A stretch of DNA of 64,000 nucleotides from positions 32,001-96,000 of the IMG/VR virus record IMGVR_UViG_3300001528_000580; one strand, 5' to 3'. Below are positions 1 through 64,000 of the stretch, one piece after another. Source of the stretch: a virus. Its lineage: Duplodnaviria; Caudoviricetes. How positions within the stretch are numbered: the stretch's first letter is position 1; every line of letters begins with the position of its first letter. The translations under genes were made by a program, and so were the position numbers. The notes beneath the pieces are model-generated. The model was not told the DNA's origin and searched no databases. It saw only the letters and a program-made list of their open reading frames with translations.

Positions 1-163
1 TATGTATTAAATGAATATTTTAATAAGAAATTAGAAAATAATGAAACCGATTTTAATTTTTTTAAGAATGAAAATAAACATATATTACCAAATGATTTAG
101 TTGTGAAGATATTAAAAAAATCATTTGAACCATTATATTATAAATTATGGAAGGATGCTAATA

Positions 164-610
164 ATGGATAAATATAAAGCATATATAAAAGATTTTAATA
201 TTATAGTTAATGTTGAAAAAATTGATTTTAAAAATAAATTTATTACATGGTTTGATGGACAATATGATAGAAGTTATCCAAAACCAAATAAAATGTATGA
301 TATTACTAATTTTGATGATTGTATTATATTAAAATATTCTGGATTCTGTGATGATAGAGGAAATGAATTATATGAAGGTGATATTGTTAAATCATTTATA
401 TTACATCATGGAATAACTACAATAGATTTGTTAAATAAAGAATCAAAATATGTTGTTAAAATTGTTGATAATGATTTTATTTTGCAATCACTTGAAAATC
501 AAGAAGAATATTGTAAATTATCATCTTTAATATATAGAAAATCAAGAAGAGGAAATAAAGAAATAGTTTCTGTAATAAAAACAAAAAATATATATGAAAA
601 TTTAGATTAA
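164..610 (+). CDS. YopX family phage protein
   Basis: Motif YSGFCDDRGNELYEGDIV and C-terminal NIYEN typical of YopX; ATG 164 preferred over TTG 125 (AAGGA upstream). Confidence 0.75.
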   Translation: MDKYKAYIKDFNIIVNVEKIDFKNKFITWFDGQYDRSYPKPNKMYDITNFDDCIILKYSGFCDDRGNELYEGDIVKSFILHHGITTIDLLNKESKYVVKIVDNDFILQSLENQEEYCKLSSLIYRKSRRGNKEIVSVIKTKNIYENLD

Positions 611-619
611 GGATGTAAT

Positions 620-916
620 ATGAAAACTATACGAGATTACCATATGGCAATAGAAAAAAGGCAAGATTATCAAGAATGGTGTAAAAGAAATGGATATATT
701 TCTGTTGAAGAATTTTTAAATAGAGGATTAACTTGGGCAATATCAATGTATGATTATGATATTATCGCAGAAGATGCAATTGAAGAATTCGGCAATGACA
801 TTCCTAATATAGTTAGCGGATTAAAGAATTGGTTAAACTGTCAACATGGTAATGCTAGTTTACAAATAGCAAGGGTAATAGATTCTGTTAAAAAAATTCA
901 ATTTAATCAAAAATAA
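620..916 (+). CDS. hypothetical phage protein
   Basis: 98-aa ORF with AAGGA RBS. Confidence 0.6.
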   Translation: MKTIRDYHMAIEKRQDYQEWCKRNGYISVEEFLNRGLTWAISMYDYDIIAEDAIEEFGNDIPNIVSGLKNWLNCQHGNASLQIARVIDSVKKIQFNQK

Positions 917-955
917 TAATATTTTTATATTATCCTTTATTAAAAGGAATTTATA

Positions 956-1840
956 ATGAAAATAGAAGTAGGAAAATATTTTGCACCACAAAAACCATTT
1001 TTAATAACAAGTGAAATGTTGATTAAAAATGGTTTTTTATTCAAATCACCAGCATGTTATTCTGGAAAAATAATTAAAGTTTTACCAAGTAATGAAATTA
1101 TATATGAAATATTAGGAGAGTATCAAGATAGAATATACTATGATGATTTTAATGAAAAATATATTTATGCAGGTTTTACTAAATATAGATGTCCTTCTTT
1201 TCAAATAAAATATAAATTATTAAATGGAGAAAGTTATTTTGTTAGTAACGAATTAAAATATAATAAAATTTGGAATTTAATTAAATTTAATGGTTATAAT
1301 AAAATTAAAGCAATTAAAAAATTATTGTCTTTAATTGGAAAATTTAAATATGGTGTTGTTGATGTTGAAAATGATAATATTATTACCAATCTAAATGATG
1401 ATATTTTTAGTAATATATATAGTTGGTTAACACCAGATCAAGTATTAAAATATAGATGTGGAGTTTGTTGGGATACTTCTCATGTAAGTAAAATAATTTT
1501 AGAAAAATTAAATATAGAATGTCACGAAATATATTGCGAAATGGATATGAACCAAGATTATCCAACTCATACATTTGTAATAATTAAATTAGATAATAAA
1601 TTTCATATATTTGAAGTTTCTTGGAAAAGTTATATTTCTATTTCTGATGGATTTTATTCTATAAATGAATGCTGTTTTGAAATGTCTAAAAGAATGTATA
1701 ATCAATATCCAAAATCAAAAAATATATCTTTTTATGAAGAAATAAATTATCCTGAATATGGTTGTAGTTGTATTGAGTATATGGATTTTATTAAAAAAAA
1801 TAATCATTGCATATTAATTGATTCGTATATTACAAAATAA
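956..1840 (+). CDS. protein with C-terminal transglutaminase-like (papain-fold) domain
   Basis: LTPDQVL...GVCWD, PTHTF, FE pattern consistent with a Cys-His-acid triad. Confidence 0.55.
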   Translation: MKIEVGKYFAPQKPFLITSEMLIKNGFLFKSPACYSGKIIKVLPSNEIIYEILGEYQDRIYYDDFNEKYIYAGFTKYRCPSFQIKYKLLNGESYFVSNELKYNKIWNLIKFNGYNKIKAIKKLLSLIGKFKYGVVDVENDNIITNLNDDIFSNIYSWLTPDQVLKYRCGVCWDTSHVSKIILEKLNIECHEIYCEMDMNQDYPTHTFVIIKLDNKFHIFEVSWKSYISISDGFYSINECCFEMSKRMYNQYPKSKNISFYEEINYPEYGCSCIEYMDFIKKNNHCILIDSYITK

Positions 1841-1929
1841 ATTGTTAAAATTATTAATAATATTACATAACAATAACAAACAAAAAAGATAAACAAATAA
1901 AAAAGTCACTCAGTTTTGGAGAAAAATGT

Positions 1930-2415
1930 ATGCTATATAATAAATTGTTAAAATTATCTAAAATATTGCTTGCAGAACAAGCCGATGAAGAACAAAATGT
2001 TGCAATTATGATTGAATATTATGACAATTTTTATAATGCAATAAGAAAACATAATGAACATGAATTTAATGAAATGTTACAATATGTTGATGTTAAAGTA
2101 AATGAATATGCTTATAATTATTCTGATACAGTATTAAAAGAATATTTAAATAAAACATATAAAATATCACCAATAGCTTATGCTTTACAAGCAGATAATT
2201 TATATGCATTTACAAAATTGATAAAACTTGGTTCTGATATAAATGATGAAACACTCGGTTCTAGTTTGCTTGCTATTTGTGCAAAAGATAAAAACAAATC
2301 AATATTTGCAGAACAATTATTAAAAAATCATTGTAAGAAAAATGATGAATTAATTGCTATTGCAAAAATAAATCACAATCCTGATTTTGTAAAAATTTAT
2401 AGAAAATATCAATAA
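1930..2415 (+). CDS. ankyrin-repeat-like protein
   Basis: SPIAYA...KLIKLGSDIN...SSLLAIC ankyrin-like pattern. Confidence 0.45.
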   Translation: MLYNKLLKLSKILLAEQADEEQNVAIMIEYYDNFYNAIRKHNEHEFNEMLQYVDVKVNEYAYNYSDTVLKEYLNKTYKISPIAYALQADNLYAFTKLIKLGSDINDETLGSSLLAICAKDKNKSIFAEQLLKNHCKKNDELIAIAKINHNPDFVKIYRKYQ

Positions 2416-2478
2416 TTAGAGAATTTTTCTATATTTATCAAATTATGAATAATTTGATAAATAAAGGTTTTTCTAGTT

Positions 2479-3051
2479 ATGATAAAAATATATAATGCAA
2501 ATAATAAAGAATTTGTTTCTTCATATGGTACTTCATATAAATTAAATAACCTAACTGATTTAAATATAATATATAATGCTTTTCCATTATTATCTGCACC
2601 AACAGGTTTAACATCCGATACTTCTGATCCTAATTGGACTATAAGTGCAAATTCTTATTTAAATTCTAGTGATGATTGTAAGGCTTACAATGCTTTTAGT
2701 GGAGCAACAGAACTATATGAATATCCAACATGGCATTCAGCAAGTTCTACACAACCTAATTGGTTATGTTGGAAAAATAATAAACAAAAAGTTTTAGTTA
2801 AAAAATTATCAATATGTTGTAGAGGTTATGGAACACAACCATTTGCATCTTTTAAACTACAAGGTTCAAATGATGGATTAGATTGGAATGATTTATTAAA
2901 TGTAACAGGATTATCGTGGAGTAGTGGAGAATTTAAAACATGGACATTACCAGATAATAACAAAGGATTTTATTATCACCGTATTTATATTACTTCGAGT
3001 GAAAATTATACAACTATTTGTCAATTAAAAGCATGGAGTAAAATAGAATAA
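2479..3051 (+). CDS. discoidin (F5/8 type C) domain protein, probably virion-associated
   Basis: AYNAF, WHS, FKLQGSNDGLDW, YYHRIYIT motifs. Confidence 0.75.
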   Translation: MIKIYNANNKEFVSSYGTSYKLNNLTDLNIIYNAFPLLSAPTGLTSDTSDPNWTISANSYLNSSDDCKAYNAFSGATELYEYPTWHSASSTQPNWLCWKNNKQKVLVKKLSICCRGYGTQPFASFKLQGSNDGLDWNDLLNVTGLSWSSGEFKTWTLPDNNKGFYYHRIYITSSENYTTICQLKAWSKIE

Positions 3052-3140
3052 TTTTAAAAAATATATAATATTTATATTTATAAATATTTTTCTATATCTT
3101 TCAAAATATGAATATTTTGAAAGATAAGGAAATTTTAAAT

Positions 3141-3728
3141 ATGATTAAAATATATAATAAAGATCATTTAGTTTATGGATATACGCATGGATATGATAGT
3201 TTAAATAATTCTGATCTTATTTACAAAGAAATAGAATTAGTAACTCCTGACAATATGAGTGATTTTGAAAATGATTTATGGAAAATAACTACAACAGGTC
3301 AATATAGTGATCGTTATATGTGGAAAGCATTTGACAACGATAAATCAACATGGGCAGATTCAAGAGGAAGTACTTCACCAAGATTTTTTGGTTGGAATAG
3401 AAAAGATGGAAAGAAAAGTAAGATAACTTATTATGAAGTATATTCAATAGCAGTTGGTGCTACTGGTGATAATATGGGTGAGTGGAAATTACAAGGTAGT
3501 GACGATGAAACCAATTGGAAAGATGTCCATCATGTTGGTAATCCAAATGTTATAACTTCATGGGTTGATAATAAAAATACTGATGCTCCACCAATGACTT
3601 TTGAAGTAAATTCTAATGAGTATTTTTCAAATTATAGAATCATTTTTATAAGAAATGCTCAAGGTTCTACAAATACAGAATATTTACCATATATATGCGA
3701 ATTTAAAGCATATGGTAAATTTAAATAA
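3141..3728 (+). CDS. discoidin (F5/8 type C) domain protein
   Basis: WKAFD, WKLQGSDDETNWKDV, FSNYRII; start at MIKIYN shared with paralogs, AAGGA RBS. Confidence 0.75.
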   Translation: MIKIYNKDHLVYGYTHGYDSLNNSDLIYKEIELVTPDNMSDFENDLWKITTTGQYSDRYMWKAFDNDKSTWADSRGSTSPRFFGWNRKDGKKSKITYYEVYSIAVGATGDNMGEWKLQGSDDETNWKDVHHVGNPNVITSWVDNKNTDAPPMTFEVNSNEYFSNYRIIFIRNAQGSTNTEYLPYICEFKAYGKFK

Positions 3729-3775
3729 ATTTTAAATATTTTATATTTTATAAAGATAAAAGGATTTTATAAAAT

Positions 3776-5749
3776 ATGGAAATAGAAAGATTAAATAACT
3801 CTGATTTAAAATTTCTTGAATCAAGAATTAAATTAAAAGGAATGAAGTTAAAACGTTCTAATAAAATATTAATTTCATATAAATTATATAAATTATCAAA
3901 ATTGATTTATGCTGAATTAACACCATCACAAAAATCACTTGTGAAAAAATATGAAAGACAAAGAAATAAGTCGTTAAAATTTGGTGAATTTAATTTTAAT
4001 GGTTTAGGTAGAGCATATTTTAAAGTAAATTATACTGAAAAAGAATTAGAAATAGATCCAGAAATAAAAGAAGTATTAGATAAAGCTGGATTTTTCTGTC
4101 CCGACTATAAGGAAGGATATGTTTATAAAAATGGTGATACAGAGTTAAAAAGAAAATATGGCTTAATCTCTATTTTAGATAAAAATGTTAAAGATAAAGA
4201 TAGATTTAAGCAATTAAAAAAGTTATTTGATGGAAGATTGGGAACAGGCAGAAAAGAAGTAAGCAAAAAGTTATTGTTAGTTATATCTCATAATTCAGAA
4301 GATATTGGTGCAATGAGTACAGGAAGAGATTGGACTTCTTGTATGAATTTAAAGGATGGTATGTATAAAGATACTCCATTAAAGCAAGTAAAATATGGTG
4401 GAATGGTAGCATATTTAATTTTTGAAGATGATAAAAACATTGAACATCCAATAGCTAGAATAGCCATAAAAAGATTTATTAATGAATTAGATGAAAATGC
4501 ATATGTTTTTGCAGCAGAAAACAGAATATATGGAGAAATTGATACTGCTAAAAATGCAAATATGCAAGAACAATTAAAGAAATTATTAGAAAAATCAAAT
4601 AAAGTTACTGGAAAAAGTTCTGGTATTTATGTAAGAAAAGATGAGGATAGTTATTCTGATTCTAAAGTAAATGAAATTGTTAAATTAACTCCTAAAAATG
4701 TGAATGAAATTTTAATGAAGTTTAATGAAGGGCATATTGTTAATAAAATAACAAATCTTATTATTAGTAATGAGATTAAAGTAAAATATCTTAAAAAAGA
4801 TGTTTTTGAAAAATTTTTTAATAATATGAGTAGTTATTCACAATATATAGTAATAATGAACAATAAGATAAAAAGTAAAAAATATATTATACAAACAATA
4901 AAACACTTGTTGGCAGGTAGAGGGTTTAATGATTATCCATCAATGATATTGAATTTATTAATATATGGAAATATTAAAAATAAAAAATTATATATGGAAT
5001 TGTTTAATATTGCAAGTGGAAATACTGTAAAGCGTATAATATCAGAAAAAGATAATAATCCAGAATTATATAATTCATTTTTGAATTATATTTTAAAGAA
5101 CAAAGATGTTTATTTATTGGAAACGTTTATTGTAAGAGGATTAGTTTATTTAAATGAAGATTTGTTAAAATTATATCTTGAAGAAAGACCAAGAGCATTA
5201 ATAGAAATATTAGAAAATAAAGAAGATATTATTAAAAATAATAAAAATTATATAGATATAATAATAAATTATTTTAACAAAAATGATGATGGAGATAATT
5301 TTTTATATAAGTTTTTAGATTTGTTCAATGAATATATGACTGATGAACAAATTGATAAAATACTTAAAAATTTGGCAAATGGTTATTATCAAAATGTAAT
5401 GGTTAATTGCTATGAAAAATATCCAAAATTCAGAGATAATATTATTGAATATCTTTTTGAATCTAAAAAAATTGCAATGCTTTATACATTAATGGCAAAA
5501 CATGATGTTAAATTTACTGACGAACAATTCAAAGAAATGATTTATAATGGCATTAATAATGGTATAGAAAGCCATATTTTAGTAAGAATGATACGTGAAG
5601 GTATGATTACTGATAATACAATGAAAAGTGATATTATTGATTCTTTGATTAAAGAAAGAGAAGATTATTTCTTAAGAGAATTGTTAAAAAGAGGTACTAA
5701 TAAGGAAATGAAAGAAAAAATAAGAAAGTATTTAAGAACAAGAAGATAA
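3776..5749 (+). CDS. large hypothetical phage protein (possible internal virion protein)
   Basis: 657-aa ORF; MSTGRDWTSCM...GGMVAYL...PIARI segment followed by helical-repeat-like region. Confidence 0.5.
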   Translation: MEIERLNNSDLKFLESRIKLKGMKLKRSNKILISYKLYKLSKLIYAELTPSQKSLVKKYERQRNKSLKFGEFNFNGLGRAYFKVNYTEKELEIDPEIKEVLDKAGFFCPDYKEGYVYKNGDTELKRKYGLISILDKNVKDKDRFKQLKKLFDGRLGTGRKEVSKKLLLVISHNSEDIGAMSTGRDWTSCMNLKDGMYKDTPLKQVKYGGMVAYLIFEDDKNIEHPIARIAIKRFINELDENAYVFAAENRIYGEIDTAKNANMQEQLKKLLEKSNKVTGKSSGIYVRKDEDSYSDSKVNEIVKLTPKNVNEILMKFNEGHIVNKITNLIISNEIKVKYLKKDVFEKFFNNMSSYSQYIVIMNNKIKSKKYIIQTIKHLLAGRGFNDYPSMILNLLIYGNIKNKKLYMELFNIASGNTVKRIISEKDNNPELYNSFLNYILKNKDVYLLETFIVRGLVYLNEDLLKLYLEERPRALIEILENKEDIIKNNKNYIDIIINYFNKNDDGDNFLYKFLDLFNEYMTDEQIDKILKNLANGYYQNVMVNCYEKYPKFRDNIIEYLFESKKIAMLYTLMAKHDVKFTDEQFKEMIYNGINNGIESHILVRMIREGMITDNTMKSDIIDSLIKEREDYFLRELLKRGTNKEMKEKIRKYLRTRR

Positions 5750-5787
5750 AATATTAAAATATTTTATATAATCTCATAATCATTTAT

Positions 5788-6495
5788 GTGGTTATGAGAT
5801 TTTTTTTATATTCTTTAAGCTATAAAGATCATTTAGTCTATGGATATTGTAAAGGATATGATAGTTGTAGTGGAGCAGATATATTATATAGATTAATTCC
5901 AACAGAAGGATTAGTTCTTGATATACCATTAAAGGAAGATAAAAATATTGCAGAAACCGGACAAACTTTGACTAAAAATGGAACTATATTGTATCAAGTT
6001 GATTCTGGTATACCATGCGCTTATTTGGACACATCAAATTATATTACATTTGCAACAACAAATCTTCCAACAGGAAGTTCACCAAGAACAATAAGTTTAT
6101 GGACGAAAATACAAACATATGGGTATGTTTTTTCATATGGTGATTATAGTAGCACAAGGTTTTTCGGATTACAGTTTAGATCATCTGATATTGTTTATTT
6201 TACACAACATGGTGGTGGAGTATATGTTAATTCTACAAAAGATTTAACTTCATGGCATCATATTTGTATGACATTATCAGATAGTAATGCTTTGAATTGT
6301 GTTTTTTATGTTGATGGAGTGAAATATAATTTAAAATCAGTTGGTGGTGGAACAATTAATACAAATAGTACAACTGGTCATTTAATGGGAAGATCAGGCA
6401 ATCATGTTAAAGGATATTTATCATCAGTTAGATTATATAACAGAGTTTTATCAGAAGATGAAATTGTATTATTATCTAAAGAATTCAAGATTTAA
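5788..6495 (+). CDS. LamG/concanavalin-A-like lectin domain protein (5' end possibly truncated)
   Basis: RTISLW, WHHICMT, FYVDG, VRLYNRVLSEDEI motifs; lacks the MIKIYN start of its paralogs. Confidence 0.75.
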   Translation: MVMRFFLYSLSYKDHLVYGYCKGYDSCSGADILYRLIPTEGLVLDIPLKEDKNIAETGQTLTKNGTILYQVDSGIPCAYLDTSNYITFATTNLPTGSSPRTISLWTKIQTYGYVFSYGDYSSTRFFGLQFRSSDIVYFTQHGGGVYVNSTKDLTSWHHICMTLSDSNALNCVFYVDGVKYNLKSVGGGTINTNSTTGHLMGRSGNHVKGYLSSVRLYNRVLSEDEIVLLSKEFKI

Positions 6496-6575
6496 ATATT
6501 TTTTTATATTCTCTAAACTATTCATAGTTTAGAGATAATGTTTAAACTATTCTAAAATATAAGGATAGTTTAAAC

Positions 6576-7301
6576 ATGATAAGAATATATAATATTAACA
6601 ATAATAAATTTGTTTCTGATTATGGAACATCATATAAATTAAACAGTCTTAGTCAATCAGATATTTTATACAATAAAATACCTACAAGGGAGTTGATTTT
6701 TTATAATTCATTTTCTAATGATTCAGTTATTGCAGAAACAGGTCAACAATTGAATATTAGCAATAGTTCATATGTAACAAAAAATTTATTAATAGATAAT
6801 ATTCCTTGTTGGAAAATAAGGAAATATTGTTATATTGATATAACAGAAAGTAATATAAACTATGCACAACAACCAATTACTCTATCTGTATGGATTAATT
6901 TAATTGGGACAGATGCTTCTTGGGGCAGAATTATTTCGATAGGAAATTATAATCAGTATAAAGAGTTTGCAATTAGTTTATTTGGTAATAATGGCATTTA
7001 TTTTACAGCAGGTAATGGGGATAGTGGTAATTGGATTAGTGAATATCCAGTAACATCAAACAAGTGGTATCATGTATTAGGATATACAGATGGTAGTAAA
7101 GCATATTTATATATAAATGGTATTTATCATAATAGTGTGGATTTAACTGCTGATAATAATGTTGCACAAGAAAAAAGGATTAGAATATTAGGTAATTCTA
7201 GTAAAATTATACCAGATTGTTATATTTCATGTGTGAGAGTTTATAATAGAGTTTTAAATGAAAATGAAATCATTAATTTATCTAAAGAATTTGAAATATA
7301 A
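6576..7301 (+). CDS. LamG/concanavalin-A-like lectin domain protein
   Basis: TLSVWIN, KWYHV, LYING, VRVYNRVLNENEI motifs. Confidence 0.8.
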   Translation: MIRIYNINNNKFVSDYGTSYKLNSLSQSDILYNKIPTRELIFYNSFSNDSVIAETGQQLNISNSSYVTKNLLIDNIPCWKIRKYCYIDITESNINYAQQPITLSVWINLIGTDASWGRIISIGNYNQYKEFAISLFGNNGIYFTAGNGDSGNWISEYPVTSNKWYHVLGYTDGSKAYLYINGIYHNSVDLTADNNVAQEKRIRILGNSSKIIPDCYISCVRVYNRVLNENEIINLSKEFEI

Positions 7302-7320
7302 ATATTATTTGTAAAATAAC

Positions 7321-7348
7321 TTGAATTATAAATAATCTATGCTATATT
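7321..7348 (+). promoter_or_regulatory. sigma70-like promoter (representative of dozens in the window)
   Basis: TTGAAT-16 nt-TATATT with TG upstream of the -10; same geometry at 9636, 28080, 42813, 44957, 46024, 60116. Confidence 0.7.
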
Positions 7349-7377
7349 AATATTATTAACTTAAATGAGAGGTTATC

Positions 7378-8658
7378 ATGGATGAAATAAATGAGATGAA
7401 GCAATTGGCGAATAAACTCATTGAATTAAATCAACAGTATGATTCTTTTGATGATTATATTTTGAATTGTTTTGATTTTTATAAAAATTTTAGCAATGAA
7501 TCATGGAGAGATGAATTTGAAGATATTCATTCAATTGAATTTTTTGCAAATGGATTTATAAATATTAGATGTGGTCTAGATTTTAACGCTGGATTCGATG
7601 GAGAAAAAGATAGAAATAATTTGTCAGATGATATAAAAGATAATATAACTTCTTATTATGTACAAATGTTAAAGGCACTATTAAATTCTAAAGATTTAGA
7701 TAATATTTATTTATTACATAGAATCTGTGCGTTTAATGGTATACCTGGATTTTTTAAAAGTTCTGATGACAAGAAAAAAGCATTAGATGAAATAAATGAA
7801 TTGAATTCTGAAATTTTTTCTGATCCGGTTATGAAAGAAAAGGCAAAAAATTATAAAGTAAGAGATAGAAAAATTAAGGAGTAATTGATGTCAGAAAAAT
7901 ATTTAAAACAGGAAACAGTTGATAAATTATTGCAATTTTATAAAGATCATAATAGAGTAAGAAATAATTGCGTAGTTATTGATAAGTTAGATGATTATTT
8001 AAATTTACTAAATAATAATAAAGATAAAAAAATAAAATATACATATCCTGATGAAGAAAATGGATTTTCACTTATTTTAACAGAAAAATGTTCAAGTGTA
8101 ATAAATGATCCAGAAATGATATTTGTATTTAATTGCTTTTCATTACCATTTGAATTTATAAATGACAATGATATGTTAGAAGCATATCGTTCTATTATTA
8201 GAATAATTGATCATGAAATAAATAGATATAATTTATTATCAGATGACAAAATATTATATTATATAATATCTCAAGAAATTAATTGTGAATTAGATAATGT
8301 TAATCAATCATGTCATTTGTATAATTCATTATCAATGTTTTATTTTGATTGAGGATTATATATGGAAAAAGACGAATATTACGATGATATAATTGAAAAA
8401 TTTCAAGAAGAAACAATGTTTTATTCTTCTACTCATGCTGCTATGGCAACCGAATCAGCTAAAATATTATTAAAAATTGAACCAGAATATTTTTATAAAT
8501 TGTTTGAACATTTAGATAGTAATTGGTTTATTATTTTAATAATAAATGAAGTAATTCCAGATTTAAAAATAAATATTCCAAATGAAAAACTTGGTTGTAT
8601 TGATTATATTTTTGAACAATATAAAGAGTACGGTAAAGAACACGGCTATTTAAAATAA
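7378..8658 (+). CDS. three hypothetical proteins (7378-7884, 7885-8352, 8362-8658)
   Basis: Adjacent ORFs with RBS, followed by a hairpin/poly-T. Confidence 0.6.
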
Positions 8659-8761
8659 TTATTACATTATAATATATGATTATTGGTATACTTTCGTTAT
8701 AGAAGATATACCAATTTTTTTATATATTATTTAATTAATTAATATTATTTTGAGGTTAAAA

Positions 8762-9442
8762 ATGTCATTAGAAAGAAAATTAATTAAAATTGCAAAAATT
8801 ATAGTCGCAGATGCAGGAACAGATTTTAAAATAAGAAAAATATTATTTGAAACTTGGCGTAATTTATCAAACGATAATCAATATTTAGATGGAGAATATA
8901 ATAAGTTTTATCATTTTCATCATTTAGACCACGAAAAGAAAGAATATAATTATCAAAGGAGAACAAATGAAAATTTAAATCTTCTTGTTGTATATTGTTT
9001 ACATGATGCAGTTGCTTCTGGTACAACAAATTATACAGAAGATTTTATAGATTCTGTATATAGGAATCATAAATCAGAATTAAAACAAGATATTGAAAAA
9101 TATAAAAAGGATGTAGAGGGTTTAAGCCGTAGTGAACAAAATAAAGAAATAGAAAAAACAATCATGTATATTAAAGATGAATGTGAAAAAATAGAAAGAG
9201 ATTTAGAAAATGTTGCTGTTGTTCCAGAACCAGTTCATATGTTTTTAACATCAGATGAAAAAATAAAAAAGAAAAATTATTCTCTTGATGACATAAAAGA
9301 ATTGATAAAATTATTGGATAATGGAACAAGTGATAATGAAGAATTAAAAAAAGATGTTGATAACTTTTTGAAAAAGAGAATAGAAAATACAAAAAAGTTT
9401 ATGGATAAGGATAAAGATAAAAAAATAATAATGAAAATGTAA
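8762..9442 (+). CDS. hypothetical protein with shared N-terminal KLxKxxKxxxA(D/E) motif
   Basis: GAGG RBS before ATG 8762; N-terminus MSLERKLIKIAKIIVAD. Confidence 0.55.
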   Translation: MSLERKLIKIAKIIVADAGTDFKIRKILFETWRNLSNDNQYLDGEYNKFYHFHHLDHEKKEYNYQRRTNENLNLLVVYCLHDAVASGTTNYTEDFIDSVYRNHKSELKQDIEKYKKDVEGLSRSEQNKEIEKTIMYIKDECEKIERDLENVAVVPEPVHMFLTSDEKIKKKNYSLDDIKELIKLLDNGTSDNEELKKDVDNFLKKRIENTKKFMDKDKDKKIIMKM

Positions 9443-9703
9443 ATAAAGATGAAGAATTTAATAGTGGTGATCCTAAAGAATATTGTGATAAAATTAAAAA
9501 TTTTATAGATTTAATTCCAAGAAATAATTATAAAGAAATAATTAAAAAATTAGATGAAGTATTAGATGTTGAAATAGAATTAGTAAAAAGTAAATACGGA
9601 ATTCAACTTGATTAAAAGTAAATATGGAATTTAACTTGCTTTTTCACTAAGTTATGCTATATTATATATAAAATATTAAAATAACTTTTTCTAAGGAGAA
9701 AAT

Positions 9704-11121
9704 ATGACAAAAGAAGAACTACAAAATTCAGCAGATGAATGTATATCATGTGCTGATTGGGATGTTTCTGAACGTATCAAATCTAAACTTCTAAATACAA
9801 TGTCAAGAGAACGTTTAATTGATTATATGTTAAAAAATAATTATAATGTGCTTATGTGTCATCCTAAACATTTTAACTTAATTGAAAATTTAATTAAAAG
9901 AAACGAAAAAAGAGGATTTGTTACATTAGGTTTAATTACTTTATTTTATTTTGAACATAATATTTATGTATTGACAGCAAACCAAATATCAGAAGATAAT
10001 ATTTATTTTACAGAAAATTTTGTAAATGAAACTAAGGATAATTTTGTAAATAGTTATGTTGGTTGTAATTCTGGTGATTTAGAAGAGGATGATTTTATGC
10101 CTAGAGCATATACTAAAGAAGAAATGACAGATAGATTTATAAATCATTTAAAATCAATGATTGAATTTCAATTTTATAGTAAAAATAAAACAGAAAAAGA
10201 AAAACTTGAAGGAATTGTTTATTCTTTTTGTACACTTCTCGATGGTGTATCAAGCGGATTTCCATGTGTTGATTTAGTAATGCGTTCACATTCAAGTGAT
10301 AAAAATTATCATATTGAAAATGGAGAAAATTGGATTGAAGATGGTATGATTATTAATGATGATGTATATTTACATGATATAATTAAATTTAGAAAATGAA
10401 AAATTTTGATAAATATATACAAAGATATAAATTAGATAAAAATAAGTTAATTTATTTTATGCAAAGGGATAATTCTTTTTATGGTATGATTTGGGAACCA
10501 TTAGATTTAACTCTTTATGATAATATTTTTTGTAATATGTTCAAAAATAAAAAAGGATTTAATGGTGTATATTGCAAAATCGACAATAATGTAATAGAAG
10601 TGAATATTTGTTTTGATACAGAAGAACAAGCAAAAAATGCAATATAATGGAGTAAAATAAAAATGTATGATGATTTTGAAGAAGATATAAAAATAAAATG
10701 TGATAAATGTGGTGAAGAATTTATCAATAATGAAAGAAATGTTTTATTTCATAATTCAAAACATGTATTTGAAGATACAGTTACACCCAAATATCAAGTT
10801 GGTGATGTTTTAAAATATTATGACGGTTTATGTCAAATAACTAGTAGGTTTATTGGATTAAAGTTCTATGATAAAGAACCCAATGTTAATAATATGAAAT
10901 ACATATATAGTACTGATAAAGAAGATTATGTAGATGGTAGTGCTATATATGTTTCTGATTTAAATAAATTATACAAATCAGCAGTTCAATTAGAAAAAGA
11001 AAAAGAATCATTACTTAATGAAATTAAAAAATATAATTTAGATAACAAATTTGAATGTCAAATATTAATGGATAAAGAAGGTTATTCATATTATATTAAA
11101 TTAAAAGAAATAAAGAAATGA
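9704..11121 (+). CDS. three hypothetical proteins (9704-10399, 10396-10647, 10663-11121)
   Basis: Coupled ORFs downstream of promoter at 9636. Confidence 0.6.
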
Positions 11122-11825
11122 ATATTTATATTAATAGACAATTGTGTAAAAATATATCTAATTTTCAGAATAAGTTAAATATAAGGTTTTATTATAACTT
11201 ATATCAAACGAGAAAAGAAAAAGATGCATTTTATTTTGGAACAATTGAAGATATAAAACATTTAGAATCTATTAATAGAGGAATGTTTAGTAATAAAAAT
11301 GATAATATTATAGATTATTTACCATTCATACAAAGAGATTATCTTAATTTTGATGGAGCATTTTACAGAGTGGATCAGCTATCAAAAATACCAAATGGTG
11401 ATTGGTTCTGTAGAAGTAATAGTGGTGATAAAATATTAAGAGGTCAAAGATTAACAAATGAATTGATTGATTATGTTCAAAAAACACTTAAACCAGATGA
11501 TGTATTATATGTAAGTACATATAAAGAAATAGATGGAGAAATGCGTTTTTGGTGTATTGAAAATAATATTATAGAATATTCTTCATATTGTTCAATGGAT
11601 AAAGATGGTAAATATTTTTGGGGAGATATTGATTTATTTTCAGCAATAGATTATGTTCATAAAGTCAATCAATATTGGATGCCATGTAATTTATTTGTCA
11701 TAGATATATGTAAATATAAGGGAGAATATAAAGTTGTAGAATATAATGGTTTTTCTACATCTGGATTTTATAATGCAAATTTAAATAAAATTTGTGAAAA
11801 ATTAGAACAATATTTGTGGAAATAA
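11118..11825 (+). CDS. ATP-grasp domain protein (R2K/DUF4343-like)
   Basis: EMRFWC...FVIDI...VVEYNGFSTSGFY motif series. Confidence 0.7.
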   Translation: MNIYINRQLCKNISNFQNKLNIRFYYNLYQTRKEKDAFYFGTIEDIKHLESINRGMFSNKNDNIIDYLPFIQRDYLNFDGAFYRVDQLSKIPNGDWFCRSNSGDKILRGQRLTNELIDYVQKTLKPDDVLYVSTYKEIDGEMRFWCIENNIIEYSSYCSMDKDGKYFWGDIDLFSAIDYVHKVNQYWMPCNLFVIDICKYKGEYKVVEYNGFSTSGFYNANLNKICEKLEQYLWK

Positions 11826-12672
11826 ATGAATAAAGATATATTAAAACGTTCTATTGATTTAATGAAAGAATCGGTTTGTTTGTTGGTCAATGGTATGCCA
11901 TGCTTCTATAACGATAAACAAACATTCGATGATATTTCAGATGATATTCCTGTATATATAATTATTGATGATTATTTAAATGATGATTGTGCATTTGCAA
12001 TCAAAGTATGTGATATAATAGAAATAGAAATTTTATATACAGCAATAAAAATACAAACAATAAAAACGAGTTATATTATAAATATTTTAAATATAAAAAC
12101 ATTAAATGAGGAATAATTAAAAAATGTTATTAGAAGAAATTTATGAAGGAAAAATTTTTGATTATATATCTGGTTTAAAAGAAAGTTTAAACAATATTTT
12201 AAAAGAACATTCTTTAGATGGTTTTGATTATGTTGATATTGATATAAATACTCAAGGGAAATCATTTGAAATAATTTGTCAATATTTTGATTTTCGTGTT
12301 AGATATGAAAACATAAAAAATGAATGTGTAAAATTGCACAACTGCTTTAATTGTTCAGTTAGTTTTCAAATGAAACCTTGTGATTTTAATAATATTAATG
12401 TATCTCAATTATTTGGTCGTGTAAGACATAATTATGGTATAGGATATGGTTGTTCCAATTCAAAAAAATTATTTAGTTTTAATATTGATAGTTTAGAGTT
12501 AAAAAAATTAATTGAATTATCAGCAAAACAAATAAATTCAGTTTTGTTAATATTAGAGGAACAGATAAATAAAAACAAGAAAAAATATTTATATAATATG
12601 AATAAATTAAAATCAGAATATGCGAATTTGACTTTTCAGAGTTTTGAAGTAATAGTAGAAGATAATATATAA
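11826..12672 (+). CDS. two hypothetical proteins (11826-12116, 12124-12672)
   Basis: Consecutive ORFs in the same operon. Confidence 0.55.
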
Positions 12673-12701
12673 TAAATTAATTTAAAAAAGGAGAATATAT
12701 C

Positions 12702-13196
12702 ATAAAAATTTTAGCGAAAAATGATCTAACCAATGAACAGGTTAGAGCGATTGACGAAAATGGTGTTCAATTGGGCGTTATTTCAATGTATAAGGCGTTT
12801 GAGGTTGCTTTAAGTAGAAACTTGGACTTGGCATTGGTTTCAGAAAACATAAGCCCTAAAGTCGTTCGTATTGTAAATTATGGCAAAATAAAATATGAAC
12901 AGAAGAAGAATAAGAAAAATCAAAAAAGTAATGAAGTAAAAACAAAAGAAATTAAGTTTGGTTTAAATGTTGGAGACAATGATTATAAAATTAAACTTAA
13001 TAAGATTATCGAATTACTTGAAGATAATTGTAAAGTAAGAGTTTATTTAGTATTAAAAGGTAGAGAAATAATACATAAAGATTTGGCTTTTGAATTTATG
13101 AACAAAATAATCAATGATTTAAAAGAGCATGGAAAAACAGAAGATAAACTATCATTAGTTGGTAGAAATATAATAATAAATTTTACAAAGGTGTAA
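12702..13196 (+). CDS. infC: translation initiation factor IF-3 with non-AUG start
   Basis: In-frame extension upstream of the tracked ORF gives NEQVRAIDENGVQLGVIS...LDLALVS...RIVNYGKIKYEQKK...KEIKF...KGRE; AAGGAG at 12688-12693 then ATC/ATA/ATT, no in-frame ATG. Confidence 0.9.
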   Translation: MKILAKNDLTNEQVRAIDENGVQLGVISMYKAFEVALSRNLDLALVSENISPKVVRIVNYGKIKYEQKKNKKNQKSNEVKTKEIKFGLNVGDNDYKIKLNKIIELLEDNCKVRVYLVLKGREIIHKDLAFEFMNKIINDLKEHGKTEDKLSLVGRNIIINFTKV

Positions 13197-13200
13197 CATA

Positions 13201-14908
13201 ATGAATTTAAAAGAATGGAAGATAGGATTTAGAGCATTAGAATTTAATCCTGAAACAGCTATATTAATAAGTAAAGAAAAAATAGGTCATTTAACAAAAT
13301 CAATTTATAAGGATCATAATAATATTTTTGGTTATACCTTTATAAATGAGAAAGGATTAAAAAGAATATCGTTCATAAAGGAATAAAAATATGAAAACAA
13401 AACTTTGTTATTGTGATGAATGTAAGAGAAAAACAATTCATTATGTAGAAAATGATGATAAAGCATTTACAACTTTAATAGGAATATGTACTGCCGGACT
13501 AGTAATTCCAAGAGATTTATGTTATACTTGTTCTATTTGTGGAAATGAGTTTTATAGAGAAAAAGATACTATTTGTGGAGTATTGTAATGGGTTATACAA
13601 CTTACTTTATTGAAAAATTAGATCTTGATAGAGAATTAGATGAAAATACATATAATTTTTTGGTAAAATTTAGTAAAACAAGAAGAATGAAACGCAATGT
13701 AGATTCTGTATATGGAGTTGAAGGAGAATTTTATGTATCAGGTGGTGGAAATTTCGGTCAAGATTTTGAAGATAATATAATAGATTACAATCAACCACCA
13801 GAAACACAACCAAGTTTATGGTGTCATTGGATTCCATCAGAAGATAGGAAACATATAGTTTGGGATGGCGGCGAAAAATTTTATTATTATATAGAATGGT
13901 TAAAATATATTGTTGATAACTTTTTAAAACCACAAAATTATATACTTAATGGTAATATTAAATATTGTGGAGAAGATATTACTGATCTTGGCGTTATTTT
14001 TGTTGTTGATAATAATATTTTAGTTAAAAAAATTGAAGTAGATAATATTTCATTTAAAGATGCAGAAAAATTATTAAATGATAATAGTGAATTTAAGTTA
14101 TATGTAGGATATAATTTAACAGAAAGTTGTGCAATTGAAAATAAAATAGATTGGAAGAAATTAGAACAATATATAAATATAGTTGATTTTAATTATTTTG
14201 TAATTAATCATTCAAATAAAAATAATGAGTGGAATATAAATGATGTTCCAATTGAATTAATATTAGCAGATAAAATAAAAATATATACATTGCCAAAAGA
14301 ATACTTGTAATTTTATTTTTTGATGGTATATTATATATAAAGACGTGAAATTGATTACGTCTATAAACATAAAAGGAATTAAAAAGATGAAAAAAGAAGT
14401 TAAAACAGAAGAATGTATAGCACAATTTGAAGAAGACCCAATGTTTGATTATATACATAGATATTGTTCAGTTGACAATTATACTACTAATGAAGAAGAA
14501 GAAATGTATTATAGAATATTCGGTTTTTTTGACGATGAATTATATACACCAAAAGAAAAAGATTTTCTTGATTTATGCGTTGTTTATCATACAGATGATT
14601 CAAAAAATCCAAAATCTAAATGTACATTTAGATTTTGGAAAGCAGATTGTTATTTACAAATTAAAAATATTCTAAAAGAGAATAAAAGTATTGATTGGAT
14701 TATGAATCGTATCATGTTTTGTGTAGATAATTTTTGTAGAAAAATTGGATACGATGGATTAAAATGCTATATGTCATATAATGGTAAAAAACTAGAAGTA
14801 AAATTGGTGTTTAATTATTTAAATAAAGATAAGCATGAAATAGAATTATTTGTATTCACAGAAAGACCATATTCTGATGTTATGAGAATTGTTCCATTGA
14901 GTATATAA
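13201..14908 (+). CDS. four hypothetical proteins (13201-13386; 13391-13588 Zn-ribbon; 13588-14310; 14345-14908)
   Basis: ORF track; CxxC pairs in 13391; 13588 MGYTT...WCHW...WDGGEKFY looks like a conserved phage family. Confidence 0.55.
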
Positions 14909-14961
14909 AATTATTAAAGGAGTATATATTATTATGCTCCTTTTATTATAAAGGTATAATA

Positions 14962-15576
14962 ATGAATAAAAAATATTTTAGTGCAGTAGGTAAAATTACT
15001 ACTCCACCAACTGTCAAAGATAGAATAGTTGAAGAATTAAAAAAATATGTTACATTTGGTTATATATTAAGATCAGGTGGGGCTAAAGGTGCAGATAGCA
15101 TATTTGCGCAAACATATATGGAAATGGGCGGTAAAGTTGAAATTTATTTGCCGTGGAATGGATATAATGGAAAATTTTTAGGACATGATTATATAAATCA
15201 GAATTGTTGTATTATGGTAACACCAGAAGCATTCAATATTGCATATGAGTTAGATGAAAAGTGGAATGAAAGAATAGAAGCGACTAAAGTTTTAGATGCA
15301 AGAAATGTTCATATATATTGTGGATTTAAAATTGGTAAAGAACCATTGTCAGATTTTGTAGTATATTTTGATGATCATCCAGAGAATAAAGATTCAGGAA
15401 CTCAAAGAGGATTAAAAGTTGCTGATAAATTTAAAATACCTAAAATAAATTTATATCATTATGATATTATTCAATGTCAACATTGTTTAAAGTTTATTGA
15501 TGAATCAAATCGTGATTATCTTAATTGTCCATATTGTTCAAATATATGTGGTGTAACAAAGGATGAGTTATTATGA
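14962..15576 (+). CDS. SLOG/DprA-like Rossmann-fold protein with C-terminal Zn ribbon
   Basis: LRSGGAKGADSIF, EIYLPW, ARN, SGT...A...KIP motifs; CxxC...CxxC tail. Confidence 0.65.
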   Translation: MNKKYFSAVGKITTPPTVKDRIVEELKKYVTFGYILRSGGAKGADSIFAQTYMEMGGKVEIYLPWNGYNGKFLGHDYINQNCCIMVTPEAFNIAYELDEKWNERIEATKVLDARNVHIYCGFKIGKEPLSDFVVYFDDHPENKDSGTQRGLKVADKFKIPKINLYHYDIIQCQHCLKFIDESNRDYLNCPYCSNICGVTKDELL

Positions 15577-15803
15577 TATTTAATTGCCGTGTTTCTCCGT
15601 GTAAAAATTGTGGGATTGACATTGTTAATTCTGAATTATGTGATTTATGTAATAAAGGACATACAAAAGAAGAAGTATATCAAATAAGAATGGAAAAGGC
15701 AAAAAAGGCAAATGAAAAATTACTTAAAGTATTATTGAAAAGAAATAAAAATATAGATGGTAATATAAAATTTGATGAAAATAAATAAACATAGGAAAAT
15801 AAA

Positions 15804-16334
15804 ATGAATACAACAGATGTTTTAAATAAAATTGTTTTTGAAGAAATAAGAGAAAAACTTGACAAATCAAGAATTGGAGTTAATATTATTCAATTAAAAG
15901 ATGGAGAATTACCAATTTTTAAAAAAGATCCAGAATCAACTAGTTATATTATTGGAGAAGATGGTGATAATATATTAACAGTTCAAAAATCTAAAAGACT
16001 ATTTGTACCATTAATGGAAATTGCAACAGAAGATTTAAAAATATCAGATTTTAGTTCTGTAAAAGAATTGATTGATTATGGTTTAAATGAAATTATAAAG
16101 CAAGAAAAACTTTGTTTTGATGCTTTAAGAGAATTTATAAAAAATGATATTGAAATTTTCATTTGTAAAAGAACTGATGTTTGCTGTGTTCCATTTAATT
16201 CAAATGATAAAAAATCAGATGAAAATATTGATAAGATTGTAATGTTTGAAATGGTAGCTATTGCTGCTGATGAAAAGAATAAATTGGTTTTTGATAATTC
16301 ACAAATTGAACTTATAAATAATCTACAATTATAA
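15804..16334 (+). CDS. possible truncated major-capsid-protein paralog
   Basis: QLKDGELPIFKKDP...YIIGEDGDNIL...RLFVPLMEIA resembles large-phage HK97-fold capsid proteins from memory, but is only 176 aa. Confidence 0.4.
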   Translation: MNTTDVLNKIVFEEIREKLDKSRIGVNIIQLKDGELPIFKKDPESTSYIIGEDGDNILTVQKSKRLFVPLMEIATEDLKISDFSSVKELIDYGLNEIIKQEKLCFDALREFIKNDIEIFICKRTDVCCVPFNSNDKKSDENIDKIVMFEMVAIAADEKNKLVFDNSQIELINNLQL

Positions 16335-16346
16335 AAAAATAAGAGG

Positions 16347-17761
16347 ATGAAAATGACAAATATTTTTGAGAATGGAACTAAGGTTTATACTGAATTAACA
16401 AGTGTTAGCAGTAAAAATGGATATAGTTTTTTTCAAGGTATAAAAAATATATATTCTCATTTCTTTGATGAAGATAAAAATTTATATTATATATTAACAA
16501 GTTATCCAATAAGTATATTTGAAACTTGGTCTAAAGATTTAAATATTCCAATAAAACAATTGGAATGCTTGTTGGATCTTACGATTGTACCAGAAAAACG
16601 TGTATTGAAAATTAATGAAGATATTATTGAGAATATGAAAAGAGATGATTTAGATTTGTTGCATAGGATATATATAGAAAAAATAAATGAATAAATATTA
16701 TTTGTAATTTTTGTTTAAGAAAAGTTTTATTTAAAGATAATATTTGTTTTTATGTTAATATTAAAAAAGGAAAAATAGATTCATTGTTGAAAAATAAGGA
16801 AAAATAATTATGGATAACGAAAAAATGGTTAGTGATTATATTGATAAAATTACTGGTGAAGAATATAAAATTTTAGATGACAGAAAATTAACAGAAGATG
16901 AAATGAAATATTTAATTTCAGTAAATAAATATGATGGATTTAAAAAATATAAAATATTTAAACCAGAAATAAATAAGTCATTTTTTGCAATTCAATTATA
17001 TGTAAGTGGTTCTAGTAAAGGTTTTGGTTGGAATTTTAGTTTAAATTTATTCAATCTTCCAAGAAGAATTACAATATTAGAAGATGATTGTAATAAAAAA
17101 TATAGACAAGAATTTGTTGAGTGGAATGATGATGTTAAGAATGATGACAAATTAACTGATGGAAAATATAGAATAGATGAACATTATGTTGCATATGGTT
17201 CTAAAATATGTCCAGATGAAAATGTAACATGTAATTGTGGTTGTTATAATAATAATCCTATATCTGTATTTCCGTGGAATGAGAAAAATAATAATTGGAT
17301 AATAGCTCCAACAATGCAAGAATTGAAATTAAAGTGTGAAATCTTTTTCAAACATTTTAATTTTGACATTATTCAAAGTAATGCTTATAAATATATAGCA
17401 GAAAGAAAAAATAAAATAGATTCTTTATTAGAAGAATATGGAGAATATTATGAATAATTTTTTAAGAGATTATTTAAATCAATTAATTTTTGATATTGAT
17501 GAAATAAATAATAAAATAGATAATATAATAGAAAATCAACCAATTAATAAAAATTGTGAATGTATATTTTTAATTAATCCTAAATATTATAATGAATCAT
17601 CGTCTATTGTTGAACATTTACATGATTTTATATGTGGAGATATTTATAAATTAAAAAATAGAGAAATGAAAGTAATATATTCTAAAGAAGTTCAAACATG
17701 GGGAATTGGATATATAAATAAAGCGTTTATACCAGAATATATTAATAAAAACTATTTTTGA
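16347..17761 (+). CDS. three hypothetical proteins (16347-16694, 16810-17457, 17438-17761)
   Basis: ORF track, RBS-like GAGG/AAGGA/GGAG. Confidence 0.55.
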
Positions 17762-17832
17762 TATTGAATTTCATAATTATTATGCTATATTATATAAAAG
17801 AAAAAATTTCATAAGAATAAGGCATAATAATT

Positions 17833-18342
17833 ATGAATAAAATGTTTAAGGTAGAACTAACATCTGACGAATTAATGTTATTGGATGGAAAAGTAAGAGA
17901 AGAAATTCAAAAAATAATTGAACAATCTAAACTTGAAAAATCATTTGGTTTAGATGATTATTCTAATGAAATTTTGCGCAAGGGCGTAGAAAATGGGAAA
18001 ATAGAATGGAGCTATTGTAAAATATCATCGTGTATGTTTTGTGATAAAAAAGCAGGTTATCATACATTTAGAAGAACAACTAGATATCACAGAAAAGGAG
18101 AAGAAGATATAAAAAATCCATTTACATATAGTGGAGTTAAGCCTTTCTGTGGATTTTCCTTGTAAATGGAGTATCAGGAGTATGTAGTGGTTGTTGGAAT
18201 AGAAAATTTATCCATAAAATATATCAATATATTCTTGATAATGATTTAAAAATTGAATTAACTAAATGTGGTAATTTTGAAACTAAATATTTTAAAGATT
18301 GTTCAAAAATTTGTTATAATTGTAAACAGTTGATGTATGAAA
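17833..18342 (+). pseudogene. Cys-rich phage gene with a frameshift near 18155 and an IS insertion at its 3' end
   Basis: ORF stops at 18165, but another frame continues FLVNGVSGVCSGCW...ICYNCKQLMYE up to the IS end. Confidence 0.55.
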
Positions 18343-18382
18343 TTGACATACTCTCCATGCTAAAGCATTGGAGATTCTAAGG

Positions 18383-19507
18383 TCAGACGGCTGTTGTCGA
18401 TTGACAACAGCCTACCTTAAACGAAGATGCCCCTTCGTTATATATATTAAAACTAGCATTACGATCTCTATCATGATGAGTGGAACATGCAGAGCATGTC
18501 CACTCTCTATCACTTAACTTGAGATCTTTATTTATAAATCCACATTTACTACAAGTTTTGCTACTTGGAAAATAACGGTTGATAAAATATATATTTTTTT
18601 TATATTGAGAACATTTATTTTTAAGAATTTGTAAAAATTGATAGAATCCTAAGTCATAAATTTTTCTTCCGAATCTTTTACTTATAGCTTGTAAATCTAA
18701 ATTTTCAAAAAAGAAGTTATCATATTTTTTAACTAAAGTTAAAGCTAATTTATTATGAAAATCTAATCTTTTATTATAAATTTTTTTGTGTAAACGAGCT
18801 AATTTAATTTTAGCTTTTTTATAATTATTGCTTCCTTTTTTCTTTTTAGATAAATTATTACTTAATTTTCTTAATTTAGCTATGTTTTCTAATAAATATA
18901 ATGGAGATTCTATATCTTCATAATCATTGCTTATTAAAAATGTTTTTAATCCAAAGTCATATCCAACAGATTTATCTGTTTTATCAATAACTTTTTCATC
19001 TTTATAATCAGTAATTACTACAATATAATATTCATTTAAATTATTTCTACTTACGCTTATCCTTTTTACTTTTCCTAATATTTCTTGACTTTTACTATAT
19101 TTATATATCCTATCTTTTATCTTTATTTTATTATTATCTAATATTTTAAAACCAGCTTTTTTTAATATCAATGATTTATAAAACTTACTCTTTTTAAATT
19201 TTGGCGGTCTGCTTTTTATATTTTTCTTTAAATTGCTGAAAAATAATTTATATCCCTTATCGATACGTTCAGTAACTTCTTGTAAAGCATCTATTGGTAT
19301 TTCTTTTAAATAATTGAATTTTTCTGTTTTTTTAAGTTTTGTTAAATGTTTTTGTAATTGATACATATTTAACATTTTATTATATCTTCTATAATATCTT
19401 TTATGAAGTTTTATACAATGATTATACCAATATCCACATACAGTTATCAAATTTGATAACTGATCATTGTTTTTATTTTTGTATAATTTGTATTTATATG
19501 CTTTCAT
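18383..19507 (-). CDS. tnpB: TnpB RNA-guided endonuclease
   Basis: N-terminal KAYKYKLY; RuvC motifs GYDFG, FFENL, DRDRNA; Zn finger CSKC...CSAC. Confidence 0.95.
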   Translation of the reverse strand: MKAYKYKLYKNKNNDQLSNLITVCGYWYNHCIKLHKRYYRRYNKMLNMYQLQKHLTKLKKTEKFNYLKEIPIDALQEVTERIDKGYKLFFSNLKKNIKSRPPKFKKSKFYKSLILKKAGFKILDNNKIKIKDRIYKYSKSQEILGKVKRISVSRNNLNEYYIVVITDYKDEKVIDKTDKSVGYDFGLKTFLISNDYEDIESPLYLLENIAKLRKLSNNLSKKKKGSNNYKKAKIKLARLHKKIYNKRLDFHNKLALTLVKKYDNFFFENLDLQAISKRFGRKIYDLGFYQFLQILKNKCSQYKKNIYFINRYFPSSKTCSKCGFINKDLKLSDREWTCSACSTHHDRDRNASFNIYNEGASSFKVGCCQSTTAV

Positions 19508-19917
19508 TTATCTTTTTGCTCTTCTATATATTTTTTTACTATTTCTAAACTTACTGAACCAACTGTTGATATAAAACAGCTTCTTGTCCACAAACAAGGT
19601 AATTTACTTTTTAGATACGGATATTTGCTTCTTAGATACCTTGCACTAAATCCTTTTATACTACATACCGTTGAAAATATTCCTATTTTTGGATTTATAT
19701 CTAATAATAAATGTACATGATCTTCTAAAACTTCCATTTCTAATACTTTATATTTATATTTTTCTTCATTTAATAGAATTATTTCTTTTAATGACTCGTC
19801 TACTCCATTTTTTAAAATACTTTTTCTATATTTTGGACAAAATATTATATGATATTGACAACTATATTTTAAATGATCTGTACTTTTATATTCCTTTTCT
19901 TTATTTTCAATATTCAT
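19504..19917 (-). CDS. tnpA: IS200-type Y1 HUH transposase
   Basis: YHIIFCPKYRK, DHVHLL (HUH), LWTRS, YIEEQ (catalytic Tyr). Confidence 0.95.
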   Translation of the reverse strand: MNIENKEKEYKSTDHLKYSCQYHIIFCPKYRKSILKNGVDESLKEIILLNEEKYKYKVLEMEVLEDHVHLLLDINPKIGIFSTVCSIKGFSARYLRSKYPYLKSKLPCLWTRSCFISTVGSVSLEIVKKYIEEQKDK

Positions 19918-20123
19918 TTTTAATCTCCATATTATTTTTGAATTCTATTTCTAAATATAATTAATATAAAAAAATATTTAAAAAATTTGCTTTTTTTGAT
20001 TTTTAAGCTATATTATAATATTGGAGTTGATAAAAATTCTTATCCAAGCTAAAGCAATGAACTTCCTTTTTATGGAAAAAAGTGATATAACAACTGGTAT
20101 TATATATAAAGGATATAAAAATA

Positions 20124-22821
20124 ATGAATGATAATGATGAAATAGAATTTACTATAAAATGTAAAATGAAAAGATCATGGATGAATACTTTTTGTTCTTT
20201 TCTTAAAATAATGGAAAAATTTGGCAAATGTGGAATGTCAAGAGATATTATTTTTTATTGTGATGGTGATGGAGACTTTAGACCAAGATTTGAATTGCCA
20301 GAATATAAAACAAAACAGGGAAAACAATATTCAATAAAATTTAATGGCAATAAACATGATTCATATTTTTTTGATGTTGAAAATAAATATGTAGAAGAAG
20401 GTGAATCAGATATTTTATCAATTACTGAAAATATTTTTGCAAAACAATGGTTTGAAACAGAAGAAGAATATCAAAAAAGATATAATAATATTTGTAATGA
20501 TTTATATAGCATAAAAACTCAAGAAGAATTTGATAAAAGAAAGAAAATGTATTTAGAAGAAATGAAAAAATTATTAAAAGAAAGAAAAGATTTCTTGAAT
20601 GATATGAAAGAGTTATCTTCTAAAAATAAAAGGAAATAAAATGAATATAAATATAGCTTATATGAATCTAGATATTGATAAACTATCAATTAATATTTAT
20701 AAAAAAGATAATGTTAAGATAAATAATAAAAAACATAATTTTGTGAATATTAACAACGAAAATGTTGCAATAGGATATAATGAAGAAACAATGTATAGTT
20801 CAAGTAATGGAACATTTTCTCGTTTTGTCATTTCTATTTCATCAAAAAATAAAAGCTCAAATGAATTAGAAGATATGTTAAAAGAAAAAATAGATGATAT
20901 TTTAAGTCAATGTTTGAAGATTTATTCTGATTCTATTTTTAATAGAATGAAAAATAATTATAATTATGGATCTTATTGTTATTAAACAATTGAACATGAT
21001 GAGTTGTTTGTTTATTAATGATAAAATGGAGAATAAAAATGATAGTAAAAAAATGTATTGCAAATTTAAATTTTGAAGATTTTAAACAAAATTATAAAAA
21101 ATTCTGGCATGATTCGATAGATGAAAATGAACTTTGGAATAAAATAAAAAAGTTACAAAAAAATTATCCTTGTAATGAAAATGATAAGGATATAGATAAC
21201 GGTAATACTGGAATAGTTAAATTTACTTTTGATGGAACAGAATGGTTTCCTAAAGTATATATAAATGTTGAAAAAGGTCATATAATTGAACCAAAATCAA
21301 CTGATTTTATTAATATAAGCGATTATGTCAATATGAGAATATGTAAAAATATTGATATGAGTGATATTGAACATACTCTTTTATTGATATATGACATGAC
21401 ATTTTATGGTTGGTCTGATAAAGAAATTGAAGATACAAAAAATATGATTATATTTAGTTAACAGCGGTTTAATATGAATAAATGGCTTAAAAAATTTTTT
21501 AATTTTAAAGATGAATCAAAAGAAGAAATATTGTTTAAATATAAAAATATGGTTGAAGAATTATCAAAAAATAATAGTACAGATATATTTGGTAATTTTT
21601 CTATTGATACATTTGAATTTATTCTTGAAAAAATGATTTTTGAAACTAATCAATCATTAATTATTTTTATTAAAAGTTATGATATGTATTTTGATGATAT
21701 AAAATTGTTTATGTTAAAACAATTGGCAAATAGATTGAAAAATGTTAAAGGCACAATTGAAATTATAACTTTTTATGAAAAAGATAATGAAAATTTAAAA
21801 AAGTTATCAGAAGAATATAAGGAAGTAGTACAATATTATTCTTTTAAGATAAATGATTTAAAAAATAAAGAATTAAATAACTTTCTTGTTTCAGATTTTA
21901 AAAAATATATTCTTGAAGATAGAGAAACATCTTTGTTTTTAAGAAAAGGATTAAATAAAGAAAATAATTTTATACATAATGAAGTTTGTTTTAATGGAGT
22001 TAATAAGGCAAATGAATTAGCTTTATTTTTTTATGAATACAAAAGAAATTTGGAGAAAAATAAATGAGTACACAAGAACAAATTGCACAAGCGTTACATA
22101 TTGAAATAAATGATAATGAAGATCCTAAGTCAAGATTAATTATATGTGTTAAAAAGAAAATTGGTAATGTTGATTTAGATAATGGACATTTTGGATTAAT
22201 ATGCGCACATTCAACTGGTATTGCATTTAATGCATGGGATGGCAACCAACAAAATAATAATTGGTTTACAAATTATCCAAATATAACTTTTAATGATACT
22301 TTTAAACAGGAAGATTTTAATAATTGGAGATATAATTCTTTTAGAAAATTAGTTCTTGAAATGAATTCAGATTTAGAATTTGAAAGAACTAAATCAAAAT
22401 TAATAAGAGATGAAATACCATTTAGAATTTGTGGAGAAATTGCTTTTGGAGATGCAGAGGTCGCAATTGTCATATTCCCACTAACACAAGAACAAACTCC
22501 TAAATATTTAAAATTTTTAAAAGTTTGGAGATAATTAAAATGAAACATTTAATAACATATTCTCTTGATGACAATATATTATTCTTAATTGATGATTATG
22601 ATTCATTTGCCAAGAAAATTATAAATATTAAAACAGAAATTTTAATATATCATAGATTAAACTTTTCTGATGCTAATGTATTATTAAAATTTAAAGATGG
22701 AGAAGAACTATTAAGTAAATTGTGTTCTATTAGATTAACTGATGTTGAATATGAAAAATTATATAAAAATGGTATTGATGAAAAAGAAGAAAGTTCATTT
22801 TATGCACAGATAGGAATATAA
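20124..22821 (+). CDS. six hypothetical proteins (20124-20639, 20641-20985, 21018-21461, 21474-22067, 22064-22534, 22525-22821)
   Basis: Tightly packed ORFs; no recognisable domain. Confidence 0.55.
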
Positions 22822-22824
22822 CAA

Positions 22825-23238
22825 ATGAATATTATATCTTATTCTGAACAATATAAAAAACAATTACTAAATTTAATTAATTTATTTTATAAAGAAACGA
22901 TAGAACAATATAATAAGATAAACATAAATTATATTATAGAATCAAATGACCTTGATAATAATTATTATATTTTACTTGACAATGACATAATTGTGGGATA
23001 TATTAATTATTGTATAGATGAAGAATATGAAAATACAATTATGATAAATCAATTGTTTATATTAAGAGAATATAGGAACAAAGGATTAGCAACTAAATTA
23101 ATAAATAATTTGTTTGAAGAATATAAAGATTTTAATTTTTGTTTAGGGGTTGTTGAATCAAACGAAAATGCAAAAAGATTATATAACAAATTAGGATTTA
23201 ATAAACCAACTTTTCAATTCTTATATAAGGAAAAATAA
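22825..23238 (+). CDS. GNAT family N-acetyltransferase
   Basis: LFILREYRNKGLATKL (motif A) and NENAKRLYNKLGF (motif B). Confidence 0.85.
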   Translation: MNIISYSEQYKKQLLNLINLFYKETIEQYNKININYIIESNDLDNNYYILLDNDIIVGYINYCIDEEYENTIMINQLFILREYRNKGLATKLINNLFEEYKDFNFCLGVVESNENAKRLYNKLGFNKPTFQFLYKEK

Positions 23239-23591
23239 GATATGTTTAAATTACTTGAAAGAAGAATACAGGAAATTAAAGATAGAAATAAAATTATAGA
23301 AAATGAAAATGAGTTAACCGAAATTGATAATAATTTTGATATAATAATAGAACCAATAGTTACTAATTATATGGGATTTAAAACAAAGGTAAATAATAAA
23401 GAATTAGTATTTGAGGTAAATAAACATTTTAATTATTGTGATGTTTTTATAATTAATTTAGATAAAAAAGATTTTAGAGTTTTTATTAAAGTTCCATTTG
23501 GATTAACACTTGAGGACACACTAAAAGAAGCAATTATTAGATTTGCTAAACAATCTTCTGATTTTGTTAACCAATTATATAAATGTAATAT

Positions 23592-24591
23592 ATGAATAAA
23601 AAGATATTTAATGACAGAGTTGATGAAATTATAAATAAATTAGATGATAAAGGTAACGCTAAATTAAAAGCATTGAAAATAAAAGAATCATTTTTAAAAT
23701 ATTATGATTTTGATAGATTAAGTAATATAAATATATTCAGCAACATTAGGAATAATGGAATATATTTTGAGTGGAATTTCAATGAATGTCAAATTGTATT
23801 AGACTGTGAATGTAATGAAGATATTATACCGTTAGAAGAATACCATAAAGATAATGGTACTATAACAATATCTAATATTAAAATAAATCTTTTAGGAATA
23901 AAATTACTTAATAGAATATTATTAGATAAACATAAAAACAATGGATGAAAATATGAATAAAAAAGAATTTTGTGATAGAATAGATTTTATAGCAATAAAT
24001 CTAAAACAAACAAAAAACATTAAAGAACATTGTGAAAAGATAAAAGAATTATTTGTAGAAAATTATGACTTTGATCAATTATCTGATATATATGTATATG
24101 GTAATTTAACAGAAGATGGTATACAATTTGAATGGGATATTGATGAATATAAAATTGAATTAGATTGTTCAATAGAAAATAATATTTTAAATCTTGAATC
24201 ATATCATGAAGAGCTTGGAATAACAGATATTGCAAAATTTCAGTTAAATAAAACTGGCATAGGATATTTAAATAGAATTTTGTTAGATGCAAACACAAAA
24301 TATATTTTAAAGTATAATGGTGTATATGGAAGAAAAGAAAGTTTTATATTATTGAATAAAGAACATTTTATCAATAAAGTAAAAAGTATAAATAATGAAT
24401 TTGGTATATTCTTTGGAGAAATTGAAGTATTATTTAATAATGGAAATGATTTATTAAATTATATTAGTTTTGAAAAGATAAATGATAACGATAATATTGA
24501 TTTTGCTAAATATGGAATATTCTGTATGAAACAATCATGTTTTTATGAACAATTAAGAGAAATAATAAATAGGAATGAATATGTTAAATGA
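23592..24591 (+). CDS. tandem paralog pair of hypothetical proteins (23592-23948, 23941-24591)
   Basis: Shared KIKE...YDFDxLS...GIxFEW...IxLDC...LNRILLD. Confidence 0.7.
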
Positions 24592-26581
24592 ACAATATGA
24601 TTTAAAACAAATACCATTTAATAAAGATGTTTTGGTAATTGATATATATGGAACTTATGATGTAGGTTTTTTTACAATGCATAAAGATAATCAACATTTA
24701 TTGTTTAATAGTTATATGTTTGGATTAAGATTTTGGGGAACAGATGAATATAGTTGTAAATATATTAAATTAATGGATGATATTATAGATGATTATAAAA
24801 TGGTATTAGATGATAATATCAATATAATTGATGATAATAATTTTATTGCAAAAATGAATAGTCATTATTTAAAATTTAATATTGGTGAAAAAACATATAA
24901 ACTCATAGAAATAGATGATAAAAAAGTTGAATTAGATGAAATATTACTTAGCGAAATACCAAATGAAGATAAAAACAATTTTCATTATTACGCTTGGTTA
25001 TATATAAAATATAAGAATAAATATATTAGAAAATACTTGGAGAAAATATAATGTTTGCATTTTTCAAAAAAATAGATAAAAATAATAAAATAGATTGGAA
25101 TAAAGAAACAACTATAATTAGATATAAAAAGGCAGAAGAGAAAACAATTGATGAATTAAAGAATGAACTTGATATATTATTAGATGATTGGTCATTAGAA
25201 AGAATAAATAAAAATAAAGAAAAAAATCAAAAAATATTTTTTGACGGATTTAATATAGCATTAAAAACTTTCTTAGAAAAATGTGCAATCAATTTAGATA
25301 CAATGGTTATGACTGCAGATAAACAATTTAAAAATATATTTACAAGAGACTTATTGAATACAAAGGAAGTAACAGATTTTTTAAATGGGTATGGGGTGAA
25401 GTTTATTGATGTATATTATGATGATATTAATTATAAACCATTTAGTGTAATTATTAGTCTTGATATATCTAGATTAAAGATAAAAGGAAATATAAATGGA
25501 TAGAATTAGTATAACTGATGAATGCTACATTGTGTCAGGATTAATTGAAGGTAACTCTATTGATTTTGTTGTCAATTATAGAGATTCATATATACAAATT
25601 ATTAATATAAACGGAAAGCCTGTCAATATAGAACTAATGCACTTTGATAAAAAAATACCATGTGATATTTATAAAAGAGTGGAATATTATATTTTACAAA
25701 GAATAGATAAAATAAAGGAGTATTTTAATGAATGTATTAAATCTAAAATTTGATGATGATATAAAAAATAAGTTTAATAGTTATCAACAACCATTGCATG
25801 TATATGTAATATCTAAAATATATAATAAACGCAAGTATTATGTAATTAATGTAGATCATAAAGATTATAATATTGATTTCTTATTAAGAAATATAGAAGA
25901 TTCTTTTAAATTATTACACTTTTATAACAATAGTTCAAAACAACCTTTATTTGGTTGTATAGAGTCAGATTTGGATAGTGAACAAGGTCAATTATTTTTG
26001 AAATATGTAAAACAATAGACCCAACATGGCAAATTGAAAGAATGAATTTCTTTTGGTTTAAAAGAATGCCAAATTATTGTATTATAAATGGAATTGAAAA
26101 GTCAGAGTTTGAGATAGAATTTTTTATGGAAAAAGATAATTCATTTGATATTGATATAATATGTGATGATAATAAATATAATGTTAAAGAACATGTTATG
26201 GAAAAAACAGATAATATTGATTGTTATGTACCATATATTATTTATTGTAAAAACAATCATGCTTATTATAGTTTTAATATATCAGAAAATATCGAAATGG
26301 GAGATTTTTGGGATTATTATACGAGTGATAATAATCGAGAATGTATTTCAAATGAAGATGAGATAATAAAATTGTATGGTAATAAAAAGATGGAGTCATC
26401 TTATATTATTGAAAAAATGATTAATGAAGTAAAATTATATTTAAAAGATAATGAAGATATTGAAATACACTTATTAAAAGAAATAGATTATAAAATCGTA
26501 GATATTGGAAAAATAGAATATGATGATATTAAATCAACAATAGGTGAATTAGATGATAGATATAAATCATTATATTTATAA
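24575..26581 (+). CDS. five hypothetical proteins (24575-25051, 25051-25503, 25496-25753, 25728-26018, 26042-26581)
   Basis: Overlapping/coupled ORFs. Confidence 0.55.
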
Positions 26582-26904
26582 TAATTATCTTGAAAAGACA
26601 GTTTGAATTATATTATGATATATTTAAATAATAAATAATCAATATTATATTTTTTTATATTAAAGTGATTAATGGAATACAAAAACATTAATCACTTTTT
26701 TTAACATATTTTTTGTGCTATAAAATTCGCATCTATATATAATATATAGAACTTAGCACTATAGATAAATTTTTGTTTCACTTTTTAACCCTATATCTAT
26801 AAATTTTTTTGTTATTTTTTATTAAAAAAATGCTGCCGCCGAGTAAGTTTTTTTCAAAAAAATTTTTTTCAGAAAAATGAAATTTTGTAAAAAAATGTCA
26901 AAAA

Positions 26905-27184
26905 ATGCATTTTTATGCATCTTAATAAAAATGGGTAAAATCAGGTTTTAAAATGATGCATAATAAAAGTAACTGATTGTTTCTGGTTTTTGAAGATGCA
27001 TCATATTAGGGTTATTATGCATCTTAATATTTTGTATTTGATTTAAAACAAATATGATGCATGAAAAACAATTATTATGCATCATATTTAAATGGATTAG
27101 TTTATAATTAAATATGATGCATAATAAGATATATAAAGATGAATCATTTAAAAATTGGATTCCATTGGATTATTTGGGTTGCAT
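26905..27184. repeat. phased iteron-like repeats (TTATTATGCATCWTA and reverse complement)
   Basis: ATGCAT cores at 26905, 26915, 26956, 26996, 27017, 27057, 27077, 27117 in non-coding DNA. Confidence 0.75.
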
Positions 27185-27278
27185 CTTATTCAATATTATT
27201 ATCGATAATAATATCTATATATATTGTCTTTATTTATAACAAAAAATAAGGGGTAATTATATCCCTTATTTGTGTATT

Positions 27279-27904
27279 TTAAACTTCAATGATGTTTTCT
27301 TGACTTATAATAAACCTTGCTTTTGTTGATGTGCTATAACAATCACCGCTTTTTGTAATTACATTAGTATGTAAATATTTTCCTCTACTGTCACCAATAT
27401 AATTAAATATATCCTTTATTTCTTTAATGTCTTCTAAAGGGATAATAATGCTTGGAGACATATTTGTCATGCTATCATCAAATGTGATATTTTTCAAATT
27501 TTGGTAAACTTGTTTGATAACAAGAAATTTCATAGTTATTCTCCGATTTTATTTTGTTGTTGTATATATTTAGGGTTTAACCTGTTTTGTGTTATTTCCC
27601 ATACTCTAAATAACAGGATTTCATTGTTATCATCATCAGTATAGTATATATTTAATGCTTTATTTACAAAGCCATTGGCAACACTGGATACAGACACAGG
27701 TTTATTGCTTCTAATGCCTTTTATATAAGCATTGTCAGGTATGCCTACTTGTTCTAACGCACCAAGTAATATTTTTCTATTAGAAAATACTCCTAATAGC
27801 TCACCTTTGTTGTTTTGCTTTGAAGCAACATATACCCTTCTTGCATCAGGAGCACCAACAAGAAGTTCAAAAACTTCATTTTTGATAATTTCGTTTTCTT
27901 TCAT
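27279..27904 (-). CDS. two hypothetical proteins (27536-27904, 27279-27533)
   Basis: Minus-strand ORFs with AAGGAG/GGAG RBS. Confidence 0.6.
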
Positions 27905-28152
27905 TCTAATACTCCTTTTCTAAATATACTATACATCAATAATTGAAAAATACAAGGGTTATTATATTATATTTTTGGTATTTTATATGGATGATAAAAA
28001 TTATAATTATATTATTATCGATAATAATATAAAAACATATTTGCGTATAGATAAAAAATGAAAAAAGTTTTATTTTAACTTGAAAAATCATTATTTTGGT
28101 GTATAGTATATATAGTAACAAGGAAAACCACACTTAATAAAGGGAATGAAGC

Positions 28153-28515
28153 ATGAAAAATTCGATGGTTAAAATCAATGGTATTTCGGTTCGCAACAAT
28201 AACGCTATTCGCCGTAATCATGGAGTGAGGATTGATAGAACTATTGAAATGCCCGGAGTAGTACGGGTTATTTGTGGTACTTGTGAAGAAGGTGATTTGC
28301 CGATGTTGGCAGCTTGTGCCAGAGAAGAAAATAAACGTGCTGGAATGAATATGGCGGTAGGTTTCTTTAGAAGTAATCGTCCCTTGTCGGATGAAGAAGC
28401 AGCTCTTTGGGCAATGCAACATGGACATGCAGGGTTGATTCAGAAACGTTTTCTTGGCAATCGTGAAAACGTGCGGACAATTGAAAATCGGAATATGTGT
28501 TTTATTGAAGAATAA
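28153..28515 (+). CDS. hypothetical protein (array unit)
   Basis: Own promoter (28080), AAAGGGA RBS and terminator. Confidence 0.65.
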   Translation: MKNSMVKINGISVRNNNAIRRNHGVRIDRTIEMPGVVRVICGTCEEGDLPMLAACAREENKRAGMNMAVGFFRSNRPLSDEEAALWAMQHGHAGLIQKRFLGNRENVRTIENRNMCFIEE

Positions 28516-28758
28516 ACAATATGATAAATAGAGTAGCATAAAAACCTACTCTATTTTTTTATATTTTTCTTTAGTCTTAATCTTATTATAATTATCGATA
28601 ATAATATAATCTTATTTTTATTTATTTGATACATATTATATTTGAAAAATTGTATTGATAAAAAGTCGAATAATTTTTTAAAATTAGCTTGCAAAATTAG
28701 AAAATAGTGGTATAGTATATATTAAAGGAAAGAGAACTCAAAACAAGGAGGATATAAA

Positions 28759-29184
28759 ATGTTAAACAGGTTTTTGAGGGGATTAAATTGGGCGATGATT
28801 CCGTGCGGTATTGTCGGAATTATTTCAATTGGATTTTTGCTTCTTCTTGGAATTGGCTTCCTTGTGGTTGTGCATGGATTATTGTTCTCTTCAATGTTGG
28901 AAGGAAACACCAATATTTATTGTTTAATGATTGTTTTGGTATTTGATCCGACTATTTTACTTTTTTTATGGGGATGCTTTGGTAAAAAAGCATTATGGGT
29001 GTTTCCAATTATTTTACTTGTAATTGGTATTCTTAACATTAAAATTTTAATTGGAGCTTTAGGAGCTTTGGCATTTTTATACATTATAATTGCAGGAATT
29101 GCCGGAGCGGTTAATAATGGCAACAAACGTAATATTTTGGACAATACCAATATGGTTGATGCGCCTCGTCATAAAAGACGTTAA
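28759..29184 (+). CDS. multi-pass membrane protein (array unit)
   Basis: Four hydrophobic segments; AGGAGG RBS. Confidence 0.7.
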   Translation: MLNRFLRGLNWAMIPCGIVGIISIGFLLLLGIGFLVVVHGLLFSSMLEGNTNIYCLMIVLVFDPTILLFLWGCFGKKALWVFPIILLVIGILNIKILIGALGALAFLYIIIAGIAGAVNNGNKRNILDNTNMVDAPRHKRR

Positions 29185-29426
29185 TTATAAAACATTGAGT
29201 TGGTAAAATTTACCAACTCTTTTTTTGCTTGAAAGTTATATTAATATTTAAATATAATTATCGATAATAATATACATGTTGTAGTTGTATATATGGATAT
29301 ATTTAAATGAATAAAAAAATAATCTGATTTTTTTGAATCTTGACTTGTATTTTTCTAAATGTGGTGTATAGTAAACAATGTAACAGGGAAAGCAACAACT
29401 ACAATAAAGAATGAAAGGTTAAGAGA

Positions 29427-29981
29427 ATGGATAACAAGAAGTTTGAAATGCTTATCAATTTGATTGATGAACTTGATGACTTTGAAATTACCAGTATTGA
29501 AAATTTGCAGAAGGCACGTGAAAGAGAAAAACTCTATGATGATATGCGCCGGAAAATGGTTAACAAACTTTTTGATTTTGAGTATAAAGAATGTGAATGC
29601 AAAGTTCATTTTAGCGTTAGTAAATCCTATCAAATGATTCATGCTGTGTTGAAACTGTTGAAAAACAATAATGAACAAATTACTTTAACAGAATTGTCCA
29701 AAATTTGTAAATGCAGTCTTTCGGATATTTACAACTTCTTTAATTTCAGTAAATATAATTGCAGTAATTTTGAAAATCATATTATTGCACCACCTTTTGC
29801 TAAACATAAAAAAGAAGAAAAATGTAGGAATATGGAACATGTTTTGAATATAGCTAAACAGTATAAAGGAGGAATTACACTTTCAGCGTTAACAGAAAAA
29901 AGCGGTTTGAGCTATGCAACTGTATCAAAATTTGCAAGGGAAAATAAGGAGATTGCAGAACACATTAAATACTTGAATTAA
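29427..29981 (+). CDS. HTH DNA-binding protein, paralog of 50920-51339
   Basis: ITLTELSKICKCS and ITLSALTEKSGLSYATVSKF HTH-like segments. Confidence 0.6.
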   Translation: MDNKKFEMLINLIDELDDFEITSIENLQKAREREKLYDDMRRKMVNKLFDFEYKECECKVHFSVSKSYQMIHAVLKLLKNNNEQITLTELSKICKCSLSDIYNFFNFSKYNCSNFENHIIAPPFAKHKKEEKCRNMEHVLNIAKQYKGGITLSALTEKSGLSYATVSKFARENKEIAEHIKYLN

Positions 29982-30046
29982 ATCTTGATTCATTTAAACA
30001 ACACAAAAAAAACAACTACACAAAACGATAGAAGGGACTTAGAAAA

Positions 30047-32754
30047 ATGGGTGTTGTGAATAGTTTTGCTTCCAAGTTCAAGACGATTAACAAGCACAAT
30101 GTGGAAAACATCGTTAAAATTGCGGAGTTGTATAAAAACTCCGGTGCAACCGTGAAAGAATGGCATGAAGAATTTCCCTGTTACAATACAAGGTGGTGGA
30201 ATATCATTCGCCTTGTTTCCCAAAACAAGGTTGACGCAAGGTTGGCTTTGTACCGTGCGCCGAGTGTTCAGTTCATTATGAAAATGCCGTTGAAAAAGCA
30301 AAAAGCGATTCTTGACAATCCTTTCATTGAAGTTTACAATCCTCAAACTGGAGATTTTGAAAAAGCAAGTATCTTCCGGCTGAACCGTGTTCTTTGCAAG
30401 GTTGCATTGAATATTGAATATGATTTTGATGAAGATGATTCTGATGAACGTGTAAATGTTTACTATGATGAAGCGGAACAGAAAAGCCGTTATAATAGCT
30501 TGAAAGAATCCGAAAAAGAAATTTTTCTTTCTGAACTTCATGAATATAACATTTCGCAAGGTTATGATAACGAAGGCAATTTGCAGTTTGAAAAAGAAGG
30601 CGTTATTATCACGGTTCCTGAAGTGAAGGCAATGAATAATTATATTCATCATTATAACAGGTTTGGCGAATAATCAAATATAGGCAAGGGAAAATTCCCC
30701 CTTGCCTTTTTATTTTTATATTATGCTGTTATAATTATATATTATTATCGATAATAATATATGATAATATTAGCGTTATTATCACTTTTTAGTATGACAA
30801 ATTTTTTTGTTATTTTTTCTATTTTATACTTGTAAAATCATTATTTTGGTGTATAATACTATATAGAAAAGGGAGTTCTAAGAATGATGAAGAAGATTAC
30901 AAAAAAGGCTGTAAATGACTTCGTTAAAAACGAATTGAGAACTAATGATAAATGGGCTGTTCGAGCTTTGATTCGTATTTATGAATTTCAAACTTCTGAT
31001 GAAAAGAATACCAATACGACCAATGAATCTAATAATGTTGGTTTTACTGGCTTTGATGCAGAATTGCTTTCCAGTTTTGCGAAACAGTATATTGCTTGTA
31101 AGCATTTGAGCATTCGGCAAATGGATATTGTTAAAGAACGGATTCCCAAATACTGGCGGCAAATTATTAATATTGCTGGTGGTCATGATAAATTCCATAG
31201 ATTTATGGTTGGTGGTGATTTGTTTAACAAATAAGAATGGTGATAAAATATGTTTGAACTTGTTGAAACTATTGATTATCGTGGTTGTATTATTACTATT
31301 GAACGTGATAATATTGAAAATTATGGTTATTCGGAACGTACTAAGAAAAATAATCCGTATGTATATAGTTATTCCTATAAGACAGATAACTATAATGCTT
31401 CTGATGGGCGTGTTTTTGTAAAGAAAGAAACTGCAATTGTCAATGCCAAATATGATATTGATAATTACCTTGAAAAAGAAGAAGAACCTACTTCTGGAAA
31501 GTATTATTTTGATATTGAGCATAAAAGCACTGGTGGTTTTATGTCGGTTGATTATTGTGAAGGAATTATTAAAATTGGAACTGATGAAGTTTTGAAAGTT
31601 CCTATGAAATATCATAGTGCTTGTAAAAATGTTTGTGAATTTATTGTGGATAAGTTAAATAAACTTAAATATATTGAAAACATATGTCAAAATAACGTTG
31701 AAGTATTATCAGATGATATTTTGAAAGTTTTGAAACAATAAAGGATATGAAATATGGATTGTCCGAAGTGCGGTAAAAAGTTGGGTGTTGCTCCTATGTC
31801 AATGTGCCTTAACAAACAGGATAACGAAAAAAAGCTGTTTTGCTGGGGTTGCATGAAATTGCATTACAAAAGTGATTTGCAATCAAAGAAATTACACGAA
31901 CAGGGATATTTCAAAAAACATTAAATAGCACAAAATTACTATAAATAGTGTCAAGTGTTACTATAGTATTAAAAACACTTTTTGAATAGCACAAAATTAC
32001 TATTGTGCTATTTTTTATTTATGTGAAACCATTGATATATTTAATATTATTATCGATAATAATATATAAATCTAGTTATAAAAAAGTTGTGTTTTTTATA
32101 CTTATATGACTTGAAAAAATATATTTTAGGTGTATAGTAATAATGGTTAAAGGGAAAATAAGTATAGGAAACTTTCATTATGAAAATTGTTGAATGGTAT
32201 ATTTATTCTACTATCAATAACGAGCAAATTGGTGAAACATACGAGTGTGAAAGTATGTGCGAAGATGAAGTAATGGACAAACTTATTTCTGATTATGGTT
32301 ATCCACGTGAAATCTATATTAAGAAGAATGATTCTTGGGAGGAATAAAAATGAATAAAGTTTTCAACTTGGTTCATGTTAACTTGAAGGTCGAATTTATT
32401 ACTGATGAATCCGGCGGTATTGTTAAGAAGAATTGGGAAATTCATAACTATAATGTTATTATTGAAAATACCAATAATACCAAACGGTATACTGCTGGTG
32501 GTTATAAAGGTAATGAACGTTATCTGGTTGCTGGTTATGGTGCTTATAGCATTAAGGCAGAAAATGTTAATAAAGTTTTTTCTTCCGTTGCCGGAAACAT
32601 GGTTTATGTTTCTGTTGATATTATTGAAAATAAAGGCAAAAGAGTTAATCATTTTGAGCTTAAAAAGAAACTTGAGCAAGAAGCATTGAATAAACTCCTT
32701 GAACGTCATCAATATTACCTTGACTTTGCTAGCTTCTTCAGAAACGCAGAATAA
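30047..32754 (+). CDS. hypothetical array proteins (30047-30673, 30884-31234, 31250-31741, 31754-31924 small CxxC/CxxC protein, 32335-32754)
   Basis: ORFs with RBS between promoters and terminators; 31754 reads MDCPKCGKK...FCWGC. Confidence 0.6.
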
Positions 32755-33863
32755 AATATTATTACAGAAAGTTGAAATATACTTTCTGTTTTTGTTTTTA
32801 TTTTTATGCCGAATAGATAAATATTATTATCGATAATAATATCTATTTACTTATATTAACGGAGAATAATCAGGAGAGACAAATAAAAAATTGAAATTTC
32901 TTCGTTTTATAACTTGAAAAAAATATTAATTGTGATATAGTATATTACAACTAAATGAAAGGGATAACAATGAAATTTCTTCGGAAAATTACTTATAATT
33001 TCAAAAATGCAGTTATTGCTATTTTTATGATTCTTATTACTTTTTTGTTTGTGTATGTGAAATACTGGTGGACAAAAGAAGCACTTTCCGATATTGCAGG
33101 AAGAGAAGTAAAAACAACAACGGTTCTTTGGTCAATATTTAAGGAGAATTGAAAATGAAGAAAGAAGCAATTGTTGATTTTAACAAATTGTCTAAATGGG
33201 GATTGATTGTTGAAATTAACAAAAAAGTTCTTCATCCGCTCGGTTTAGCTTTGAGCTATAATGACAATGGAAAATCAAAGGGAGCGATTATTTCCGATGA
33301 TTATATATGGGAATATGGCAAAGATACAGTGAAAAAACATAAAAAGTTGAAAAAGAAATTTGCCAAAAACAGAAAGAAAATTTTAGGTTCACTTTTGAAG
33401 AAAAAGAAAAAGTAAATCAAATATTAAGCAAGTTGAAATATACTTGTTTTTTTATTTTTATCATATCATTGTTTAACTAATATATTGTTATCGATAATAA
33501 TATTTCTCTTCATAATAAAAAATGTATTTTTTATATTTTTGCTCTTGACTTTTTACAAAATGAGATTATATTAATAAGTAGAAATAAAAGTTATGTCCAT
33601 GATAAAATAAAGGTTTTTTATATGGATAAAGAAACTATGAAAAAAGTAAATGAACTTTTGTTATCTGCTCCGAAACCTACAATTAAAGAACTTGCCGAAC
33701 TTGTTATTTGGGCAGGTTATAAACTTCCTTCGCCTAAAATTAAAGAAGGTCAGTTTGATTTTAAGAAAAAAAAGAGAAATAGAAAGATTATCGCTTGAAT
33801 TTCTTTGTTTTTGTGCTATATTATAATTAGTAACAGAAAAACAACCACTAAAGGAGTTTAATC

Positions 33864-34082
33864 ATGGAAGACCTCAAATTTCAATATATGATGCTTGGAC
33901 GGCTTAAAAGCGATTGTGATTATTTCTTGGGATTTGGTGGAAGAAGTGAACGCCGCCTTTGGGCAGGTAATGTAAAAGACCAGATCAAAGAAATGAAAGA
34001 ACGGTGGAACAGGTTGGAAGTAAAACCGGAATGGTTGACTATGGAACAAATAGAAGAATATGAAAGACAGATGACAGCGTGA
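33864..34082 (+). CDS. LPD11-like (large polyvalent protein-associated domain 11) protein
   Basis: FQYMMLGRLKSDCDYFLG...LWAG...QI.EM...W...KPEWLTMEQIEEYE pattern. Confidence 0.75.
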   Translation: MEDLKFQYMMLGRLKSDCDYFLGFGGRSERRLWAGNVKDQIKEMKERWNRLEVKPEWLTMEQIEEYERQMTA

Positions 34083-34289
34083 TTATATAAGGCAGTTGAA
34101 ATATACTGCCTTTTTCTTTTTATTATTCTTAGATAATATAATATATTATTATCGATAACAATAGATATTGTTGCAATTCTTCATTGAAAAATAATTAAAA
34201 ATTTTTGTTGTATCTCCTTGAAATTTTTATGTTTTATTGTATATTATAAACAGTTACCAGTAAAACAACCAATAAATACAGGAATTGAA

Positions 34290-34817
34290 ATGAAAGCGCA
34301 GAATGTTGTTGAAGCTGTCAAATTTTTTCTTGAAAAGGGAGAATCCAAAGAGGAAATTATTGATTGCCTGAAATTAACAACTTTGGAATTTGAATTGGTT
34401 GAATTGATTGTTTCACAAGAGGAAAAGCTGGTTAACCGTAGTTTAATATCGGAACCAGTAAAATCAAATTTTTCTGATGAATTATCACGTTTTATCTTGA
34501 TGAATAGTTGTAAATATACCTACAATGATTTGGTAATAAAATTTAACAAATCATATCAAACTATTTATCAACAGATTCACAAGCTGAATTTGAGTGTTCA
34601 TATTCTTAGTGGTAAAAGAGTAACACAACGCACTGGAATTATAGCTGATTTGGTAGCTTTTGTCAATAAAAACAAACATAAATACACAGAAAAAGAACTT
34701 GCAGAACTGTTTGGATTGCCGCTTAATAGAGTAAAAACATCATTAGCAAATGCTGATATGCGTCAGTATATTAAAGGCACTTATGGAAAACCAATGAAAA
34801 CAAGCATCAGAAAATAA
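34290..34817 (+). CDS. multi-HTH protein
   Basis: YTYNDLVIKFNKSYQTIY and YTEKELAELFGLPLNRVK. Confidence 0.55.
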   Translation: MKAQNVVEAVKFFLEKGESKEEIIDCLKLTTLEFELVELIVSQEEKLVNRSLISEPVKSNFSDELSRFILMNSCKYTYNDLVIKFNKSYQTIYQQIHKLNLSVHILSGKRVTQRTGIIADLVAFVNKNKHKYTEKELAELFGLPLNRVKTSLANADMRQYIKGTYGKPMKTSIRK

Positions 34818-35008
34818 GTTCAAAAATAGTAGGTAATTTACATTACCTACTATTTATATTTATTGTTATAGGTTGAATTAATATATTATTATCAATAATA
34901 ATATATATTCACAATAAATAAAAACATAATTTTTTCAAATTCAGACTTGTATTTTTATGTTTATGTGGTATAGTATAATAAAGGCAAAAACCACACAATA
35001 TAAAGGGA

Positions 35009-36730
35009 ATGAATATGTTGTTGACTTACGAACAGCTTCCGCAGGAAACGAAAAATTTTATTGATGGTGTTGTTAATGCTATCAAAAAATATTTTCCCTA
35101 TTCCGATGTAGGTTATAAATTTTGGGCAGGTTTGGGAGAACCGAGTGTTCAATTTTATATTTACCTTTCAAAAGATGCTTCTGAATGTGCTAGCCGTATT
35201 CGGCGTAATGATGCGTTGAGAACTTACTTTGAAGTATACCTTAATAGTGATGGTTCTCTCAATGGGGATAAAACAGTAATACAACTTATTACTGGTGGTT
35301 TCTGTATGCGTATTGCAGACAAAAATATTCCGAAGGAAAAGTTTTGTGTATATGGTAGTGTAAAACTTCCATTCCGCAAAATTACAGGAACTCCTGAAAA
35401 AATTATTGCAGGTATGGAAAAATGGGCGTTGAAAACTGCAACAATCTTGCTTGAAAATGCTGAAGCTATCAATGCCGGAACGATTAAGGGACTTTTCACT
35501 GTTCAAGATAAAGTAGTTATTTAATGAGGTTTTCAAATGGACAAGATTAAAGAACTTGAAAAAATCCTCGAAGAACTGAAAAAGTCAGACGGTTTAACTA
35601 TCATTTCTTATCATATCGGAAGTAAAGGAGAATATAAAACTGTTCAAGAAAATATTAAATTTGATGTTTTTGAAAGGAATGTCAATTTTAAGAAAGTTTC
35701 TTTATTTGACAGTTTGGATATTCATAATAAAATAATTGAACTTATCCAAAATGAAATCCAAAATTTGAAATAATATTTATAAAGGAATGTTATAAAATAC
35801 ATTCCTTTTTTCTTTGTATTTATATAAGCAATTAATTTATATTATTATGGATAATAATATATAAGCATTCATAATTTTTGTTTATTTTTTTGGAAATATG
35901 ATTTGATTTTTTTATTTTTTGTGATATAGTATAATAAAGGGAAAATAAAAATAAGAGGTATTAAAATGAATAAATCTGAAATTGAAAGAATCCTGAAAAG
36001 AGTTTGTGCTGATTATGAACTGGATTTTTCGGCAGATGACCAGTATTTTGATATTTATGTAACAAATTATAATGCCGATTCTTATGGCATTAACCATGTT
36101 GATACGCAGGTTTTTAATAAGCGTGGTTATGAACGCTTTGAAAGAGTGATGGATAACCTTCAGGTAAGATGTTCAAGTTATAATTTTGATGTTCTTTATG
36201 ACGTAAGCGGTTATGAATACTGGACAAAAGATATGCAGGAATCAAATTATATTTGCATTTCTATACTTATTCATAATTATGATGCAGATTTTTCCAAATT
36301 TGAGGAAGATTTGGATAAATTTATTTCCAATGTACAAGAAAAATATCGTGAAATCCTTTCGCATGACAGCTATATCCGTAAGGGATATGAAAGCTGTATT
36401 TGAAAAAATCGATAATTTTTCAATTTCATAACTTGTATTTTTTAGAAATGGTGATATAGTATAGTAAACAACCACAACAGGAGATACGAAATGAAAATTG
36501 AAGACATTGGACTTTACAAGCATGTAACAGGATTGATTGTCGCTGCAAATAAAAAAGTAGAGGTTCACGGCGATTATAAAGAAATTGCACGGTGGTTTCC
36601 TAATGAGGGAATCCAATGGAACATGAAACGCATTCCTGCCGATTGCAGAGCGCATATTGAATCGGTTTATAAAGCCGATTGCAAAGAAGCAAAAGAAAAA
36701 CAAGAGAAAAATAAATCGGATTCACAGTAA
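35009..36730 (+). CDS. hypothetical array proteins (35009-35524, 35537-35773, 35966-36403, 36491-36730)
   Basis: ORFs with own promoters/RBS. Confidence 0.6.
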
Positions 36731-36957
36731 TCAGAAAAATAAATCAAATTCAAGGTGGATTTTTCCACCTTATTTTTTTGTTTCATTATGTCAAAAAAAT
36801 ATATATTATTATGGATAATAATATATTATGATGTTTGTCATTGATAAAAAAATTCTAAAAAATATTGAAAAGGTACTTGAAAAATCATTGTAATGGTGTA
36901 TAGTATATTAAAGGCAGAAAGAAAAGCCTAAACGCAAAAATAAGGAAGGATCTGAAA

Positions 36958-37068
36958 ATGGGCAAAACCTACCGCAAGTCTGCAACTCTTGAAAACCGTA
37001 AAGCCAAGAATTTCAAGAAAGCAAAGGATGCCAAGCGGTTTAAAAACAAGAAATATGCTGACGATTAA
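36958..37068 (+). CDS. 36-aa basic peptide MGKTYRKS... (not in ORF track)
   Basis: AAGGAAGGA RBS and promoter upstream; N-terminus resembles 43756 MSRTFRKS. Confidence 0.55.
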   Translation: MGKTYRKSATLENRKAKNFKKAKDAKRFKNKKYADD

Positions 37069-37263
37069 AATAGTTTCAATCGGCTTTGGGGGTGATTGGA
37101 ACGTAAGATTGTCGATTTTGGAGATGTAACAAAAACAGTAAGTCTCAATTTCAGCAAATAGTCCACCGATTTCTATTTGTGGACTATTTTTATTTAACAA
37201 CTTGACTTTTTGGAGAGTAGTTATATAGTATATAATAATCAAAAAATGGATTAGCAAAAAATT

Positions 37264-37791
37264 ATGCTGTTAAGGAATATAAATTCAGGGGATAAGTTTA
37301 TTATTGATAGTAGGGGAAAACAAGTTGTAATAACTATTATCAATAAAACACCTGATGGAAAATATACAGTTGAAACACAATGTGGAAAAGTTCACATTCT
37401 TTCAAGAGAAACAATAAGCACTTTTTCAAGATATAAAGAGTTTAAAGAAAAGAAGCAAACACTCTTGGATTTAGCTGTTTTAGTTCTGATAGAAGAAAAC
37501 AAACCAATGAAAGTGAGCGAAATTCTTCGATGTATTAAAGAAAAAGGGTACAAGGTTCCAAGAAATGGTGACACTTTAGAATGTTCTCTGTCGTCAAGGT
37601 TAACAACAAATGCAAAAGAATGTATTGTTGGAAGAATTAGAGTTAAAAAGTTGGCGAATGGTATTTTTGTTCATAAAGATTGGCAAGGAATATTTAATGC
37701 GCCTTTAACTCAATTTGAATTGAGAGAACAATCAAAAGAGAATAGAAAAAGGTTGATTGAGCATGAAATAAGTAGCATTGTAGGAGAATAA
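37264..37791 (+). CDS. SH3-like + HARE-HTH (winged helix) protein
   Basis: TLLDLAVLVLIEENKPMKVSEI...GDTLECSLSSRL...GIF. Confidence 0.65.
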   Translation: MLLRNINSGDKFIIDSRGKQVVITIINKTPDGKYTVETQCGKVHILSRETISTFSRYKEFKEKKQTLLDLAVLVLIEENKPMKVSEILRCIKEKGYKVPRNGDTLECSLSSRLTTNAKECIVGRIRVKKLANGIFVHKDWQGIFNAPLTQFELREQSKENRKRLIEHEISSIVGE

Positions 37792-37794
37792 AAA

Positions 37795-38843
37795 ATGGCA
37801 AAAATGACATTTGCACCTTTTTCTGGTATTAATGCCGACGGTTTTAAAATAAAAGTTGGTGATAAAGAGGAAACATATTATTATGGAGTTAACGCTTCAT
37901 ATAATAGAGTTTTTGCAACTGCTGAAGAACCTTATGTTTCTGATATATTGCAAAAAACAATTAATGAAAACAAAATTTCAATCAATGAATTTGAAGTTGT
38001 TGATAGTTGGAATGTTTATAAAAATGTTTATCATAAAGGAGTTGAAAATAAAAAGTCAATATGTAAATATATCCAAGAATTGCAATTTGTGAAAAAATAA
38101 AATATTTGAGGAATGGTGGAAAACCCATTCCTTTTTTTGTCTGTTAATAGTAGTTGATCATTTATATATTATTATCGATAATTATATTATCTAGTTTTTA
38201 TAACATAAAAATATTCAATTTTTTTTATGATAACGTATTGATTTTTTCTAAATATGTGTTATAGTATATATAAGAAAACCAAAACACAAAATTAAATTTG
38301 GAGCTAAAAATGAATAAACTTACCGCTCTTGTTAAAGTGATTTACAATGATAAGGACTGTGTTATTCTTTCTACGAAAAGAAAAGACAAAATGGCTCTGA
38401 TTTGTACTGGCTGTTTTAATGGTGATGAAAATACGATTCGACTGACAAAAGAGAAAGAACCGACATATACTATTTTTAATGGTAGTTCACATTATTCAAT
38501 GAGTGAAAATATGCTCGTTTCTCAGCAGGATAGAAACAAGATGAGACTTATCAAAGAAACAGTTGTAGAGGATTTTGGAATTGCTCTTTATGGAAATGAT
38601 GTTGCAAAAACTTGTGGCGATGCAAGTGTAGAAAAAGCAAGAAGTGGAAAGCATGTCATTCGTCTTTGTTGGTTTCATGAAAATGACATTGCCATTCATC
38701 GTGATAGCACTTATATTAAACATGTGAAAGGCATAGAAGAAGCAAGAAAATGGGTGTTCAATCACTTTAATAATGTTATTGCAGAAACTCCCATTATGAA
38801 AACTGAAAACAATAGTTATAAGATTGATTTTGCAACCAATTGA
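37795..38843 (+). CDS. two hypothetical array proteins (37795-38100, 38298-38843)
   Basis: ORF track; RBS present. Confidence 0.55.
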
Positions 38844-38951
38844 GAATTTTAAGGCAAGCTAAAAACTTGCCTTTTTTATTTTTGTTTTTCTGTTAATATT
38901 ATACATATTATTATCGATAATTATATATAACAATTATTCCAGAATAAAGAC

Positions 38952-39130
38952 AAAAAAATTGGTGTAACACGGTAAAGCAAATGAAAGGGAAAAGAATTAC
39001 TTTACCTAGCAGACAACCACGAACTGCTGTTACACCAATAAAAAACCAGAGGAGTGGTTTTTTAGCGCCCCGACCGCATCGATTTTTAAACAACAATATA
39101 CAGAAAGGAGAAGTCATTTTTTCTGTTACT
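38952..39130 (-). ncRNA. putative structured small RNA, antisense to the array direction
   Basis: Minus-strand promoter TTGACT(39164-39159)-16-TATATT(39142-39137); four hairpins; terminal 11-bp stem followed by poly-T. Confidence 0.6.
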
Positions 39131-39893
39131 AATTATAATATAGCACGAAAAAAATGAAAGTCAAGTATTTTTTAAAAAATATTTTTATTTTTTTTGTATC
39201 TATTGGACTTGATTTTTCATTTTTTGGTGTTATACTAATAATAGAGAAACAACCATATTGAAGGGGAATAAGAAAAATGGGAAGCAATAATACTATTGAA
39301 AGCAAAATAGAGCACCTTGCAAGCGATTTAAGGCAGGTCTTTTTGTCCATGAAAGTAATACATGGAAAAGAAGTTGAACGACCTTGTAAATCAATGCAGG
39401 GACAAAATAATCGAATATGCCAAAACGATTAAAGGCACTGATGAATTTAAATTCATTGATAACCTTATGTTTGAAATGTTTATTGAATATTCCAAAATGT
39501 AAAGAATTTTTTGCTATTACTACTTGAAATTTCATTTTTTTGTGATATAGTAATAATAGAAAATAAAGGAAAGCATATGAAAACAATTCTGCTGATTCCA
39601 AGTATGGTAATAATTAATACTACTGCTATTGCAGTTATGCCAAAGTTGTTTTCTTATTTTGGTTATAATAATTGGCAAGCAGGACTTTTTTGTGTTGGGC
39701 TTATTGCTGTTATTATTGGAATGGTTTTCTTGATGGTAATGCACGATGACAGAAAGGGAAGAATATGAAAATTATTCAAAGAAAAGCGTATTGTGCTTTC
39801 TGTGGCAAAAAAGTTTTGCTCCCTTTGGAACGGTGGAAAATCCTTAAACAAGGTGGTATGTTTGTTTGCAAACGTTGCAGTTAAGGAGTAATT

Positions 39894-40416
39894 ATGAATT
39901 TCAGACAAATTATGGCAGAAATGGCAAGACGGAAAGTTCAATTTCATAAAGATGAAAAATGGAACGAAATTTCTTGTTTTGGTTTATTTCAATGGGGAAC
40001 AATTTCAAAATACCTTGTTGGTAATGAAAATATGAAAACTTTTGTTTCGCCTCTTTTTATAAATTCATTCGGTTCAACAAGAGAAAATAAAATTATTTGG
40101 GTTAAACCAACAAAAGAATGTTGGGAAAAATATATCAAACCTTTGATTGAAAAACACACTCTTGTTGAATTACAAGAAATGTCATGGGGATAAAAATATG
40201 ATTTGGTTAATTATTGGATTGATTGTTTATGCAGTAATCGGCATTATTTTAGGTGTTGGTTATTGTATTGTTTCTCAATCAGATTCAGGGTTTGTTAAGG
40301 ATCTGTTTTTCAAAATAATTCCTATAATGTTTATTTGGCTGATTGTGATTATATTAGCAGTAATAGCAATTGTCCTTTATAAAATTGCTAATGCAATATT
40401 TAGTATTATTGAATGA
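39894..40416 (+). CDS. hypothetical protein (39894-40193) and small membrane protein (ending 40416)
   Basis: AAGGAG RBS; hydrophobic segments in the second ORF. Confidence 0.5.
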
Positions 40417-41162
40417 TGCAACTATCATTCTTTTTTTATCATGTTTTGCGAAAATAAAAGATATATCATTATCGATAATAATATAATATGGTATCTTCAG
40501 CTATCATAAAAAAATGAAAAAATTATTGTTTTTGTGCTTGAAATTTCAAAGAATTGATGTATGTTATATATTGTAAACAGGAAAGGAAATACAAGCAATA
40601 TGGATTATGAAATGATTTTTTTGTTGGTCGGTGTAGCGGTAATTATCGGCATTAAAATCTATGTTGCTTATCAGAAAACCAAACCTGAAAAAAGTTCAAA
40701 AAAAGTTCACAAGAATACTTGAAAAACTCAAAAACTGGTGTATGTTATAGTAAAGCAAAAGAACAGAGAACTTGAAAAAGAGCAAATAAAAAAATTCAAA
40801 AAAAGTTCAAAGTTGAGCTTGAAAAAAACACAAAACAGAGTATATTAAGTAATGTAAACGATAGCTCATAAGAGCAAATGATAAATCGAAAAAATCGGAA
40901 TGGCGATAAGGAAAGGATGGTTATAAAATGAAGTAACGTTAAAATAACAACCAACCTCTTGACATGATAAATAAAATTAAACGTTAACGCCGCAACAATA
41001 TGGTGAATAAAATGAAGTAACGAAGAAATAAACTTAACTTTTTGAATATATCGCTGTGTTAGCTAAAACATTAACGCCGAAGTCGGCATTAAAAGCGGGT
41101 AAGCGGAATGAATAAGATTCGAGATCGAACTTAACAAGTTATAAACTTGAATATTTGCTTAA

Positions 41163-41181
41163 AATTTCTACTTATGTAGAT
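41163..41181 (+). CRISPR. solitary Cas12a (type V-A)-like repeat AATTTCTACTTATGTAGAT
   Basis: Matches the mature Cas12a handle AAUUUCUACU-NNN-GUAGAU. Confidence 0.75.
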
Positions 41182-41322
41182 AAACTCACAGGAGAAATGG
41201 AAAATGAACATCGACTACGCCGCAAATACAAACATTCACCCTCCGTAACGTTTAATTAACCTTTTTTTAACTTAAATAATAATGATTAGATTTTTTTAGT
41301 TTTTCTTTTGATTGTTTCTTTT

Positions 41323-41341
41323 AATTTCTACTCGTGTAGAT
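41323..41341 (+). CRISPR. solitary Cas12a-like repeat AATTTCTACTCGTGTAGAT
   Basis: Same handle; only loop bases differ. Confidence 0.75.
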
Positions 41342-41419
41342 ACTAAGACAAAAAGTAATCAGGATAATCTTCCAAATGATGAAATTTTGTTAAATAAAAG
41401 TAAATAATCAGCCGTTGAT

Positions 41420-41495
41420 GCGTTCTTAACTCAGTCGGTAGAGTATCACCCTTTTAAGGTGAGAGTCATGGGTTCGAGTCCCATAGAACGTACCA
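41420..41495 (+). tRNA. trnK: tRNA-Lys(TTT)
   Basis: GCGTTCT/AGAACGT acceptor, TCACC-CTTTTAA-GGTGA anticodon arm, GGTTCGAGTCC, encoded CCA. Confidence 0.95.
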
Positions 41496-41892
41496 TTTTC
41501 TCAAAATTAGGTTGTAGAGAAGAACCTAAAAAATATAACAAAAACTGCTCTTGTTAAAATCATTTGAGATTTCGATTGGCAAGATACAAAGCATTGGAGC
41601 AAAAAAACCATGCACTTTATTAGAGCCATGCCGTAAAATAATTTCTTCATTTGTAATTTTCGATTATGTAATCCTTTTGAATAGCCTGTTATGAAAATAG
41701 CAGGTTATTTTTTTGTTTTATCATTTTCTTTTCTATTTATTATCTATAATTATCGATAATAATATATTTCAATATTTGGTTGTAGATAAAAAAATGAAAA
41801 AAAGTTTTATTTTAACTTGTAATTTTCAAATAATGATGTATAGTATATTTAGAGAACAGAGAAAACCACACTTAATATAAAGGGAATAAAAC

Positions 41893-44821
41893 ATGTTGGC
41901 TTTTGAAAAAACTCTTATGACCGTTTATTTCTCGAATGAAAACAAAGAATTAGCACCCCTTTTTATTGATGGCAAAATTGAACAGCAAAGGGACGGTTCT
42001 TTTTATGTCATTGTGAACGGTGAGCTTGTTGCCAAGTATGGCAATTATAACGATGCTGTGCAATTCGTCAAAGAAAACTATAAATAAAGGTTTGACATGC
42101 TTTATCTTGAAAAAGTAAATGTTCAATATGGTGCTCCAATGGGGCGTAGAGAATGGAATGAATGTCCCGGAATAAAAGTCTGTGGCAGTATTCAAGAAAT
42201 AGCCATGAGAGAAGGCTATGATTCAGGCGGCGCATATTGGGGAACTCCTAATAATGTATATTGCGCACAATACAATCATTTTGATAAGAATACAAATAAA
42301 GAGTATTCCGGCAGAGTGTTTGTACGTGCCTTTTCTCGTGAAAGTGCAATAGAGCAGGTGAATAAGATTAGCGGTTGGGAAAATGTAAAATTCCGCAAAA
42401 AATAAATCAAATTTATACACCTTAAAAAAATGAATTTGATTCAAAGAGGGAAAGAGAAATTCCCTCCTTTATTTTTTTATTTATTTGGATTCTAAACAAT
42501 ATTATTATCGATAATGATAATAAAAATAAATCGAATTTATTTTAGAATCAGACTTGAAAATGAAACGAAATAGTGTATAGTATATATAAACGGAGAACAA
42601 TTATATGCTTATTGCTTTATACATCATTGCATCATTAGCAATCATTTATTTATTGATTGCAGTATTGTTTTATGTGATTGCATGTAAAATCATGTGTCCC
42701 AAAAGCAAATGGCAATATATCGATTTAATGGTATTGGCTATTAACTGGTTTCCTGTATCACTTGTATTTATGTTTTTCACAGATTAAATTTCAAATTTTT
42801 TCATTTTATCACTTGACTTTTTGCGAGTTGAATATATATTAATAACATAGCAAGATAAAACCTTTCAACCACAACATAAAGGGAAAAATCATGGAAATCA
42901 AAACTCGTTACGAAATTCAGGATGACGAAAAGAACCTGAATAACATTGAACGGCAGAAAGAACAAACCAAAGAAGCTGGTCGGCAAGTTGCCGAATTGAT
43001 TATGCAGTTTATCAACGGTGGTTTTACTGCTGACTTCTTTGAAGGTTTCTTTGACATTATTCTGAATAGCCATCGAACATTGCAACAGGTATTTCAGAAA
43101 TACCTTATTCTTAAATGGATAAGAATGCAAGCACTCAAAACCGAAGGTTTTTTCGATGAGCGTAACAAGTATACGGTCGAACAATGTAAAATCATGGATA
43201 AAGCATTGCGTGACAATGAAAAACACTATAATCCACCGTTCATTTAATCGAAATATTAAAGGCTGATTGATTCAGCCTTTTTTGTTGTTTTAATATTATT
43301 GATATATTATCTATAATTATCGATAATAATATTTGAATTAATTTCATGTAATAAAAAAGTTTGAGTTAATTTCATTTTGTAGCTTGCAATTATATGTTTT
43401 TGGTGTATAGTAATATTAGAAACAAAAAAGCAATAGCTGTTACCACAATATAAAGGGATTAAATTATGAGCCAATACACCCGTCTTGCATGTTCTGACGA
43501 GCAGGAAAGAGCTATTGCAACTATTGAAAAATGGTTGAAGAAGCTGAATAAAAATATTTGTGGTTCTACCAAAATTGGCAAGTATTACGATACTGTGATT
43601 TTGGATTTGGAATTTCATGGGAACAACATTTATGTTCATTCAAATGGATTTGAAGATACTGACTTTGGTAATGAAGGAGTAACAGTAAATAATGTCCATA
43701 TTGAAAATGAAGGACAGTTTGAAAAGTTCAAGGATGCTGTTATGAAAGATGAATAATGAGCAGAACGTTTCGCAAAAGTGATATTTTCGAGTTTACGGAA
43801 GAAAGGCACAATAGGAGTGCCAAAGTTGACAAAAAACACTTGAGAATGAAAGTCCCTGATGGGAAGGTTCAAAGTCCTGTGTTTGATGCCTTTACAAATG
43901 ATGGTGATGGTTTTCTTGGTTATGGCGAAGAATTTTGTCACAAGAAGTTGTATAAGAAACTTCGTAACAAGAAAAAACGTCATCAAAAAGTTGATGAAGA
44001 ATAAAAAATATGATGCAGTAATTTAATTACTGCATTTTTTGTTTTTATATATTTGAAGATAATTTATGTATTATTATCGATAATAATATAGTTGTTGTTT
44101 TTATCAACAGAAAAAAGTAACATATTTTTTATTTTTCGACTTGAAAATATGATAATATGGTGTATAGTAATAAATAGAAAGAAGAAAGAGAGTTATGGAT
44201 AATATAATTGTTGTAGAAAAAATACTTGTTGTTTTATTTATAATTGCATTAGTTATATACGCTCATGTAGGATTATTCATTAGAACTAAATAAAAAAAGG
44301 GAAAGAAAAAATGAAAATTATTATTCCGATTGTCATGTTTGTGTTTGTGTTTTTCGCTTTTATTGCCATTGCTCAATGGCTGTGGAGCATCTTTTGTCCT
44401 GTATTTGGTTTGCAGGAAATGACTTTTTGGCAGATGACAGCTTTCCTTGTGTTTGTCTCTGCTTTCCTTGCGCCTTGTTGGGTTAAACGGTGAAATATTC
44501 CTGATAGTAAAATAGTTGAACAACCGAAAAGTAAAGGGTAACACAATGGAAACCAAGAAACCGACAAGGGAAGAAGTTAAGAAAAAAACTTTGTCCGAAG
44601 AATTTGCAAATTTTTTCGGAAACCTTTACTTTCGATGGCTCGATGAGAAAGATTATGAGGACATCGAAGAATACAAAAAAGTCATTGAAAGAGAACTCGG
44701 TTACTCAATTAAGAGAATCAAAAAACGTCCTTTCAGTATCGAAATTGAAACAAGTGACAATTTCCTTATGACACTCAAAGCCAATTCCAGTGGTATTGAG
44801 TTGTTTCGACAGGCAATCTAA
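41893..44821 (+). CDS. small array proteins (41893-42087, 42097-42405, 42605-42787 TM, 42891-43247, 43466-43756, 43756-44004, 44311-44493 TM, 44546-44821)
   Basis: Each in a promoter/RBS/terminator unit; 42097 has YGAPMGR...GYDSGGAYWG. Confidence 0.6.
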
Positions 44822-45018
44822 TATCAATTTATGGTGGTGAAATATCCACCATTTTTGTTTTGCTAATTGAGTAACATTATTTTATATTATTATCGATAAT
44901 AATAAATTTATATATTCATTGCTAGATAAAATTTTGAATTTTTATTTTATTTTAACTTGACTTTTTCAAAAACTATGATATGTTATAAGTAGTAAAACAA
45001 CCATAGGGAGTATTAGAA

Positions 45019-45582
45019 ATGGATACGGCATATGTTTCACTTGAAGAAGCAAAAAGGCTTTCTTTTCAGTATGTCAAAGAAGCATACGATTATTTTGTAG
45101 AACATATTGAAGAAACACCGTTTCGGTATGAAAAACACCGTATTAAACTTATGCCTTTTATCATTTGGAAGAAAAAGGGATTCAAACTTGCAGGAACAGC
45201 TCATGGTGGTTCTCTGAATACTATTGAAATGAATATCAATTTCTTGTATTCACCGGACGCAATGAGATTTATCAAAAACACAAGTGTTCATGAATTAGCA
45301 CATCTTATCAATGGTTGGTTTCATGGACGTAACCATGACAAACAATGGAAATATATTGCTAAATTCATTGGTGACGATGGTGAACGTTGCCATGATTATA
45401 AGCTGCCGGAGATTGCAAGTAATAATCACAAGTATACAGCTTATTGTGCTTGTCGTGAATGGAAGTTTACAAAGTATCGTTATGACAAGTGCGCTGACGG
45501 AGGCTATCGTTGTAGGAAGTGTGGTGAACTGTTATCAACAAAACCATATCAAATATTGACAATTCACGTTAAAGCACAATAA
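45019..45582 (+). CDS. SprT-like zinc metalloprotease
   Basis: AG.A, HELAH, HDKQWK, C-terminal CAC...CRKC Zn ribbon. Confidence 0.8.
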   Translation: MDTAYVSLEEAKRLSFQYVKEAYDYFVEHIEETPFRYEKHRIKLMPFIIWKKKGFKLAGTAHGGSLNTIEMNINFLYSPDAMRFIKNTSVHELAHLINGWFHGRNHDKQWKYIAKFIGDDGERCHDYKLPEIASNNHKYTAYCACREWKFTKYRYDKCADGGYRCRKCGELLSTKPYQILTIHVKAQ

Positions 45583-45721
45583 ACAATATAATGGAGCTAT
45601 ACAAATGGCTCCATTATTCTTTTTAGAATATTGTTGTTTTTAGATATACTATTATCGATAATAATATATAAATGATTATTTTGATGTGATAAAAAAATTC
45701 TGATTTTTTTTGAAACGTTAC

Positions 45722-46051
45722 TTGAAATTTAGTTGTTTGAGTGTATAGTATATATTGTAACAAGAAAACGTTACAAGTTGATTGAAAATGAGGTTAAATA
45801 AAAAACTGATTTTCTTTGAAATAAGACTTGAAAAACTTAAAAATGGTGATACATTATAAGTAACAAGCAAAAAGCTGTTAAGTTGATAAAAAAAAGAAAA
45901 ATCAAAAAAAGTTAAAAATAAGACTTGAAAAAATCAAAATCGATGATATAGTATATAGTATCAAAGAAAAAGAAAACAAGTCAAGTTTATAACAAAAAAA
46001 ATTAAAAAAGTTTACAATGCCACTTGAAAAATTAAAAAATGGTGGTATAGT
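45722..46051 (+). promoter_or_regulatory. four tandem sigma70-like promoters
   Basis: TTGAAA at 45722, 45828, 45925, 46024, each with a -10 hexamer 16 nt downstream and an A/T tract upstream. Confidence 0.75.
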
Positions 46052-46116
46052 AATAAAAGAAAAGAGAACTGAATGGTTCGGTTCTCAAAAACCTGAAATC
46101 ATGAAGGAGGTAAATC

Positions 46117-46638
46117 ATGATTCGTAAATTTGAAGTTGGAATGAAGCTGGAAATTCAGAACGGCGCTCAGCGGGTCAATGTCATCGTGACCGATGTTCCG
46201 GAAGATGCCAATGAAAAGCTGACGGTGGCATTCGAGAAGTCCGGCAAGGAACGCAAGATTTCTCGTGAAGCGCTGAAAACAGCCACTCGTGTGAAAGAAG
46301 TCAAGGAAAAGCGTCCGTCCGTGGTTTCGACGGCGATTCAGATTCTCGTGGACAAGAACGTCCCGATGACAATCAAGCAGATTACCGAGTGTCTGCCCGA
46401 ATATGGGTACACTCAGCCTCGTGAGGGAAAGACCCTTGCGAACAGTGTTTCGAGCCGGATGAACGGTGCCGCCAAAGAAGGCAAGTGCAAGAAGCTGGCG
46501 AACGGCGTATTCGCCGCAAACGAATGCACCGTGGAGTATGTGAAGCCCTTGACTGCCGCTTCCAAGAAGGCTCTTGAAGCCGAAGCCAAGAAAGAGGCGG
46601 TTGCGAAGGAACTGGCGGAGGCTCTTGCCGAAGCCTAA
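46117..46638 (+). CDS. SH3-like + HARE-HTH protein, highly codon-adapted
   Basis: SVVSTAIQILVDKNVPMTIKQI...GKTLANSVSSRM...GVF; GC-rich codons; AAGGAGGT RBS. Confidence 0.7.
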   Translation: MIRKFEVGMKLEIQNGAQRVNVIVTDVPEDANEKLTVAFEKSGKERKISREALKTATRVKEVKEKRPSVVSTAIQILVDKNVPMTIKQITECLPEYGYTQPREGKTLANSVSSRMNGAAKEGKCKKLANGVFAANECTVEYVKPLTAASKKALEAEAKKEAVAKELAEALAEA

Positions 46639-46863
46639 GAGGTGACAATGGGGGAGAAATCCCCCTTGTTCTAAAAAAATTAAACACTATCAGAAAAAAA
46701 CTGATAGTGTTTTTTATTACATATTTTTTTGAAACTATTGTTTATTATTATCGATAATAATATAATTGTGTGTTACTTATGCAGATAAAAAATTCAATTT
46801 TTCTTTTGTTTTAACTTGTAATTTTCTAAATGTGGTGTATAGTATATTAAAAGGAAGAAAAAT

Positions 46864-49438
46864 ATGAAACTTATAATTAAAGATTCTGCAAACTCGTTTA
46901 TAATCAGTGATTCAATGCACTATCATAAGGTATTGCAGGAACGTGAAAGATTAGGTTTTCGTAATGTTGGAATTGATAAAGTTCCAACTCATGATGAAAT
47001 AAAAAATCTTCCTATATTTGCAGGTGGAAAGTTTGTTTATAAAACAGAACCTAAAGTTATATGGGAAGTCGAAGAAATAACAATAGAATGGTTGGATGGA
47101 TATTATTTTAATGCTTTCTGTTCAAATGGGAAAGAATATAGGTGTATACCATTCTATAACCGTAATTGCATCAATCCCCATATTATAAGGGATATTGACA
47201 ATTTCAAAAACAAAACAACCATAAGGAATAGGAAGAATGAAAAAAGCGATTTATAATCGGCAGGGAAATCAGATTGTTGAAACTGGTCATAAAACTTTTG
47301 ACCGTCAAACAAATGCTATTTCACATGGCAATGTTATAGCCAATACCATGTTCGGCTCATATATTCGCTCTTATACTGAAACTGAGTGTAATGGTTTTGA
47401 TTTTCCTGTTGGACATTTGTTTAATGTTGATATGAAGCCATTTATTGAACGGATGGGATTACGCAATCAGCGTATTATTGAATATATCAAAGAAGAAACA
47501 GAAGCACGGCAAAAGTCCGTTATTCTGTATTGCTTTTTCCATTGGAGAAATGGGGAACGTATCGTTCATGGATACATTTTGACTGACTGGGATTATAATC
47601 ATATTCAAACATTTTATGGAGAAAGATATAGCAGTAAATCCATTTCAGTTCTTGAAGAATGCAAACAGTATGTTTGTAATTGAAACTGATTCAAAATTCA
47701 GGAGTATAAAAAGCTCCTGTTTTTTATTTTAATTTTGAATCCGATTTATTATCTATTGTTATCGATAATAATATATCTTAATTTATTAAAGCAAAAATAA
47801 TTATGATATATTAATAAAATTGATTGATTTTTCTATTAACGATTGTATATTAGCTATAACCAAATAGGAGAATAAAAATGAATAGAAATGAATCAAATTC
47901 AAAAAACATTGATTCCATTGAAGAACATACTCGGAAAACAGAAAGAAAGATTATTATAATATGGAGTATTACATTAATTATAATAATATTATCAATTATA
48001 AATGTGTTCTATCCATTTATTTCTGATTATATTGATTCATATTTTATAAATGGAAATGGAGAAATAGATTATAATAAAAAAACGTATAGCCTTGTTTCGT
48101 TTATGATATGGTATGTTCCATTTTGTTTCATGATTTTCAAAAAATAAATAATAATATTTTTTCTATATAATAACTTGCATTTCATTAAAATTGGTGTATA
48201 GTATATATACAATCAATATGGAAGGGAGTTAAAAATGGCAAATGTTTGTGAAACAATTATCATTGCTGAATTTGATTCAGAGAAAGCAAAAAATGAATTA
48301 TTTTTGAAACTCCAAAACACCATAAAGAAAAATGATGACGGAATAGATTATTTCACTCTTGGAAGTGAAAAGTGTTTTTTGTTTGATGGAGCTATTGAAG
48401 ATACTGAACAGTCACCAAAGAAATTGGAAATGGTTTTTTCTTCAAAGTGGACAGGTTGTGAATCCATTGAAGTATTCAAAGAAATTATCGAATATTTGAA
48501 AGTAGATGGATTGAAAAAATTTGCTTTATATGATTATGAACCTTTAGAAAATTTCAAATACCATTATACCTATCATAATGGAAAATTTTATGAAGGAAAA
48601 GGAAATGCTCATGCAGGGAAATATATGGGAATTGAATAAAAATTAAAAAATAGATTTGACTTTTCATAATATGCTCTTATATTATATGTAATATATAATA
48701 TAGGAGTATAATGTTATATGAATAAAATTGTTTATATTATAGGTGGAATTGTTGGATTTATTATTGGATATAGTGCTGTAATGTTATTACTAACATTTTT
48801 AGCACAATGGTTATGGAGTATCTTTTGCGTTTGTATAAATTGCAGTCCCATGTCCTATTGGCAAATGTTTAGTTTTATTATCTTCTTATCAATGTTTATT
48901 GTACCTCGTTATGTAAATACAGGAAAATAACGTTTTTTTCTATATAACAACTTGCATTTTATAAAAACTAGTGTATAGTATATGTAGAAACAAAAAACAA
49001 AATAAGAGGTCAAAATTATGTGCGCTGGTGCTTGCAAATGTAAAGAACGTAAAGAAATTGCAAAGAAAGCTGCAAATGCAAAACTTGACGAAGCAAGGGA
49101 GCTTGCAAGGCAGTTGATGGACGAGGGAAATGAAGGTGTTACAAAACTCGACAAAATCATGACTTTGATTGATACAGCCAAAAATCATATTCACAACATT
49201 TAACCAAAATAATAAGGTAAAAATTATGGCGAAGATTGTTGTTGTAGTTCATGGTGGATTGGTGGAAAGTGTTTACACTGATGACGGAAACGCCGAAGTA
49301 AAGTTGATTGATTACGATATTCTCAAGGATGACATGGGAAAATCGTATCAGGAAATTACTGAAATTACCAAAAAAAATGTTGGCGACCTGAAAAATAATC
49401 CTATCGGATATGTTTCCGATATTGAGGAAGTTGAATAA
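46864..49438 (+). CDS. small array proteins (46864-47256, 47237-47683, 47878-48147 TM, 48235-48639, 48718-48930 TM, 49018-49203, 49226-49438)
   Basis: ORFs with promoters/RBS; 48718 is a paralog of 44311 (AQWLWSIFC...M..WQM). Confidence 0.55.
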
Positions 49439-49698
49439 AAATTAGAATATAACAACCTACAATGCGATTACCCATAGAGATATGCGGTATGTGGAACAGA
49501 GTAGGTTGTTTTTTTATATATTTAATGTCGAATATTCATATATTATTATCGATAATAATATACATTATTTTGTTTGTTAAAATGTTACCATCAAAAAATA
49601 TTATATTTTTTCATAAATCAACTTGAAAAATTGCGTTAAAGGTGTATAGTATATATAGAATGAAAGAGAAACACCAAAACAACCACAAGGTGAATATA

Positions 49699-50433
49699 AT
49701 GGAGATTAGCAATCTGACGATTGAACTTACTCGTAAATGCAACATGAAATGCAAACATTGCTTGCGTGGTACTCCTCAATGTGTTTCTTTGAGAAGAGAA
49801 GCATTGAAAAATATTTTCAAAAATGTTGAATATATTGGAGCATTACAATTTACAGGCGGTGAGCCGTTGCTTGCATTGTATCAAATGCGGCAAATTGTCG
49901 ATTACTTGAAATGGGCTAATATTGAAATTGGCTATTTTTGGATTAAAACCAATGGAACTATCTTTTCAAAAGCATTCTTGAAATATTTGCAGGAATTGCA
50001 GAATATTACAAATGAACCTGACATGTGTTGTATGGAATTTTCGCTTGATCAATATCATAATAGCAAATATAAAAATGTTATTTATGAATATCAAAATTAT
50101 GAATATGAATACACTTTCATTAAAGCAAGTGACAATTTGCATAGTAAATACAATAAAATTTATACTATTATTAAAGAAGGTAGAGCTAAACGGTTAAGGA
50201 AATACGAGGTTTACAATTTTGATAAACCGAGCTTTTATGATGGTTGGAATGCTGATGATTATGATACCGATAATATGATATATGTTTCAGCAAATGGTAA
50301 TGTAATGACAGATTGCAATTTGTCATTCAATAGCATTGACAAGTATTCTTTCGGAAATATTTACAAAGAAACACTTGAAAGTATTGTTGACAGGAACACC
50401 AAAGAAGAAATTAAAAAAATTTATGCAAAATGA
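49699..50433 (+). CDS. radical SAM protein
   Basis: TRKCNMKCKHC (CX3CX2C), FTGGEP, TNGT, SLD, twitch/SPASM-like C-terminus. Confidence 0.85.
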   Translation: MEISNLTIELTRKCNMKCKHCLRGTPQCVSLRREALKNIFKNVEYIGALQFTGGEPLLALYQMRQIVDYLKWANIEIGYFWIKTNGTIFSKAFLKYLQELQNITNEPDMCCMEFSLDQYHNSKYKNVIYEYQNYEYEYTFIKASDNLHSKYNKIYTIIKEGRAKRLRKYEVYNFDKPSFYDGWNADDYDTDNMIYVSANGNVMTDCNLSFNSIDKYSFGNIYKETLESIVDRNTKEEIKKIYAK

Positions 50434-50919
50434 CAAATAACAACTTGAAATTCTCGCTTTTTGTGTTATATTAACAATAACAACCAAAGGGAGGTTTGAG
50501 AATGGGAATGATTAAAGTCCGTGCATCAAAAATTAAATGGAATGTCGATGACAAATCAGAACTTGAATATTTGCCAACTGAATGTATTCTTGAAGTTGAA
50601 ATCGATGAACTGGATGAAGTCATCAGTGACAAATTAAGTGAAGAATATGGCTTCTGCCATGAGGGATTTGAATATGAGATTATAAAATAAACACAACACA
50701 AGAGAGTAACTATATAGTTACTCTCTTTTTTATTTTGTTGTTTGATAAAAACTATTATATTATTATCGATAATAATATAAATACTATTGTTATATATGTA
50801 TAACAAATAAAAAATATACTATTTTTTTTAGTTTTTACTTGAATTTTTCTAAATATGGTGTATAGTAAACACATAGCAAAAAATAACCTAAAACCACAAC
50901 TATAAGAAAAGGTGAAAAA

Positions 50920-51339
50920 ATGAATAATCAAGTATTGGAAGTCCTTTCTCTGATTGAAAACAAAAAATCGGATATTATTACATGTATTGATGAACTGAAA
51001 AGTTTTGAAATTATTAGCATTGAAACCTTACAAAAAGCACATGATAGAAGAAAATATTATAAAACATTAAAGTATTTTGGCGTTTTGAATTATTTGATGT
51101 ATCAAAAATTTTTTGACTTTTGGCACAAAAAATGTGACAAATGTAATATTGAACATAGTTTTAATAAACGTTATCAAATGATTCATGCTGTATTAAGTTT
51201 GTTAAAAAAAGAAAATAAAAAAATGACCTTTAAGGAATTGTCGGAAATTTGTGAATGTCAAATTATAGATATTAAAAATTTTCTTGACAGTCAATATAAT
51301 TGTGGAAAGTTTGAAAACAATATTATTGATGGAAAATAA
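50920..51339 (+). CDS. HTH protein, paralog of 29427-29981
   Basis: Shared YQMIHAVLxLLK...ELSxICxC...YNCxxFENxII. Confidence 0.65.
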   Translation: MNNQVLEVLSLIENKKSDIITCIDELKSFEIISIETLQKAHDRRKYYKTLKYFGVLNYLMYQKFFDFWHKKCDKCNIEHSFNKRYQMIHAVLSLLKKENKKMTFKELSEICECQIIDIKNFLDSQYNCGKFENNIIDGK

Positions 51340-51588
51340 GAATAGTAAAAATGCAAGGAATTTATCTTTGCATTTTTGTTTTAACATTTTATGATTATAA
51401 ATTAATATTATTATCGATAATAATATAATATGATATAATCACTTTCCAAAAATGATTGTGATACTAAACAAAAAAATATTGACTTTTTTCATTTTAACAC
51501 TTGAAAAATCATTGTTTGGATGTATATTTATATTAGAAAAGAGAAACAAGGGGTTTCTCTAAAACGACAAACCATAGTGGAGGTAATT

Positions 51589-52053
51589 ATGGAAAAGTCA
51601 CAAGTCAGAGTCGGTTGGAAGTATCGCAAAGTTTGTGGTGCTGTCGCATCGGAAATTTCAATCGTTGAAAAACTGGAAGACGGAACTTTTACCTGCTCTT
51701 ACAAGAGCGGAAAAACGTTCAAGGCAAGCCGTGAAACGATTTGCTCATGGGAACGCATCGTCAAGGCAAAGCCGGAACACAAGAAGCGCATCAATCAGCC
51801 TGTTTTGGTTGACGCTTGCAAAACGGCGTTGAACGCTGAAAAGCGTTGGTTGACACCTACGGAGCTTGTCAAGCAGTTGGTCGAAAAGGGGCTTTACAAA
51901 TTCACGGAGAAAGCCAAAACGCCCCATTGCACTGTCAGCAGTCGGTTGAATACTTATTTGCGTGAAGGCGGCAAAGGTATTCAGAAGTTCGGGCGTGGAC
52001 ATTTCGCCGCCGAAGGTGTTGAACCTCCGGTTGCAACTCCTGCCGAAGCATAA
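51589..52053 (+). CDS. SH3-like + HARE-HTH protein
   Basis: LVDACKTALNAEKRWLTPTELVKQLVEKGLY...AKTPHCTVSSRL...GRGHF; GGAGGT RBS before ATG 51589. Confidence 0.75.
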   Translation: MEKSQVRVGWKYRKVCGAVASEISIVEKLEDGTFTCSYKSGKTFKASRETICSWERIVKAKPEHKKRINQPVLVDACKTALNAEKRWLTPTELVKQLVEKGLYKFTEKAKTPHCTVSSRLNTYLREGGKGIQKFGRGHFAAEGVEPPVATPAEA

Positions 52054-52238
52054 GGAATAAAAGCAAGGGGAAAATTCCCCTTGCTTTTTTGTTTCCAACT
52101 TTTACCATCATAATCTTATATTATTATCGATAATAATATATTTTTGATCGATGGTCTTTTTTTGTCTACAGATCTCGTACTATAGATCTGCGGACATCTT
52201 TTTATATCATTATCGATAATAATATATTAATGTTTGAT

Positions 52239-52475
52239 GGTAGATAATAATAGTTATTAGATTGTGGTAAAGATAATAATAATTATCAGATTCAGGTAAA
52301 GATATTTCAGTTGAAATGATTATGGTAAAGATTAATCTATTGTTCAGATGAAGAAGGAGATGTTTGATTCATCTTGATGGAGATATTGATTAATTCATTG
52401 ATCAGATTATGATAAAGATTAAAATCTATTATAGATTATGATATAGATTAAAAAATAATCTTGATAAAGATTTAT
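52239..52475. repeat. degenerate ~29-bp tandem repeat (G[G/A]TAAAGAT core)
   Basis: Cores at 52239, 52266, 52295, 52324, 52411, 52440, 52463. Confidence 0.55.
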
Positions 52476-52479
52476 ATTG

Positions 52480-53506
52480 TTACCATAACAAAGATAAAAG
52501 AATTGACTTAATCAAACTTGGTTTATAAGTAAGATTATAAATATCATTTTCAAGTTTCCATCTTCTGATATTTTTATAACCAGTTTTTGCATATAATGGA
52601 ATATGAATTTTTGATTTATAATGTTCACTTACAAGATTCATAATATGGAATGCAGGACTAAATTCAAAATCTTCAACAGAAACTTTTCTGATTTTAAATT
52701 TTGAAAATCCAATGTTGAAAGTTTTATCAAGTGAAAAATTCTTTACTTCAACTTCTTCACTACAGATTTGATTATAACCACTTCTCAAATCAACCATTTC
52801 AATATTGCAAGTAACAAATGATTTGAGATCTTTGTCAACAACCAAATTAAATGTTGCGACATATTTTGCATTCAAGAACAAAGAATTATATTCAACAACA
52901 AAACTGTCAACAATTGAATCTTTAAAATATTCAAGATTAATTGTTTTTTCATCATCAATATTTACTTGTTCTTTATTTTCCAGAATTTCCTTCCAGAAAT
53001 TGTAACGAAAGATTGTCATATTATAAATGTGCTTCATAAATTTCTCCTATTTAAACAAGTTGATCTAATACTGCAAAAAGTACTAAATTATCTACTTTTG
53101 GAAATCTTTCTTTCAAAAGTTCGCAACAATCATAATAGGAAATTTCATGAGCTTGATATTGCGAATAAAATCTTTTACTTTTATCATAAATGCAAGAATA
53201 CAACATAATATTTCTTTCTTGAAGTTCAGTAATTACCATTTGGTAAAACATTTTCCTTGCAATATCATAGCAAAAATTATCTATTGTTTGTGTATTACAA
53301 TCCAATACTTTTGACATTTGATTTTTATATTCTTCTGAAATTTTTTCTTTTAACTCAAGAAGAACTGTAAATTCTTTTTCATGTTGTTCAAAACAATCAA
53401 AGGAATGAATTGCTACTGTACTTTTTTTAGAAAGAGTAGTTTCATATCTTGTATTAAAGATATCTGTATCATTATTCAAGACATCAGCAATGGTGTTGAA
53501 ACTCAT
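52480..53506 (-). CDS. two hypothetical proteins (53051-53506, 52480-53037)
   Basis: Minus-strand ORFs with AGGA/AGGAG RBS. Confidence 0.6.
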
Positions 53507-53943
53507 TTAAAACATTCCTTGTTCTTTAAGGTTGATATTATTATGTTCATGTTTTCCAATATAGCATATTTTTTTGAAATGTCAATATATCATTTTAAAA
53601 TCTATTAAGTTTTTTTGTTATTCATTTAAAGCGATTATAAGGCTCACATAGTTTGTGTGCATATATACACTGGTATTTTTAAATAACATGGCTGTATTTT
53701 CACGGAAATGCCTTTATTTCCTTTCCTATAATATAAAGAACGATTGTGTTTTATGTTTATGGATGACATGAAATAAATTTATCTGATAGTAGATGAATCA
53801 TTTTTAAATCTATAGCAAGAATGAATCGGATTCATTCTACAGGTCAAAATTTGAATTCGTTTCAATCTCAAGGGTCAAAATGAATCAGATTCATTTATAG
53901 AAAAAATAGGTGGAATGTATTTGATTTTTTCTATAAACATGTT

Positions 53944-54327
53944 ATGTTATATAAAAACTATAAGGATATAAGAAAAATGAAAGCTCCATATTATTCATGT
54001 GCATGTGGAAATTGTGATTTTTATAATTTTGCATTAAAAAAATGTATGAAACATGACTTTGATATTAATCCTTGTTATAATTGTTGTCCAGATTTTCAAA
54101 GACTCCGTGTTAAAGTAGGAGATAAAATCAAATTTGAATGGATGGGAGATATTGTAGAACAAACTGTTGTGAAAATTCATCCTTTTTTGGATTCAGAACG
54201 TTACGAAGTTGAATTTCCTGTCAAAAATGTAGCTCATCATAAAGTTTCTCCTGCTTCTATTATTATTGATCCTAATGATAACAGAAGATATACTAATGTC
54301 ACAGTTATTTGGACAGAAAAATCATAA
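53944..54327 (+). CDS. Cys-rich hypothetical protein
   Basis: CACGNCDFY...C...CYNCC. Confidence 0.5.
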   Translation: MLYKNYKDIRKMKAPYYSCACGNCDFYNFALKKCMKHDFDINPCYNCCPDFQRLRVKVGDKIKFEWMGDIVEQTVVKIHPFLDSERYEVEFPVKNVAHHKVSPASIIIDPNDNRRYTNVTVIWTEKS

Positions 54328-54531
54328 ATTTTTTTCAAAATTGAACTTGAAAAACCAAAATCATGTGTTATATTAAGTTTTGTTGACAGAGAAAAGCAGT
54401 TGTGAAAACAATACATATCAAAGTCAATAAAAAAAATGAAAAAAAGTTCTGAATTGAACTTGAAAAAAACAAAACTCGATGTATATTGAGTAATGTGACA
54501 GGGAAAACCTGATGCTGATTGAAAAAAATTA

Positions 54532-54778
54532 AACTTATGAGCGGTAGGCTTAGAAGTAGCCATCCGATAATGAGTGAAAGGAACCACCAATTAGTGCAAA
54601 ATGTCAAGAAATATCTAATGGTTCAATTATAAACGACTTAGAATCGATAAACTTGATTCAAGGTATATGTTGATGATGTGCATTTGGTAAAATGGGAATA
54701 AGCATGGTTAATGACCATCACCCAGATTAGATAATACTATGGGGTCGCTTTCTTTGGTGTAATAACACATCATAAGTT
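54532..54778 (+). ncRNA. ncRNA resembling the 23S rRNA uL11-binding domain (H43/H44) with a large insertion, copy 1
   Basis: GTAGGCTTAGAAGTAGCCATC (54544-54564) and GTGTAATAAC (54757-54766), closed by AACTTATGA/TCATAAGTT. Confidence 0.7.
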
Positions 54779-54800
54779 CTTTTTTATAAATGCTGTTTGA

Positions 54801-54819
54801 AATTTCTACTTATGTAGAT
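54801..54819 (+). CRISPR. solitary Cas12a-like repeat AATTTCTACTTATGTAGAT
   Basis: Identical to the 41163 copy. Confidence 0.75.
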
Positions 54820-54828
54820 AAAATTATT

Positions 54829-55127
54829 AGAATGTCAAAACTTTTAATTTGTGAAATTTTGTGAGTTGGACTATTATTGTTATAACTCAATAATGAAAAT
54901 AGTAACAAATGAACCGACAAGTTGAATATAACATGTCGATGAAAGTATCTTGCGAGTGTGGTTTGGTGACACCTTCTGCGAGTATTTCGTGGAGATAGAG
55001 GTTCGATTCCTACATGAAAAATCGAAAGTATTGTGATAGCAATTATAATTTGCTAATGTCTTCGGACGATCATTAAGTTGAGGCGCATAAATACTTAATG
55101 ATGATAATGTCACTATCACGGCATTCT
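54829..55127 (+). ncRNA. unclassified structured RNA
   Basis: Terminal stem AGAATGTC/GGCATTCT, T-loop GGTTCGATTCC, GTCTTCGGAC tetraloop hairpin; no credible ORF. Confidence 0.45.
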
Positions 55128-55143
55128 TTTTTTAGATTTAAAT

Positions 55144-55219
55144 GGACCGTTAGCTCAGTGGTTAGAGCAGGAAACTCATAATTTCTTGGTCGGGGGTTCA
55201 AGTCCCTCACGGTCCACCA
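55144..55219 (+). tRNA. trnI: tRNA with CAT anticodon, probably tRNA-Ile2 (lysidine, reads AUA)
   Basis: GGACCGT/ACGGTCC acceptor (paired 1-72, so not initiator), C4-G69/C5-G68 TilS-type determinants, encoded CCA; elongator Met not excluded. Confidence 0.85.
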
Positions 55220-55652
55220 TTTAAAATTCCCATCTACTCGATGTAAAGAGTCGGCAAAACATCTAACGCCGTTAAATTGATGTGTTTTCCTCAAGGCTAA
55301 CGAGGTTTTTTACCAACAGTTTTTAAAATTAAAACGGTTGGCTCTGATGAGATGGGTTATAAACCTAATTGGTGAGTAACCGAAACATAAAGGTACAGTC
55401 TTTACCTTTAGTGATGGTAAAACATAGACACAATTTTGACGTTAATCATGTTAGCGTTGCTCCATGCTATTAGCTAGTCATGAGTTATGGATGCTGTTGG
55501 TTAGTAGGAGCGCAATTAGCTCTGACGGGGTTCAACTCCCTGCAATCCAGTTTCTTCAAGTGGTTGCAAACTCTTGAAGATGCTCTTGAGCATTGAGCAA
55601 AAGCGAAAGCAACATAGATGACAGCTTGGAAAGACAAGCGATTATGATTTTT

Positions 55653-55711
55653 AGTCAGAGGGCATTGGTCAAGACCAATCGATTACGTGGTGTAGTGAAG
55701 CATATCTGACT
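55653..55711 (+). ncRNA. permuted tRNA-like core with vestigial acceptor stem
   Basis: 3' half TCAGA-GGGC-ATTGG-TCAAGA-CCAAT precedes 5' half TG-GTGT-AGTGAA-GCAT-A-TCTGA-CT. Confidence 0.45.
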
Positions 55712-55844
55712 TTTGTTTTCCAAATTTTTCTCTCTTTTTGGTTGGCTAGTAGATAAATATTTATCTACTAGCTTTTTTATTTTCAAACTATTGAATTTAT
55801 TGTATATTGTGTTATATTATATTAAATTCATACAAGGAAAAATA

Positions 55845-56393
55845 ATGCGTAGAAAAGAAATACATAAACCAGATCATCCAAATGCATATAAAAATGGTAA
55901 TATTTTAGAATATGTTTATATTGCATCAAAAAAATTAAATAGACCATTATTGAAAGGTGAGATTGTTCATCATATAGATGAAAATCCATTTAATAATGAT
56001 GAAGATAACCTAATGGTATTTGCTACAAAATCAGATCATAATAAATTTCATGCAAATGGACTTGATTTTAACATAGTTGAAAAATTAAGTAATGGTTCTT
56101 ATAAAATAAAAGATGATGTTATGCTAATAAGTAGCAAAGAATTTATTTGTGAATATTGTCATAAGAGATTTATTGCAGAAAAAATAAATCATAAGAAAAA
56201 TAAAATATATTGTTCAATTGAATGTTCAAATAAAGATAAAGAAAAGTTCGATATTCCAATTGAACAATTAAAAGAACTAGTTAAAACATATAATTTAACC
56301 AAAATAGGAAAAATGTTTGGTGTTTCTGACAATGCAATCAGGAAAAGATGTATTAAAAATAACATCGATTTTAAAAATAAGAAAAAATCATAA
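55845..56393 (+). CDS. HNH homing endonuclease with Zn finger and HTH
   Basis: HPNA..NG, VHHIDENPFNNDEDNL; IGKMFGVSDNAIRKRC. Confidence 0.85.
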   Translation: MRRKEIHKPDHPNAYKNGNILEYVYIASKKLNRPLLKGEIVHHIDENPFNNDEDNLMVFATKSDHNKFHANGLDFNIVEKLSNGSYKIKDDVMLISSKEFICEYCHKRFIAEKINHKKNKIYCSIECSNKDKEKFDIPIEQLKELVKTYNLTKIGKMFGVSDNAIRKRCIKNNIDFKNKKKS

Positions 56394-56491
56394 AAAAATT
56401 CAATTTTTTTATTTTGGGAGCTTGAAAAAAACAATATTTGGTGTATATTAAGTATTGTAACAGGGAAACCTGATGCTATTTGAAAAATTAT

Positions 56492-56569
56492 AGAGGTGCT
56501 TGGAAAAACTTTCAACGAGTAGACTTTTAATCTAAATACGTGCAAACAGGTTTTTTCGCTTATTCCTCT
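56492..56569 (+). ncRNA. scaffold RNA displaying a tRNA-Lys(UUU) anticodon stem-loop
   Basis: TAGA-CTTTTAA-TCTA inside the same AGAGGTG...TTCAACG / ACGT...ATTCCTCT frame as 58105-58244. Confidence 0.6.
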
Positions 56570-56657
56570 TTTTTTCAAATATTTTTAAAAATAATACTTG
56601 AAAAAATCAATATTAGGTGTATATTAAGTATTGTAATAGGGAGACATGATATTTGAA

Positions 56658-56725
56658 AATTTCTACTTATGTAGATAAACAAGGAAAACTTGAGGTTGAT
56701 TAAAAAAATTTCTACTTATGTAGAT
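56658..56725 (+). CRISPR. two Cas12a-like repeats separated by 30 nt (mini-array)
   Basis: AATTTCTACTTATGTAGAT at 56658-56676 and 56707-56725, just downstream of a promoter. Confidence 0.75.
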
Positions 56726-56987
56726 AAACATTAGAAACAAATGGTGAAAAGCCGTCAGGAATCTACCCATCACGCACCATGATTAGTGATGTGGTTTACT
56801 GAAAACGAGGTACGAAAGAACAGAGTCTTTTTGAGTATATCTCATAAGCTATAGCGTACAACGAGGCGATGCTAGTGAAATGCAATAAAAGTAGCGGTCA
56901 TGGTACAACCTGCATAGGATGTGGAGTAGACTGAAATATATCAGCTACGTATCAAGAAATTGATTAAACATGTAATTTCTAATGTTT
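56726..56987 (+). ncRNA. unclassified structured RNA
   Basis: 12-bp terminal stem AAACATTAGAAA/TTTCTAATGTTT, several GNRA-type hairpins, GC-richer than flanks. Confidence 0.5.
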
Positions 56988-57330
56988 TTTGCTCTTATGA
57001 GCTGATGGACTTGTACTCAATTGCAACTTAACATTATTCATAATGTTGATGTAAAAGGTCTGACGTACAGTACCTAAAATAAAGTAATGACCTGCCTAGA
57101 TTGAAGCACTAGAAACTTATGCTTCACAGCTTTATGTCGATATTGAGCTGTTTATCCGTAGGATAAAAAATAATCGGTAATCCAAGATGTAATTCTTAGC
57201 ATTGCAAGCATACTAAGTGAGGATTTAAAACATTAATAACTTGATGCTGATAGGTAAGCTATCACTTTTTCAAGATTTTTTTATATTTATCATATATGTG
57301 TAAAATATAAATAATGTTGATTGAAAATTT

Positions 57331-57622
57331 TGTCAAAAGTTGAAATGTTGGATTAGAGGCATCCATCATCTAAGGAGTAACCCACGACATTGAACATTGC
57401 AACTGTAATCACTGATACTTAAAAAGGAAACACTTACAATAAACCAGTGAGCCATAATTAACTGAATAATGACAAAAACTGTTAGGTTGGTATAAGTGAT
57501 AACTTTAAAAGAATGTGATATGCTTACATGTCCTAATTCAGTAGGAAGGTTCGATGGCTAACGAGGAGCATGAGATTACATGCTGAAAGGTTTTTGGCAT
57601 AAAAGCACATCAAGTTTTGACA
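57331..57622 (+). ncRNA. ncRNA resembling the 23S rRNA uL11-binding domain with a large insertion, copy 2
   Basis: GTTGGATTAGAGGCATCCATCATCTAAGGAGT (from 57347) and GCATAAAAGC (57597-57606), closed by TGTCAAAAgTTGA/TCAAgTTTTGACA. Confidence 0.65.
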
Positions 57623-58104
57623 TTTTTATTCATACAATATAATTGTATAGCTATCATGCTAGCTAACTCGTGATACATCAGTGGTTAAAAGGAGCTGTAT
57701 ATCACTGAAAGAGTTTGAACTTACAGCTTGAAAAACTTGATCATGATTGTGGTGCGATAGTTTTTCTTCTTGACCCACACATGGAGTTGGTTAGCTACCA
57801 ATACTCCATGATTTTTATGAAAAAAGTTCAGAAATGAGCTTGAAAATAAAAAAATCAATGCTATATTATAGTATTGAAAGAAAAAAATAGACGATAGCAT
57901 GGAGACGTTTTTCTTGAAATAAAGAAAAATTTAGACAATGCAACTAACTTGAAAATTTGATGGTTCAATCAAGTTACGGAGCTATTCTGAAAGAGATAGC
58001 AATTATTATCAGAAATCATTTAGCTTATGGATGTGAAAGCTATGAACTTATGTTCTAAAGTATGTCAAAGAGATATATAATCATTTTTGCTGATTGAAAA
58101 TTAT

Positions 58105-58244
58105 AGAGGTGGCATAAAAACGTTCAACGCTGATAACGTCGAGGCTGTAGGTTCGAGTCCTATTATTATAGATAGATAATATCAAACTATAATATAGCTC
58201 AATTGGGTAGAGCACGTAAAAAATGTTTTTATAGTAATTCCTCT
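58105..58244 (+). ncRNA. circularly permuted tRNA-Ile(GAT)-like RNA
   Basis: 3' part (58127-58171) precedes 5' part (58188-58216); all four stems pair when rejoined. Confidence 0.75.
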
Positions 58245-58258
58245 TTTTATAAATTCAT

Positions 58259-58347
58259 GTCTGGGTATGCGAATTGGCATAGCAAATTGACTTAAAATCA
58301 ATTGTATTCCGAAAGGTATGAGGGTTCGAGTCCCTCCCCAGATACCA
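58259..58347 (+). tRNA. trnL: tRNA-Leu(TAA)
   Basis: GTCTGGG/CCCAGAT acceptor, ATTGA-CTTAAAA-TCAAT anticodon arm, long variable arm, GGTTCGAGTCC, encoded CCA. Confidence 0.92.
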
Positions 58348-58492
58348 TTTTTACCCAAGAGATTAAATAAAAAATAATCTCTTGGGTTTTTTTATGTATT
58401 TTTCTTAAATTAACGGTTCGAGTCCAGTTTTAATATTTTTTTATATTTTCTTTTATATGAAAAATTTTAATATGAAAGGAAGATATTAAAAA

Positions 58493-59467
58493 ATGACTAA
58501 ATATACTTTAGATGAATTTAGAGATGCAGTAGCTAACAGCAATAATATAAGACAAGTATGTTTAAAATTAAATATATCAGCTTATGGTGGTAGTTATGAA
58601 TATATAAAAAGAAAAATAAAAAAATATAATATTGATACAAGCCATTTTAATAAAAAATCAACAAAAAGAATTACTTGTTTTTCATTACCATTAGATATAA
58701 TTTTAGTCAAGGGAAGTTTTTATACAAATACATCTGTTTTAAAAAATAGATTAATTGCAAATGGAATATTAGAAAACAAATGTTATAGTTGTCAAAGGAC
58801 AAAGTGTGAAATTAATGGAAAAATGATAAATATGCCATTAGAATTACATCATATTGATGGTGACAGAAACAATAATGAAATAGAAAATTTAACTTTATTA
58901 TGTCCAATATGCCATAATTTGACTACTAATTTCAGGGGAAAGAAAAAAGTTAAAAAATTGTATATGTATTGTAAAAAATGTCATAAAGAAATTAGACAAA
59001 ATAAGTATGAATTATGTAAAGATTGTTATGTTGAAGAAAATTATCCAAGAGAAACAAAAGTATATCCAGCGTTTTGTTCAGAATGTGGAAGAGAACTTAA
59101 TAAATCAAAATCAGGATTATGTAGATCGTGTATTAATAAGAAAATGACTACACTTAATAAACCAAGTAAAGAAGTATTAGAAAAAGAGATACAAGAGAAT
59201 AGCTTTCTAGCATTAGGAAGAAAATATGGAGTTTCAGATAATGCTGTTAGAAAATGGTGCAAACAATATGGTATTGATTTTAAACATGGAATAAGAAAAG
59301 AATCTTTACAAGGATTAAAAAAAGGCAGAGAAACTCAAGCATATCAAGCAAAATTAAAAAGAATATGTCCTAAATGTGGGAAAAAGAAATCACCAGATTC
59401 AGAATTGTGTAGAACATGTTATTTAGAAGAAGAATTAAAGAAAAAACAAGCAACATATTTAAATTAA
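58493..59467 (+). CDS. HNH endonuclease with multiple Zn fingers and HTH
   Basis: CYSC...LELHHIDGDRNNNEIENLTLLCPICH; LGRKYGVSDNAVRKWC. Confidence 0.88.
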   Translation: MTKYTLDEFRDAVANSNNIRQVCLKLNISAYGGSYEYIKRKIKKYNIDTSHFNKKSTKRITCFSLPLDIILVKGSFYTNTSVLKNRLIANGILENKCYSCQRTKCEINGKMINMPLELHHIDGDRNNNEIENLTLLCPICHNLTTNFRGKKKVKKLYMYCKKCHKEIRQNKYELCKDCYVEENYPRETKVYPAFCSECGRELNKSKSGLCRSCINKKMTTLNKPSKEVLEKEIQENSFLALGRKYGVSDNAVRKWCKQYGIDFKHGIRKESLQGLKKGRETQAYQAKLKRICPKCGKKKSPDSELCRTCYLEEELKKKQATYLN

Positions 59468-59541
59468 TTTAAACAATTATAAGTTATAGATATTATATTA
59501 ATATAACTATTAATAACTTATTTATTATAAGGATAAAAATA

Positions 59542-60114
59542 ATGTTAGATGATAATAAATTATACTGTATACAATGTGGTAAAGAAAGAGAATTAGGAAG
59601 AAGATATTGTAAAGAATGTCATAAAAAAGTTCAAAGAGAAAGATTCAGAGAAAAATATAAAACTAAAGGAAGATATAGATATACTATTACTTGTATGTTT
59701 TGTAATGAATTATATAATTTAGCGGTAAGAAAAGATCAAAAGTTTTGCGAAAATTGTTGGAAAGAGAGATTACAATTTATAACTAAATATCATTCGACAA
59801 ATCAATATGAAAATAAGTTTGGTCAAAATAAACATAGACAAATTGTAGAATCAATATTGAATAGAAAGTTGTTTTATAATGAAGTAGTTCATCATTTAGA
59901 TCATAATCCAATTAATAATTCTATTGATAATATTATAGTTTTAGAAAGAAAGGATCATATGGCATTACATAATTATTTATATGATTATGAATTTAAATTA
60001 TATAAATTACATGGAAAACAGTATAAAGAATATTGGAATGGAACAATAGAAAAAGATGTTACATTAAAATATCTTAATGAAAATAAAATAAATTATATTT
60101 CTTTTGAAAACTAA
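59542..60114 (+). CDS. HNH endonuclease with N-terminal Zn fingers
   Basis: HRQIVESILNRKL..NEVVHHLDHNPINNSIDN...H...H. Confidence 0.85.
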   Translation: MLDDNKLYCIQCGKERELGRRYCKECHKKVQRERFREKYKTKGRYRYTITCMFCNELYNLAVRKDQKFCENCWKERLQFITKYHSTNQYENKFGQNKHRQIVESILNRKLFYNEVVHHLDHNPINNSIDNIIVLERKDHMALHNYLYDYEFKLYKLHGKQYKEYWNGTIEKDVTLKYLNENKINYISFEN

Positions 60115-60148
60115 TTTGACTTTTTATATAATTGTGCTATATTATATA

Positions 60149-60422
60149 TGTTGTTAGAGAAACGTTTTTTAACATCTTCTCCAAAAATCGTGAATTACCT
60201 TTTTCTCTAACAACACTTTTTTTAAAAAAATATTATAATAACACTTGATTTTTTAAAAAATTGATGTATATTATATTTTGTAATAGGAATAACAAACAAA
60301 TTCCTATTGGTTGATTAAAATTTTAACCATGTGGTATTAACTATTTCTTTTTGTACGCTTGTTTTTACGGTTTTCCACGAATTGATTTCAAATGAAAAAA
60401 GAAAAAAGAATACCGCATGGTT
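60149..60422 (+). ncRNA. two putative small RNAs (60149-60215, 60325-60422)
   Basis: Each follows its own promoter and is closed by a 14-bp terminal stem plus poly-T. Confidence 0.45.
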
Positions 60423-60698
60423 TTTTTATGCCTTTTTATTTGACTTTTAAAGGATTTTGGGCTATATTATGTGCAAACATATAAAAGGAGCTAGTAAAAA
60501 TGGATAAGAAGCAAATAGAGCCTGTTTCAGCCAAAAATAACAATAACAAATATATTCCTGACTGGTATATTGGAGAACCAAAACCTGTAAAAAAAATTAA
60601 AGATAATAAGAAAAAAGAACCTTACTTCAACGAATGGAGTTAATATTTCCTTATATTTTTATATTGTTAAAACATTATTAACAAAATATGAGGATTTT

Positions 60699-61234
60699 AT
60701 GAATGTAAATCTACCACGCTTAGTTTTAGTTGGAGAAGACGAAAAGAAACTTGGTTTAAATAATAAAGTAATTTTATTAAACAAACCAGTTATATCTATT
60801 GGTAGAAAGAATGGTAATAACGTTGTTGATTAAGTGGACATCATGCCGATATTATTATTTCCGAAAGCGCAGAGGGCGTAAAATACTTACTAATGGATAA
60901 TAATAGCACCAACAAAACATTTGTGAATGGTATGCCTGTTTTAGAAAAAGAATTGCATAACCAAGATTTAATAAGATTTGGTAAAGTTGAATTTATATTT
61001 CACGATGAGAATCAGAATGATCAATTATCATCAACTACTTTTTTAACCGATATAATAGATGATAATTGTGAAGGTGGAAAAACTGTTGAAGAAATAAAGA
61101 AAATGAATCCTATGTCAGAAAAAGAACAAAAACTTAAATTTCTTTTATTGACATTACTTATAGTATTTGGTGGTTCAATACTTATCTTAGTAATCTTTGC
61201 TTTTATTATGTTATCTCGTACTTCATTTATTTAA
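60699..61234 (+). pseudogene. frameshifted FHA-domain membrane protein
   Basis: ISIGR...VVD* (stop 60831), then in another frame LSGHHA...DNNSTNKTFVNG...LHNQDLIRFG; C-terminal TM helix. Confidence 0.75.
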
Positions 61235-61268
61235 TCATATTTTTTATTTGTTTGCATGTAATAATTTT

Positions 61269-61290
61269 ATATTATTATCGATAATAATAT
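61269..61290. repeat. orphan copy of the 22-bp palindrome
   Basis: ATATTATTATCGATAATAATAT between convergent genes. Confidence 0.9.
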
Positions 61291-61403
61291 ATTTTATTTT
61301 CATATTTAATAACAAAAAATAGATACTACTAATTTATAATATCTAGATAATAGTTTTTGTCAATAAATGTTATATTAATTATATGGTTTTACAATAGTTT
61401 TTG

Positions 61404-63754
61404 TCAATCTTCTTTATATTCAATATCAGTCCATTTTAATTCTTGAAGTTGAAAATATTTCCAGAAATCTTCTTTTGAGTTAATTTTATCAATTACTTCA
61501 TCAATAGCATATTCTTCATCAGAATAAACAAATGAATAAAGAGTTTTCTTATCTTTATTAATAAAAGCATTAACAACTCTATTAACCCAATATTCAGTAT
61601 CACCTTCATAGAATGGTCTTAGAAAACCAATTGGTGAATCCTTTAAAATTAATCTTCTTGTCATATTATTAAAATCCTTATTTTTTCAAAAGCAATTTTA
61701 ACTTTGCTTTATGTTCATTGATTGTTTTAATTTTTCTATTAATTTTATCAATAATATAATTGACACATTTTCTTTTCATCTCTTCGATTTTTTTATCACT
61801 TGCATTGAGCAAAACTGTTCTTACAGAATATTCAATATTATGGTTTGGAATAATCTTGTTTAAATTTTTTTTGGTACAATATGTATCTGGACTATCATAT
61901 TCAATTACACCATCATCACAATATTCTTCACCTTCTGATTGAATGATAGTAATTTCTGGATCAGCTCCACGATAAAGAGTTACATCAATTTCTGTTAAAA
62001 TAATCTTTTTCAATTTATTTTCCTTTTGGACAAATGATACATTTTTCAATATTTGTAAAACAAAGTCTGCAAATACCAAACTGATTATAAGAGCAATTAT
62101 TACAATTCATAATTTATCTCCTTATTCTATTTTTTTAATATATCTTTGAGGAAATTCAAATAAAGGTTTATTAATATATTCGTCATGAAGAGTAAAGCTA
62201 ATTGTAACAATGTTTCTTTCGGTATCTATTTTGTGAAAAATTGCAGTAGAAAGAACACTATAATCTTCATCAAGAACATAAACTTCTTCACCAATTTCAT
62301 AATGAATTTTTTCTATTGAATCATTATGAATGCTTAATGAAATTCCATCGCATAAAATAGTACAACCTTTTTTCCCAACATAAGTAATAACACCATCTTT
62401 ATAACGTCTATTAATATTGGAAATAGAATAATCATCCGTTGTAAACATAACTCTTTCGCATAAAACAAATCCTTTTTCATTTATGCTATTGATATAACGT
62501 AAATTTTTAATATTCTTATCAATCATATCGAATGTATTATTTTTATCTAATTTATATCCAAATATTTTTTGATAAACAATATTTGTCAATCCTGTTACAT
62601 CTATAATGAATTTAACATTACCATTTTGAATAATTTCAATAGTTTTTTCAATAGCTGTTTCATAATTTTCAAACATAAACGGTGAAACAATATATTTCTC
62701 ACCATTTAAATCTTTGATAATTTTATCAATTTGTTTGATATTATCTGGATTAATAATTTGCATAATTTACCTTATTATTTACCTTATTATTTACCTTATG
62801 GCATAAACATTCATTTCATCAGCACGAGGATGCCAACCACCATTTTCAGAAATCATACGCTTCAAACCTTCAATCTTGAAAGTTTTATTACTACGTTTAT
62901 CTGCAATAATGACAACAGGAAGTTTTTCAACACAAACATGATTGTGTTTTGCCCATTCAGCTTGTTCGATAACAATAATATTGCTATCCATAAACCGCCC
63001 ACGATTAACAAAAGATCTCAATTCTCTAATATTCAATTCCATTTTTTTATCCTTCAAATTTCATTTCATTTGCTTCTTCATAATATGATTCATATTGTGC
63101 AATATGTAAAACCAATTCTCTACACATTGCAACCCTACATTGATTAAATGCTCTTTTTGTATCTTCTTTTGTAGGATTCAATAAAGTAATTTCAGCACAT
63201 TCTACACTTGCATATATATCATCCAACGAATTTTCTGATATGTTAAAGCCAGTTTGATAATCGCAATATTGATAACCGCCACAAGTTAAACTAACTTTTT
63301 TACACTCATGATTAACAATATTTTTTACTATCTTCTTAGTAGTATGATCAATATAGATTTTTATTTTTTGAATAATATCCATTTACGTTTTCATCTCCAA
63401 TAATTCTTTAAATGTTTTTTTAGTTGCCCCACCCAAACCATCAAAACACAATCCTATATCATAATTATGAACACAATCAAACAATTTCAATATTGTTTTA
63501 ATATCTTCTTGTGTGAAGTCATCACGATTAAGTCTTTCAAGAATTTTTTTATTTACTCTTTCACTATAACGATTCGGTGTTATAAAATCTTTTGAATTAG
63601 GTTTTGTTGTAAGGTTAATGGTTACAGCAATACAAACTCCTAATGCTATTTGCTCATTAAATTCACTTTTTATTTGCTTAAACAATTCGTATTTATTCAT
63701 GATTATATTTCCACCATATTTATTTTGCTTCAATATACTATACACCAAAAACAT
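61404..63754 (-). CDS. six minus-strand hypothetical proteins (63383-63754, 63047-63382, 62791-63057, 62122-62763, 61678-62079, 61404-61664)
   Basis: Co-oriented coupled ORFs with RBS-like motifs. Confidence 0.55.
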
Positions 63755-64000
63755 TTATTTGCAACCATAAATAAAGAAATTTTCTATATTTTTTAAAATA
63801 AAAAAGGAATATAAAAGATGACATTAAACGATGCAATTGATCATTGTAAAGAAGTAGCTGAAACAAATGATTGTAAACCATGTGCAAAAGATCATATTCA
63901 ATTGATGAAATGGCTACAAGAACTTGTTAAATATAGACAAGAATTCGGTGATATACATTCATATGTTGGAGATGGTAATGATTTTTTATTTGAACCTTCT

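Follow-up and report, generated by a model that had tools for sequence, protein, structure and literature searches.

A 22-bp palindrome placed about 30 nt behind intrinsic terminators marks the unit boundaries of a 25-kb array of small genes in a gut megaphage

The window analysed here is a stretch of 64,000 nt from the 440,868-bp genome of a gut megaphage. One block of 25 kb within it (27193-52225) holds about 50 small genes, of which almost all lie on the plus strand, and has a GC content of 28-34% against 21-24% in its flanks. The majority of the 51 proteins scanned have no match of known function in Pfam or PHROG. As claimed in the original prediction for this DNA, paralogs are scattered through the block (29427/50920, 37264/46117/51589 and 44311/48718). 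The block is an array of units marked by copies of a 22-bp palindrome with perfect two-fold symmetry, built from a central 2-bp core between 10-bp arms. The features of the array and the outlying copy are as follows, in window coordinates:

27193..52225, plus strand: array of 28 palindrome-marked transcription units
27193..27214: palindrome, left boundary; the terminator belonging to unit 27279-27904 (minus strand) precedes it by 29 nt
28009..28030: palindrome flanked by divergent promoters, with no terminator adjoining; -10 elements at 27933 (minus strand) and 28102 (plus strand), 86 and 82 bp, respectively, from the palindrome centre
28586..28607: palindrome with two mismatches
29252..29273: palindrome heading the unit of the gene for a protein with two helix-turn-helix (HTH) regions
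29427..29981, plus strand: that gene (184 aa), inside the array; speculative candidate for the palindrome binder
30682..30707, plus strand: example of an intrinsic terminator, stem end 32 nt before the palindrome at 30739
30739..30760: palindrome
32044..32065: palindrome, left partner of a 2.8-kb four-unit indel relative to a related phage
32821..32842: palindrome
33482..33503: palindrome
34143..34164: palindrome
34883..34904: palindrome with centre CA, right partner of the four-unit indel
35839..35860: palindrome with centre GG, also GG in the relative
36803..36824: palindrome with centre GG, CC at this site in the relative
38166..38187: palindrome
38905..38926: palindrome past a terminator, without a consensus promoter downstream
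40463..40484: palindrome
41744..41765: palindrome
42499..42520: palindrome
43311..43332: palindrome
44068..44089: palindrome
44884..44905: palindrome
45646..45667: palindrome
46742..46763: palindrome
47753..47774: palindrome, left edge of a cassette replaced in the relative
49540..49561: palindrome, right edge of the cassette replaced in the relative
50757..50778: palindrome heading a one-unit insertion (unit of the HTH paralog) that is absent from the relative
51405..51426: palindrome
52118..52139: palindrome, right boundary, past the last plus-strand terminator
52204..52225: palindrome, second right-boundary copy, starting 86 bp after the copy at 52118; a CAGATCT/AGATCTG hairpin lies between the two
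61269..61290: palindrome, outlying, 29 nt past the terminator of the minus-strand genes 61404-63754
-10 elements of units (first T): 28102, 28711, 29367, 30852, 32133, 32936, 34240, 34969, 35925, 36899, 38260, 40560, 41839, 42576, 43406, 44163, 45744, 46838, 49645, 50861, 51523
Weaker promoters: downstream of the palindromes at 33482, 44884 and 47753

Matching with up to three mismatches to the 22-mer yields 29 palindrome copies in the window, where 0.02 would be expected by chance, and none of the 100 shuffles used as control reached this number. The 28 copies originally predicted for the array were recovered at exactly matching coordinates, and both the outlier at 61269 and the lack of copies in 1-27 kb were confirmed. 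Genome-wide (at most two mismatches over 440,868 bp) there are 33 copies, the four beyond the window being located at genome positions 99290, 117289, 138202 and 145808.

The units follow the order that had been proposed, namely terminator, palindrome, A/T tract, promoter and small genes. The strongest positional rule, which had not been part of that proposal, is the lock between palindrome and terminator: the end of the terminator stem and the start of the palindrome are separated by 30.5 ± 1.5 nt (range 27-34) over 78 non-identical junctions from five related arrays, terminators of unrelated sequence included. A palindrome stands behind 21 of the 22 terminators in the array and behind 1 of 61 outside it, which indicates that it marks a class of genes and not terminators generally. 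The promoterless copies (27193, 38905, 52118, 61269 and genome 117289) all still lie behind a terminator, in either orientation, and the palindrome is missing from equivalent promoters without an upstream terminator, of which five are internal to the array and 12 are minus-strand promoters between 95 and 145 kb of the genome. A near-consensus sigmaA-type promoter is found downstream of 24 of the 29 copies (24/28 in the array), with 66-114 bp, usually about 84 bp, between palindrome centre and -10 element; this distance is 82-88 bp in about half of the units. The palindrome overlaps the -35/-10 elements in none of the 29 copies, as had been claimed, and the inferred transcription start is about 96 bp downstream of its centre, a long distance for the site of a classical activator or repressor. 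The distances between centre and -10 show a weakly supported period of about 10 bp (p about 2e-4 in the window, p about 0.1 in the relative, where the phase is off by about 3 bp over 14 independent units; combined p 0.013).

Related phages derived from metagenomes carry the identical 22-mer. Between phages, the palindrome is 97% identical, against 38-62% for the flanking 10-bp bins, and the same 22-mer is in use in a more distant clade whose neighbouring protein is 57% identical. The arrangement of terminator, 30 nt, 22-bp palindrome and promoter is common to a clade of uncultured gut megaphages. A methylation-sensitive switch at the central ATCGAT, which had been suggested, is unsupported, since the number of ATCGAT copies is in line with expectation (79, with 84 expected; 52 of the 79 lie outside palindromes) and the centre variants GG and CA are retained.

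The palindrome is also the main junction of unit turnover. Among five arrays, 20 of 73 rearrangement endpoints (27%) are no more than 6 bp from a palindrome, where 4% would be expected; the other endpoints cluster at +85 to +161 (promoter/5'UTR) and at -27 to -55 (terminator). The copies at 32044 and 34883 are joined cleanly at the palindrome in the relative, giving the 2.8-kb four-unit indel, and clean unit indels with a single palindrome left over occur; in one of them (array L283, 10595/11041, compared with array L284, 10595) the aligned segments overlap by 28 bp. Homology between paralogous units begins exactly at the palindrome, minus-strand units have a palindrome on either side, and no inverted unit occurs among the five arrays compared. 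The earlier suggestion that the palindromes are recombination sites of a shufflable cassette library, for which a comparison of related genomes had been proposed, is therefore borne out half-way: unit gain, loss and replacement do have breakpoints biased towards the palindrome, but breakpoints also lie elsewhere, each unit has its own promoter, and neither a tyrosine recombinase nor an inversion was found.

The reading that we favour, with moderate confidence, is that the many copies of the palindrome are binding sites of a dimeric protein which acts on transcription at the unit boundaries, and that they also serve as recombination homology. A symmetric, sequence-specific protein, probably encoded by the phage, would dock at the palindrome and act at the borders of small, presumably early units with host-type promoters. 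Each unit comprises an intrinsic terminator, about 30 nt, the palindrome, some 50 bp of spacer that include a UP-like A/T tract, a strong sigmaA-type promoter with an extended -10, and 1-4 small genes. The bound protein would be located just past the DNA held by an RNA polymerase halted at the terminator and could keep read-through from crossing the unit border; instead, or in addition, it could exert joint control over all downstream promoters, for example to shut off the block. A point against a role in activation is that the array promoters are near consensus, so that no activator would be needed. The spacing in the array is also loose for a pure roadblock: the edge of the palindrome lies about 22 nt past the expected point of RNA release, whereas E. 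coli RNA polymerase halted by a roadblock stops roughly 14 bp short of the protein in its way. As the palindrome is the longest sequence common to all units, it would be the preferred crossover for gain, loss and replacement driven by homology. The protein with two HTH regions encoded inside the array is only a guess for the binder; its paralog (50920-51339) is missing the C-terminal HTH, and a fold search with the double-HTH protein returned no PDB match at E<0.001.

Two known systems are precedents for repeats with both a regulatory role and a part in recombination. The first are the stoperators of mycobacteriophages L5 and D29 (cluster A), which, in the account of PMC5712189 (citing Brown et al. 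1997), are bound by the repressor gp71, are present in about two dozen copies in short intergenic regions, and lower expression when bound between a promoter and a gene. They are further described as 13 bp long, asymmetric and oriented with transcription, one of them overlapping the early promoter, as serving lysogenic immunity, and as kept between related phages, with recombination between them yielding deletions (PMC5712189). On this account, the palindrome shares with stoperators the many intergenic copies, the conservation in relatives and, putatively, the binding of a protein, but it is a perfect 22-bp palindrome, never lies on a promoter and is placed about 30 nt behind intrinsic terminators. 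The second are the promoter-early stem-loop (PeSL) cassettes of the T4-type phages RB49 and phi1, in which strong host-type early promoters and terminator stem-loops are densely spread over hyperplastic regions full of small ORFans; they bound the insertions, deletions and replacements between sister phages, and shuffled genes bring their own promoter and terminator (PMC2839356). The array likewise repeats a strong host-type promoter and a terminator stem-loop among small ORFans, and has indels and replacements bounded by cassettes. PeSLs, however, have no separate palindrome as a protein site and place their stem-loop on the promoter or directly beside it, whereas here a third, strictly conserved element between terminator and promoter is the main crossover point. 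Further hallmarks of the two systems are the block of elongation by the repressor at stoperators and, for PeSLs, excised mini-circles. Turnover of the array fits better with recombination at conserved regulatory homology, as for PeSLs and stoperators, than with an integron-like enzyme system. A repeated motif is also found in the temperate Bacillus phage SPbeta, where the 15-bp SPBRE, present in about 10 promoter regions, is bound by the master repressor MrpR, a protein with a tyrosine-recombinase fold; in silico prediction of the motif preceded the ChAP-seq evidence for this binding by decades (PMC10516654). Like SPBRE in that large Bacillota phage, the palindrome is a repeated motif, but it has three times as many sites, is tied to terminators, and occurs in a genome with no PF00589 match.

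Our literature search found no description of terminator-locked boundary sites as a design of early regions in jumbo phages. The genomes of giant phages contain extensive blocks of small, functionally uncharacterised genes with a presumed role in host takeover, and the arrangement described here bears, in a precise and testable way, on how such blocks switch and evolve fast. The defined 22-mer is an easy bait for the regulator (pull-down, DAP-seq), and the fixed spacing is a simple variable in vitro.

It appears unlikely that the palindrome is bound instead by a host protein, such as a global regulator, a nucleoid protein or a Fur-like factor of a low-GC host, which the phage would either borrow for the timing or gating of early genes or remove from the host by titration. 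Host-type promoters imply that any factor acting at time zero must pre-exist in the cell or the virion, and a conserved host protein would explain why the 22-mer is unchanged while phage proteins have diverged to 57% identity. The GATAAT/ATTATC hexamers in the arms may also recall Fur-type boxes, although the half-sites are oriented differently from those of the 7-1-7 Fur-family box. Against such a protein, no bacterial genome (185,579 species) carries the exact 18-mer core more than once, and the core occurs in 119 stretches of unrelated genomes as single copies only, with no regulon-like set in any genome, which argues against a common host regulon.

Dedicated cassette exchange, with the palindrome as the crossover for a site-specific or structure-specific (cruciform-cutting) recombinase and a shufflable library of cassettes that each have a promoter and a terminator, is quite unlikely. 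The sites of small serine recombinases resemble the 2-bp core with 10-bp arms of the palindrome, and the proposal draws on the excess of endpoints at the palindrome, the clean indels and the 32044-34883 junction exactly at the site, the paralog homology starting there and the palindromes flanking minus-strand units. The strong breakpoint enrichment fits a dedicated recombination function as well. The many breakpoints at promoters, 5'UTRs and terminators, however, are those expected from homologous recombination at short shared sequences, and cassette exchange gives no reason for the spacing of 30.5 ± 1.5 nt to the terminator. The enzymes found also speak against it. Taken literally, the original statement that the window lacks a recombinase is wrong, as an IS200/IS605 element lies 7 kb to the left of the array:

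18383-19507, minus strand: TnpB (IS200/IS605)
19504-19917, minus strand: Y1 transposase TnpA (IS200/IS605)

A REP/RAYT or IS200/IS605-derived origin was rejected, since the end hairpins of the element (e.g. CTCCATGCTAAAGCATTGGAG) are unrelated to the AT-rich 22-mer. A PF00589 search for tyrosine recombinases in the 440,868-bp genome was empty, its control being positive in 14/14 genomes. The sole protein with a Resolvase domain has the layout of IS607-type serine recombinases (N-terminal extension, with a 453-aa ORF following it) and lies 29 kb off, which, together with the lack of inverted units in the five arrays, led us to reject a serine invertase or resolvase site. An integron array resembles the present one in its gain and loss of cassettes with junctions at the site, but was likewise rejected: the whole genome has no IntI-type tyrosine recombinase (PF00589), the cassettes are not promoterless, having their own terminators and, at 24/28 sites, their own sigmaA-type promoter, and the palindrome has one fixed sequence and perfect symmetry, unlike attC sites, whose inverted repeats are imperfect and vary in length and sequence. 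The chance is slim that the array is a phage counterpart of integrons, in which dedicated exchange machinery, specific either for the site or for a cruciform, would act at the palindrome and the same bound protein would form the transcriptional boundary of each cassette.

Finally, a DNA-level site without a role in transcription (ParB/KorB-like loading to organise or protect this DNA, a signal for replication or packaging, or a decoy that draws off a nuclease of host defence) is very unlikely. In its favour, the copies form a cluster within a single block, the double palindrome of the right boundary is followed by iteron-like GRTAAAGAT repeats and the genome encodes two small ParB_N-like proteins, but the tight terminator lock and the absence of the palindrome at terminatorless promoters point to transcription. 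The two proteins (171 and 189 aa) score 25.3 and 21.9 bits against a Pfam cut-off of 26.3 and have a C-terminal zinc ribbon and no HTH, and no canonical ParB (N-terminal domain plus HTH) was found in the genome. The earlier suggestion of a loading site for a phage protein is therefore favoured as regards the protein, but not in its parS/ParB-type version. The KorB operators (OB) of plasmid RK2 are short palindromes repeated about a dozen times, some of them 80-190 bp from promoters that are repressed at a distance. They are not known to be tied to terminators, and both KorB/OB and ParB/parS need a ParB-family protein with an HTH, of which none was found in this genome. The 31-bp repeat at the ends of the genome is an assembly overlap.

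The window contains 29 copies of the palindrome ATATTATTATCGATAATAATAT with at most 3 mismatches, against 0.02 expected, and the whole genome has 33 with at most 2 mismatches. The array claimed in the original prediction is borne out, with 28 copies lying within 25 kb (27193-52225). This block has a GC content of 28-34%, above that of its flanks, and holds about 50 small genes, nearly all on the plus strand. According to flank alignments and scans, the order of a unit is an intrinsic terminator, a T-rich spacer of about 30 nt, the palindrome, a second spacer, a promoter near consensus, a 5'UTR with a Shine-Dalgarno sequence, and 1-4 genes. In the spacer 3' of the palindrome, GATAAAAAAT is often present some 20 nt downstream and resembles the distal portion of an UP element. 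Several unit leaders (28120-28150, 34990-35012 and 41865-41890, among others) share a 5'UTR motif, AACCACA..TAATAAAGGGAAT, ending in the Shine-Dalgarno sequence, and some gene insertions break precisely at this motif.

The distance from the terminator stem to the start of the palindrome is 30.5 +/- 1.5 nt (range 27-34) over 78 non-identical junctions from five related arrays, and it holds also for terminators of unrelated sequence. This spacing is the tightest constraint on the site, that to the promoter being looser: the palindrome centre is 82-88 bp from the -10 in about half of the units, and 66, 74-78, 93-94, 102-107 or 114 bp from it in the others. Strictly defined terminators are accompanied by the site in 21 of 22 cases inside the array and in 1 of 61 outside. 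The copies which have no promoter (27193, 38905, 52118, 61269 and genome position 117289) each lie behind a terminator, whichever way the upstream genes run. Conversely, where such promoters lie behind a coding sequence and no terminator intervenes, the site is absent (5 in the array, and 12 minus-strand cases at genome 95-145 kb). Within the window, only the copy at 28009 clearly breaks the terminator rule: it sits midway between divergent promoters, at 86 bp from one and 82 bp from the other. Behind the copy at 38905, about 350 bp (38927-39276) contain neither a consensus promoter nor an ORF, and Rfam gave no match downstream of this copy; for the window as a whole, the Rfam scan returned tRNAs only.

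Relatives were reached in metagenome contigs through homologs of two array proteins. A contig of 32,068 bp (the 32-kb relative) covers the entire array with 33 copies of the same palindrome, a third variant of the array is seen in a 4-kb contig, and a more distant clade, whose HARE-HTH protein is 57% identical, has 23-24 copies per 20 kb. The contigs L148-L159 come from the phage already represented by the 32-kb relative (99.6-100% identity) and were not counted as independent evidence. Other routes gave no relatives: there was no DNA match among GenBank phages, the 18-mer core of the palindrome had single chance matches only in IMG/VR, and no related locus was found with the radical-SAM protein or the DNA polymerase as query. 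A 456-kb record (G001) was discarded as a close relative, with just 2 palindrome copies and no SprT homolog. Scanning metagenomes for the 18-mer gave mainly one match per contig, and the multi-copy contigs L032 and L037 were rejected as unrelated, AT-rich stretches that carry tRNA genes. In the part where identity between the two closest genomes is only 70-75%, the palindrome is 97% identical and the flanking 10-bp bins 38-62%, and this preservation amid decayed flanks argues that the palindrome is under strong constraint.

The symmetry of the site, its conservation, its restriction to one class of unit and its locking to the terminator together suggest that a dimeric DNA-binding protein influences transcription at the unit boundaries. 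RNA polymerase at termination covers some 18-20 bp of the DNA ahead of it, so that a protein bound to the palindrome would sit just past the stopped polymerase. Such a protein could serve as a boundary or roadblock at the end of the unit, the spacing of about 30 nt being somewhat long for a simple roadblock, and alternatively, or in addition, it could control how active the following promoter is, from around -96. The centre-to--10 distances in the window recur with a period of about 9.75 bp (R 0.62, p ~2e-4). In the 32-kb relative, 14 independent or diverged units give a weak signal (p ~0.1), displaced by about 3 bp; combining both gives p 0.013. Helical phasing of the site against the promoter is regarded as suggestive, since these further units did not replicate it significantly. 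Literature searches for terminator-locked palindrome arrays in jumbo phages returned no description of one, and we place the array within the theme of multi-copy phage regulatory sites and regulatory cassettes.

Most proteins of the block have no known family. The recognisable ones include radical-SAM and SprT-like proteins, LPD11 and DUF7415 domains, and HARE-HTH proteins; those with helix-turn-helix regions are:
29427-29981, in the array: double-HTH protein with two HTH regions, candidate binder of the palindrome
50920-51339: shorter paralog of the double-HTH protein
37264-37791, 46117-46638 and 51589-52053: three small HARE-HTH (PF05066) paralogs

The double-HTH protein (AF2 model, pLDDT 80) had no PDB match at E<0.001 in a fold search, which returned local winged-helix similarities only, and it is put forward as a speculative candidate for binding the palindrome. 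The HARE-HTH domain family is also that of the delta subunit of RNA polymerase. The three paralogs with this domain are kept in all relatives and may be modifiers of the host RNA polymerase. The genome also encodes two small ParB_N-like proteins, both lacking an HTH.

The palindrome had also been proposed as the recombination site of a shufflable cassette library, which stands only in part. Unit order is mostly kept between arrays, with numerous gains, losses and replacements, and no homologous units are inverted between the five arrays. The 32-kb relative has the palindrome of copy 32044 together with its left flank (91% identity) fused to the right flank of copy 34883 (97.5%), whose 60 bases adjoining the palindrome are identical; the switch falls inside the palindrome, and four units are gone. 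L283 and L284 differ by one 418-bp unit, and the alignments on either side of it share 28 bp, corresponding to the palindrome. Of 73 distinct rearrangement endpoints, 20 are no more than 6 bp from a palindrome against 4.1% expected (nominal p ~1e-11, the endpoints not being fully independent), 10 in the terminator/spacer zone, none from +7 to +60, and 14 from +61 to +165, all of these between +85 and +161 (promoter, 5'UTR, RBS). The genome has no tyrosine recombinase. The enrichment at the palindrome is real, but no dedicated recombinase is needed to explain it, because the 22-28 bp common to all units are the longest homology on offer, because breakpoints also fall at other shared motifs, and because regulatory repeats are known to recombine in stoperators (PMC5712189) and PeSLs (PMC2839356). 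Copy 36803 has a GG centre where its counterpart (position 14969 of the 32-kb record) has CC, in surrounding DNA that is 95% identical; this amounts to a flip of the core, the outcome that template switching or recombination within the palindrome would give.

Two other enzyme loci were considered:
genome 112,979-114,909 (L160 4979-6909): serine recombinase of 190 aa (Resolvase domain, residues 55-172), overlapping the start of the next ORF, of 453 aa
18383-19917, minus strand: complete IS200/IS605-type element with TnpA (Y1_Tnp, E 6e-36) and TnpB (OrfB_IS605 plus Cas12f1-like TNB)

The serine recombinase, the only one in the genome, has an N-terminal extension and lies 29 kb to the right of the array; with the 453-aa ORF, which has no Pfam hit, it forms an IS607-like layout. 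The IS200/IS605 element is embedded in a run of plus-strand genes, and this minus-strand insertion accounts for the local flip in GC skew. The hairpins at its ends do not resemble the palindrome, and a derivation of the palindrome from it was rejected.

A host operator is disfavoured: the exact 18-mer core had 119 matches in 185,579 species genomes, every one single-copy, with no species genome holding several exact copies, which weakly favours a phage-encoded binder. The proposed methylation switch at the central ATCGAT, and with it a restriction reading, is not retained, as ATCGAT is not depleted in the genome (79 against 84 expected, 52 of them outside palindromes) and the centre variants GG and CA persist, the GG at 35839 being common to the relative.

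The parent record (440,868 bp, IMG/VR, GC ~25%), of which the window spans bases 32001-96000, is rated complete; its 31-bp 'terminal repeat' is an overlap of the assembly and does not mark the physical genome ends. Promoters of the type TTGAAA-N17-TGgTGTATAGTAT and strong Shine-Dalgarno sequences point to a host of the low-GC Gram-positive type. In the whole genome, AAGCTT, CCATGG and CGCG are all absent (63, 42 and 45 expected, respectively) and GATC is halved (715 against 1209 expected); this depletion of short palindromes suggests strong restriction avoidance. To the right of the double palindrome at the block boundary, the gene-free stretch 52226-52480 carries about 8 copies of GRTAAAGAT(W), 20-30 bp apart, which look like iterons and could mark an origin or another protein-site array.

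Follow-up and report, generated by a model that had tools for sequence, protein, structure and literature searches.

A small RNA gene lies in reverse orientation within an array of short genes in the genome of an uncultured jumbo phage, and its product is probably a trans-acting antisense RNA, similar in kind to the phage RNA c4, that damps translation of the early-like genes around it. Sequence, conservation, complementarity and motif enrichment at this locus point to two invariant loops, displayed on a predicted three-way junction, which match two sequence tags in the leaders of the array. The RNA would be transcribed from its own reverse promoter and would pair with these leaders in vivo; the effect would be repression, probably with a delay relative to the array itself.

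An array of short genes in a jumbo phage genome

The window analysed here is a 64-kb stretch of DNA (bases 32001-96000 of the phage record), and coordinates below are those of this window unless stated otherwise. The record is a complete virus genome of 440,868 bp with direct terminal repeats, 25% GC and the standard code. The phage encodes 33 tRNAs and a tmRNA, along with a DnaE-type polymerase, NrdD and a Cas12a of its own. A tRNA with the anticodon CUA, resembling an amber suppressor, is located at G000:C1:256421-256495; the genome otherwise reads as code 11. Neither a sigma70_r2 domain nor Hfq was found in the phage genome.

28080..52053 (~24 kb), plus strand: array of short, separately promoted genes, with leaders that carry AACCA and/or AAAGGG tags

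Typical units of the array run in the order terminator, 12-bp palindrome, promoter with a 16-bp spacer, leader and ORF, and judged from this architecture the array is probably early-like. Two promoter classes, both with a 16-bp spacer, can be distinguished by the -10 element: TATAGT is present in 25 of 39 array promoters, mostly with an upstream palindrome, and TATATT in 89 of 94 promoters far from the array (p 6e-15). Because TATATT also occurs in 8 of the 39 array-region promoters, the argument for timing is a soft one. In one relative, an RNase III gene (L088:19127-19762) adjoins the end of the array and could act on RNA duplexes.

The reverse promoter and boundaries of the RNA gene

A preliminary description of this DNA reported a single backwards promoter in the interior of the array, driving about 180 nt that end in a stem and poly-U, and both observations are borne out. 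With a position weight matrix trained on the phage genome (16-bp spacer; 6 matches scoring >11 in a shuffled genome), the reverse promoter is the sole minus-strand match between 27955 and 53585. It scores 28.6, ranking 32 of 168, and is identical at 44 of 48 positions to the forward promoter at 33794. The predicted unit of 179 nt ends in a U7 tract.

39137..39164, minus strand: RNA promoter, with -35 TTGACT, 16-bp spacer and TG-extended -10 TATATT
38952..39130, minus strand: predicted non-coding RNA of 179 nt, with ends inferred from the promoter (+1 near 39130) and the U-tract
38952..38958, minus strand: U7 tract directly after P1, the predicted terminator; U6-U8 in relatives, where the sequence beyond diverges
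38910..38921, no strand assigned: array palindrome ATTATCGATAAT, 293 bp from the next forward promoter as against the usual 44-92

The promoter of the RNA is of the TATATT (non-array) class and lacks the upstream palindrome, which fits a separate expression class without proving one. The palindrome-to-promoter distance of 293 bp suggests that an array unit received the RNA cassette as an insertion. No second copy of the RNA was found in the phage genome.

Predicted fold of the RNA

The 179-nt unit folds better than shuffled sequences (z -5.4). For the 3' domain alone (39039-38952) the value is z -6.5, and the 5' half, at z -0.8, is no better than shuffles.

39064..39130, minus strand: plastic 5' region containing an anti-SD hairpin, a G/U-rich stretch and a GC-rich segment; alternative hairpin, probability ~0.08
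39113-39107, minus strand: anti-SD CUUCUCC in the alternative first hairpin, within the 5' region
39098-39088, minus strand: G/U-rich stretch complementary to AAACAAC-type leader starts, within the 5' region
39040..39063, minus strand: A6/U6-flanked hairpin with loop CUCCUC (39054-39049)
38958..39039, minus strand: conserved three-way junction, with P1 (39039-39029 paired with 38968-38958), P2 (39027-39009) and P3 (39006-38971)
39013..39023, minus strand: loop 3, which is complementary to the leader motif ACAACCAC / AACCAC (at about -19 to -28 relative to AUG); invariant in all homologues
38981..38996, minus strand: loop 4, which is complementary to ribosome-binding sites of the AAAGGGA type (at about -12 to -16 relative to AUG); core invariant

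The 3' half is predicted to form a three-way junction, not two free hairpins, and in this model the junction is likely to be the active domain. Four hairpin loops had been described previously. Three of these (CUCCUC, UUCGUGGUUGU and the U/C-rich loop 4) are indeed unpaired in the predicted ensemble, whereas the first hairpin, with CUUCUCC, reaches a pairing probability of only ~8%. The description of two of the loops as anti-SD loops fares worse: neither survives as a loop in a second clade of relatives, and neither matches the 6-mers enriched in the array. A model of four equivalent antisense loops was rejected on these grounds, since the conserved, array-specific part consists of two loops on the 3' three-way junction. 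Loop 3 does contain the exact complement of ACAACCAC, as the preliminary description had stated for one loop, and the match reported at 32953 is real but extends over 12 nt rather than 11.

The GC-rich segment that precedes the second hairpin (39064-39082) is partly conserved in both clades and is able to pair with the CUCC element. It may sequester the anti-SD sequence instead of displaying it.

Conservation among related phages

Loci of relatives were fetched from ENA and Logan assemblies through their neighbouring proteins, and a model of the 3' domain was applied to them. The domain is retained, always reversed, in 22 of 22 related-phage loci that cover the site; these represent two clades only and are thus not 22 independent cases. 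The more distant contigs L125-L132 do not extend far enough to include the locus. Between the clades, identity is 94% in the 3' domain, 60% in the 5' half and ~70% in the rest of the array; loops 3 and 4 remain invariant in their cores while the stems vary conservatively and the array drifts. Changes within the 3' domain are located in stems, one bulge and one junction position. They comprise a compensatory exchange of G-C for A-U, two changes on one side of a pair that leave it paired, and the loss of one terminal pair, with 99% of cells paired in the alignment. Covariation in homologues had been proposed as a check, and the structural covariation is not significant on its own (121 of 500 shuffles as good).

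The 5' half is more variable. The second clade keeps the stem of the CUCCUC hairpin but carries another loop on it, and its first hairpin differs in sequence; CUCCUU and UUGUUGUUU elements are found in both clades with their order swapped. Every relative retains the reverse promoter, and the substitutions in it, TTGACA for example, maintain the consensus. Further homologues were sought by pattern searches of viral contigs, viral protein scans and phage BLAST, none of which gave a true match, and a metagenome search for the loop pattern returned 62 matches, all due to chance, 7 of which were also run through the 3'-domain model. Taken from the comparison of the two clades, the locus appears to be a real, conserved non-coding gene.

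Strand and coding potential

Several features favour the minus strand as the functional one, namely the promoter, the U-tract, the better fold (-26.8 kcal/mol, compared with -19.5 kcal/mol for the plus strand) and substitutions that give G-U pairs on the minus strand only. The sole minus-strand Cas12a handle of the array loci also lies inside the RNA gene, in the predicted sense of the RNA.

Functions of the plus strand or of an encoded protein have to be weighed against this assignment. The plus strand might act as a decoy that shows AACCAC and AAAGGGA in sense and titrates a leader-binding protein, or the locus might be a mere DNA inverted repeat or terminator built from inverted leader pieces; the plus strand does fold (z -3.1 to -3.9) and reads like leader motifs. 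However, it has no promoter of its own and a terminator stands just upstream at 38851-38873, the G-U-type substitutions are confined to the other strand, the motif order is the reverse of that in leaders so that a simple inversion does not fit, and the conserved reverse promoter would be left unexplained. We consider a plus-strand function improbable. Coding is next to impossible as an explanation. A 68-aa minus-strand ORF (39117-38911) and a 58-aa plus-strand ORF are both open in this window, and either might have been the gene. Comparison largely refutes this: an early stop ends the 68-aa frame in L012, a frameshift disrupts it in L017, and the second clade lacks it and has the 58-aa frame cut to 26 codons. 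For these ORFs there is no ribosome-binding site, no Pfam match and no entry in the protein collection, and the 68-aa ORF runs through the predicted terminator. Both were rejected as the gene, and the broken frames in relatives speak against the concern, raised at the outset, that the 68-aa ORF is translated instead of an RNA being made.

Leader tags and predicted targets

The leaders of the array differ from others in the genome in the short motifs that they carry. AACCA is present in 15 of 34 array leaders compared with 4 of 91 other leaders (p 4e-7), and AAAGGGA in 10 of 34 compared with 3 of 91 (p 1e-4); ordinary AAGGA, in contrast, is rarer in the array (8/34 against 52/91). When k-mers were ranked by enrichment in array leaders relative to 514 other upstream regions, the top 6-mer was AACCAC (tied with ACCACA), the complement of loop 3, and the top 7-mer was AAAGGGA, the complement of loop 4. 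Shuffled loops performed as well in 86 of 2000 cases for loop 3 (4%) and 104 of 2000 for loop 4 (5%), and intergenic windows in 29 of 10708 (0.3%) and 82 of 10024 (0.8%), respectively. For the two anti-SD hairpins no enriched k-mer was matched, with 1365 and 482 of 2000 shuffles as good, and the energy preference of their loops for array leaders is small.

Pairing was also assessed from hybridisation and opening energies. Strong predicted pairing was found for 22 of 33 array leaders and 10 of 91 others (p 3e-9), at thresholds chosen after earlier threshold-free rank tests (3e-5 and 2e-6), and none of 40 loop-shuffled scaffolds reached the observed difference between array and other leaders. 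Most single loop-leader pairings are short (6-10 bp). Both tags occur in upstream-downstream order in 7 of 33 leaders, while 8 have only the AACCAC-type tag and 5 only the AAAGGGA-type tag; the order of the loops in the RNA is not colinear-antiparallel to that of the tags. Loop 4 is predicted to bind AAAGGGAA at -11.7 kcal/mol compared with -7.9 kcal/mol for AAAGGAG, whereas a typical 16S tail, assumed here and possibly not that of the host, prefers AAAGGAG over AAAGGGAA. In the second clade, leaders keep AACCA in 8/15 and 8/17 cases despite gene turnover.

28080, 32914, 33795, 34947, 36433, 41817, 42813, 43384, 49623, 50445, plus strand: example promoters of the predicted regulon (~22 of 33 leaders)
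39209..39279, plus strand: divergent forward promoter and leader of a 79-aa gene, the strongest predicted target (loop 4 -16.9, loop 3 -7.5 kcal/mol)

The copy of the 79-aa gene in this genome (39277-39503) carries a frameshift; the gene is intact in L015, L016 and L085-L097. In L017-L021 it is interrupted and its ribosome-binding site is also deleted. The RNA stays intact where this neighbour is frameshifted or interrupted, with an unchanged 3' domain in L017-L021. The interruption is an insertion of ~400 bp (L017:7418-7815, L018:5450-5850), whose end hairpins we take to be IS200/IS605-like.

A more distant phage contig (L125), with different promoter motifs, has AATGAAAGG leaders at 190-216, 1315-1335 and 1680-1703, one of which is a 13-nt perfect complement of loop 4.

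Cas12a handles at the locus and leads to the host

In three relatives (L085, L089 and L093) loop 4 carries an inserted Cas12a crRNA handle that has the orientation of the RNA; other handles at array loci are on the plus strand. This insertion makes the RNA's own 3' strand a spacer, and the uninserted allele is preceded by TTTC. Alleles at the loop 4 target vary at spacer position 6.

L085:9665-9683 (minus), L085:4034, L089:10057, L015:15203, L092:4432, L095:1575: solitary handles in relatives

Solitary Cas12a handles are polymorphic for presence or absence between relatives at 41163, 41323, 54801, 56658 and 56707 of the window. The 20-23 nt that follow handles match handle-free alleles in relatives, and among 12 distinct handle-spacer units with such a match, 9 have TT at -3,-2 of the target, consistent with a TTN PAM (binomial p 3e-6). 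Some handles occupy the target locus itself and take away the PAM of their owner; others share one expression site with different spacers. From these patterns, the solitary handles look like a guide for allele-specific warfare among kin, or a homing-like one. Virus-borne mini-arrays against competitors are known (PMC6858448), as are single-repeat Cas12a guides (bioRxiv 10.1101/2024.10.29.618823); in a brief literature search, in-place insertion of a handle that removes the owner's PAM was not found described.

The phage Cas12a (1186 aa; G000:C1:227292-231850; L113, L129) is adjacent to an array of ~13 spacers; the handle stem in its repeat is a variant (UCUAA/UUAGA), unlike that of the solitary canonical handles. 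Because the stems differ, the effector for the solitary handles may be a Cas12a of the host, and the two may be orthogonal systems. Spacers of canonical Cas12a arrays gave no match to the phage, and none of five candidate genomes was convincingly matched by the phage's own array. In a distant relative that shares the SprT / winged-helix synteny, a prepilin-type DUF1559-like gene is present (L131:2179-2904); DUF1559 is absent from the present phage genome. The family is typical of Planctomycetes-Verrucomicrobia-Lentisphaerae, and the gene provides a weak lead to the host phylum.

Proposed mechanism and alternatives

In the mechanism that we favour, RNA polymerase would transcribe the RNA from its non-array-class promoter, and the stable 3' three-way junction would display two single-stranded loops. 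Loop 3 would pair with the C/A-rich leader tag AACCAC, which is probably a translation enhancer, and loop 4 with the variant ribosome-binding site AAAGGG, a sequence that offers Watson-Crick pairs to loop 4 and a G-U wobble to the 16S tail. Since loop 4 reads AAAGGG with Watson-Crick pairs, we propose that ordinary AAGGAG messages would be largely spared. The loops would kiss the tag and the variant site, singly or together, and such pairing would prevent 30S loading and probably speed decay. As the stable RNA accumulates, it would shut off ~20 independent transcription units with a delay, and the corresponding genes of a co-infecting relative could be silenced as well. The earlier proposal of one multi-loop antisense RNA acting on many leaders thus keeps comparative and statistical support, with two loops in place of four and with the anti-SD elements confined to the plastic 5' half. 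Both loops are invariant in the two clades found, so loop-target co-variation gives no signal either way.

Alternatives that accept the RNA and its pairing differ in the sign of the effect or in the identity of the targets. Complementarity alone is sign-neutral and fits either outcome, and the RNA might instead activate or stabilise the array messages, by protecting their 5' ends or by recruiting ribosomes or a phage factor; yet it is the ribosome-binding site itself (-12 to -16) that loop 4 covers. Pairing of an sRNA over this site inhibits initiation, and activation seems unlikely. If the RNA were an antitoxin-like regulator dedicated to the divergent 79-aa gene, following the logic of type I toxin-antitoxin pairs and with all other matches as by-products, this would account for the rank of that leader as the best predicted target and for the linkage of gene and RNA in nearly all loci. 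Retention of the RNA is not, however, coupled to an intact neighbouring candidate toxin gene, as the breaks in the 79-aa gene described above demonstrate, the second-clade 79-aa leader matches loop 4 poorly, and array-wide enrichment of the tags would go unexplained, which leaves this explanation very unlikely. Foreign messages could also be the main targets of the same pairing, be they host mRNAs whose ribosome-binding sites are of the UGAAAGG type or, for superinfection exclusion, the early transcripts of other phages. The perfect loop 4 complement in L125, the anti-SD element in the 5' half of both clades, the apparent use of guide RNAs by these phages against close relatives, and the role of c4 in superinfection immunity (PMC12197685) all lend it some weight. 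Nevertheless, the tags matched by the two loops are enriched in the array of the phage itself, and because a phage that aimed only at others should lose its own tags, which these leaders keep, exclusively foreign targeting is disfavoured; we regard it as a rather small possibility.

Antisense damping of the phage's own array may be part of a broader arrangement, which we put forward tentatively and which is somewhat doubtful as a whole. Here, ~20 early units would be marked by a private C/A-rich enhancer and a wobble Shine-Dalgarno sequence, read perfectly only by one two-loop RNA of a different promoter class that switches the whole set off, as an RNA counterpart of T4 RegB. In some relatives, the Cas12a handle in loop 4 would turn the RNA gene into a weapon against the uninserted allele of kin, the gene being suited to this because it is constrained and would be expressed. 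The design is compact, with two invariant loops, two quantified tags and a single-base rule for Shine-Dalgarno discrimination, and if true it would provide a natural template for orthogonal multi-gene translational control.

Comparison with known systems

At the sequence level the RNA has the features of a trans-encoded antisense sRNA: its own promoter and terminator, a non-coding sequence, a conserved structure, and conserved, accessible seeds predicted to be complementary to the translation-initiation regions of a set of genes. A scan against Rfam gave nothing above noise.

The closest parallel is c4 of phages P1 and P7, in which the element b' occludes a ribosome-binding site and a' binds an upstream specificity site (PMC5320573). 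Like c4 (Rfam RF01695; GenBank AF234172), the present RNA is encoded by a phage and has a three-stem junction with two short single-stranded antisense elements, as supported by prediction and limited comparative evidence. In a check for an RNase P GGW site, a GGU was located within the 5' arm of the P1 stem, which extends 3 bp beyond it, and the span from GGU to ACCA in the 3' domain is 77 nt, the same as in mature c4. The differences are considerable. In c4, b' precedes a', an order colinear-antiparallel to a and b in the target, a' is in the junction and there is a tetraloop hairpin, whereas here the loop for the upstream tag comes first and both elements are hairpin loops. c4 lies in the icd-ant leader and targets its own icd-ant message; the present RNA is a stand-alone reverse gene between unrelated short ORFs, with its own reverse promoter and ~20 separate transcription units as predicted targets. 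The RF01695 covariance model gave no match at its gathering score, nor at E<=10 in the region or genome, and global alignment to P1 c4 is weak (17 of 1000 shuffles as good). Membership of the C4 family was rejected, given the lack of a model match, the opposite element order, and the different display and locus.

Bacterial RNAs offer further parallels. GcvB uses a G/U-rich element to silence C/A-rich (ACA) translation enhancers upstream of the SD in many mRNAs (PMC3879156), and loop 3 would similarly address a C/A-rich tag upstream of the ribosome-binding site. GcvB is host-encoded and Hfq-dependent with a linear seed; here a phage without an Hfq gene of its own encodes an RNA that displays its seeds in loops and has a second, anti-RBS loop. 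For S. aureus RNAIII and RsaA, two reports (PMC2837412, PMC3961350) describe C-rich hairpin loops that contact SD regions and a second site in several mRNAs by loop-loop interaction. These bacterial regulators have generic anti-SD loops, while the conserved loop here prefers a variant ribosome-binding site private to one class of genes. RNAs of the Cuckoo/CcsR type consist of repeated hairpins, each with a conserved CCUCC-type loop. The present RNA differs from them in having no Rfam match and anti-SD loops that are not conserved.

Early-gene shut-off in large phages is known mainly for protein factors, and a limited literature search found no description of a phage RNA acting through dedicated leader tags to repress an entire class of early genes. 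In T4, RegB is a protein nuclease that cuts GGAG, so that a class of early mRNAs marked by an RBS tag is shut off post-transcriptionally. The array described here resembles that system in having an RBS-tagged, probably early class that would be switched off, with the difference that the reader of the tag would be an RNA.

Follow-up and report, generated by a model that had tools for sequence, protein, structure and literature searches.

Cas12a-type repeat handles within tRNA and non-coding RNA transcripts of a large phage that encodes its own Cas12a

Introduction

Cas12a orthologues share one handle, and guides therefore cross-load between them. The stems of the handle are common among the orthologues, and changes in the loop are tolerated (PMC11031708). 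The closest described viral elements are RacrVA1-3 and other solitary repeat units (Camara-Wilpert et al. 2023, PMC10651486), which are virus-encoded mimics of the type V-A repeat that are detached from cas genes, have a promoter upstream and no targeting spacer, and are proposed to titrate Cas12a. V-A Racrs inhibit MbCas12a, and the examples taken from the catalogue in that work are 33-36 nt long. Work on CracrVA1, other viral crlRNAs and CreR has shown that a 19-20-nt handle suffices for Cas12a-dependent processing, and that CracrVA1 and viral crlRNAs compete for this enzyme with crRNAs (Liu et al., bioRxiv 10.1101/2024.10.29.618823). Viruses also carry mini-arrays (Shmakov et al., bioRxiv 10.1101/2023.03.03.530964), and huge phages carry adaptation-less CRISPR-Cas systems, which in the available portion of the survey are Cas9, V-I, V-U, V-F and CasPhi and not Cas12a (Al-Shayeb et al. 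2020, PMC7162821); a 2022 follow-up survey may list V-A.

The DNA analysed here is a 64,000-nt stretch, referred to as the window, of a Caudoviricetes phage genome (positions 32,001 to 96,000 of IMG/VR record IMGVR_UViG_3300001528_000580), which contains five Cas12a-type handles. Like RacrVA1-3, these are virus-encoded V-A repeat mimics apart from cas genes, with a promoter-like site upstream and no targeting spacer. Unlike RacrVA1-3, they consist of the 19-nt mature handle only, occur as five copies within pre-existing tRNA and ncRNA transcripts and not as stand-alone genes, and change position from strain to strain in phages of which this one possesses a Cas12a with a different handle. They differ from CracrVA1 in having an unconserved downstream sequence and no terminator of their own, and a search of cas12a promoters for a PAM-flanked seed of 9-10 nt gave none. 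The unit at 56658-56725 has the repeat-30 nt-repeat layout of viral mini-arrays and a promoter-like site upstream, but what stands in for a spacer is boxB/boxA-like leader sequence of the phage itself, and in a relative this site has only one handle. The genome resembles those of huge phages with adaptation-less systems in having an effector and array without cas1, intact catalytic residues and a length of >400 kb. V-A Racrs are already known, and the pairing of such handles with the phage's own altered-handle Cas12a is the most interesting part of this system; a literature search found no paper on V-A decoy handles paired with a phage's own different-handle Cas12a.

Canonical handles and their transcripts

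The five handles lie on the + strand at 41163..41181, 41323..41341, 54801..54819, 56658..56676 and 56707..56725, and all are exact (0 mismatches), possessing the AAUU, UCUAC stem arm, 4-5-nt loop starting with U, GUAGA and final U that make up the 19-20-nt type V-A 5' handle. They match the Cas12a handle at 17/17 fixed stem and flank positions and vary only in the loop, which is TCGT in the copy at 41323 and TTAT in the other four, and the mature handle is all that the five copies have in common. The original prediction, made from the letters of the window, was thus correct as to coordinates, sense strand, loop-only variation and conservation of 19 nt only. Its assignment of these elements to Cas12a is supported by the presence of the identical 19-mer as the repeat handle of genuine bacterial V-A arrays, Clostridia among them. 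Shuffled sequence gave 0.07 matches at <=2 mismatches, and a third-order Markov estimate gives approximately 0.0007 exact handles for the whole genome, against five observed; the complete circular genome of 440,868 bp contains no exact copy beyond the window's five. The stem is predicted to fold in its transcript context, with P(stem) of 0.66-0.97 across the five copies.

All of the handles lie 32-480 nt downstream of same-strand sites that match the sigma70-type promoter consensus (TTGAAA...TATATT), and with the nearest + strand terminator-like sites at 41679, 55624 and 55744 they sit within longer transcripts. The promoter-like site at 40819..40846 (+), recognised by consensus match only, precedes the handles at 41163 and 41323, which share a long non-coding transcript with tRNA-Lys(TTT) at 41420..41495 (+). 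The first handle is missing at this position in relatives L160 and L165; the second, 78 nt upstream of the tRNA, is inserted at a junction that is handle-free in relatives, which have the tRNA without upstream handles. In the ncRNA island, a promoter-like site at 54460..54487 (+) precedes a boxB-like hairpin at 54499-54511 and, after it, a boxA-like motif at 54513-54525. The handle at 54801 is inserted after a further boxA-like motif (54791-54800) and ahead of a structured RNA of ~300 nt (54829..55135, +), after which comes tRNA-Met (55144-55219). The structured RNA is conserved in relatives without the handle, where boxA is joined directly to it. A third promoter-like site (56598..56625, +) lies 32 nt ahead of the two-handle unit, in which the handles at 56658 and 56707 flank a 30-nt pseudo-spacer (56677..56706, +) and are followed by a structured RNA of ~260 nt (56726..56987, +). 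The same promoter unit has one handle in L160-L162, before a different RNA, and the ~260-nt RNA is missing from the syntenic site of L160. The pseudo-spacer is made up of a boxB-like hairpin (56680-56692) and a boxA-like motif (56695-56706) that belong to the phage, and is a duplicated leader unit and not a foreign spacer. The would-be seed of the 56707 handle lies within the helix that closes the following RNA, with a predicted paired probability of 0.84. Long closing helices begin at 54829 and 56726, in agreement with the earlier placement of two handles at the 5' edge of structured RNAs. Neither structured RNA has an Rfam family, a search of the island returning tRNAs only. V-A Racrs often lie close to acr genes; the ORFs neighbouring the handles here are HNH, SprT-like, HARE-HTH or unknown, with no Acr family in a Pfam search.

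Turnover of handles among related phages

Related phages were read as 20-kb pieces, and so their handle counts are lower bounds. The phage clade contains at least ten distinct solitary handle sites, with six different loops and the canonical C:G stem in 10/10 found. Compared with kin, the handles are clean insertions with short microhomologies, all on the sense strand and trimmed to 19-20 nt, with hardly any retaining the 5' half of a full-length repeat. In relatives, the handles are short insertions at other positions, downstream of strong promoters and followed by unrelated sequence, and the same RNA modules and tRNA-Lys are present in relatives without handles. The sequence downstream of handles is unconserved, often base-paired and older than the insertion. 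The different positions, unrelated downstream sequence and handle-free RNAs in kin indicate that the handles are not conserved guides and do not provide a required processing step, which contradicts, as a requirement, the role in maturation of the phage ncRNA operon that had been proposed. The large phages G001 and G002 have three such handles each, and no cas12a was found in them. For the related phage, the handle-region and cas12a contigs occur together in three metagenome samples. Some handles, namely L160:7566, one in G002 and those at 54801 and 56707 in the window, immediately precede a ribosome-binding site or the first helix of an RNA.

The phage Cas12a and its array

The phage genome encodes a Cas12a of 1186 aa with intact catalytic residues (G000:C1:227292-230852, equivalent to L114:454-4014) and a CRISPR array of 14 repeats with a non-canonical handle (G000:C1:230992-231844), both outside the window. 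The search of the phage for cas12a, which had been suggested as a check, recovered an intact gene at G000:227292-230852; the absence of cas genes holds for the window, an IS605 TnpB at 18383-19507 aside, but the premise of a phage without them is wrong for the genome, which has its own Cas12a and an array with a different handle. The window handles are ~139 kb from this locus and unlike the array repeat, those at 56658 and 56707 forming a pair and not being solitary. The protein scores 710 bits against TIGR04330 (cut-off 300) and retains the RuvC D/E/D, Nuc R and WED RNase H/K/K/aromatic residues, as in 81 other Cas12a. It deviates at 59 otherwise conserved positions, including N672S, L667T and G683S in the WED domain and also R19C, and these substitutions are compatible with a changed RNA preference. 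A search of the genome found no Cas1. In this respect, and in the A:U-type arm of all its array repeats, the locus departs from a canonical V-A locus, which would have cas1, cas2 and cas4 and a repeat with the C:G pair next to the loop.

In the hairpin of the phage array, the loop-proximal stem pair is A:U instead of C:G. The TCTAA arm is present in 60/60 repeats read from four phage-clade arrays and the canonical arm in 0/60, and the A:U handle is conserved in two lineages, between which the Cas12a proteins share 67% identity. Among 54 unselected cas12a-linked arrays, a partly redundant sample chosen by similarity to the phage protein, 48 have TCTAC, six have TCTGC and none has the A:U handle (0/54), indicating that C:G is invariant at the loop-proximal pair. 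The canonical hairpin is predicted to be the more stable (-4.8 vs -1.5 kcal/mol). The A:U version occurs at no solitary site, and segregation is therefore complete, with ten canonical solitary sites against 60 non-canonical array repeats. The 13 array spacers have no target in the phage's own genome, the fetched loci, INPHARED phages or plasmids, nor in two exact scans of IMG/VR, and give weak matches only against 399 genomes from the class to which a Clostridia MAG belongs. Spacers of the bacterial arrays with the same handle gave no convincing match to the phage among the matches listed. Upstream of cas12a lies a GNAT gene of generic type, whose best 60 PDB matches do not include AcrVA5.

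Interpretation of the handles

On balance, the handles are somewhat likely to be Racr-type decoys that abundant phage transcripts present to a host Cas12a, and the stem-pair swap to insulate the enzyme of the phage itself. As in Racrs, they are repeat mimics on a mobile element, off the array and the cas locus. Minimal 19-nt handles have been inserted repeatedly, at sites that differ between strains, into tRNA/ncRNA units and 5' leaders that lie behind strong sigma70-type promoter sites. A host Cas12a, itself assumed, would bind these abundant transcripts, cleave them immediately 5' to the handle and become loaded with non-targeting or base-paired RNA, leaving a smaller pool loaded with anti-phage crRNA. 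The stem swap would allow the phage Cas12a to escape titration by its own decoys and may keep phage crRNAs from the host enzyme. The excess of exact handles over chance, the clean insertions, the invariant canonical stem, the unconserved and often paired downstream sequence and the handles of G001 and G002 favour the decoy option of the original prediction, which as a whole is partly supported. Also in favour, in a screen of 35,682 AsCas12a repeat variants, those with top activity had altered stem pairs 1 and 4 only, and pairing by itself was insufficient (bioRxiv 10.1101/747170); the result covers top variants only and bears on a canonical enzyme with an altered handle, not on the phage Cas12a with a canonical handle. 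Counting against decoys, a spacer-mutated CracrVA1, which is a pure sponge, left phage unprotected because host cas12a became derepressed (bioRxiv 10.1101/2024.10.29.618823), suggesting that pure decoys can fail against CreR-regulated systems. Insertion of 19-nt handles into existing abundant transcripts would be a cheap route of origin for RNA anti-CRISPRs, and handles of this kind would probably escape searches that require near-full repeats.

A more specific, and tentative, proposal is a two-channel strategy, in which canonical handles jam the host Cas12a while the phage Cas12a runs on an orthogonal A:U handle that cannot be titrated and that the host cannot use. If true, the phage Cas12a and its crRNA would form an orthogonal pair of natural origin, with selection for it exerted by the RNA anti-CRISPR of the same phage. 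With a compact Cas12a (1186 aa) that has its own handle, the phage would combine a CRISPR weapon with an inhibitor of the same type without disarming itself, and the pair could be of use in multiplexed editing or diagnostics.

It is unlikely that the handles are instead Cracr-type guides, with which host Cas12a would use the downstream 21-23 nt, through a short seed, to repress host cas12a or other promoters, titration being secondary. The anatomy is similar to that of CracrVA1, a 19-nt handle with a 21-nt guide (bioRxiv 10.1101/2024.10.29.618823), and other viral handles do match cas12a promoters, as in the positive control, the viral L024 guide, which has a 13-nt match beside TTTA. However, the five window guides and three from relatives gave matches of only 5-8 nt, the level of shuffles, against 74 cas12a promoter regions, a sample that probably lacks the true host promoter, and no seed of 9 nt or longer beside a TTTV-type PAM was found in these. 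The downstream sequences are phage leader or RNA that is older than the insertions, and no dedicated terminator follows the guide, unlike the stand-alone handle-guide-terminator gene of CracrVA1. Against the phage's own genome, the five would-be guides have no self-target beyond chance (best match 16 nt, without a PAM), and PAM-flanked matches, those of the pseudo-spacer included, do not exceed 11 nt; nor does the two-handle unit look like a targeting mini-array, its spacer being the phage's own leader motif. The guide option that had been put forward is thus disfavoured, the downstream sequence being unconserved, made of own leader and RNA stems, and without a target or promoter seed.

Also quite unlikely is that the handles address the phage's own Cas12a, both hairpins being accepted, for restraint, timing or 5'-end trimming of phage RNAs. 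The intact RNase site, the three samples with both kinds of contig and the greater predicted stability of the canonical hairpin are consistent with this, but the full segregation of the two handles, the same elements in G001 and G002 and the deviant positions of the enzyme, WED included, argue against it, as do seed matches of at most 8 nt to the upstream region of the phage cas12a or the array leader. It is rather improbable that Cas12a RNase serves the phage as an optional sensor or switch, by which cleavage or binding of the leader, in Cas12a hosts only, would alter downstream stability or translation. Several handles are suitably placed before a ribosome-binding site or first helix, but a required maturation step is excluded, and the downstream genes and RNAs vary by strain and are handle-free in kin, so that no specific output is conserved. 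Neutral debris, that is, functionless repeat fragments from recombination with host arrays, would account for the unconserved positions and the microhomologies but is very unlikely, since at ten independent sites every insertion is in the sense direction, follows a strong promoter, is cut down to the functional 19-20 nt, hardly ever with the 5' half of the repeat, and varies only in the loop. Finally, it is highly improbable that the element is a hairpin unrelated to CRISPR, for boxB-like antitermination or RNase cleavage, whose likeness to a handle comes from its position after boxA-like motifs with an A-rich end. Three window handles do abut boxA-like motifs and overlap them with their first bases, but a separate boxB-like hairpin already lies ahead of boxA in these leaders, most boxA-like sites in the genome have no handle, and boxB proteins read the loop, which here varies while all fixed positions match.

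The decoy reading assumes a host with Cas12a. Profile searches for Gp23, Terminase_6N and Sigma70_r2 gave no match, and PurA homologues were uninformative on the host. The terminase is nearest to that of an uncultured 485-kb phage (32%), and the clustering of Fhs gives a weak hint of a Bacillota host.

Canonical Cas12a handles in non-coding transcripts

The 19-nt mature Cas12a crRNA handle occurs in the window in five exact copies, all on the plus strand (41163, 41323, 54801, 56658 and 56707), confirming the original prediction, with 0.07 expected from shuffles at up to two mismatches. The complete circular phage genome (440,868 bp, 25% GC, 33 tRNA genes called) holds exact copies at these same five sites only, against ~0.0007 expected. 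The handles lie within non-coding transcripts carrying tRNA-Lys, tRNA-Met and unclassified structured RNAs, 32-480 nt downstream of sigma70-type promoter motif matches, and in-context folding predicts formation of the handle stem. Bacterial arrays from Clostridia, Succinivibrio, Patescibacteria and others, several of which adjoin cas12a, have the identical 19-mer as their repeat handle.

The original prediction also proposed guides; in Cracrs, a handle plus guide steers host Cas12a to the cas12a promoter. No PAM-flanked self target was found in the phage genome, nor any seed match upstream of the phage's own cas12a, and matches to 74 cas12a promoter regions, a sample that probably lacks the promoter of the true host (weakly hinted to be Bacillota), spanned 5-8 nt, as in shuffles. 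The handle guide of another phage (L024) matches 13 nt adjoining TTTA in the same test, namely in the cas12a promoter of locus L196, and the test is therefore able to detect a Cracr-type element. The would-be seed at 56707 is predicted to lie inside the closing helix of the next RNA (paired probability 0.84), those at the other handles are predicted to be partially paired, and the 30-nt 'spacer' between two handles (56677-56706) consists of a boxB-like hairpin plus a boxA-like motif from the phage itself, a duplicated leader. Two defining Cracr features were not found in the window handles, and a guide function is unlikely. Solitary handles in L024/L075 (a 155-kb IMG/VR phage) and L029/L045 have guides resembling spacers of CreR, the host RNA that autorepresses cas12a, and are probable CracrVA candidates.

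A phage-encoded Cas12a with an altered array handle

The window indeed lacks a cas gene, as first noted, but a search of the whole phage genome located cas12a at 227292-230852 (L114:454-4014; TIGR04330, 710 bits). The 1186-aa protein is at best ~34-35% identical to cellular Cas12a, and its RuvC (D836, E922, D1155), Nuc (R1123) and pre-crRNA RNase (H728, K737, K787, Y791) residues agree with 81 other Cas12a, showing at sequence level that it is catalytically intact. No Cas1 was found in the phage genome; phage CRISPR systems without adaptation have been described (PMC7162821). Of 221 strongly conserved columns, phage-clade Cas12a departs at 59; the differences include W488L, KM in place of the bridge-helix GF motif, and TIASF for the ANGAY that follows the third RuvC Asp, and its PAM and trans-cleavage may be unusual.

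The 14-repeat array downstream of cas12a (230992-231844) has the handle stem TCTAA/TTAGA, whereas the window handles have TCTAC/GTAGA, a compensated change of the loop-proximal pair from C:G to A:U. In a related phage with a 67% identical Cas12a, all 46 repeats read (three assemblies) have the altered stem, and loops vary freely. Among 54 cas12a-linked arrays, fetched irrespective of repeat sequence and partly redundant, 48 have TCTAC, six TCTGC and none the A:U pair. TCTGC/GCAGA, another natural stem variant, occurs in a group of cellular cas12a arrays (L195, L199, L206, L218, L224, L225). In an AsCas12a screen the top-activity repeat variants changed solely stem pairs 1 and 4, and pairing by itself was insufficient (bioRxiv 10.1101/747170); handle loops are swappable among orthologues (PMC11031708). 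Because the screen restricts stem changes while loops interchange, canonical Cas12a probably uses the phage crRNAs poorly. Phage Cas12a may in turn use canonical handles poorly. That the window handles are instead partners of the phage's own Cas12a, an enzyme with intact RNase residues and an array of different stem, is rather improbable.

A 170-aa GNAT acetyltransferase is encoded directly 5′ of cas12a (226700-227212; L116:6701-7213), with no AcrVA5 among its top PDB matches. Position 546, where the lysine acetylated by AcrVA5 lies, is Arg in phage Cas12a versus Lys in 64 of 81 homologues; the related phage keeps Lys and has no GNAT at the corresponding spot. GNAT and Arg546 possibly form a second host-versus-own discrimination (n = 2).

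Turnover of handle sites in relatives

Syntenic contigs were retrieved via the ORF at 53944. The close strain L160 (85-97% nucleotide identity) has no handle at 41163, 41323 or 54801, one handle in the 56658 promoter unit, preceding a different RNA, and an additional one, new relative to the window, upstream of a 154-aa ORF. More distant strains have other sites (L165:1268, L275:2783, a second L275 site on the minus strand, and L277:1012). The ten distinct sites share one invariant canonical stem with six kinds of loop (TTAT, TCGT, TTTT, TAATT, TTCT, TTGT), and all are sense-oriented with a promoter motif upstream. Aligned to kin, 41323 is a short insertion within pre-existing sequence and 54801 one at the junction of a boxA-like motif and RNA; L275 has a 29-nt insertion downstream of tRNA-Lys with a 4-nt direct repeat. 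The 54829 RNA, tRNA-Met and tRNA-Lys units are present in kin without handles, and therefore Cas12a processing, suggested earlier as a step for this operon, is not needed for those RNAs. An optional Cas12a sensor at these sites has little probability. Debris, for sites that turn over yet keep stem and orientation, is very improbable, and a non-CRISPR hairpin identical to bacterial repeat handles even more so.

Decoy interpretation

On balance, the window handles are somewhat likely to be Racr-type decoys, or repeat mimics; the original prediction is thus partly supported, in its handle observation and decoy option, and not in its guides or processing requirement. Handle identity, position and turnover, the segregation of two handle types and the intact phage Cas12a can be read directly from the genomes. 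Abundant handle transcripts would load host Cas12a and be cut by it, immune crRNA loading would be lost, and the stem swap would insulate the phage's own enzyme. V-A Racrs have been described and tested (PMC10651486); the window handles appear to work alike and are candidate members. In the study describing Cracrs with the 19-nt handle, V-A handle RNA without a target lowered crRNA loading, with no phage rescue where CreR autorepresses cas12a (bioRxiv 10.1101/2024.10.29.618823). Carrying many copies behind strong promoters may be how the phage counters this failure; alternatively, the window elements may carry undetected seeds.

Solitary canonical handles are common among viral contigs (at least 113 stretches; 55 matches for a single loop type; chance accounts for some hits). 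Two other large AT-rich phages (G001, G002) have three each, among them a handle preceding a tRNA-like gene and a two-handle unit; no cas12a was found in either, which points to a host enzyme as addressee. In the 640-kb G001, the handle at C1:156925 (L119/L127) has a promoter-like region on one side and an interrupted tRNA-like gene on the other, an arrangement identical to that in the window. Viral mini-arrays are also known (bioRxiv 10.1101/2023.03.03.530964), and the handles taken alone would be a further example of a described kind; no description of a phage pairing canonical-handle decoys with its own altered-stem Cas12a was found in literature that covered subscription papers thinly.

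The surrounding non-coding RNA island

The island at 54340-58350, compared with L160:10350-13300 and L165:10360-13900, consists of swappable cassettes with RNA sets differing by strain, each preceded by a promoter, boxB-like hairpin and boxA-like motif. A boxA-like motif also occurs in the leader of the phage CRISPR array (genome position 230868) and before several tRNA clusters (204059, 218408, and 329771 and 118452 on the minus strand), a placement that suggests Nus-type antitermination of non-coding transcripts. Island RNAs matched no Rfam families besides tRNAs, with weak YrlA resemblance at 58113-58236 (E 0.004). The structured RNA at 54536-54775, missing in L160 together with handle 54801, opens with a motif resembling the L11-binding region of 23S rRNA, and Pseudomonas phage pf16 shares a 34-nt piece of this RNA (E 0.002). 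At L160:12878-13150, a tRNA-Leu-like gene apparently carries, as judged by eye, an insert of ~280 nt in its anticodon arm, possibly a group I intron.

A palindromic ATTATCGATAAT box, a candidate operator or recombination site, occurs in ~14 copies at 38133-61300, lying between small-gene terminators and promoters, and several paralogous HARE-HTH/winged-helix ORFs share this region. An IS605-family TnpB with a Cas12f1-like TNB domain (374 aa) is encoded at 18383-19507 on the minus strand, and another TnpB in relative L271. The phage genome also has a tRNA with CTA anticodon (amber suppressor; 256421-256495); window ORFs are nonetheless normal in table 11.

What the first reader, a model, noticed from the sequence alone, without database searches (positions are those of the whole stretch)
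54340..58347. Synthesis: a multi-decoy RNA operon against host immunity and translation control
Within 4 kb behind stacked promoters lie real tRNAs, Cas12a handles, two uL11-site mimics, two permuted tRNA-like RNAs and an anticodon display RNA. Inference: an RNA-only counter-defence island in which each module titrates a different host protein (Cas12a, anticodon nucleases, stringent-response machinery), complemented by the phage IF-3.
Basis: inference. Interest (0 to 1): 0.75.

Follow-up and report, generated by a model that had tools for sequence, protein, structure and literature searches.

The report
Megaphage island of RNA look-alike cassettes
A 441-kb gut phage carries a 4-kb stretch with almost no protein genes that makes small RNAs copying parts of a CRISPR guide, of transfer RNAs and of ribosomal RNA. 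Related phages swap these RNAs like cassettes, which fits a counter-defence role, but no function has been tested.

Summary
There are five copies of one strong host-type promoter, two sound tRNAs (Met, Leu-UAA) and three exact Cas12a-type repeat handles, with two more at 41 kb. Two RNAs have a hairpin that matches helix 43 of 23S rRNA better than chance. Two RNAs share one scaffold: one shows a tRNA-Lys anticodon loop and the other a circularly permuted tRNA-Ile.

Three related phage contigs show compensatory changes in the tRNA-like stems. They also show gain, loss and exchange of whole modules.

Some parts of the reading do not hold. The stretch is at least four transcription units interrupted by an HNH gene, not one operon. 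I found only one permuted tRNA-like RNA here. IF-3 lies 41 kb away with no visible link.

The handles may therefore be decoys for a foreign Cas12a or extra guides for the phage's own enzyme.

Every module follows a small hairpin plus a boxA-like motif, as in Bacillus rRNA operons.

That each module titrates a different host protein remains inference. This scan has noted solitary Cas12a handles in other phages before.

The parts
54347..54487 (+). Tandem host-type promoters P1 (54347-54374) and P2 (54460-54487)
   Evidence: TTGAAA-16-TATATT with a TG extension. Repeat family D1. Conserved in L059 and L057.
54499..54525 (+). Leader: small hairpin CAGG-GAAAA-CCUG followed by the boxA-like AUGCUGAUUGAAA
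   Evidence: Read directly. The motif TGHTNWTTGAAAA occurs 5 times in the window, all in this island and all on the + strand, against 1.3 expected. It matches the B. subtilis rrn boxA-like consensus AUGAUCUUUGAAA, which also follows a small hairpin (PMC13753749).
54533..54600 (+). GAC1: helix-43-like hairpin (54541-54566) with GAC-like flanks. The module may extend to about 54760.
   Evidence: The cassette 54532-54819 is absent from the close relative L059.
54801..54819 (+). Cas12a-type handle 1
   Evidence: Folds as the 5-bp handle hairpin.
54820..55143 (+). Structured RNA of unknown kind
   Evidence: No ORF. 93.6% identical in L059 and about 80% in L057. Fold.
55144..55219 (+). tRNA-Met(CAU)
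   Evidence: ARAGORN and Rfam, 70.6 bits.
55487..55549 (+). Non-permuted tRNA-like element with a canonical T arm, a non-canonical anticodon loop and a weak D arm
   Evidence: Read. Weak mascRNA hit, 19.6 bits. Not called by ARAGORN.
55744..55783 (+). Intrinsic terminator that ends the first transcription unit
   Evidence: 13-bp stem followed by a T run.
55845..56393 (+). HNH homing-endonuclease gene that interrupts the island
   Evidence: PF13392, E 8.5e-5. Conserved in relatives.
56422..56487 (+). Promoter P3 with hairpin and boxA-like leader
56493..56568 (+). Scaffold RNA S1, which displays an anticodon stem-loop with the tRNA-Lys(UUU) loop CUUUUAA
   Evidence: Covariation across three lineages.
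56598..56725 (+). Promoter P4, leader, handle 2 (56658-56676), second leader copy, handle 3 (56707-56725)
   Evidence: L059 has only one handle here.
56726..57275 (+). Long RNA of unknown kind behind handle 3
   Evidence: No ORF and no Rfam hit. Only 56994-57175 is shared with L059.
57331..57622 (+). GAC2: 13-bp closing stem, helix-43-like hairpin (57345-57369) and a roughly 200-nt body. It is preceded by the boxA-like motif at 57315-57327.
   Evidence: About 98% identical in the distant relative L057 and absent from the close relative L059.
57840..57867 (+). Promoter P5
58106..58243 (+). Scaffold RNA S2: a circularly permuted tRNA-Ile(GAU)-like cloverleaf. The order is anticodon arm, T arm, acceptor stem closed by a loop, D arm.
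   Evidence: The L059 homologue has anticodon UGU and 5 compensatory pairs, and it scores 40.1 bits on YrlA.
58259..58347 (+). tRNA-Leu(UAA)
58350..58395 (+). Terminator hairpin that ends the last unit
   Evidence: Read. NsiR1-like terminator alignment.
41163..41495 (+). Second small cluster outside the flagged interval: handles at 41163 and 41323, then tRNA-Lys(UUU) at 41420-41495

Best explanation
The stretch is an early-expressed non-coding RNA island of a 441-kb megaphage. The host is probably a member of the Bacillota or Clostridia.

At least four units are read from strong host-type promoters. Each module follows a small hairpin plus a boxA-like motif, as in Bacillus rRNA operons. This probably recruits NusB/S10 antitermination, so that long untranslated transcripts are completed.

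The island is built from exchangeable cassettes:
- Working tRNAs (Met, Leu).
- Solitary Cas12a handles.
- A family of scaffold RNAs that present tRNA parts with no free acceptor end, so they cannot be charged.
- Two larger RNAs that copy helix 43 of the ribosome's GTPase-associated centre.

The most likely role is molecular mimicry.
- The handles load a Cas12a that uses the canonical repeat with harmless, non-targeting RNAs. This would work like a Racr or a non-targeting crRNA competitor.
- The tRNA look-alikes bait enzymes that act on tRNA anticodon loops or tRNA bodies.
- The target of the helix-43 look-alikes is open.

Shown: the sequences, the folds, covariation and cassette turnover. Inferred: transcription, antitermination and every binding partner.
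For: - Promoters and leaders are repeated and confined to the island. The boxA-like motif fits the B. subtilis consensus given in PMC13753749.
- The handles are exact copies of the 3' 19 nt of real type V-A repeats in Clostridia, Clostridiaceae, Patescibacteria and Succinivibrio arrays. The same 19-mer is a promoter-proximal solitary unit in about 55-kb phages.
- Racrs, including three V-A ones, and non-targeting crRNAs inhibit CRISPR by competition (PMC10651486).
- The handles differ from the phage's own array repeat: stem UCUAC/GUAGA against UCUAA/UUAGA.
- The scaffold family has 8 distinct members in 3 lineages with a conserved frame and covarying stems. The anticodon loops shown are Lys UUU, Ile GAU, Thr UGU and Cys GCA.
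- The helix-43 match is better than chance.
- Modules are gained, lost or swapped between relatives at boxA-like junctions.
- The phage also carries RtcB and an RNA ligase, which fits a conflict over RNA cleavage.
Against: - There are no expression data.
- The host is unidentified, and no spacer from arrays with this handle hits the phage.
- The phage has its own intact Cas12a, which could equally bind the handles.
- Sequence downstream of the handles is not conserved between relatives and has no target in the phage. So no guide function is visible, but that also gives no positive evidence for a decoy.
- Only helix 43 of the uL11 site is copied.
- The near-identity of GAC2 between G000 and L057 may reflect recent exchange and not selection.
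- The family was not found outside this phage group, so conservation rests on three lineages.
Confidence: 0.5

Rival explanations
1. The five handles serve the phage's own Cas12a. They would act as remote, early-expressed orphan guides or regulatory crRNA-like RNAs, or as Cas12a cutting sites that trim the long RNA transcripts. They would not be decoys for a foreign enzyme.
For: The genome has a full-length Cas12a (REC1, REC2, RuvC and NUC domains, E 1e-136 to solved Cas12a structures) and an array of about 13 repeats. From my own knowledge, Cas12a enzymes tolerate handle variants that keep the stem. All handles lie on the transcribed strand inside RNA units.
Against: The orphan handles keep the canonical stem UCUAC/GUAGA in all three lineages, while the phage's own array uses UCUAA/UUAGA with a different loop and upstream half. 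The 'guides' find no PAM-flanked target in the phage or at its cas12a promoter. The guides are not conserved between relatives.
Confidence: 0.25
2. The scaffold RNAs are Y-RNA-like cofactors, with a tRNA-like domain on a protein-binding stem. They would work with RNA repair or surveillance enzymes (RtcB, ligase, a host Ro60/PNPase) and not as baits.
For: Both S2 homologues align end to end with the YrlA model (30.6 and 40.1 bits). YrlA has the same T arm, closed acceptor stem and D arm order, and it occurs in phages (PMC4201824). The phage encodes RtcB and an Rnl2-type ligase.
Against: The phage has no TROVE/Ro60 gene. Scores are far below the family cut-off of 69 bits. The GNCGAA Ro-binding motif is absent. 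S1 carries only an anticodon arm. RtcB lies more than 70 kb away.
Confidence: 0.15
3. Most of the non-tRNA elements are debris. They would be decayed tRNA genes, captured rRNA and repeat fragments, and spacer hairpins of a tRNA operon churned by homing endonucleases, with no function of their own.
For: Three HNH genes sit in or next to the island. Degenerate T-arm fragments occur at about 55000, 57547 and 58415. Modules come and go between relatives. An earlier follow-up on another phage reached this verdict for handle-like hairpins (e1-3669915).
Against: The anticodon, T and acceptor stems show compensatory changes while their loops stay invariant. There are eight scaffold members with a conserved frame. 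Four of the five handles are exact 19-nt copies. Each module has its own leader motif.
Confidence: 0.1

Closest known systems
RNA anti-CRISPRs / viral solitary repeat units (RacrVA1-3; Camara-Wilpert et al. 2023, PMC10651486) and viral crRNA-like Cracr RNAs (bioRxiv 10.1101/2024.10.29.618823)
   Same: Repeat-like units outside an array, in a phage, behind strong promoters. The hairpin that Cas12a binds is copied exactly. One pair forms a mini-array.
   Different: - Only the 3' 19-21 nt of the repeat is present, not the full 36 nt.
- The units are embedded in long multi-module RNAs, not in promoter-to-terminator minigenes.
- There are five copies.
- The phage has its own Cas12a and array.
- No match of a guide to a cas12a promoter was found.
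YrlA, the bacterial and phage Y RNA with a tRNA-like domain (Rfam RF02553; Chen et al. 2014, PMC4201824)
   Same: T arm, acceptor stem closed by a loop, and D arm, mounted on a long stem formed by the RNA's two ends.
   Different: There is no Ro60 gene and no Ro-binding motif, and the score is below the family cut-off. An anticodon arm is also present. The same scaffold carries other cargoes: an anticodon arm alone, or unpermuted tRNA bodies.
Phage tRNA gene clusters, and phage tRNAs that counter anticodon nucleases (my own knowledge: T4 and PrrC; T5 tRNA-Lys and PARIS)
   Same: Real tRNAs sit with tRNA-derived elements in one early-expressed cluster. A Lys(UUU) anticodon loop is prominent.
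   Different: The look-alikes have no free acceptor end, so they cannot replace a cleaved tRNA in translation. If they act against nucleases, they would act as baits.
rrn operon leaders with a hairpin plus boxA (NusB/S10 antitermination), also used upstream of CRISPR arrays (PMC13753749)
   Same: A small hairpin is followed by a boxA-like 13-mer that matches the Bacillus consensus at 11 of 13 positions. It sits in front of untranslated RNA.
   Different: The motif is repeated before nearly every module and coincides with cassette junctions. NusB binding is untested.
23S rRNA GTPase-associated centre (helices 42-44, the uL11 and thiopeptide site)
   Same: The helix-43 hairpin and part of the 43/44 junction are copied. 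One pair shows a compensatory C-G to A-U change.
   Different: The helix-44 loop with A1095 is not reproduced, and the closing of the junction is uncertain. The hairpin sits in RNAs of 70 to 290 nt with unrelated bodies.

Membership tests
Racr / solitary repeat unit | Repeat-like unit outside any CRISPR array, in a mobile element | tested here: met
   Five units at 41163, 41323, 54801, 56658 and 56707. The only array is 140 kb away.
Racr / solitary repeat unit | Sequence and structure match the repeat of a known CRISPR type | tested here: met
   The exact 19-mer ends the repeats of real V-A arrays. It folds as the handle hairpin. Only the 3' half of a full repeat is present.
Racr / solitary repeat unit | Promoter within about 250 bp upstream | tested here: met
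   P4 lies 60 to 110 nt upstream of handles 2 and 3. Handle 1 is about 340 nt from P2, inside the transcript.
Racr / solitary repeat unit | Inhibits the cognate CRISPR-Cas system | not testable with these tools
   Needs a plaque or interference assay.
Cracr (Cas-repressing crRNA-like RNA) | Spacer-like part with at least 9-10 PAM-proximal matches to a cas promoter | tested here: inconclusive
   No such match at the phage's own cas12a promoter or elsewhere in the phage. The host genome is unknown.
YrlA (RF02553) | Reaches the Rfam gathering score | tested here: not met
   30.6 and 40.1 bits against a cut-off of 69.
YrlA (RF02553) | Encoded next to a Ro60/TROVE gene | tested here: not met
   No TROVE match in the 441-kb genome.
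YrlA (RF02553) | tRNA-like domain in the order T arm, closed acceptor stem, D arm | tested here: met
   with 5 compensatory pairs.
Canonical tRNA | Cloverleaf above the Rfam tRNA cut-off | tested here: met
   Met 70.6 bits and Leu 51.8 bits. The 'tRNA-Ile' at 58101 scores 23.6, below the cut-off of 29.
23S rRNA uL11 site (GAC) | Helix-43 hairpin with the A1067 loop | tested here: met
23S rRNA uL11 site (GAC) | Helix-44 loop with A1095 and the three-way junction | tested here: inconclusive
   Only weak candidates with 3-bp stems. The minimum-energy folds do not form the junction. The LSU model gives no hit.
rrn-type boxA leader | Small hairpin followed by the boxA consensus | tested here: met
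   Consensus taken from PMC13753749.
rrn-type boxA leader | Binds NusB/S10 and suppresses termination | not testable with these tools
   Needs a binding or reporter assay.
Type V-A CRISPR-Cas (the phage's own locus) | Full Cas12a domain set plus an adjacent repeat-spacer array | tested here: met

The most novel reading that the evidence does not exclude
The island is an exchangeable cassette array of RNA mimics, in effect an 'RNA anti-defence integron'. Short boxA-like junctions would let phages shuffle baits. The baits would include the first rRNA (GTPase-centre) decoy and non-chargeable anticodon-display decoys against tRNA nucleases, next to RNA anti-CRISPRs. The phage would keep its own Cas12a orthogonal through a changed repeat stem.
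Probability: 0.2. Interest if true: 0.9.

Novelty: new variant of a known kind. Interest (0 to 1): 0.68.

Why it matters
RNA-based counter-defence is so far known mainly as single solitary CRISPR repeats. Here one phage locus places look-alikes of a CRISPR guide, of tRNAs and of rRNA under rRNA-operon-style expression signals, and its relatives exchange them as cassettes.

If the modules are baits, this would widen RNA mimicry from CRISPR to tRNA- and ribosome-directed defences. It would also give compact, testable RNAs of 76 to 290 nt for each case.

The scaffold family is a new group of tRNA mimics supported by covariation. The pairing of orphan canonical handles with a phage-owned Cas12a that uses a changed repeat raises a clear question about cross-talk between viral and cellular Cas12a.

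Tried and rejected
- Alternative genetic codes do not open reading frames in the island. A codon-usage score did not separate coding from non-coding sequence well in this AT-rich genome.
- Searches for relatives found nothing. I used three window or phage proteins in IMG/VR, the leader motif, the scaffold motif and the GAC2 18-mer. The DNA-pattern hits were chance matches, mostly in coding sequence.
- Relatives came only through exact-protein look-ups of homologues of the upstream 127-aa protein.
- The 640-kb and 224-kb phages that share the handle are not relatives of this island.
- Host identification by spacers failed. 140 spacers from arrays with the same handle gave only ribosome-binding-site-like matches.
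- The phage's own 12 spacers hit nothing I hold.
The sibling sequences next to the matching stretch lack a TTTV PAM, so I did not adopt it.
- The leader holds CUGAUG, which recalls a hammerhead core. There is no stem II and no Rfam hit, so I rejected this.
- No uL11, L12 or Ro60 gene in the phage could make the mimics autoregulatory sites.


Full report
**Setting.** The window is bases 32001-96000 of a 440,868-bp virus record with terminal repeats and 25% G+C. The record has 33 tRNA genes, including a CTA suppressor type. The flagged stretch has almost no credible ORFs under any genetic code. The exception is an HNH endonuclease gene at 55845-56393, and two more HNH genes follow at 58493-60114.

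**Promoters, leaders and units.**
- Five copies of one promoter (CTTGAAAA, 16 nt, often TG, then TATATT) lie at 54347, 54460, 56422, 56598 and 57840.
- The same promoter occurs only about 17 times in the whole genome, and some copies precede protein genes. I read it as the phage's host-polymerase, probably early, promoter.
- Terminators at 55744-55773, about 57780-57812 and 58350-58395 split the stretch into at least four units.
- Behind the promoters, and again before most modules, sits a small hairpin (CAGG-GAAA-CCUG) followed by AUGCU(A/G)(U/A)UUGAAA.
- The pattern TGHTNWTTGAAAA occurs five times in the 64-kb window, against 1.3 expected. All five are in this island on the + strand.
- It matches at 11 of 13 positions the boxA-like consensus AUGAUCUUUGAAA that follows a small hairpin in B. 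subtilis rRNA operons and binds NusB (PMC13753749).
- I infer rRNA-operon-style antitermination and a Bacillota-type host. Neither is shown.

**Cas12a handles.**
- AATTTCTACTTATGTAGAT occurs at 54801, 56658 and 56707, and again at 41163. A loop variant lies at 41323. That is five matches against 0.11 expected, and these are the only ones in the genome.
- The exact 19-mer is the 3' end of repeats in real arrays with a 62-65-nt period in Clostridia, Clostridiaceae, Patescibacteria, Succinivibrio and other metagenome-assembled genomes.
- It is also a promoter-proximal solitary unit in a group of about 55-kb phages and in two unrelated large phages.
- This is the known picture of solitary repeat units, or RNA anti-CRISPRs. 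Three type V-A examples were shown to work, and a non-targeting crRNA also lowered interference (PMC10651486).
- The newer Cracr class additionally needs a guide that matches the cas12a promoter.

**The phage has its own Cas12a.**
- A 1186-aa Cas12a with REC1, REC2, RuvC and NUC domains lies at genome 227292-230852. It aligns end to end with solved Cas12a structures.
- An array of about 13 repeats follows it. Its repeat is GTTTAAACATATATACTAATTTCTAATTTGTTAGAT.
- Its handle stem is UCUAA/UUAGA with loop UUUG. The orphan handles have UCUAC/GUAGA with loop UUAU and share none of the upstream half.
- The sequences behind the orphan handles have no PAM-flanked match in the phage, none at its cas12a promoter, and are not conserved in relatives.
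- I therefore favour a competitor or decoy role against a Cas12a with the canonical repeat, either the host's or a rival phage's. Use by the phage's own enzyme cannot be excluded.

**Scaffolded tRNA look-alikes.**
- A motif search finds five RNAs in the genome with one frame: GAGGUG, an A/U-rich 9-12-bp stem, UCAACG, cargo, the return strand, then AUUCCUC.
- Two lie in the flagged stretch. S1 (56493-56568) carries only a 4-bp stem with loop CUUUUAA, the loop of tRNA-Lys(UUU).
- S2 (58106-58243) carries an anticodon arm (GAU), a T arm, a 7-bp acceptor stem closed by a loop, and a D arm. This is a cloverleaf permuted at the D/anticodon hinge.
- ARAGORN calls part of S2 'tRNA-Ile', but it scores 23.6 bits as tRNA and 30.6 bits on the YrlA model.
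- The other three copies (genome 204076-204451) carry a permuted body with ACCA in the acceptor loop, and unpermuted Ile(GAU)- and Cys(GCA)-like bodies.
- The phage has no Ro60 gene, and the YrlA Ro-binding motif (PMC4201824) is absent.
- The family therefore resembles YrlA in architecture without being a member.

**Relatives.** The upstream 127-aa protein has homologues at 97% and 59% identity. Their contigs are syntenic with the window: L059 to L062 for the close relative, L057 and L058 for the distant one.
- S1 is present in all three lineages. In L057, 3 of its 4 anticodon-stem pairs are changed on both sides while the loop CUUUUAA is unchanged.
- The S2 homologue in L059 has anticodon UGU in place of GAU. 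It has two compensatory T-stem pairs, three compensatory acceptor pairs and a shorter closing loop, and it scores 40.1 bits on YrlA.
- Handle number and loop differ between lineages. In the regions I hold there are five in G000, two in L059 and one in L057.
- The slot between the first leader and 54820 holds GAC1 plus a handle in G000, nothing in L059, and an unrelated RNA of about 170 nt in L057. Each cassette ends in the boxA-like motif.
- GAC2 is missing from the close relative but about 98% identical in the distant one. That may reflect recent exchange.

**Helix-43 look-alikes.**
- The E. coli 23S 1062-1079 18-mer matches 54547 with one mismatch and 57350 with three. One of those three differences is a C-G to A-U exchange of a pair. 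The chance expectation is 0.01.
- Against the 60-nt GTPase-centre segment of a Clostridium 23S gene, these two sites are the best two local matches on their strand in the whole genome. They score 37 and 30, while ten shuffled genomes gave maxima of 24-30.
- The similarity runs from about position 1057 to 1092. The helix-44 loop is not reproduced, and the predicted folds do not form the three-way junction. The Rfam LSU model does not respond.
- The copy of helix 43 is therefore real, but a full uL11 site is not shown.
- The phage has no uL11 or L12 gene that could use it as an operator.

**Other context.**
- The phage encodes RtcB and an Rnl2-type RNA ligase within 3 kb of each other. This fits a conflict over RNA cleavage, but it equally fits a Y-RNA-like repair role for the scaffold RNAs.
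- IF-3 is real but lies 41 kb upstream.
- No host could be assigned.
- The family was not found outside this phage group in the collections I could scan.

**Verdict.** The listed features are mostly real, and the tRNA-like ones are under structural selection. The 'multi-decoy' reading is a reasonable but untested inference. It is weakened for Cas12a by the phage's own enzyme and is unsupported for uL11, the stringent response and IF-3.

Noticed in passing
L059:12845-13290: In the close relative, the tRNA-Leu(UAA) gene is split in the anticodon region by an insert of about 330 nt. The insert hits the group I intron model at 37.1 bits (cut-off 50), E 6.8e-8. The copies in this window (58259-58347) and in L057 have no insert.
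   Followed up: partly
genome 227292-231850 (outside the window; L015): The phage's own type V-A locus: a 1186-aa Cas12a and an array of about 13 repeats with an unusual repeat stem, UCUAA/UUAGA. The spacers are richer in G+C than the phage and match nothing I hold.
   Followed up: partly
genome 161977-165233 (outside the window): RtcB and an Rnl2-type RNA ligase lie close together on the minus strand. This looks like an RNA-repair module.
   Followed up: no
genome 204076-204451 (outside the window): Three more members of the scaffold RNA family lie in tandem, next to tRNA-Ile and tRNA-Gln. Their cargoes are a permuted body and Ile- and Cys-like bodies.
   Followed up: partly
L059:7568 versus window about 51530-51550: In the relative, a Cas12a handle with loop UUUU sits in the 5' untranslated region of the HARE-HTH gene. 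This phage has an unrelated hairpin at the same place.
   Followed up: no
window 46000-47000: This kilobase is 40% G+C in a genome of 25%, with overlapping ORFs on both strands. I did not examine it.
   Followed up: no
window 18383-19507 (-): An IS-type transposase (phrog_506, E 9e-91) lies on the opposite strand inside the otherwise one-directional gene block.
   Followed up: no
window 27000-54000: This region is richer in G+C (about 30% against 21%). It has short ORFs and several more copies of the island's promoter (29228, 34217, 40818, 50444, 51500). It may hold further small RNAs.
   Followed up: no

What the first reader, a model, noticed from the sequence alone, without database searches (positions are those of the whole stretch)
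58105..58244. Circularly permuted tRNA-Ile(GAT) in a phage
Seen: ACG-CTGATAA-CGTCG-AGGCT-GTAGG-TTCGAGT-CCTAT-TATTATA-G, a 16-nt linker, then TATAATA-TA-GCTC-AATTGGGTA-GAGC-A-CG. Joining 58216 to 58127 restores a CGACG/CGTCG anticodon stem and a complete cloverleaf; leader and trailer pair with each other. Known: permuted tRNA genes are described in some algae and an archaeon, matured by the BHB splicing endonuclease, which bacteria lack. The all-A/U acceptor, G discriminator and missing CCA argue for an unchargeable mimic or an unknown maturation route.
Basis: partly seen in the sequence, partly recalled or inferred. Interest (0 to 1): 0.85.

Follow-up and report, generated by a model that had tools for sequence, protein, structure and literature searches.

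The report
Phage Y RNA mimicking permuted tRNA
The back-to-front tRNA-Ile in this 441-kb phage is real, but it is most likely a Y RNA of the YrlA type (a tRNA look-alike on a long stem that partners the RNA-binding protein Ro60, which the phage also encodes), not a tRNA gene that must be cut and rejoined; it is an unusually complete variant of a known kind.

Summary
At 58105-58244 the 3' half of a tRNA-Ile(GAU) cloverleaf lies upstream of the 5' half. The two are joined by a 17-nt loop and enclosed by a leader/trailer stem.

The permuted-tRNA-gene reading is not supported:
- The junction has no BHB motif, and the phage has no splicing endonuclease.
- The same stem scaffold (GAGGUG / stem / UUCAACG / cargo / stem' / AUUCCUC) carries other cargo at four more sites in this genome.

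The element belongs to an RNA family that lies beside Ro60/Rsr genes in other phages, prophages and Lentisphaerae bacteria:
- A covariance model built only from those Rsr-adjacent RNAs hits it at 87 bits (E 1e-17). The next hit in the genome scores 23 bits.
- 31 of 33 base pairs covary.

The phage encodes a Ro60 ortholog 250 kb away (fold TM 0.7 to solved Ro60), plus RtcB and two CCA-adding-type enzymes.

This is YrlA-type architecture, already described as resembling a circularly permuted tRNA. It differs from described YrlA in four ways: an anticodon-arm mimic, a perfect 7-bp acceptor stem, a different stem motif, and no linkage to rsr.

Rsr binding and processing are inferred, not shown. 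This scan has noted similar mimics in at least 93 other genomes.

The parts
57840..57869 (+). Promoter-like site (TTGAAA, 16 nt, TG-TATATT), the nearest one upstream of the element. The same promoter type precedes the sibling units.
   Evidence: Consensus scan and repeated motif. In a related strain a 207-nt deletion places it directly in front of the element. Function is inferred.
58088..58100 (+). Leader motif UGCUGAUUGAAAA. It resembles boxA, the antitermination signal of rRNA operons; that likeness is from my own knowledge.
   Evidence: The same 12-14 nt precede the first Rsr-linked unit in G002, L269 and L271. A variant precedes unit U1. Its role is not tested.
58105..58111 (+). Scaffold, 5' side: outer stem AGAGG, then the conserved unpaired UG.
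   Evidence: Pairs with 58240-58244. All 8 outer-stem pairs covary in the family.
58112..58124 (+). Scaffold, 5' strand of the inner A-rich stem.
   Evidence: MFE fold. 9 of 10 pairs show compensatory changes.
58123..58129 (+). Conserved junction motif UUCAACG.
   Evidence: Invariant in alignments A3 and A4. Present in all five units of this genome.
58127..58139 (+). Anticodon-arm mimic ACG-CUGAUAA-CGU (GAU at 58132-58134). It stacks on the 58140-41/58215-16 pairs to give a 5-bp anticodon stem.
   Evidence: Sequence and ARAGORN on the re-joined halves. The same hairpin with other loops (AUUGUAA, GUUGUAA) occurs in G002a and L269a.
58140..58146 (+). CG (tRNA positions 42-43) and variable loop AGGCU.
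   Evidence: The 27-28:42-43 pairs covary: CG/CG, CU/AG, AC/GU, GU/AC. A15:U48 Levitt pair is possible (sequence).
58147..58163 (+). T arm GUAGG-UUCGAGU-CCUAU.
   Evidence: 4 of 5 pairs covary and 98.5% of cells are paired.
58164..58194 (+). Closed acceptor stem: 3' strand 58164-58170, 17-nt loop 58171-58187, 5' strand 58188-58194.
   Evidence: 7 of 7 Watson-Crick pairs. All 6 modelled pairs covary in the family.
58195..58216 (+). U8-A9, D arm GCUC-AAUUGGGUA-GAGC, A26, C27-G28.
   Evidence: Sequence and family alignment.
58217..58244 (+). Scaffold, 3' side: junction UAAAA, U-rich inner strand 58222-58235, conserved AAUU, outer stem CCUCU.
58259..58347 (+). tRNA-Leu(UAA), probably co-transcribed downstream of the element.
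   Evidence: ARAGORN and Rfam, 51.8 bits. Co-transcription is inferred from the 14-nt spacing and the single terminator.
58353..58394 (+). Intrinsic terminator: a 12-bp GC-containing stem followed by a U run.
   Evidence: Read from the sequence, and visible as the stem in the alignment shown.
56493..56568 (+). Sibling unit U1. Same scaffold, but the cargo is only a small hairpin, UAGA-CUUUUAA-UCUA.

Best explanation
The element is a small non-coding RNA of the Y RNA class, YrlA type. It is not a tRNA gene.

Proposed working:
- It is probably transcribed together with the downstream tRNA-Leu.
- Its 5' and 3' ends pair into a two-part stem. The stem has a conserved internal loop (UG opposite AUU) and a conserved UUCAACG junction. 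This stem is the module shared by a family of RNAs that lies next to Ro60/Rsr genes, so it is most likely the docking site for the phage's own Ro60 ortholog.
- On top of the stem sits a tRNA-shaped module with a T arm, a loop-closed 7-bp acceptor stem and a D arm. Unusually, it also has an anticodon-arm mimic with an Ile (GAU) loop.
- By analogy with characterised Ro60/Y RNA particles, the tRNA-shaped module would recruit or distract tRNA-binding factors, or stabilise the particle.
- Because the acceptor stem has exactly 7 bp, host RNase P may open the loop. A CCA-adding enzyme (the phage has two candidates) may then tail the 3' strand, as happens with Mycobacterium smegmatis YrlA.

Shown here: the anatomy, membership of the family, covariation, the Ro60 gene, and the family's linkage to rsr elsewhere.

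Inferred: binding to the phage Ro60, processing, and biological role.
For: 1. Rfam YrlA is the only non-tRNA family to match the stretch over its whole model: 30.6 bits, E 4e-4. Junctions between tandem tRNAs in the same genome reach only 14-18 bits.

2. The phage encodes a Ro60/Rsr ortholog, P0001.
- phmmer to solved Ro60 gives 1.4e-8 over the full length.
- Pfam vWA_Ro60 and TROVE match, and NCBIfam Rsr matches.
- The AF2 model (pLDDT 82) has solved Ro60/Rsr structures as its top 13 fold matches, TM 0.62-0.73, including phage phiLo Ro60.

3. Relatives of P0001 in other phage, prophage and bacterial contigs have arrays of RNAs with the same scaffold directly beside rsr on the same strand.

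4. A covariance model was built only from seven such Rsr-adjacent RNAs. It finds the element at 87 bits, E 1.4e-17, over the full model. The next hit in the 441-kb genome scores 23 bits.

5. Covariation across 18 family members:
- 93% of cells are paired, against 63% in shuffles and 43-52% when partners are slid.
- 31 of 33 pairs have compensatory changes.
- Acceptor stems of unrelated sequence all pair 6-7 of 7.

6. In the reverse direction, a GTDB pattern scan for the scaffold gave 7 well-paired units. Four have rsr adjacent, against 0 of 113 poorly paired chance hits.

7. The same scaffold carries different cargo at four other sites in this genome.

8. Literature:
- YrlA consists of a T arm, a closed acceptor stem and a D arm on a 5'/3' stem. 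It is known in phages and is made polycistronically with tRNAs.
- M. smegmatis YrlA, which has a 7-bp acceptor stem, is cut by RNase P and CCA-tailed (PMC4201824).
- YrlA RNAs are described as resembling circularly permuted tRNAs (bioRxiv 10.1101/312249).

9. The phage already has two canonical tRNA-Ile(GAU) genes with encoded CCA, so it does not need this element as a tRNA.
Against: - The Rfam YrlA score (30.6 bits) is far below the gathering cut-off of 69.
- The GNCGAAN0-1G motif that Chen et al. tie to Rsr recognition is absent.
- The element lies about 250 kb from the phage rsr gene, whereas described YrlA genes lie within 4 kb of it. Closer Rsr relatives (62-69% identity) also have no RNA gap next to rsr.
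- No binding, processing or function datum exists for this family.
- Expression rests on low-depth contigs (about 2-3x) in one RNA library, and these could be DNA carry-over.
- The alignment used for the pair counts was fitted to the model, which favours the structure.
- Most linked loci were found by starting from rsr. Only go from RNA to protein, and the numbers are small.
Confidence: 0.75

Rival explanations
1. The element is a genuine circularly permuted tRNA-Ile gene. The leader/trailer helix is cut on both strands, the ends are joined (for example by the phage RtcB) into a circle, and the acceptor loop is then opened to give a working tRNA.
For: - Re-joining 58216 to 58127 gives a canonical cloverleaf with all tertiary-interaction nucleotides.
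- The acceptor stem has 7 bp.
- The phage has RtcB and two CCA-adding-type enzymes.
- The authors of the YrlA structure raised this possibility for some YrlA RNAs (bioRxiv 10.1101/312249).
Against: - No splicing endonuclease domain is found in the phage, and bacteria lack one.
- There is no BHB. The junction has 2 unpaired nt on one strand, 5 on the other, and no 4-bp central helix.
- The same flanks enclose cargo that is not two tRNA halves (U1, U4, U5).
- Homologs beside rsr have 5-14-nt acceptor loops, and most have no anticodon loop.
- The discriminator is G, not the A of bacterial tRNA-Ile (my own knowledge).
- Two ordinary tRNA-Ile(GAU) genes already exist in the genome.
Confidence: 0.06
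2. The scaffold RNAs, this one included, work without Ro60. One possibility is a processing cassette in which an RNase III-type stem releases or stabilises tRNA-like cargo. Another is a set of free decoys for host tRNA-cleaving defence nucleases, or for a different protein partner. The linkage to rsr seen in other genomes would then reflect a shared RNA-repair theme, not binding.
For: - In this phage and its closest relatives the units are not near rsr.
- The known Rsr-recognition motif is absent.
- Anticodon-arm-like hairpins are enriched in the cargo: 17 of 41 units, T loops included, against 3.4 in shuffles.
- Earlier notes of this scan report YrlA-like mimics beside non-Ro60 proteins in other genomes (unchecked here).
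Against: - Arrays of the scaffold sit immediately beside rsr, on the same strand, in at least 8 independent loci.
- The phage keeps an intact Ro60 gene.
- A conserved internal loop flanked by covarying helices is what a protein-binding site looks like, and it parallels the stem-loop-stem architecture of known Y RNAs.
Confidence: 0.14
3. The element is a functionless remnant. Two tandem tRNA-Ile genes decayed so that only the 3' half of the first and the 5' half of the second remain, perhaps after damage by the neighbouring HNH homing endonucleases.
For: - A tandem pair of tRNA-Ile(GAU) genes exists elsewhere in the genome.
- Three HNH endonuclease genes flank the island.
- tRNA fragments occur nearby.
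Against: - The halves are not similar to the other Ile genes.
- The two acceptor strands match each other perfectly. In tandem genes the strands that face each other belong to different stems and need not match: of 88 tandem-type hits in IMG/VR, 0 matched 7 of 7 and 3 matched 6 of 7.
- The whole arrangement, flanks included, is conserved and covaries in distant contigs.
- It is identical in a related strain that differs by indels just upstream.
Confidence: 0.03

Closest known systems
YrlA (Y RNA-like A; Rfam RF02553), the tRNA-mimicking Y RNA bound by bacterial and phage Ro60/Rsr (Chen et al. 2014, PMC4201824; Wang et al. 2018, bioRxiv 10.1101/312249, PDB 6CU1)
   Same: - A long stem formed by the 5' and 3' ends, interrupted by an internal loop.
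- On top of it a T arm, a loop-closed acceptor stem and a D arm in that order, with the tRNA tertiary-interaction nucleotides.
- A Ro60 ortholog in the same genome.
- Occurrence in phages.
- A sibling RNA with the same stem but small cargo, as with YrlB.
- Neighbouring tRNA genes.
   Different: - Scores 30.6 bits against the gathering cut-off of 69.
- Lacks GNCGAAN0-1G. It has GAGGUG...UUCAACG...AUUCCUC instead.
- Carries an anticodon-arm mimic with a canonical 7-nt loop, whereas YrlA is described as lacking the anticodon loop.
- Lies 250 kb from rsr, not within 4 kb.
- Is one of five units with different tRNA-derived cargo.
Mycobacterium smegmatis YrlA (PMC4201824)
   Same: A 7-bp acceptor stem closed by a loop. 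That RNA is cleaved by RNase P and receives CCA in vivo, giving a two-piece tRNA-like particle bound to Rsr. This is the likeliest processing route here. Unit U3 of this phage and one unit of phage G004 even encode ACCA after the acceptor 3' strand.
   Different: No processing data exist for the phage RNA. The stem motif differs. The phage RNA also has the anticodon-arm mimic.
Circularly permuted tRNA genes of Cyanidioschyzon merolae and other algae, their giant viruses, and Thermofilum (Soma et al. 2007, as cited in bioRxiv 10.1101/312249)
   Same: The 3' half lies upstream of the 5' half, the acceptor strands are joined by a short linker, and the leader and trailer pair. One algal giant-virus example turned up in my scan (L086).
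   Different: - Those genes have a BHB motif at the junction, and the cell has a splicing endonuclease and ligase, which make a real tRNA.
- Here there is no BHB and no endonuclease.
- Here the flanks are a conserved scaffold shared with cargo that is not tRNA.
Thermus phage phiLo Ro60 with Yrl1/Yrl2 (PMC12135203); Ro60 in jumbo phages (PMC7824862)
   Same: A phage-encoded Ro60 together with phage-encoded Y-like RNAs. phiLo Ro60 is among the fold matches of P0001. The proposed role is hijacking host PNPase or RNA repair.
   Different: - The phiLo RNAs lie upstream of the gene and carry the CGAA motif.
- No tRNA-like module is reported for them in the passages I read.

Membership tests
YrlA (Rfam RF02553; Chen et al. 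2014) | T arm, loop-closed acceptor stem and D arm in that order, with tRNA tertiary-interaction nucleotides | tested here: met
   Sequence, anchor comparison, covariation. U8, A14, G18G19, U54U55C56, A58, G53-C61 and A15:U48 are all present.
YrlA (Rfam RF02553; Chen et al. 2014) | [quoted passage not shown] | tested here: met
   MFE fold. 17 of 18 stem pairs have compensatory changes.
YrlA (Rfam RF02553; Chen et al. 2014) | Reaches the Rfam gathering score (69 bits) | tested here: not met
   30.6 bits, E 4e-4, full model. Rsr-adjacent homologs elsewhere also score only 30-42 bits.
YrlA (Rfam RF02553; Chen et al. 2014) | GNCGAAN0-1G motif near the 5' end (proposed Rsr contact) | tested here: not met
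   No such motif in 58099-58130. GAGGUG and UUCAACG are the conserved 5' motifs.
YrlA (Rfam RF02553; Chen et al. 2014) | Encoded within 4 kb of the Ro60/Rsr gene on the same strand | tested here: not met
   rsr lies at genome 340290-341834 on the minus strand. The element lies at genome 90105-90244 on the plus strand. The feature is met for homologs in G001, G002, G004, L269, L271, L273, L275, L277 and L278.
YrlA (Rfam RF02553; Chen et al. 2014) | A Ro60/Rsr ortholog is present in the same genome | tested here: met
   P0001: sequence; fold; the top 13 matches are all Ro60/Rsr.
YrlA (Rfam RF02553; Chen et al. 2014) | Bound by Rsr, and modified by tRNA enzymes | not testable with these tools
   Needs RIP or EMSA, and modification mapping.
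   R1: 87 bits, E 1.4e-17, model positions 1-137. The next genome hit scores 23 bits.
Circularly permuted tRNA genes (algae, Thermofilum) | 3' half upstream of 5' half, giving a complete cloverleaf when re-joined | tested here: met
   ARAGORN at default settings on the re-joined halves calls tRNA-Ile(gat).
Circularly permuted tRNA genes (algae, Thermofilum) | Bulge-helix-bulge motif at the leader/trailer junction | tested here: not met
   2 nt unpaired on the 5' side (58125-26), 5 nt on the 3' side (58217-21), and no 4-bp central helix.
Circularly permuted tRNA genes (algae, Thermofilum) | A tRNA splicing endonuclease is available | tested here: not met
   No PF01974 match in the complete phage genome, while the archaeal controls matched. 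The host was not examined; that bacteria lack this enzyme is established knowledge.
Ordinary (linear) tRNA gene | Reaches the Rfam tRNA gathering score in linear order | tested here: not met
   23.6 bits against 29. ARAGORN's linear call has a 3-bp D stem with mismatches.

The most novel reading that the evidence does not exclude
The unit is opened by RNase P at 58187/58188, trimmed and CCA-tailed. This would give a two-piece but otherwise complete tRNA-Ile look-alike that stays tethered to the phage Ro60 through the scaffold.

Together with its siblings, which display Lys(UUU)-, Ile(GAU)- and Cys(GCA)-type anticodon arms, it would present anticodon loops as bait or sensor for host tRNA-cleaving defence nucleases. 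The phage RtcB would be at hand to reseal cuts.

That would make the set a Ro60-based anti-defence particle, and the first Y RNA with a functional anticodon arm.
Probability: 0.2. Interest if true: 0.8.

Novelty: new variant of a known kind. Interest (0 to 1): 0.45.

Why it matters
Y RNAs with a tRNA-shaped module are known, but what that module does is still open. The published YrlA structure stresses that it lacks an anticodon loop and a free CCA end. This phage RNA has an anticodon-arm mimic and a 7-bp acceptor stem. The one tested precedent suggests such a stem gets opened and CCA-tailed, so this RNA is the closest thing yet to a whole tRNA mounted on a Ro60 docking stem.

The phage carries five such units with different tRNA-derived cargo, plus Ro60, RtcB and two CCA-adding-type enzymes. 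That makes it a compact system for testing whether Ro60 particles deal with tRNA damage or tRNA-targeting defence.

There is also a practical point. The stem motif (GAGGUG...UUCAACG...AUUCCUC) marks an Rsr-linked RNA family that Rfam's YrlA model detects only below threshold. Such RNAs are therefore left unannotated or, as ARAGORN did here, miscalled as tRNA genes.

Tried and rejected
- BLAST of the region against deposited phage genomes, in near and distant modes, gave no match.
- The search for related loci with the single Ro60 protein gave nothing. An alignment of homologs was needed.
- IMG/VR pattern scans:
  - T loop to D arm gave tandem tRNAs plus one algal giant-virus permuted tRNA.
  - Exact scaffold with a 95-125-nt cargo gave 37 chance hits, none with paired stems.
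  - TTCAACG to T loop to D arm gave mostly tandem tRNAs, the known loci, and a few unverified candidates (L287, L289, L293, L296). Of five such records, only G006 holds a Ro60-like gene. The candidates were not verified as members, so this is not a clean test.
- A sixth scaffold match, at genome 26492-26591 on the minus strand, lies inside an open reading frame and was discarded as chance.
- Possible scaffold starts near the phage rsr gene (342257) and at 386965 lie in coding sequence.
- Reads: RNA runs X19 and X20 gave no cover of the element, and X18 gave only about 2-3x contigs. Contigs cannot show RNA ends or a cut at the acceptor loop.
- No RNase PH/PNPase core domain was found in the phage, so any PNPase partner would be the host's.
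- Similarity of the two halves to the phage's other tRNA-Ile genes was looked for and not found.

Full report
**What is there.** The window is bases 32001-96000 of a complete, 440,868-bp, 25%-GC phage genome with terminal repeats and 33 tRNA genes. Reading 5' to 3' on the + strand:
- a leader;
- ACG-CUGAUAA-CGU-CG;
- a 5-nt variable loop;
- a T arm;
- a 7-nt acceptor 3' strand;
- G plus a 16-nt linker;
- the perfectly complementary acceptor 5' strand;
- UA;
- a textbook D arm;
- A-CG;
- a trailer that pairs with the leader.

Joining 58216 to 58127 gives a sequence that ARAGORN, at default settings, calls a canonical tRNA-Ile(gat). In linear order the stretch is a poor tRNA. ARAGORN's call at 58101-58172 has a defective D arm, and Rfam tRNA gives 23.6 bits against a cut-off of 29. 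An independent assembly from another public run carries 58097-58500 on one 9.8-kb contig with no change inside the element, so this is not a misassembly.

**First clue.** A permissive Rfam scan matched 58113-58236 over the whole YrlA model (RF02553): 30.6 bits, E 4e-4, below the gathering score of 69. Junctions between tandem tRNAs in the same genome reach only 14-18 bits.

YrlA RNAs are bacterial and phage Y RNAs. They have a stem formed by the 5' and 3' ends that binds Ro60/Rsr. On top sits a tRNA-like module made of a T arm, a loop-closed acceptor stem and a D arm (PMC4201824). [quoted passage not shown]

**The partner gene.** The phage encodes a 514-aa protein, P0001, at genome 340290-341834 on the minus strand.
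- It matches solved Ro60 chains over its full length by sequence (1.4e-8).
- It matches Pfam vWA_Ro60 and TROVE, and NCBIfam Rsr.
- Its AlphaFold model (pLDDT 81.9, pTM 0.76) has Ro60/Rsr structures as its top 13 PDB fold matches, at TM 0.62-0.73. These include Deinococcus Rsr and Thermus phage phiLo Ro60.

The phage also has RtcB and two CCA-adding-type nucleotidyltransferases. It has no tRNA splicing endonuclease domain and no PNPase core.

**A shared scaffold.** The flanks of the element are not private to it. Five units on the + strand of this genome share the plan GA(G/U)GUG / A-rich strand / UU(U)CAACG / cargo / U-rich strand / AUUC(C/A)UC. Two earlier notes of this scan pointed me to them, and I checked them myself. 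The five units are:
- **U1** (window 56493-56568): carries only a small hairpin with a CUUUUAA loop.
- **U2**: the finding itself.
- **U3** (genome 204076-204189): carries a T arm, a closed stem followed by ACCA, and a D-like arm.
- **U4**: carries tRNA-like cargo in linear order, with a CUGAUAA loop.
- **U5**: carries tRNA-like cargo in linear order, with a CUGCAAA loop.

A flank that merely brought two tRNA halves together for splicing would not be expected around such cargo.

**Linkage to rsr elsewhere.** P0001 has more than 1000 homologs. I fetched their surroundings.
- In four IMG/VR records, Rfam YrlA hits of 30-42 bits lie directly beside rsr on the same strand.
- The 480-930-nt non-coding gaps upstream of rsr hold arrays of two to about ten units with the same scaffold. 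This is seen in prophage-like contigs (L269, L271, L277) and in bacterial rtcR / rsr-rtcA-rtcB loci (L273, L278, L275).
- Several of these units are direct homologs of U2, down to the leader motif UGCUGAUUGAAAA and the end of the D arm, GAGC-(A/G)-NN-(U)AAAA.
- Going the other way, a pattern for small-cargo units was scanned over one genome per prokaryotic species. Seven have a well-paired inner stem, and four of those sit next to an rsr homolog, in Lentisphaerae. None of the 113 poorly paired hits does.

**Membership test.** I aligned seven Rsr-adjacent tRNA-like units, leaving out U2 and U3.
- RNAalifold recovered an outer stem, an inner stem, a T arm, a closed acceptor stem and a D arm. 20 of 33 pairs were compensatory.
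- The covariance model built from that alignment hits U2 at 87 bits, E 1.4e-17, over the whole model. The next hit in the genome scores 23 bits.
- Across 18 matches, 93% of cells pair. Shuffles give 63%, and sliding the partners gives 43-52%. 31 of 33 pairs show changes on both sides. The caveat is that this alignment was fitted to the model.
- Acceptor stems of unrelated sequence pair 6-7 of 7 in every unit. The two pairs equivalent to tRNA 27-28:42-43 also covary.

**What is unusual.**
- The element scores below Rfam's threshold.
- It lacks the GNCGAAN0-1G motif.
- It lies about 250 kb from rsr, as seems true of the closest Ro60 relatives, which have no RNA gap next to the gene.
- It has a hairpin, ACG-CUGAUAA-CGU, that stacks on the 27-28:42-43 pairs to complete an anticodon arm. 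The same hairpin with other loops is present in the G002a and L269a homologs but not in all.
- Anticodon-arm-like hairpins are over-represented in the cargo of the family. 17 of 41 units have one, T loops included, against 3.4 in shuffles.
- Its acceptor stem has exactly 7 bp. The one YrlA known to have that feature, from M. smegmatis, is cut by RNase P and CCA-tailed in vivo (PMC4201824).
- U3, and one unit of phage G004, even encode ACCA after the acceptor 3' strand.

**Expression.** Contigs from one faecal metatranscriptome cover 58097-58162 and 58136-58252 at depth 2-3. This is a weak hint only. Contigs cannot show RNA ends, and DNA carry-over is possible. The context fits a transcription unit:
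- a promoter-like site at 57840-57869;
- the leader motif;
- the element;
- tRNA-Leu(UAA) 14 nt downstream;
- a strong terminator at 58353-58394.

**Verdict.** The interpretation as a permuted tRNA gene awaiting splicing is not supported, although the 'mimic' alternative is close to the mark. The element is best read as a YrlA-type Y RNA belonging to an Rsr-linked family with its own stem motif.
- Shown: anatomy, family membership, covariation, the Ro60 gene, and the linkage of the family to rsr.
- Inferred: binding to the phage Ro60, RNase P/CCA processing, and any role in RNA repair or counter-defence.

Phage Ro60 and Y-like RNAs are already in the literature (PMC4201824, PMC12135203, PMC7824862). 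This scan has noted YrlA-like mimics in at least 93 other genomes. I therefore rate it a new variant of a known kind, of moderate interest.

Noticed in passing
window 56493-56568: Sibling scaffold RNA U1. It has the same outer and inner stem and UUCAACG junction as the finding, but the cargo is a single hairpin, UAGA-CUUUUAA-UCUA. That resembles a tRNA-Lys(UUU) anticodon arm.
   Followed up: partly
L279:177-552 (genome 204076-204451): Three more scaffold units in tandem (U3-U5), upstream of tRNA-Gln. U3 has permuted order with ACCA encoded after the closed stem. U4 and U5 hold tRNA-like cargo in linear order, which ARAGORN and Rfam partly call as tRNA-Ile and a weak tRNA.
   Followed up: partly
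window 57350-57610: A stretch of about 260 nt appears as a discrete contig with nearly the same ends in three RNA libraries from three studies. It lies inside a 1.9-kb ORF-free, relatively GC-rich island (56580-58490). No Rfam family matches it.
   Followed up: no
window 58088-58100, 56474-56487; also L136, L269:4296-, L271:4425-: A boxA-like leader, (U)GCUGAUUGAAAA, precedes the first scaffold unit here and in distant Rsr-linked arrays. It may mark antitermination or processing of these RNA operons.
   Followed up: no
window 57890-58096: In a related strain (a DNA-type contig and an RNA-library contig) these 207 nt are replaced by 21 nt. This places the promoter at 57840-57869 directly in front of the element.
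   Followed up: no
window 55713-56393, 58493-59467, 59542-60114: Three HNH-type endonuclease-like ORFs interrupt the RNA island. None was analysed beyond reading the motifs in the translations.
   Followed up: no
L135:9705-9923: In the 315-kb phage G004, downstream of its rsr, one scaffold unit carries a permuted type-II (long variable arm) tRNA-like module. Its acceptor 3' strand is followed by ACCA, and about 95 nt lie between the acceptor strands.
   Followed up: no
genome 256421-256495 (outside the window); L146-L148: The phage has a suppressor-type tRNA with anticodon CUA. The rsr gene of a 62%-identical relative translates only with TAG read as Gln, so TAG recoding occurs in this phage group.
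   Followed up: no
window 58405-58430, 54960-55015, 55500-55550: Isolated T-arm-like fragments (GGTTCGAGTCC and similar) occur outside any called tRNA. They may be cargo of further, more divergent structured RNAs.
   Followed up: no
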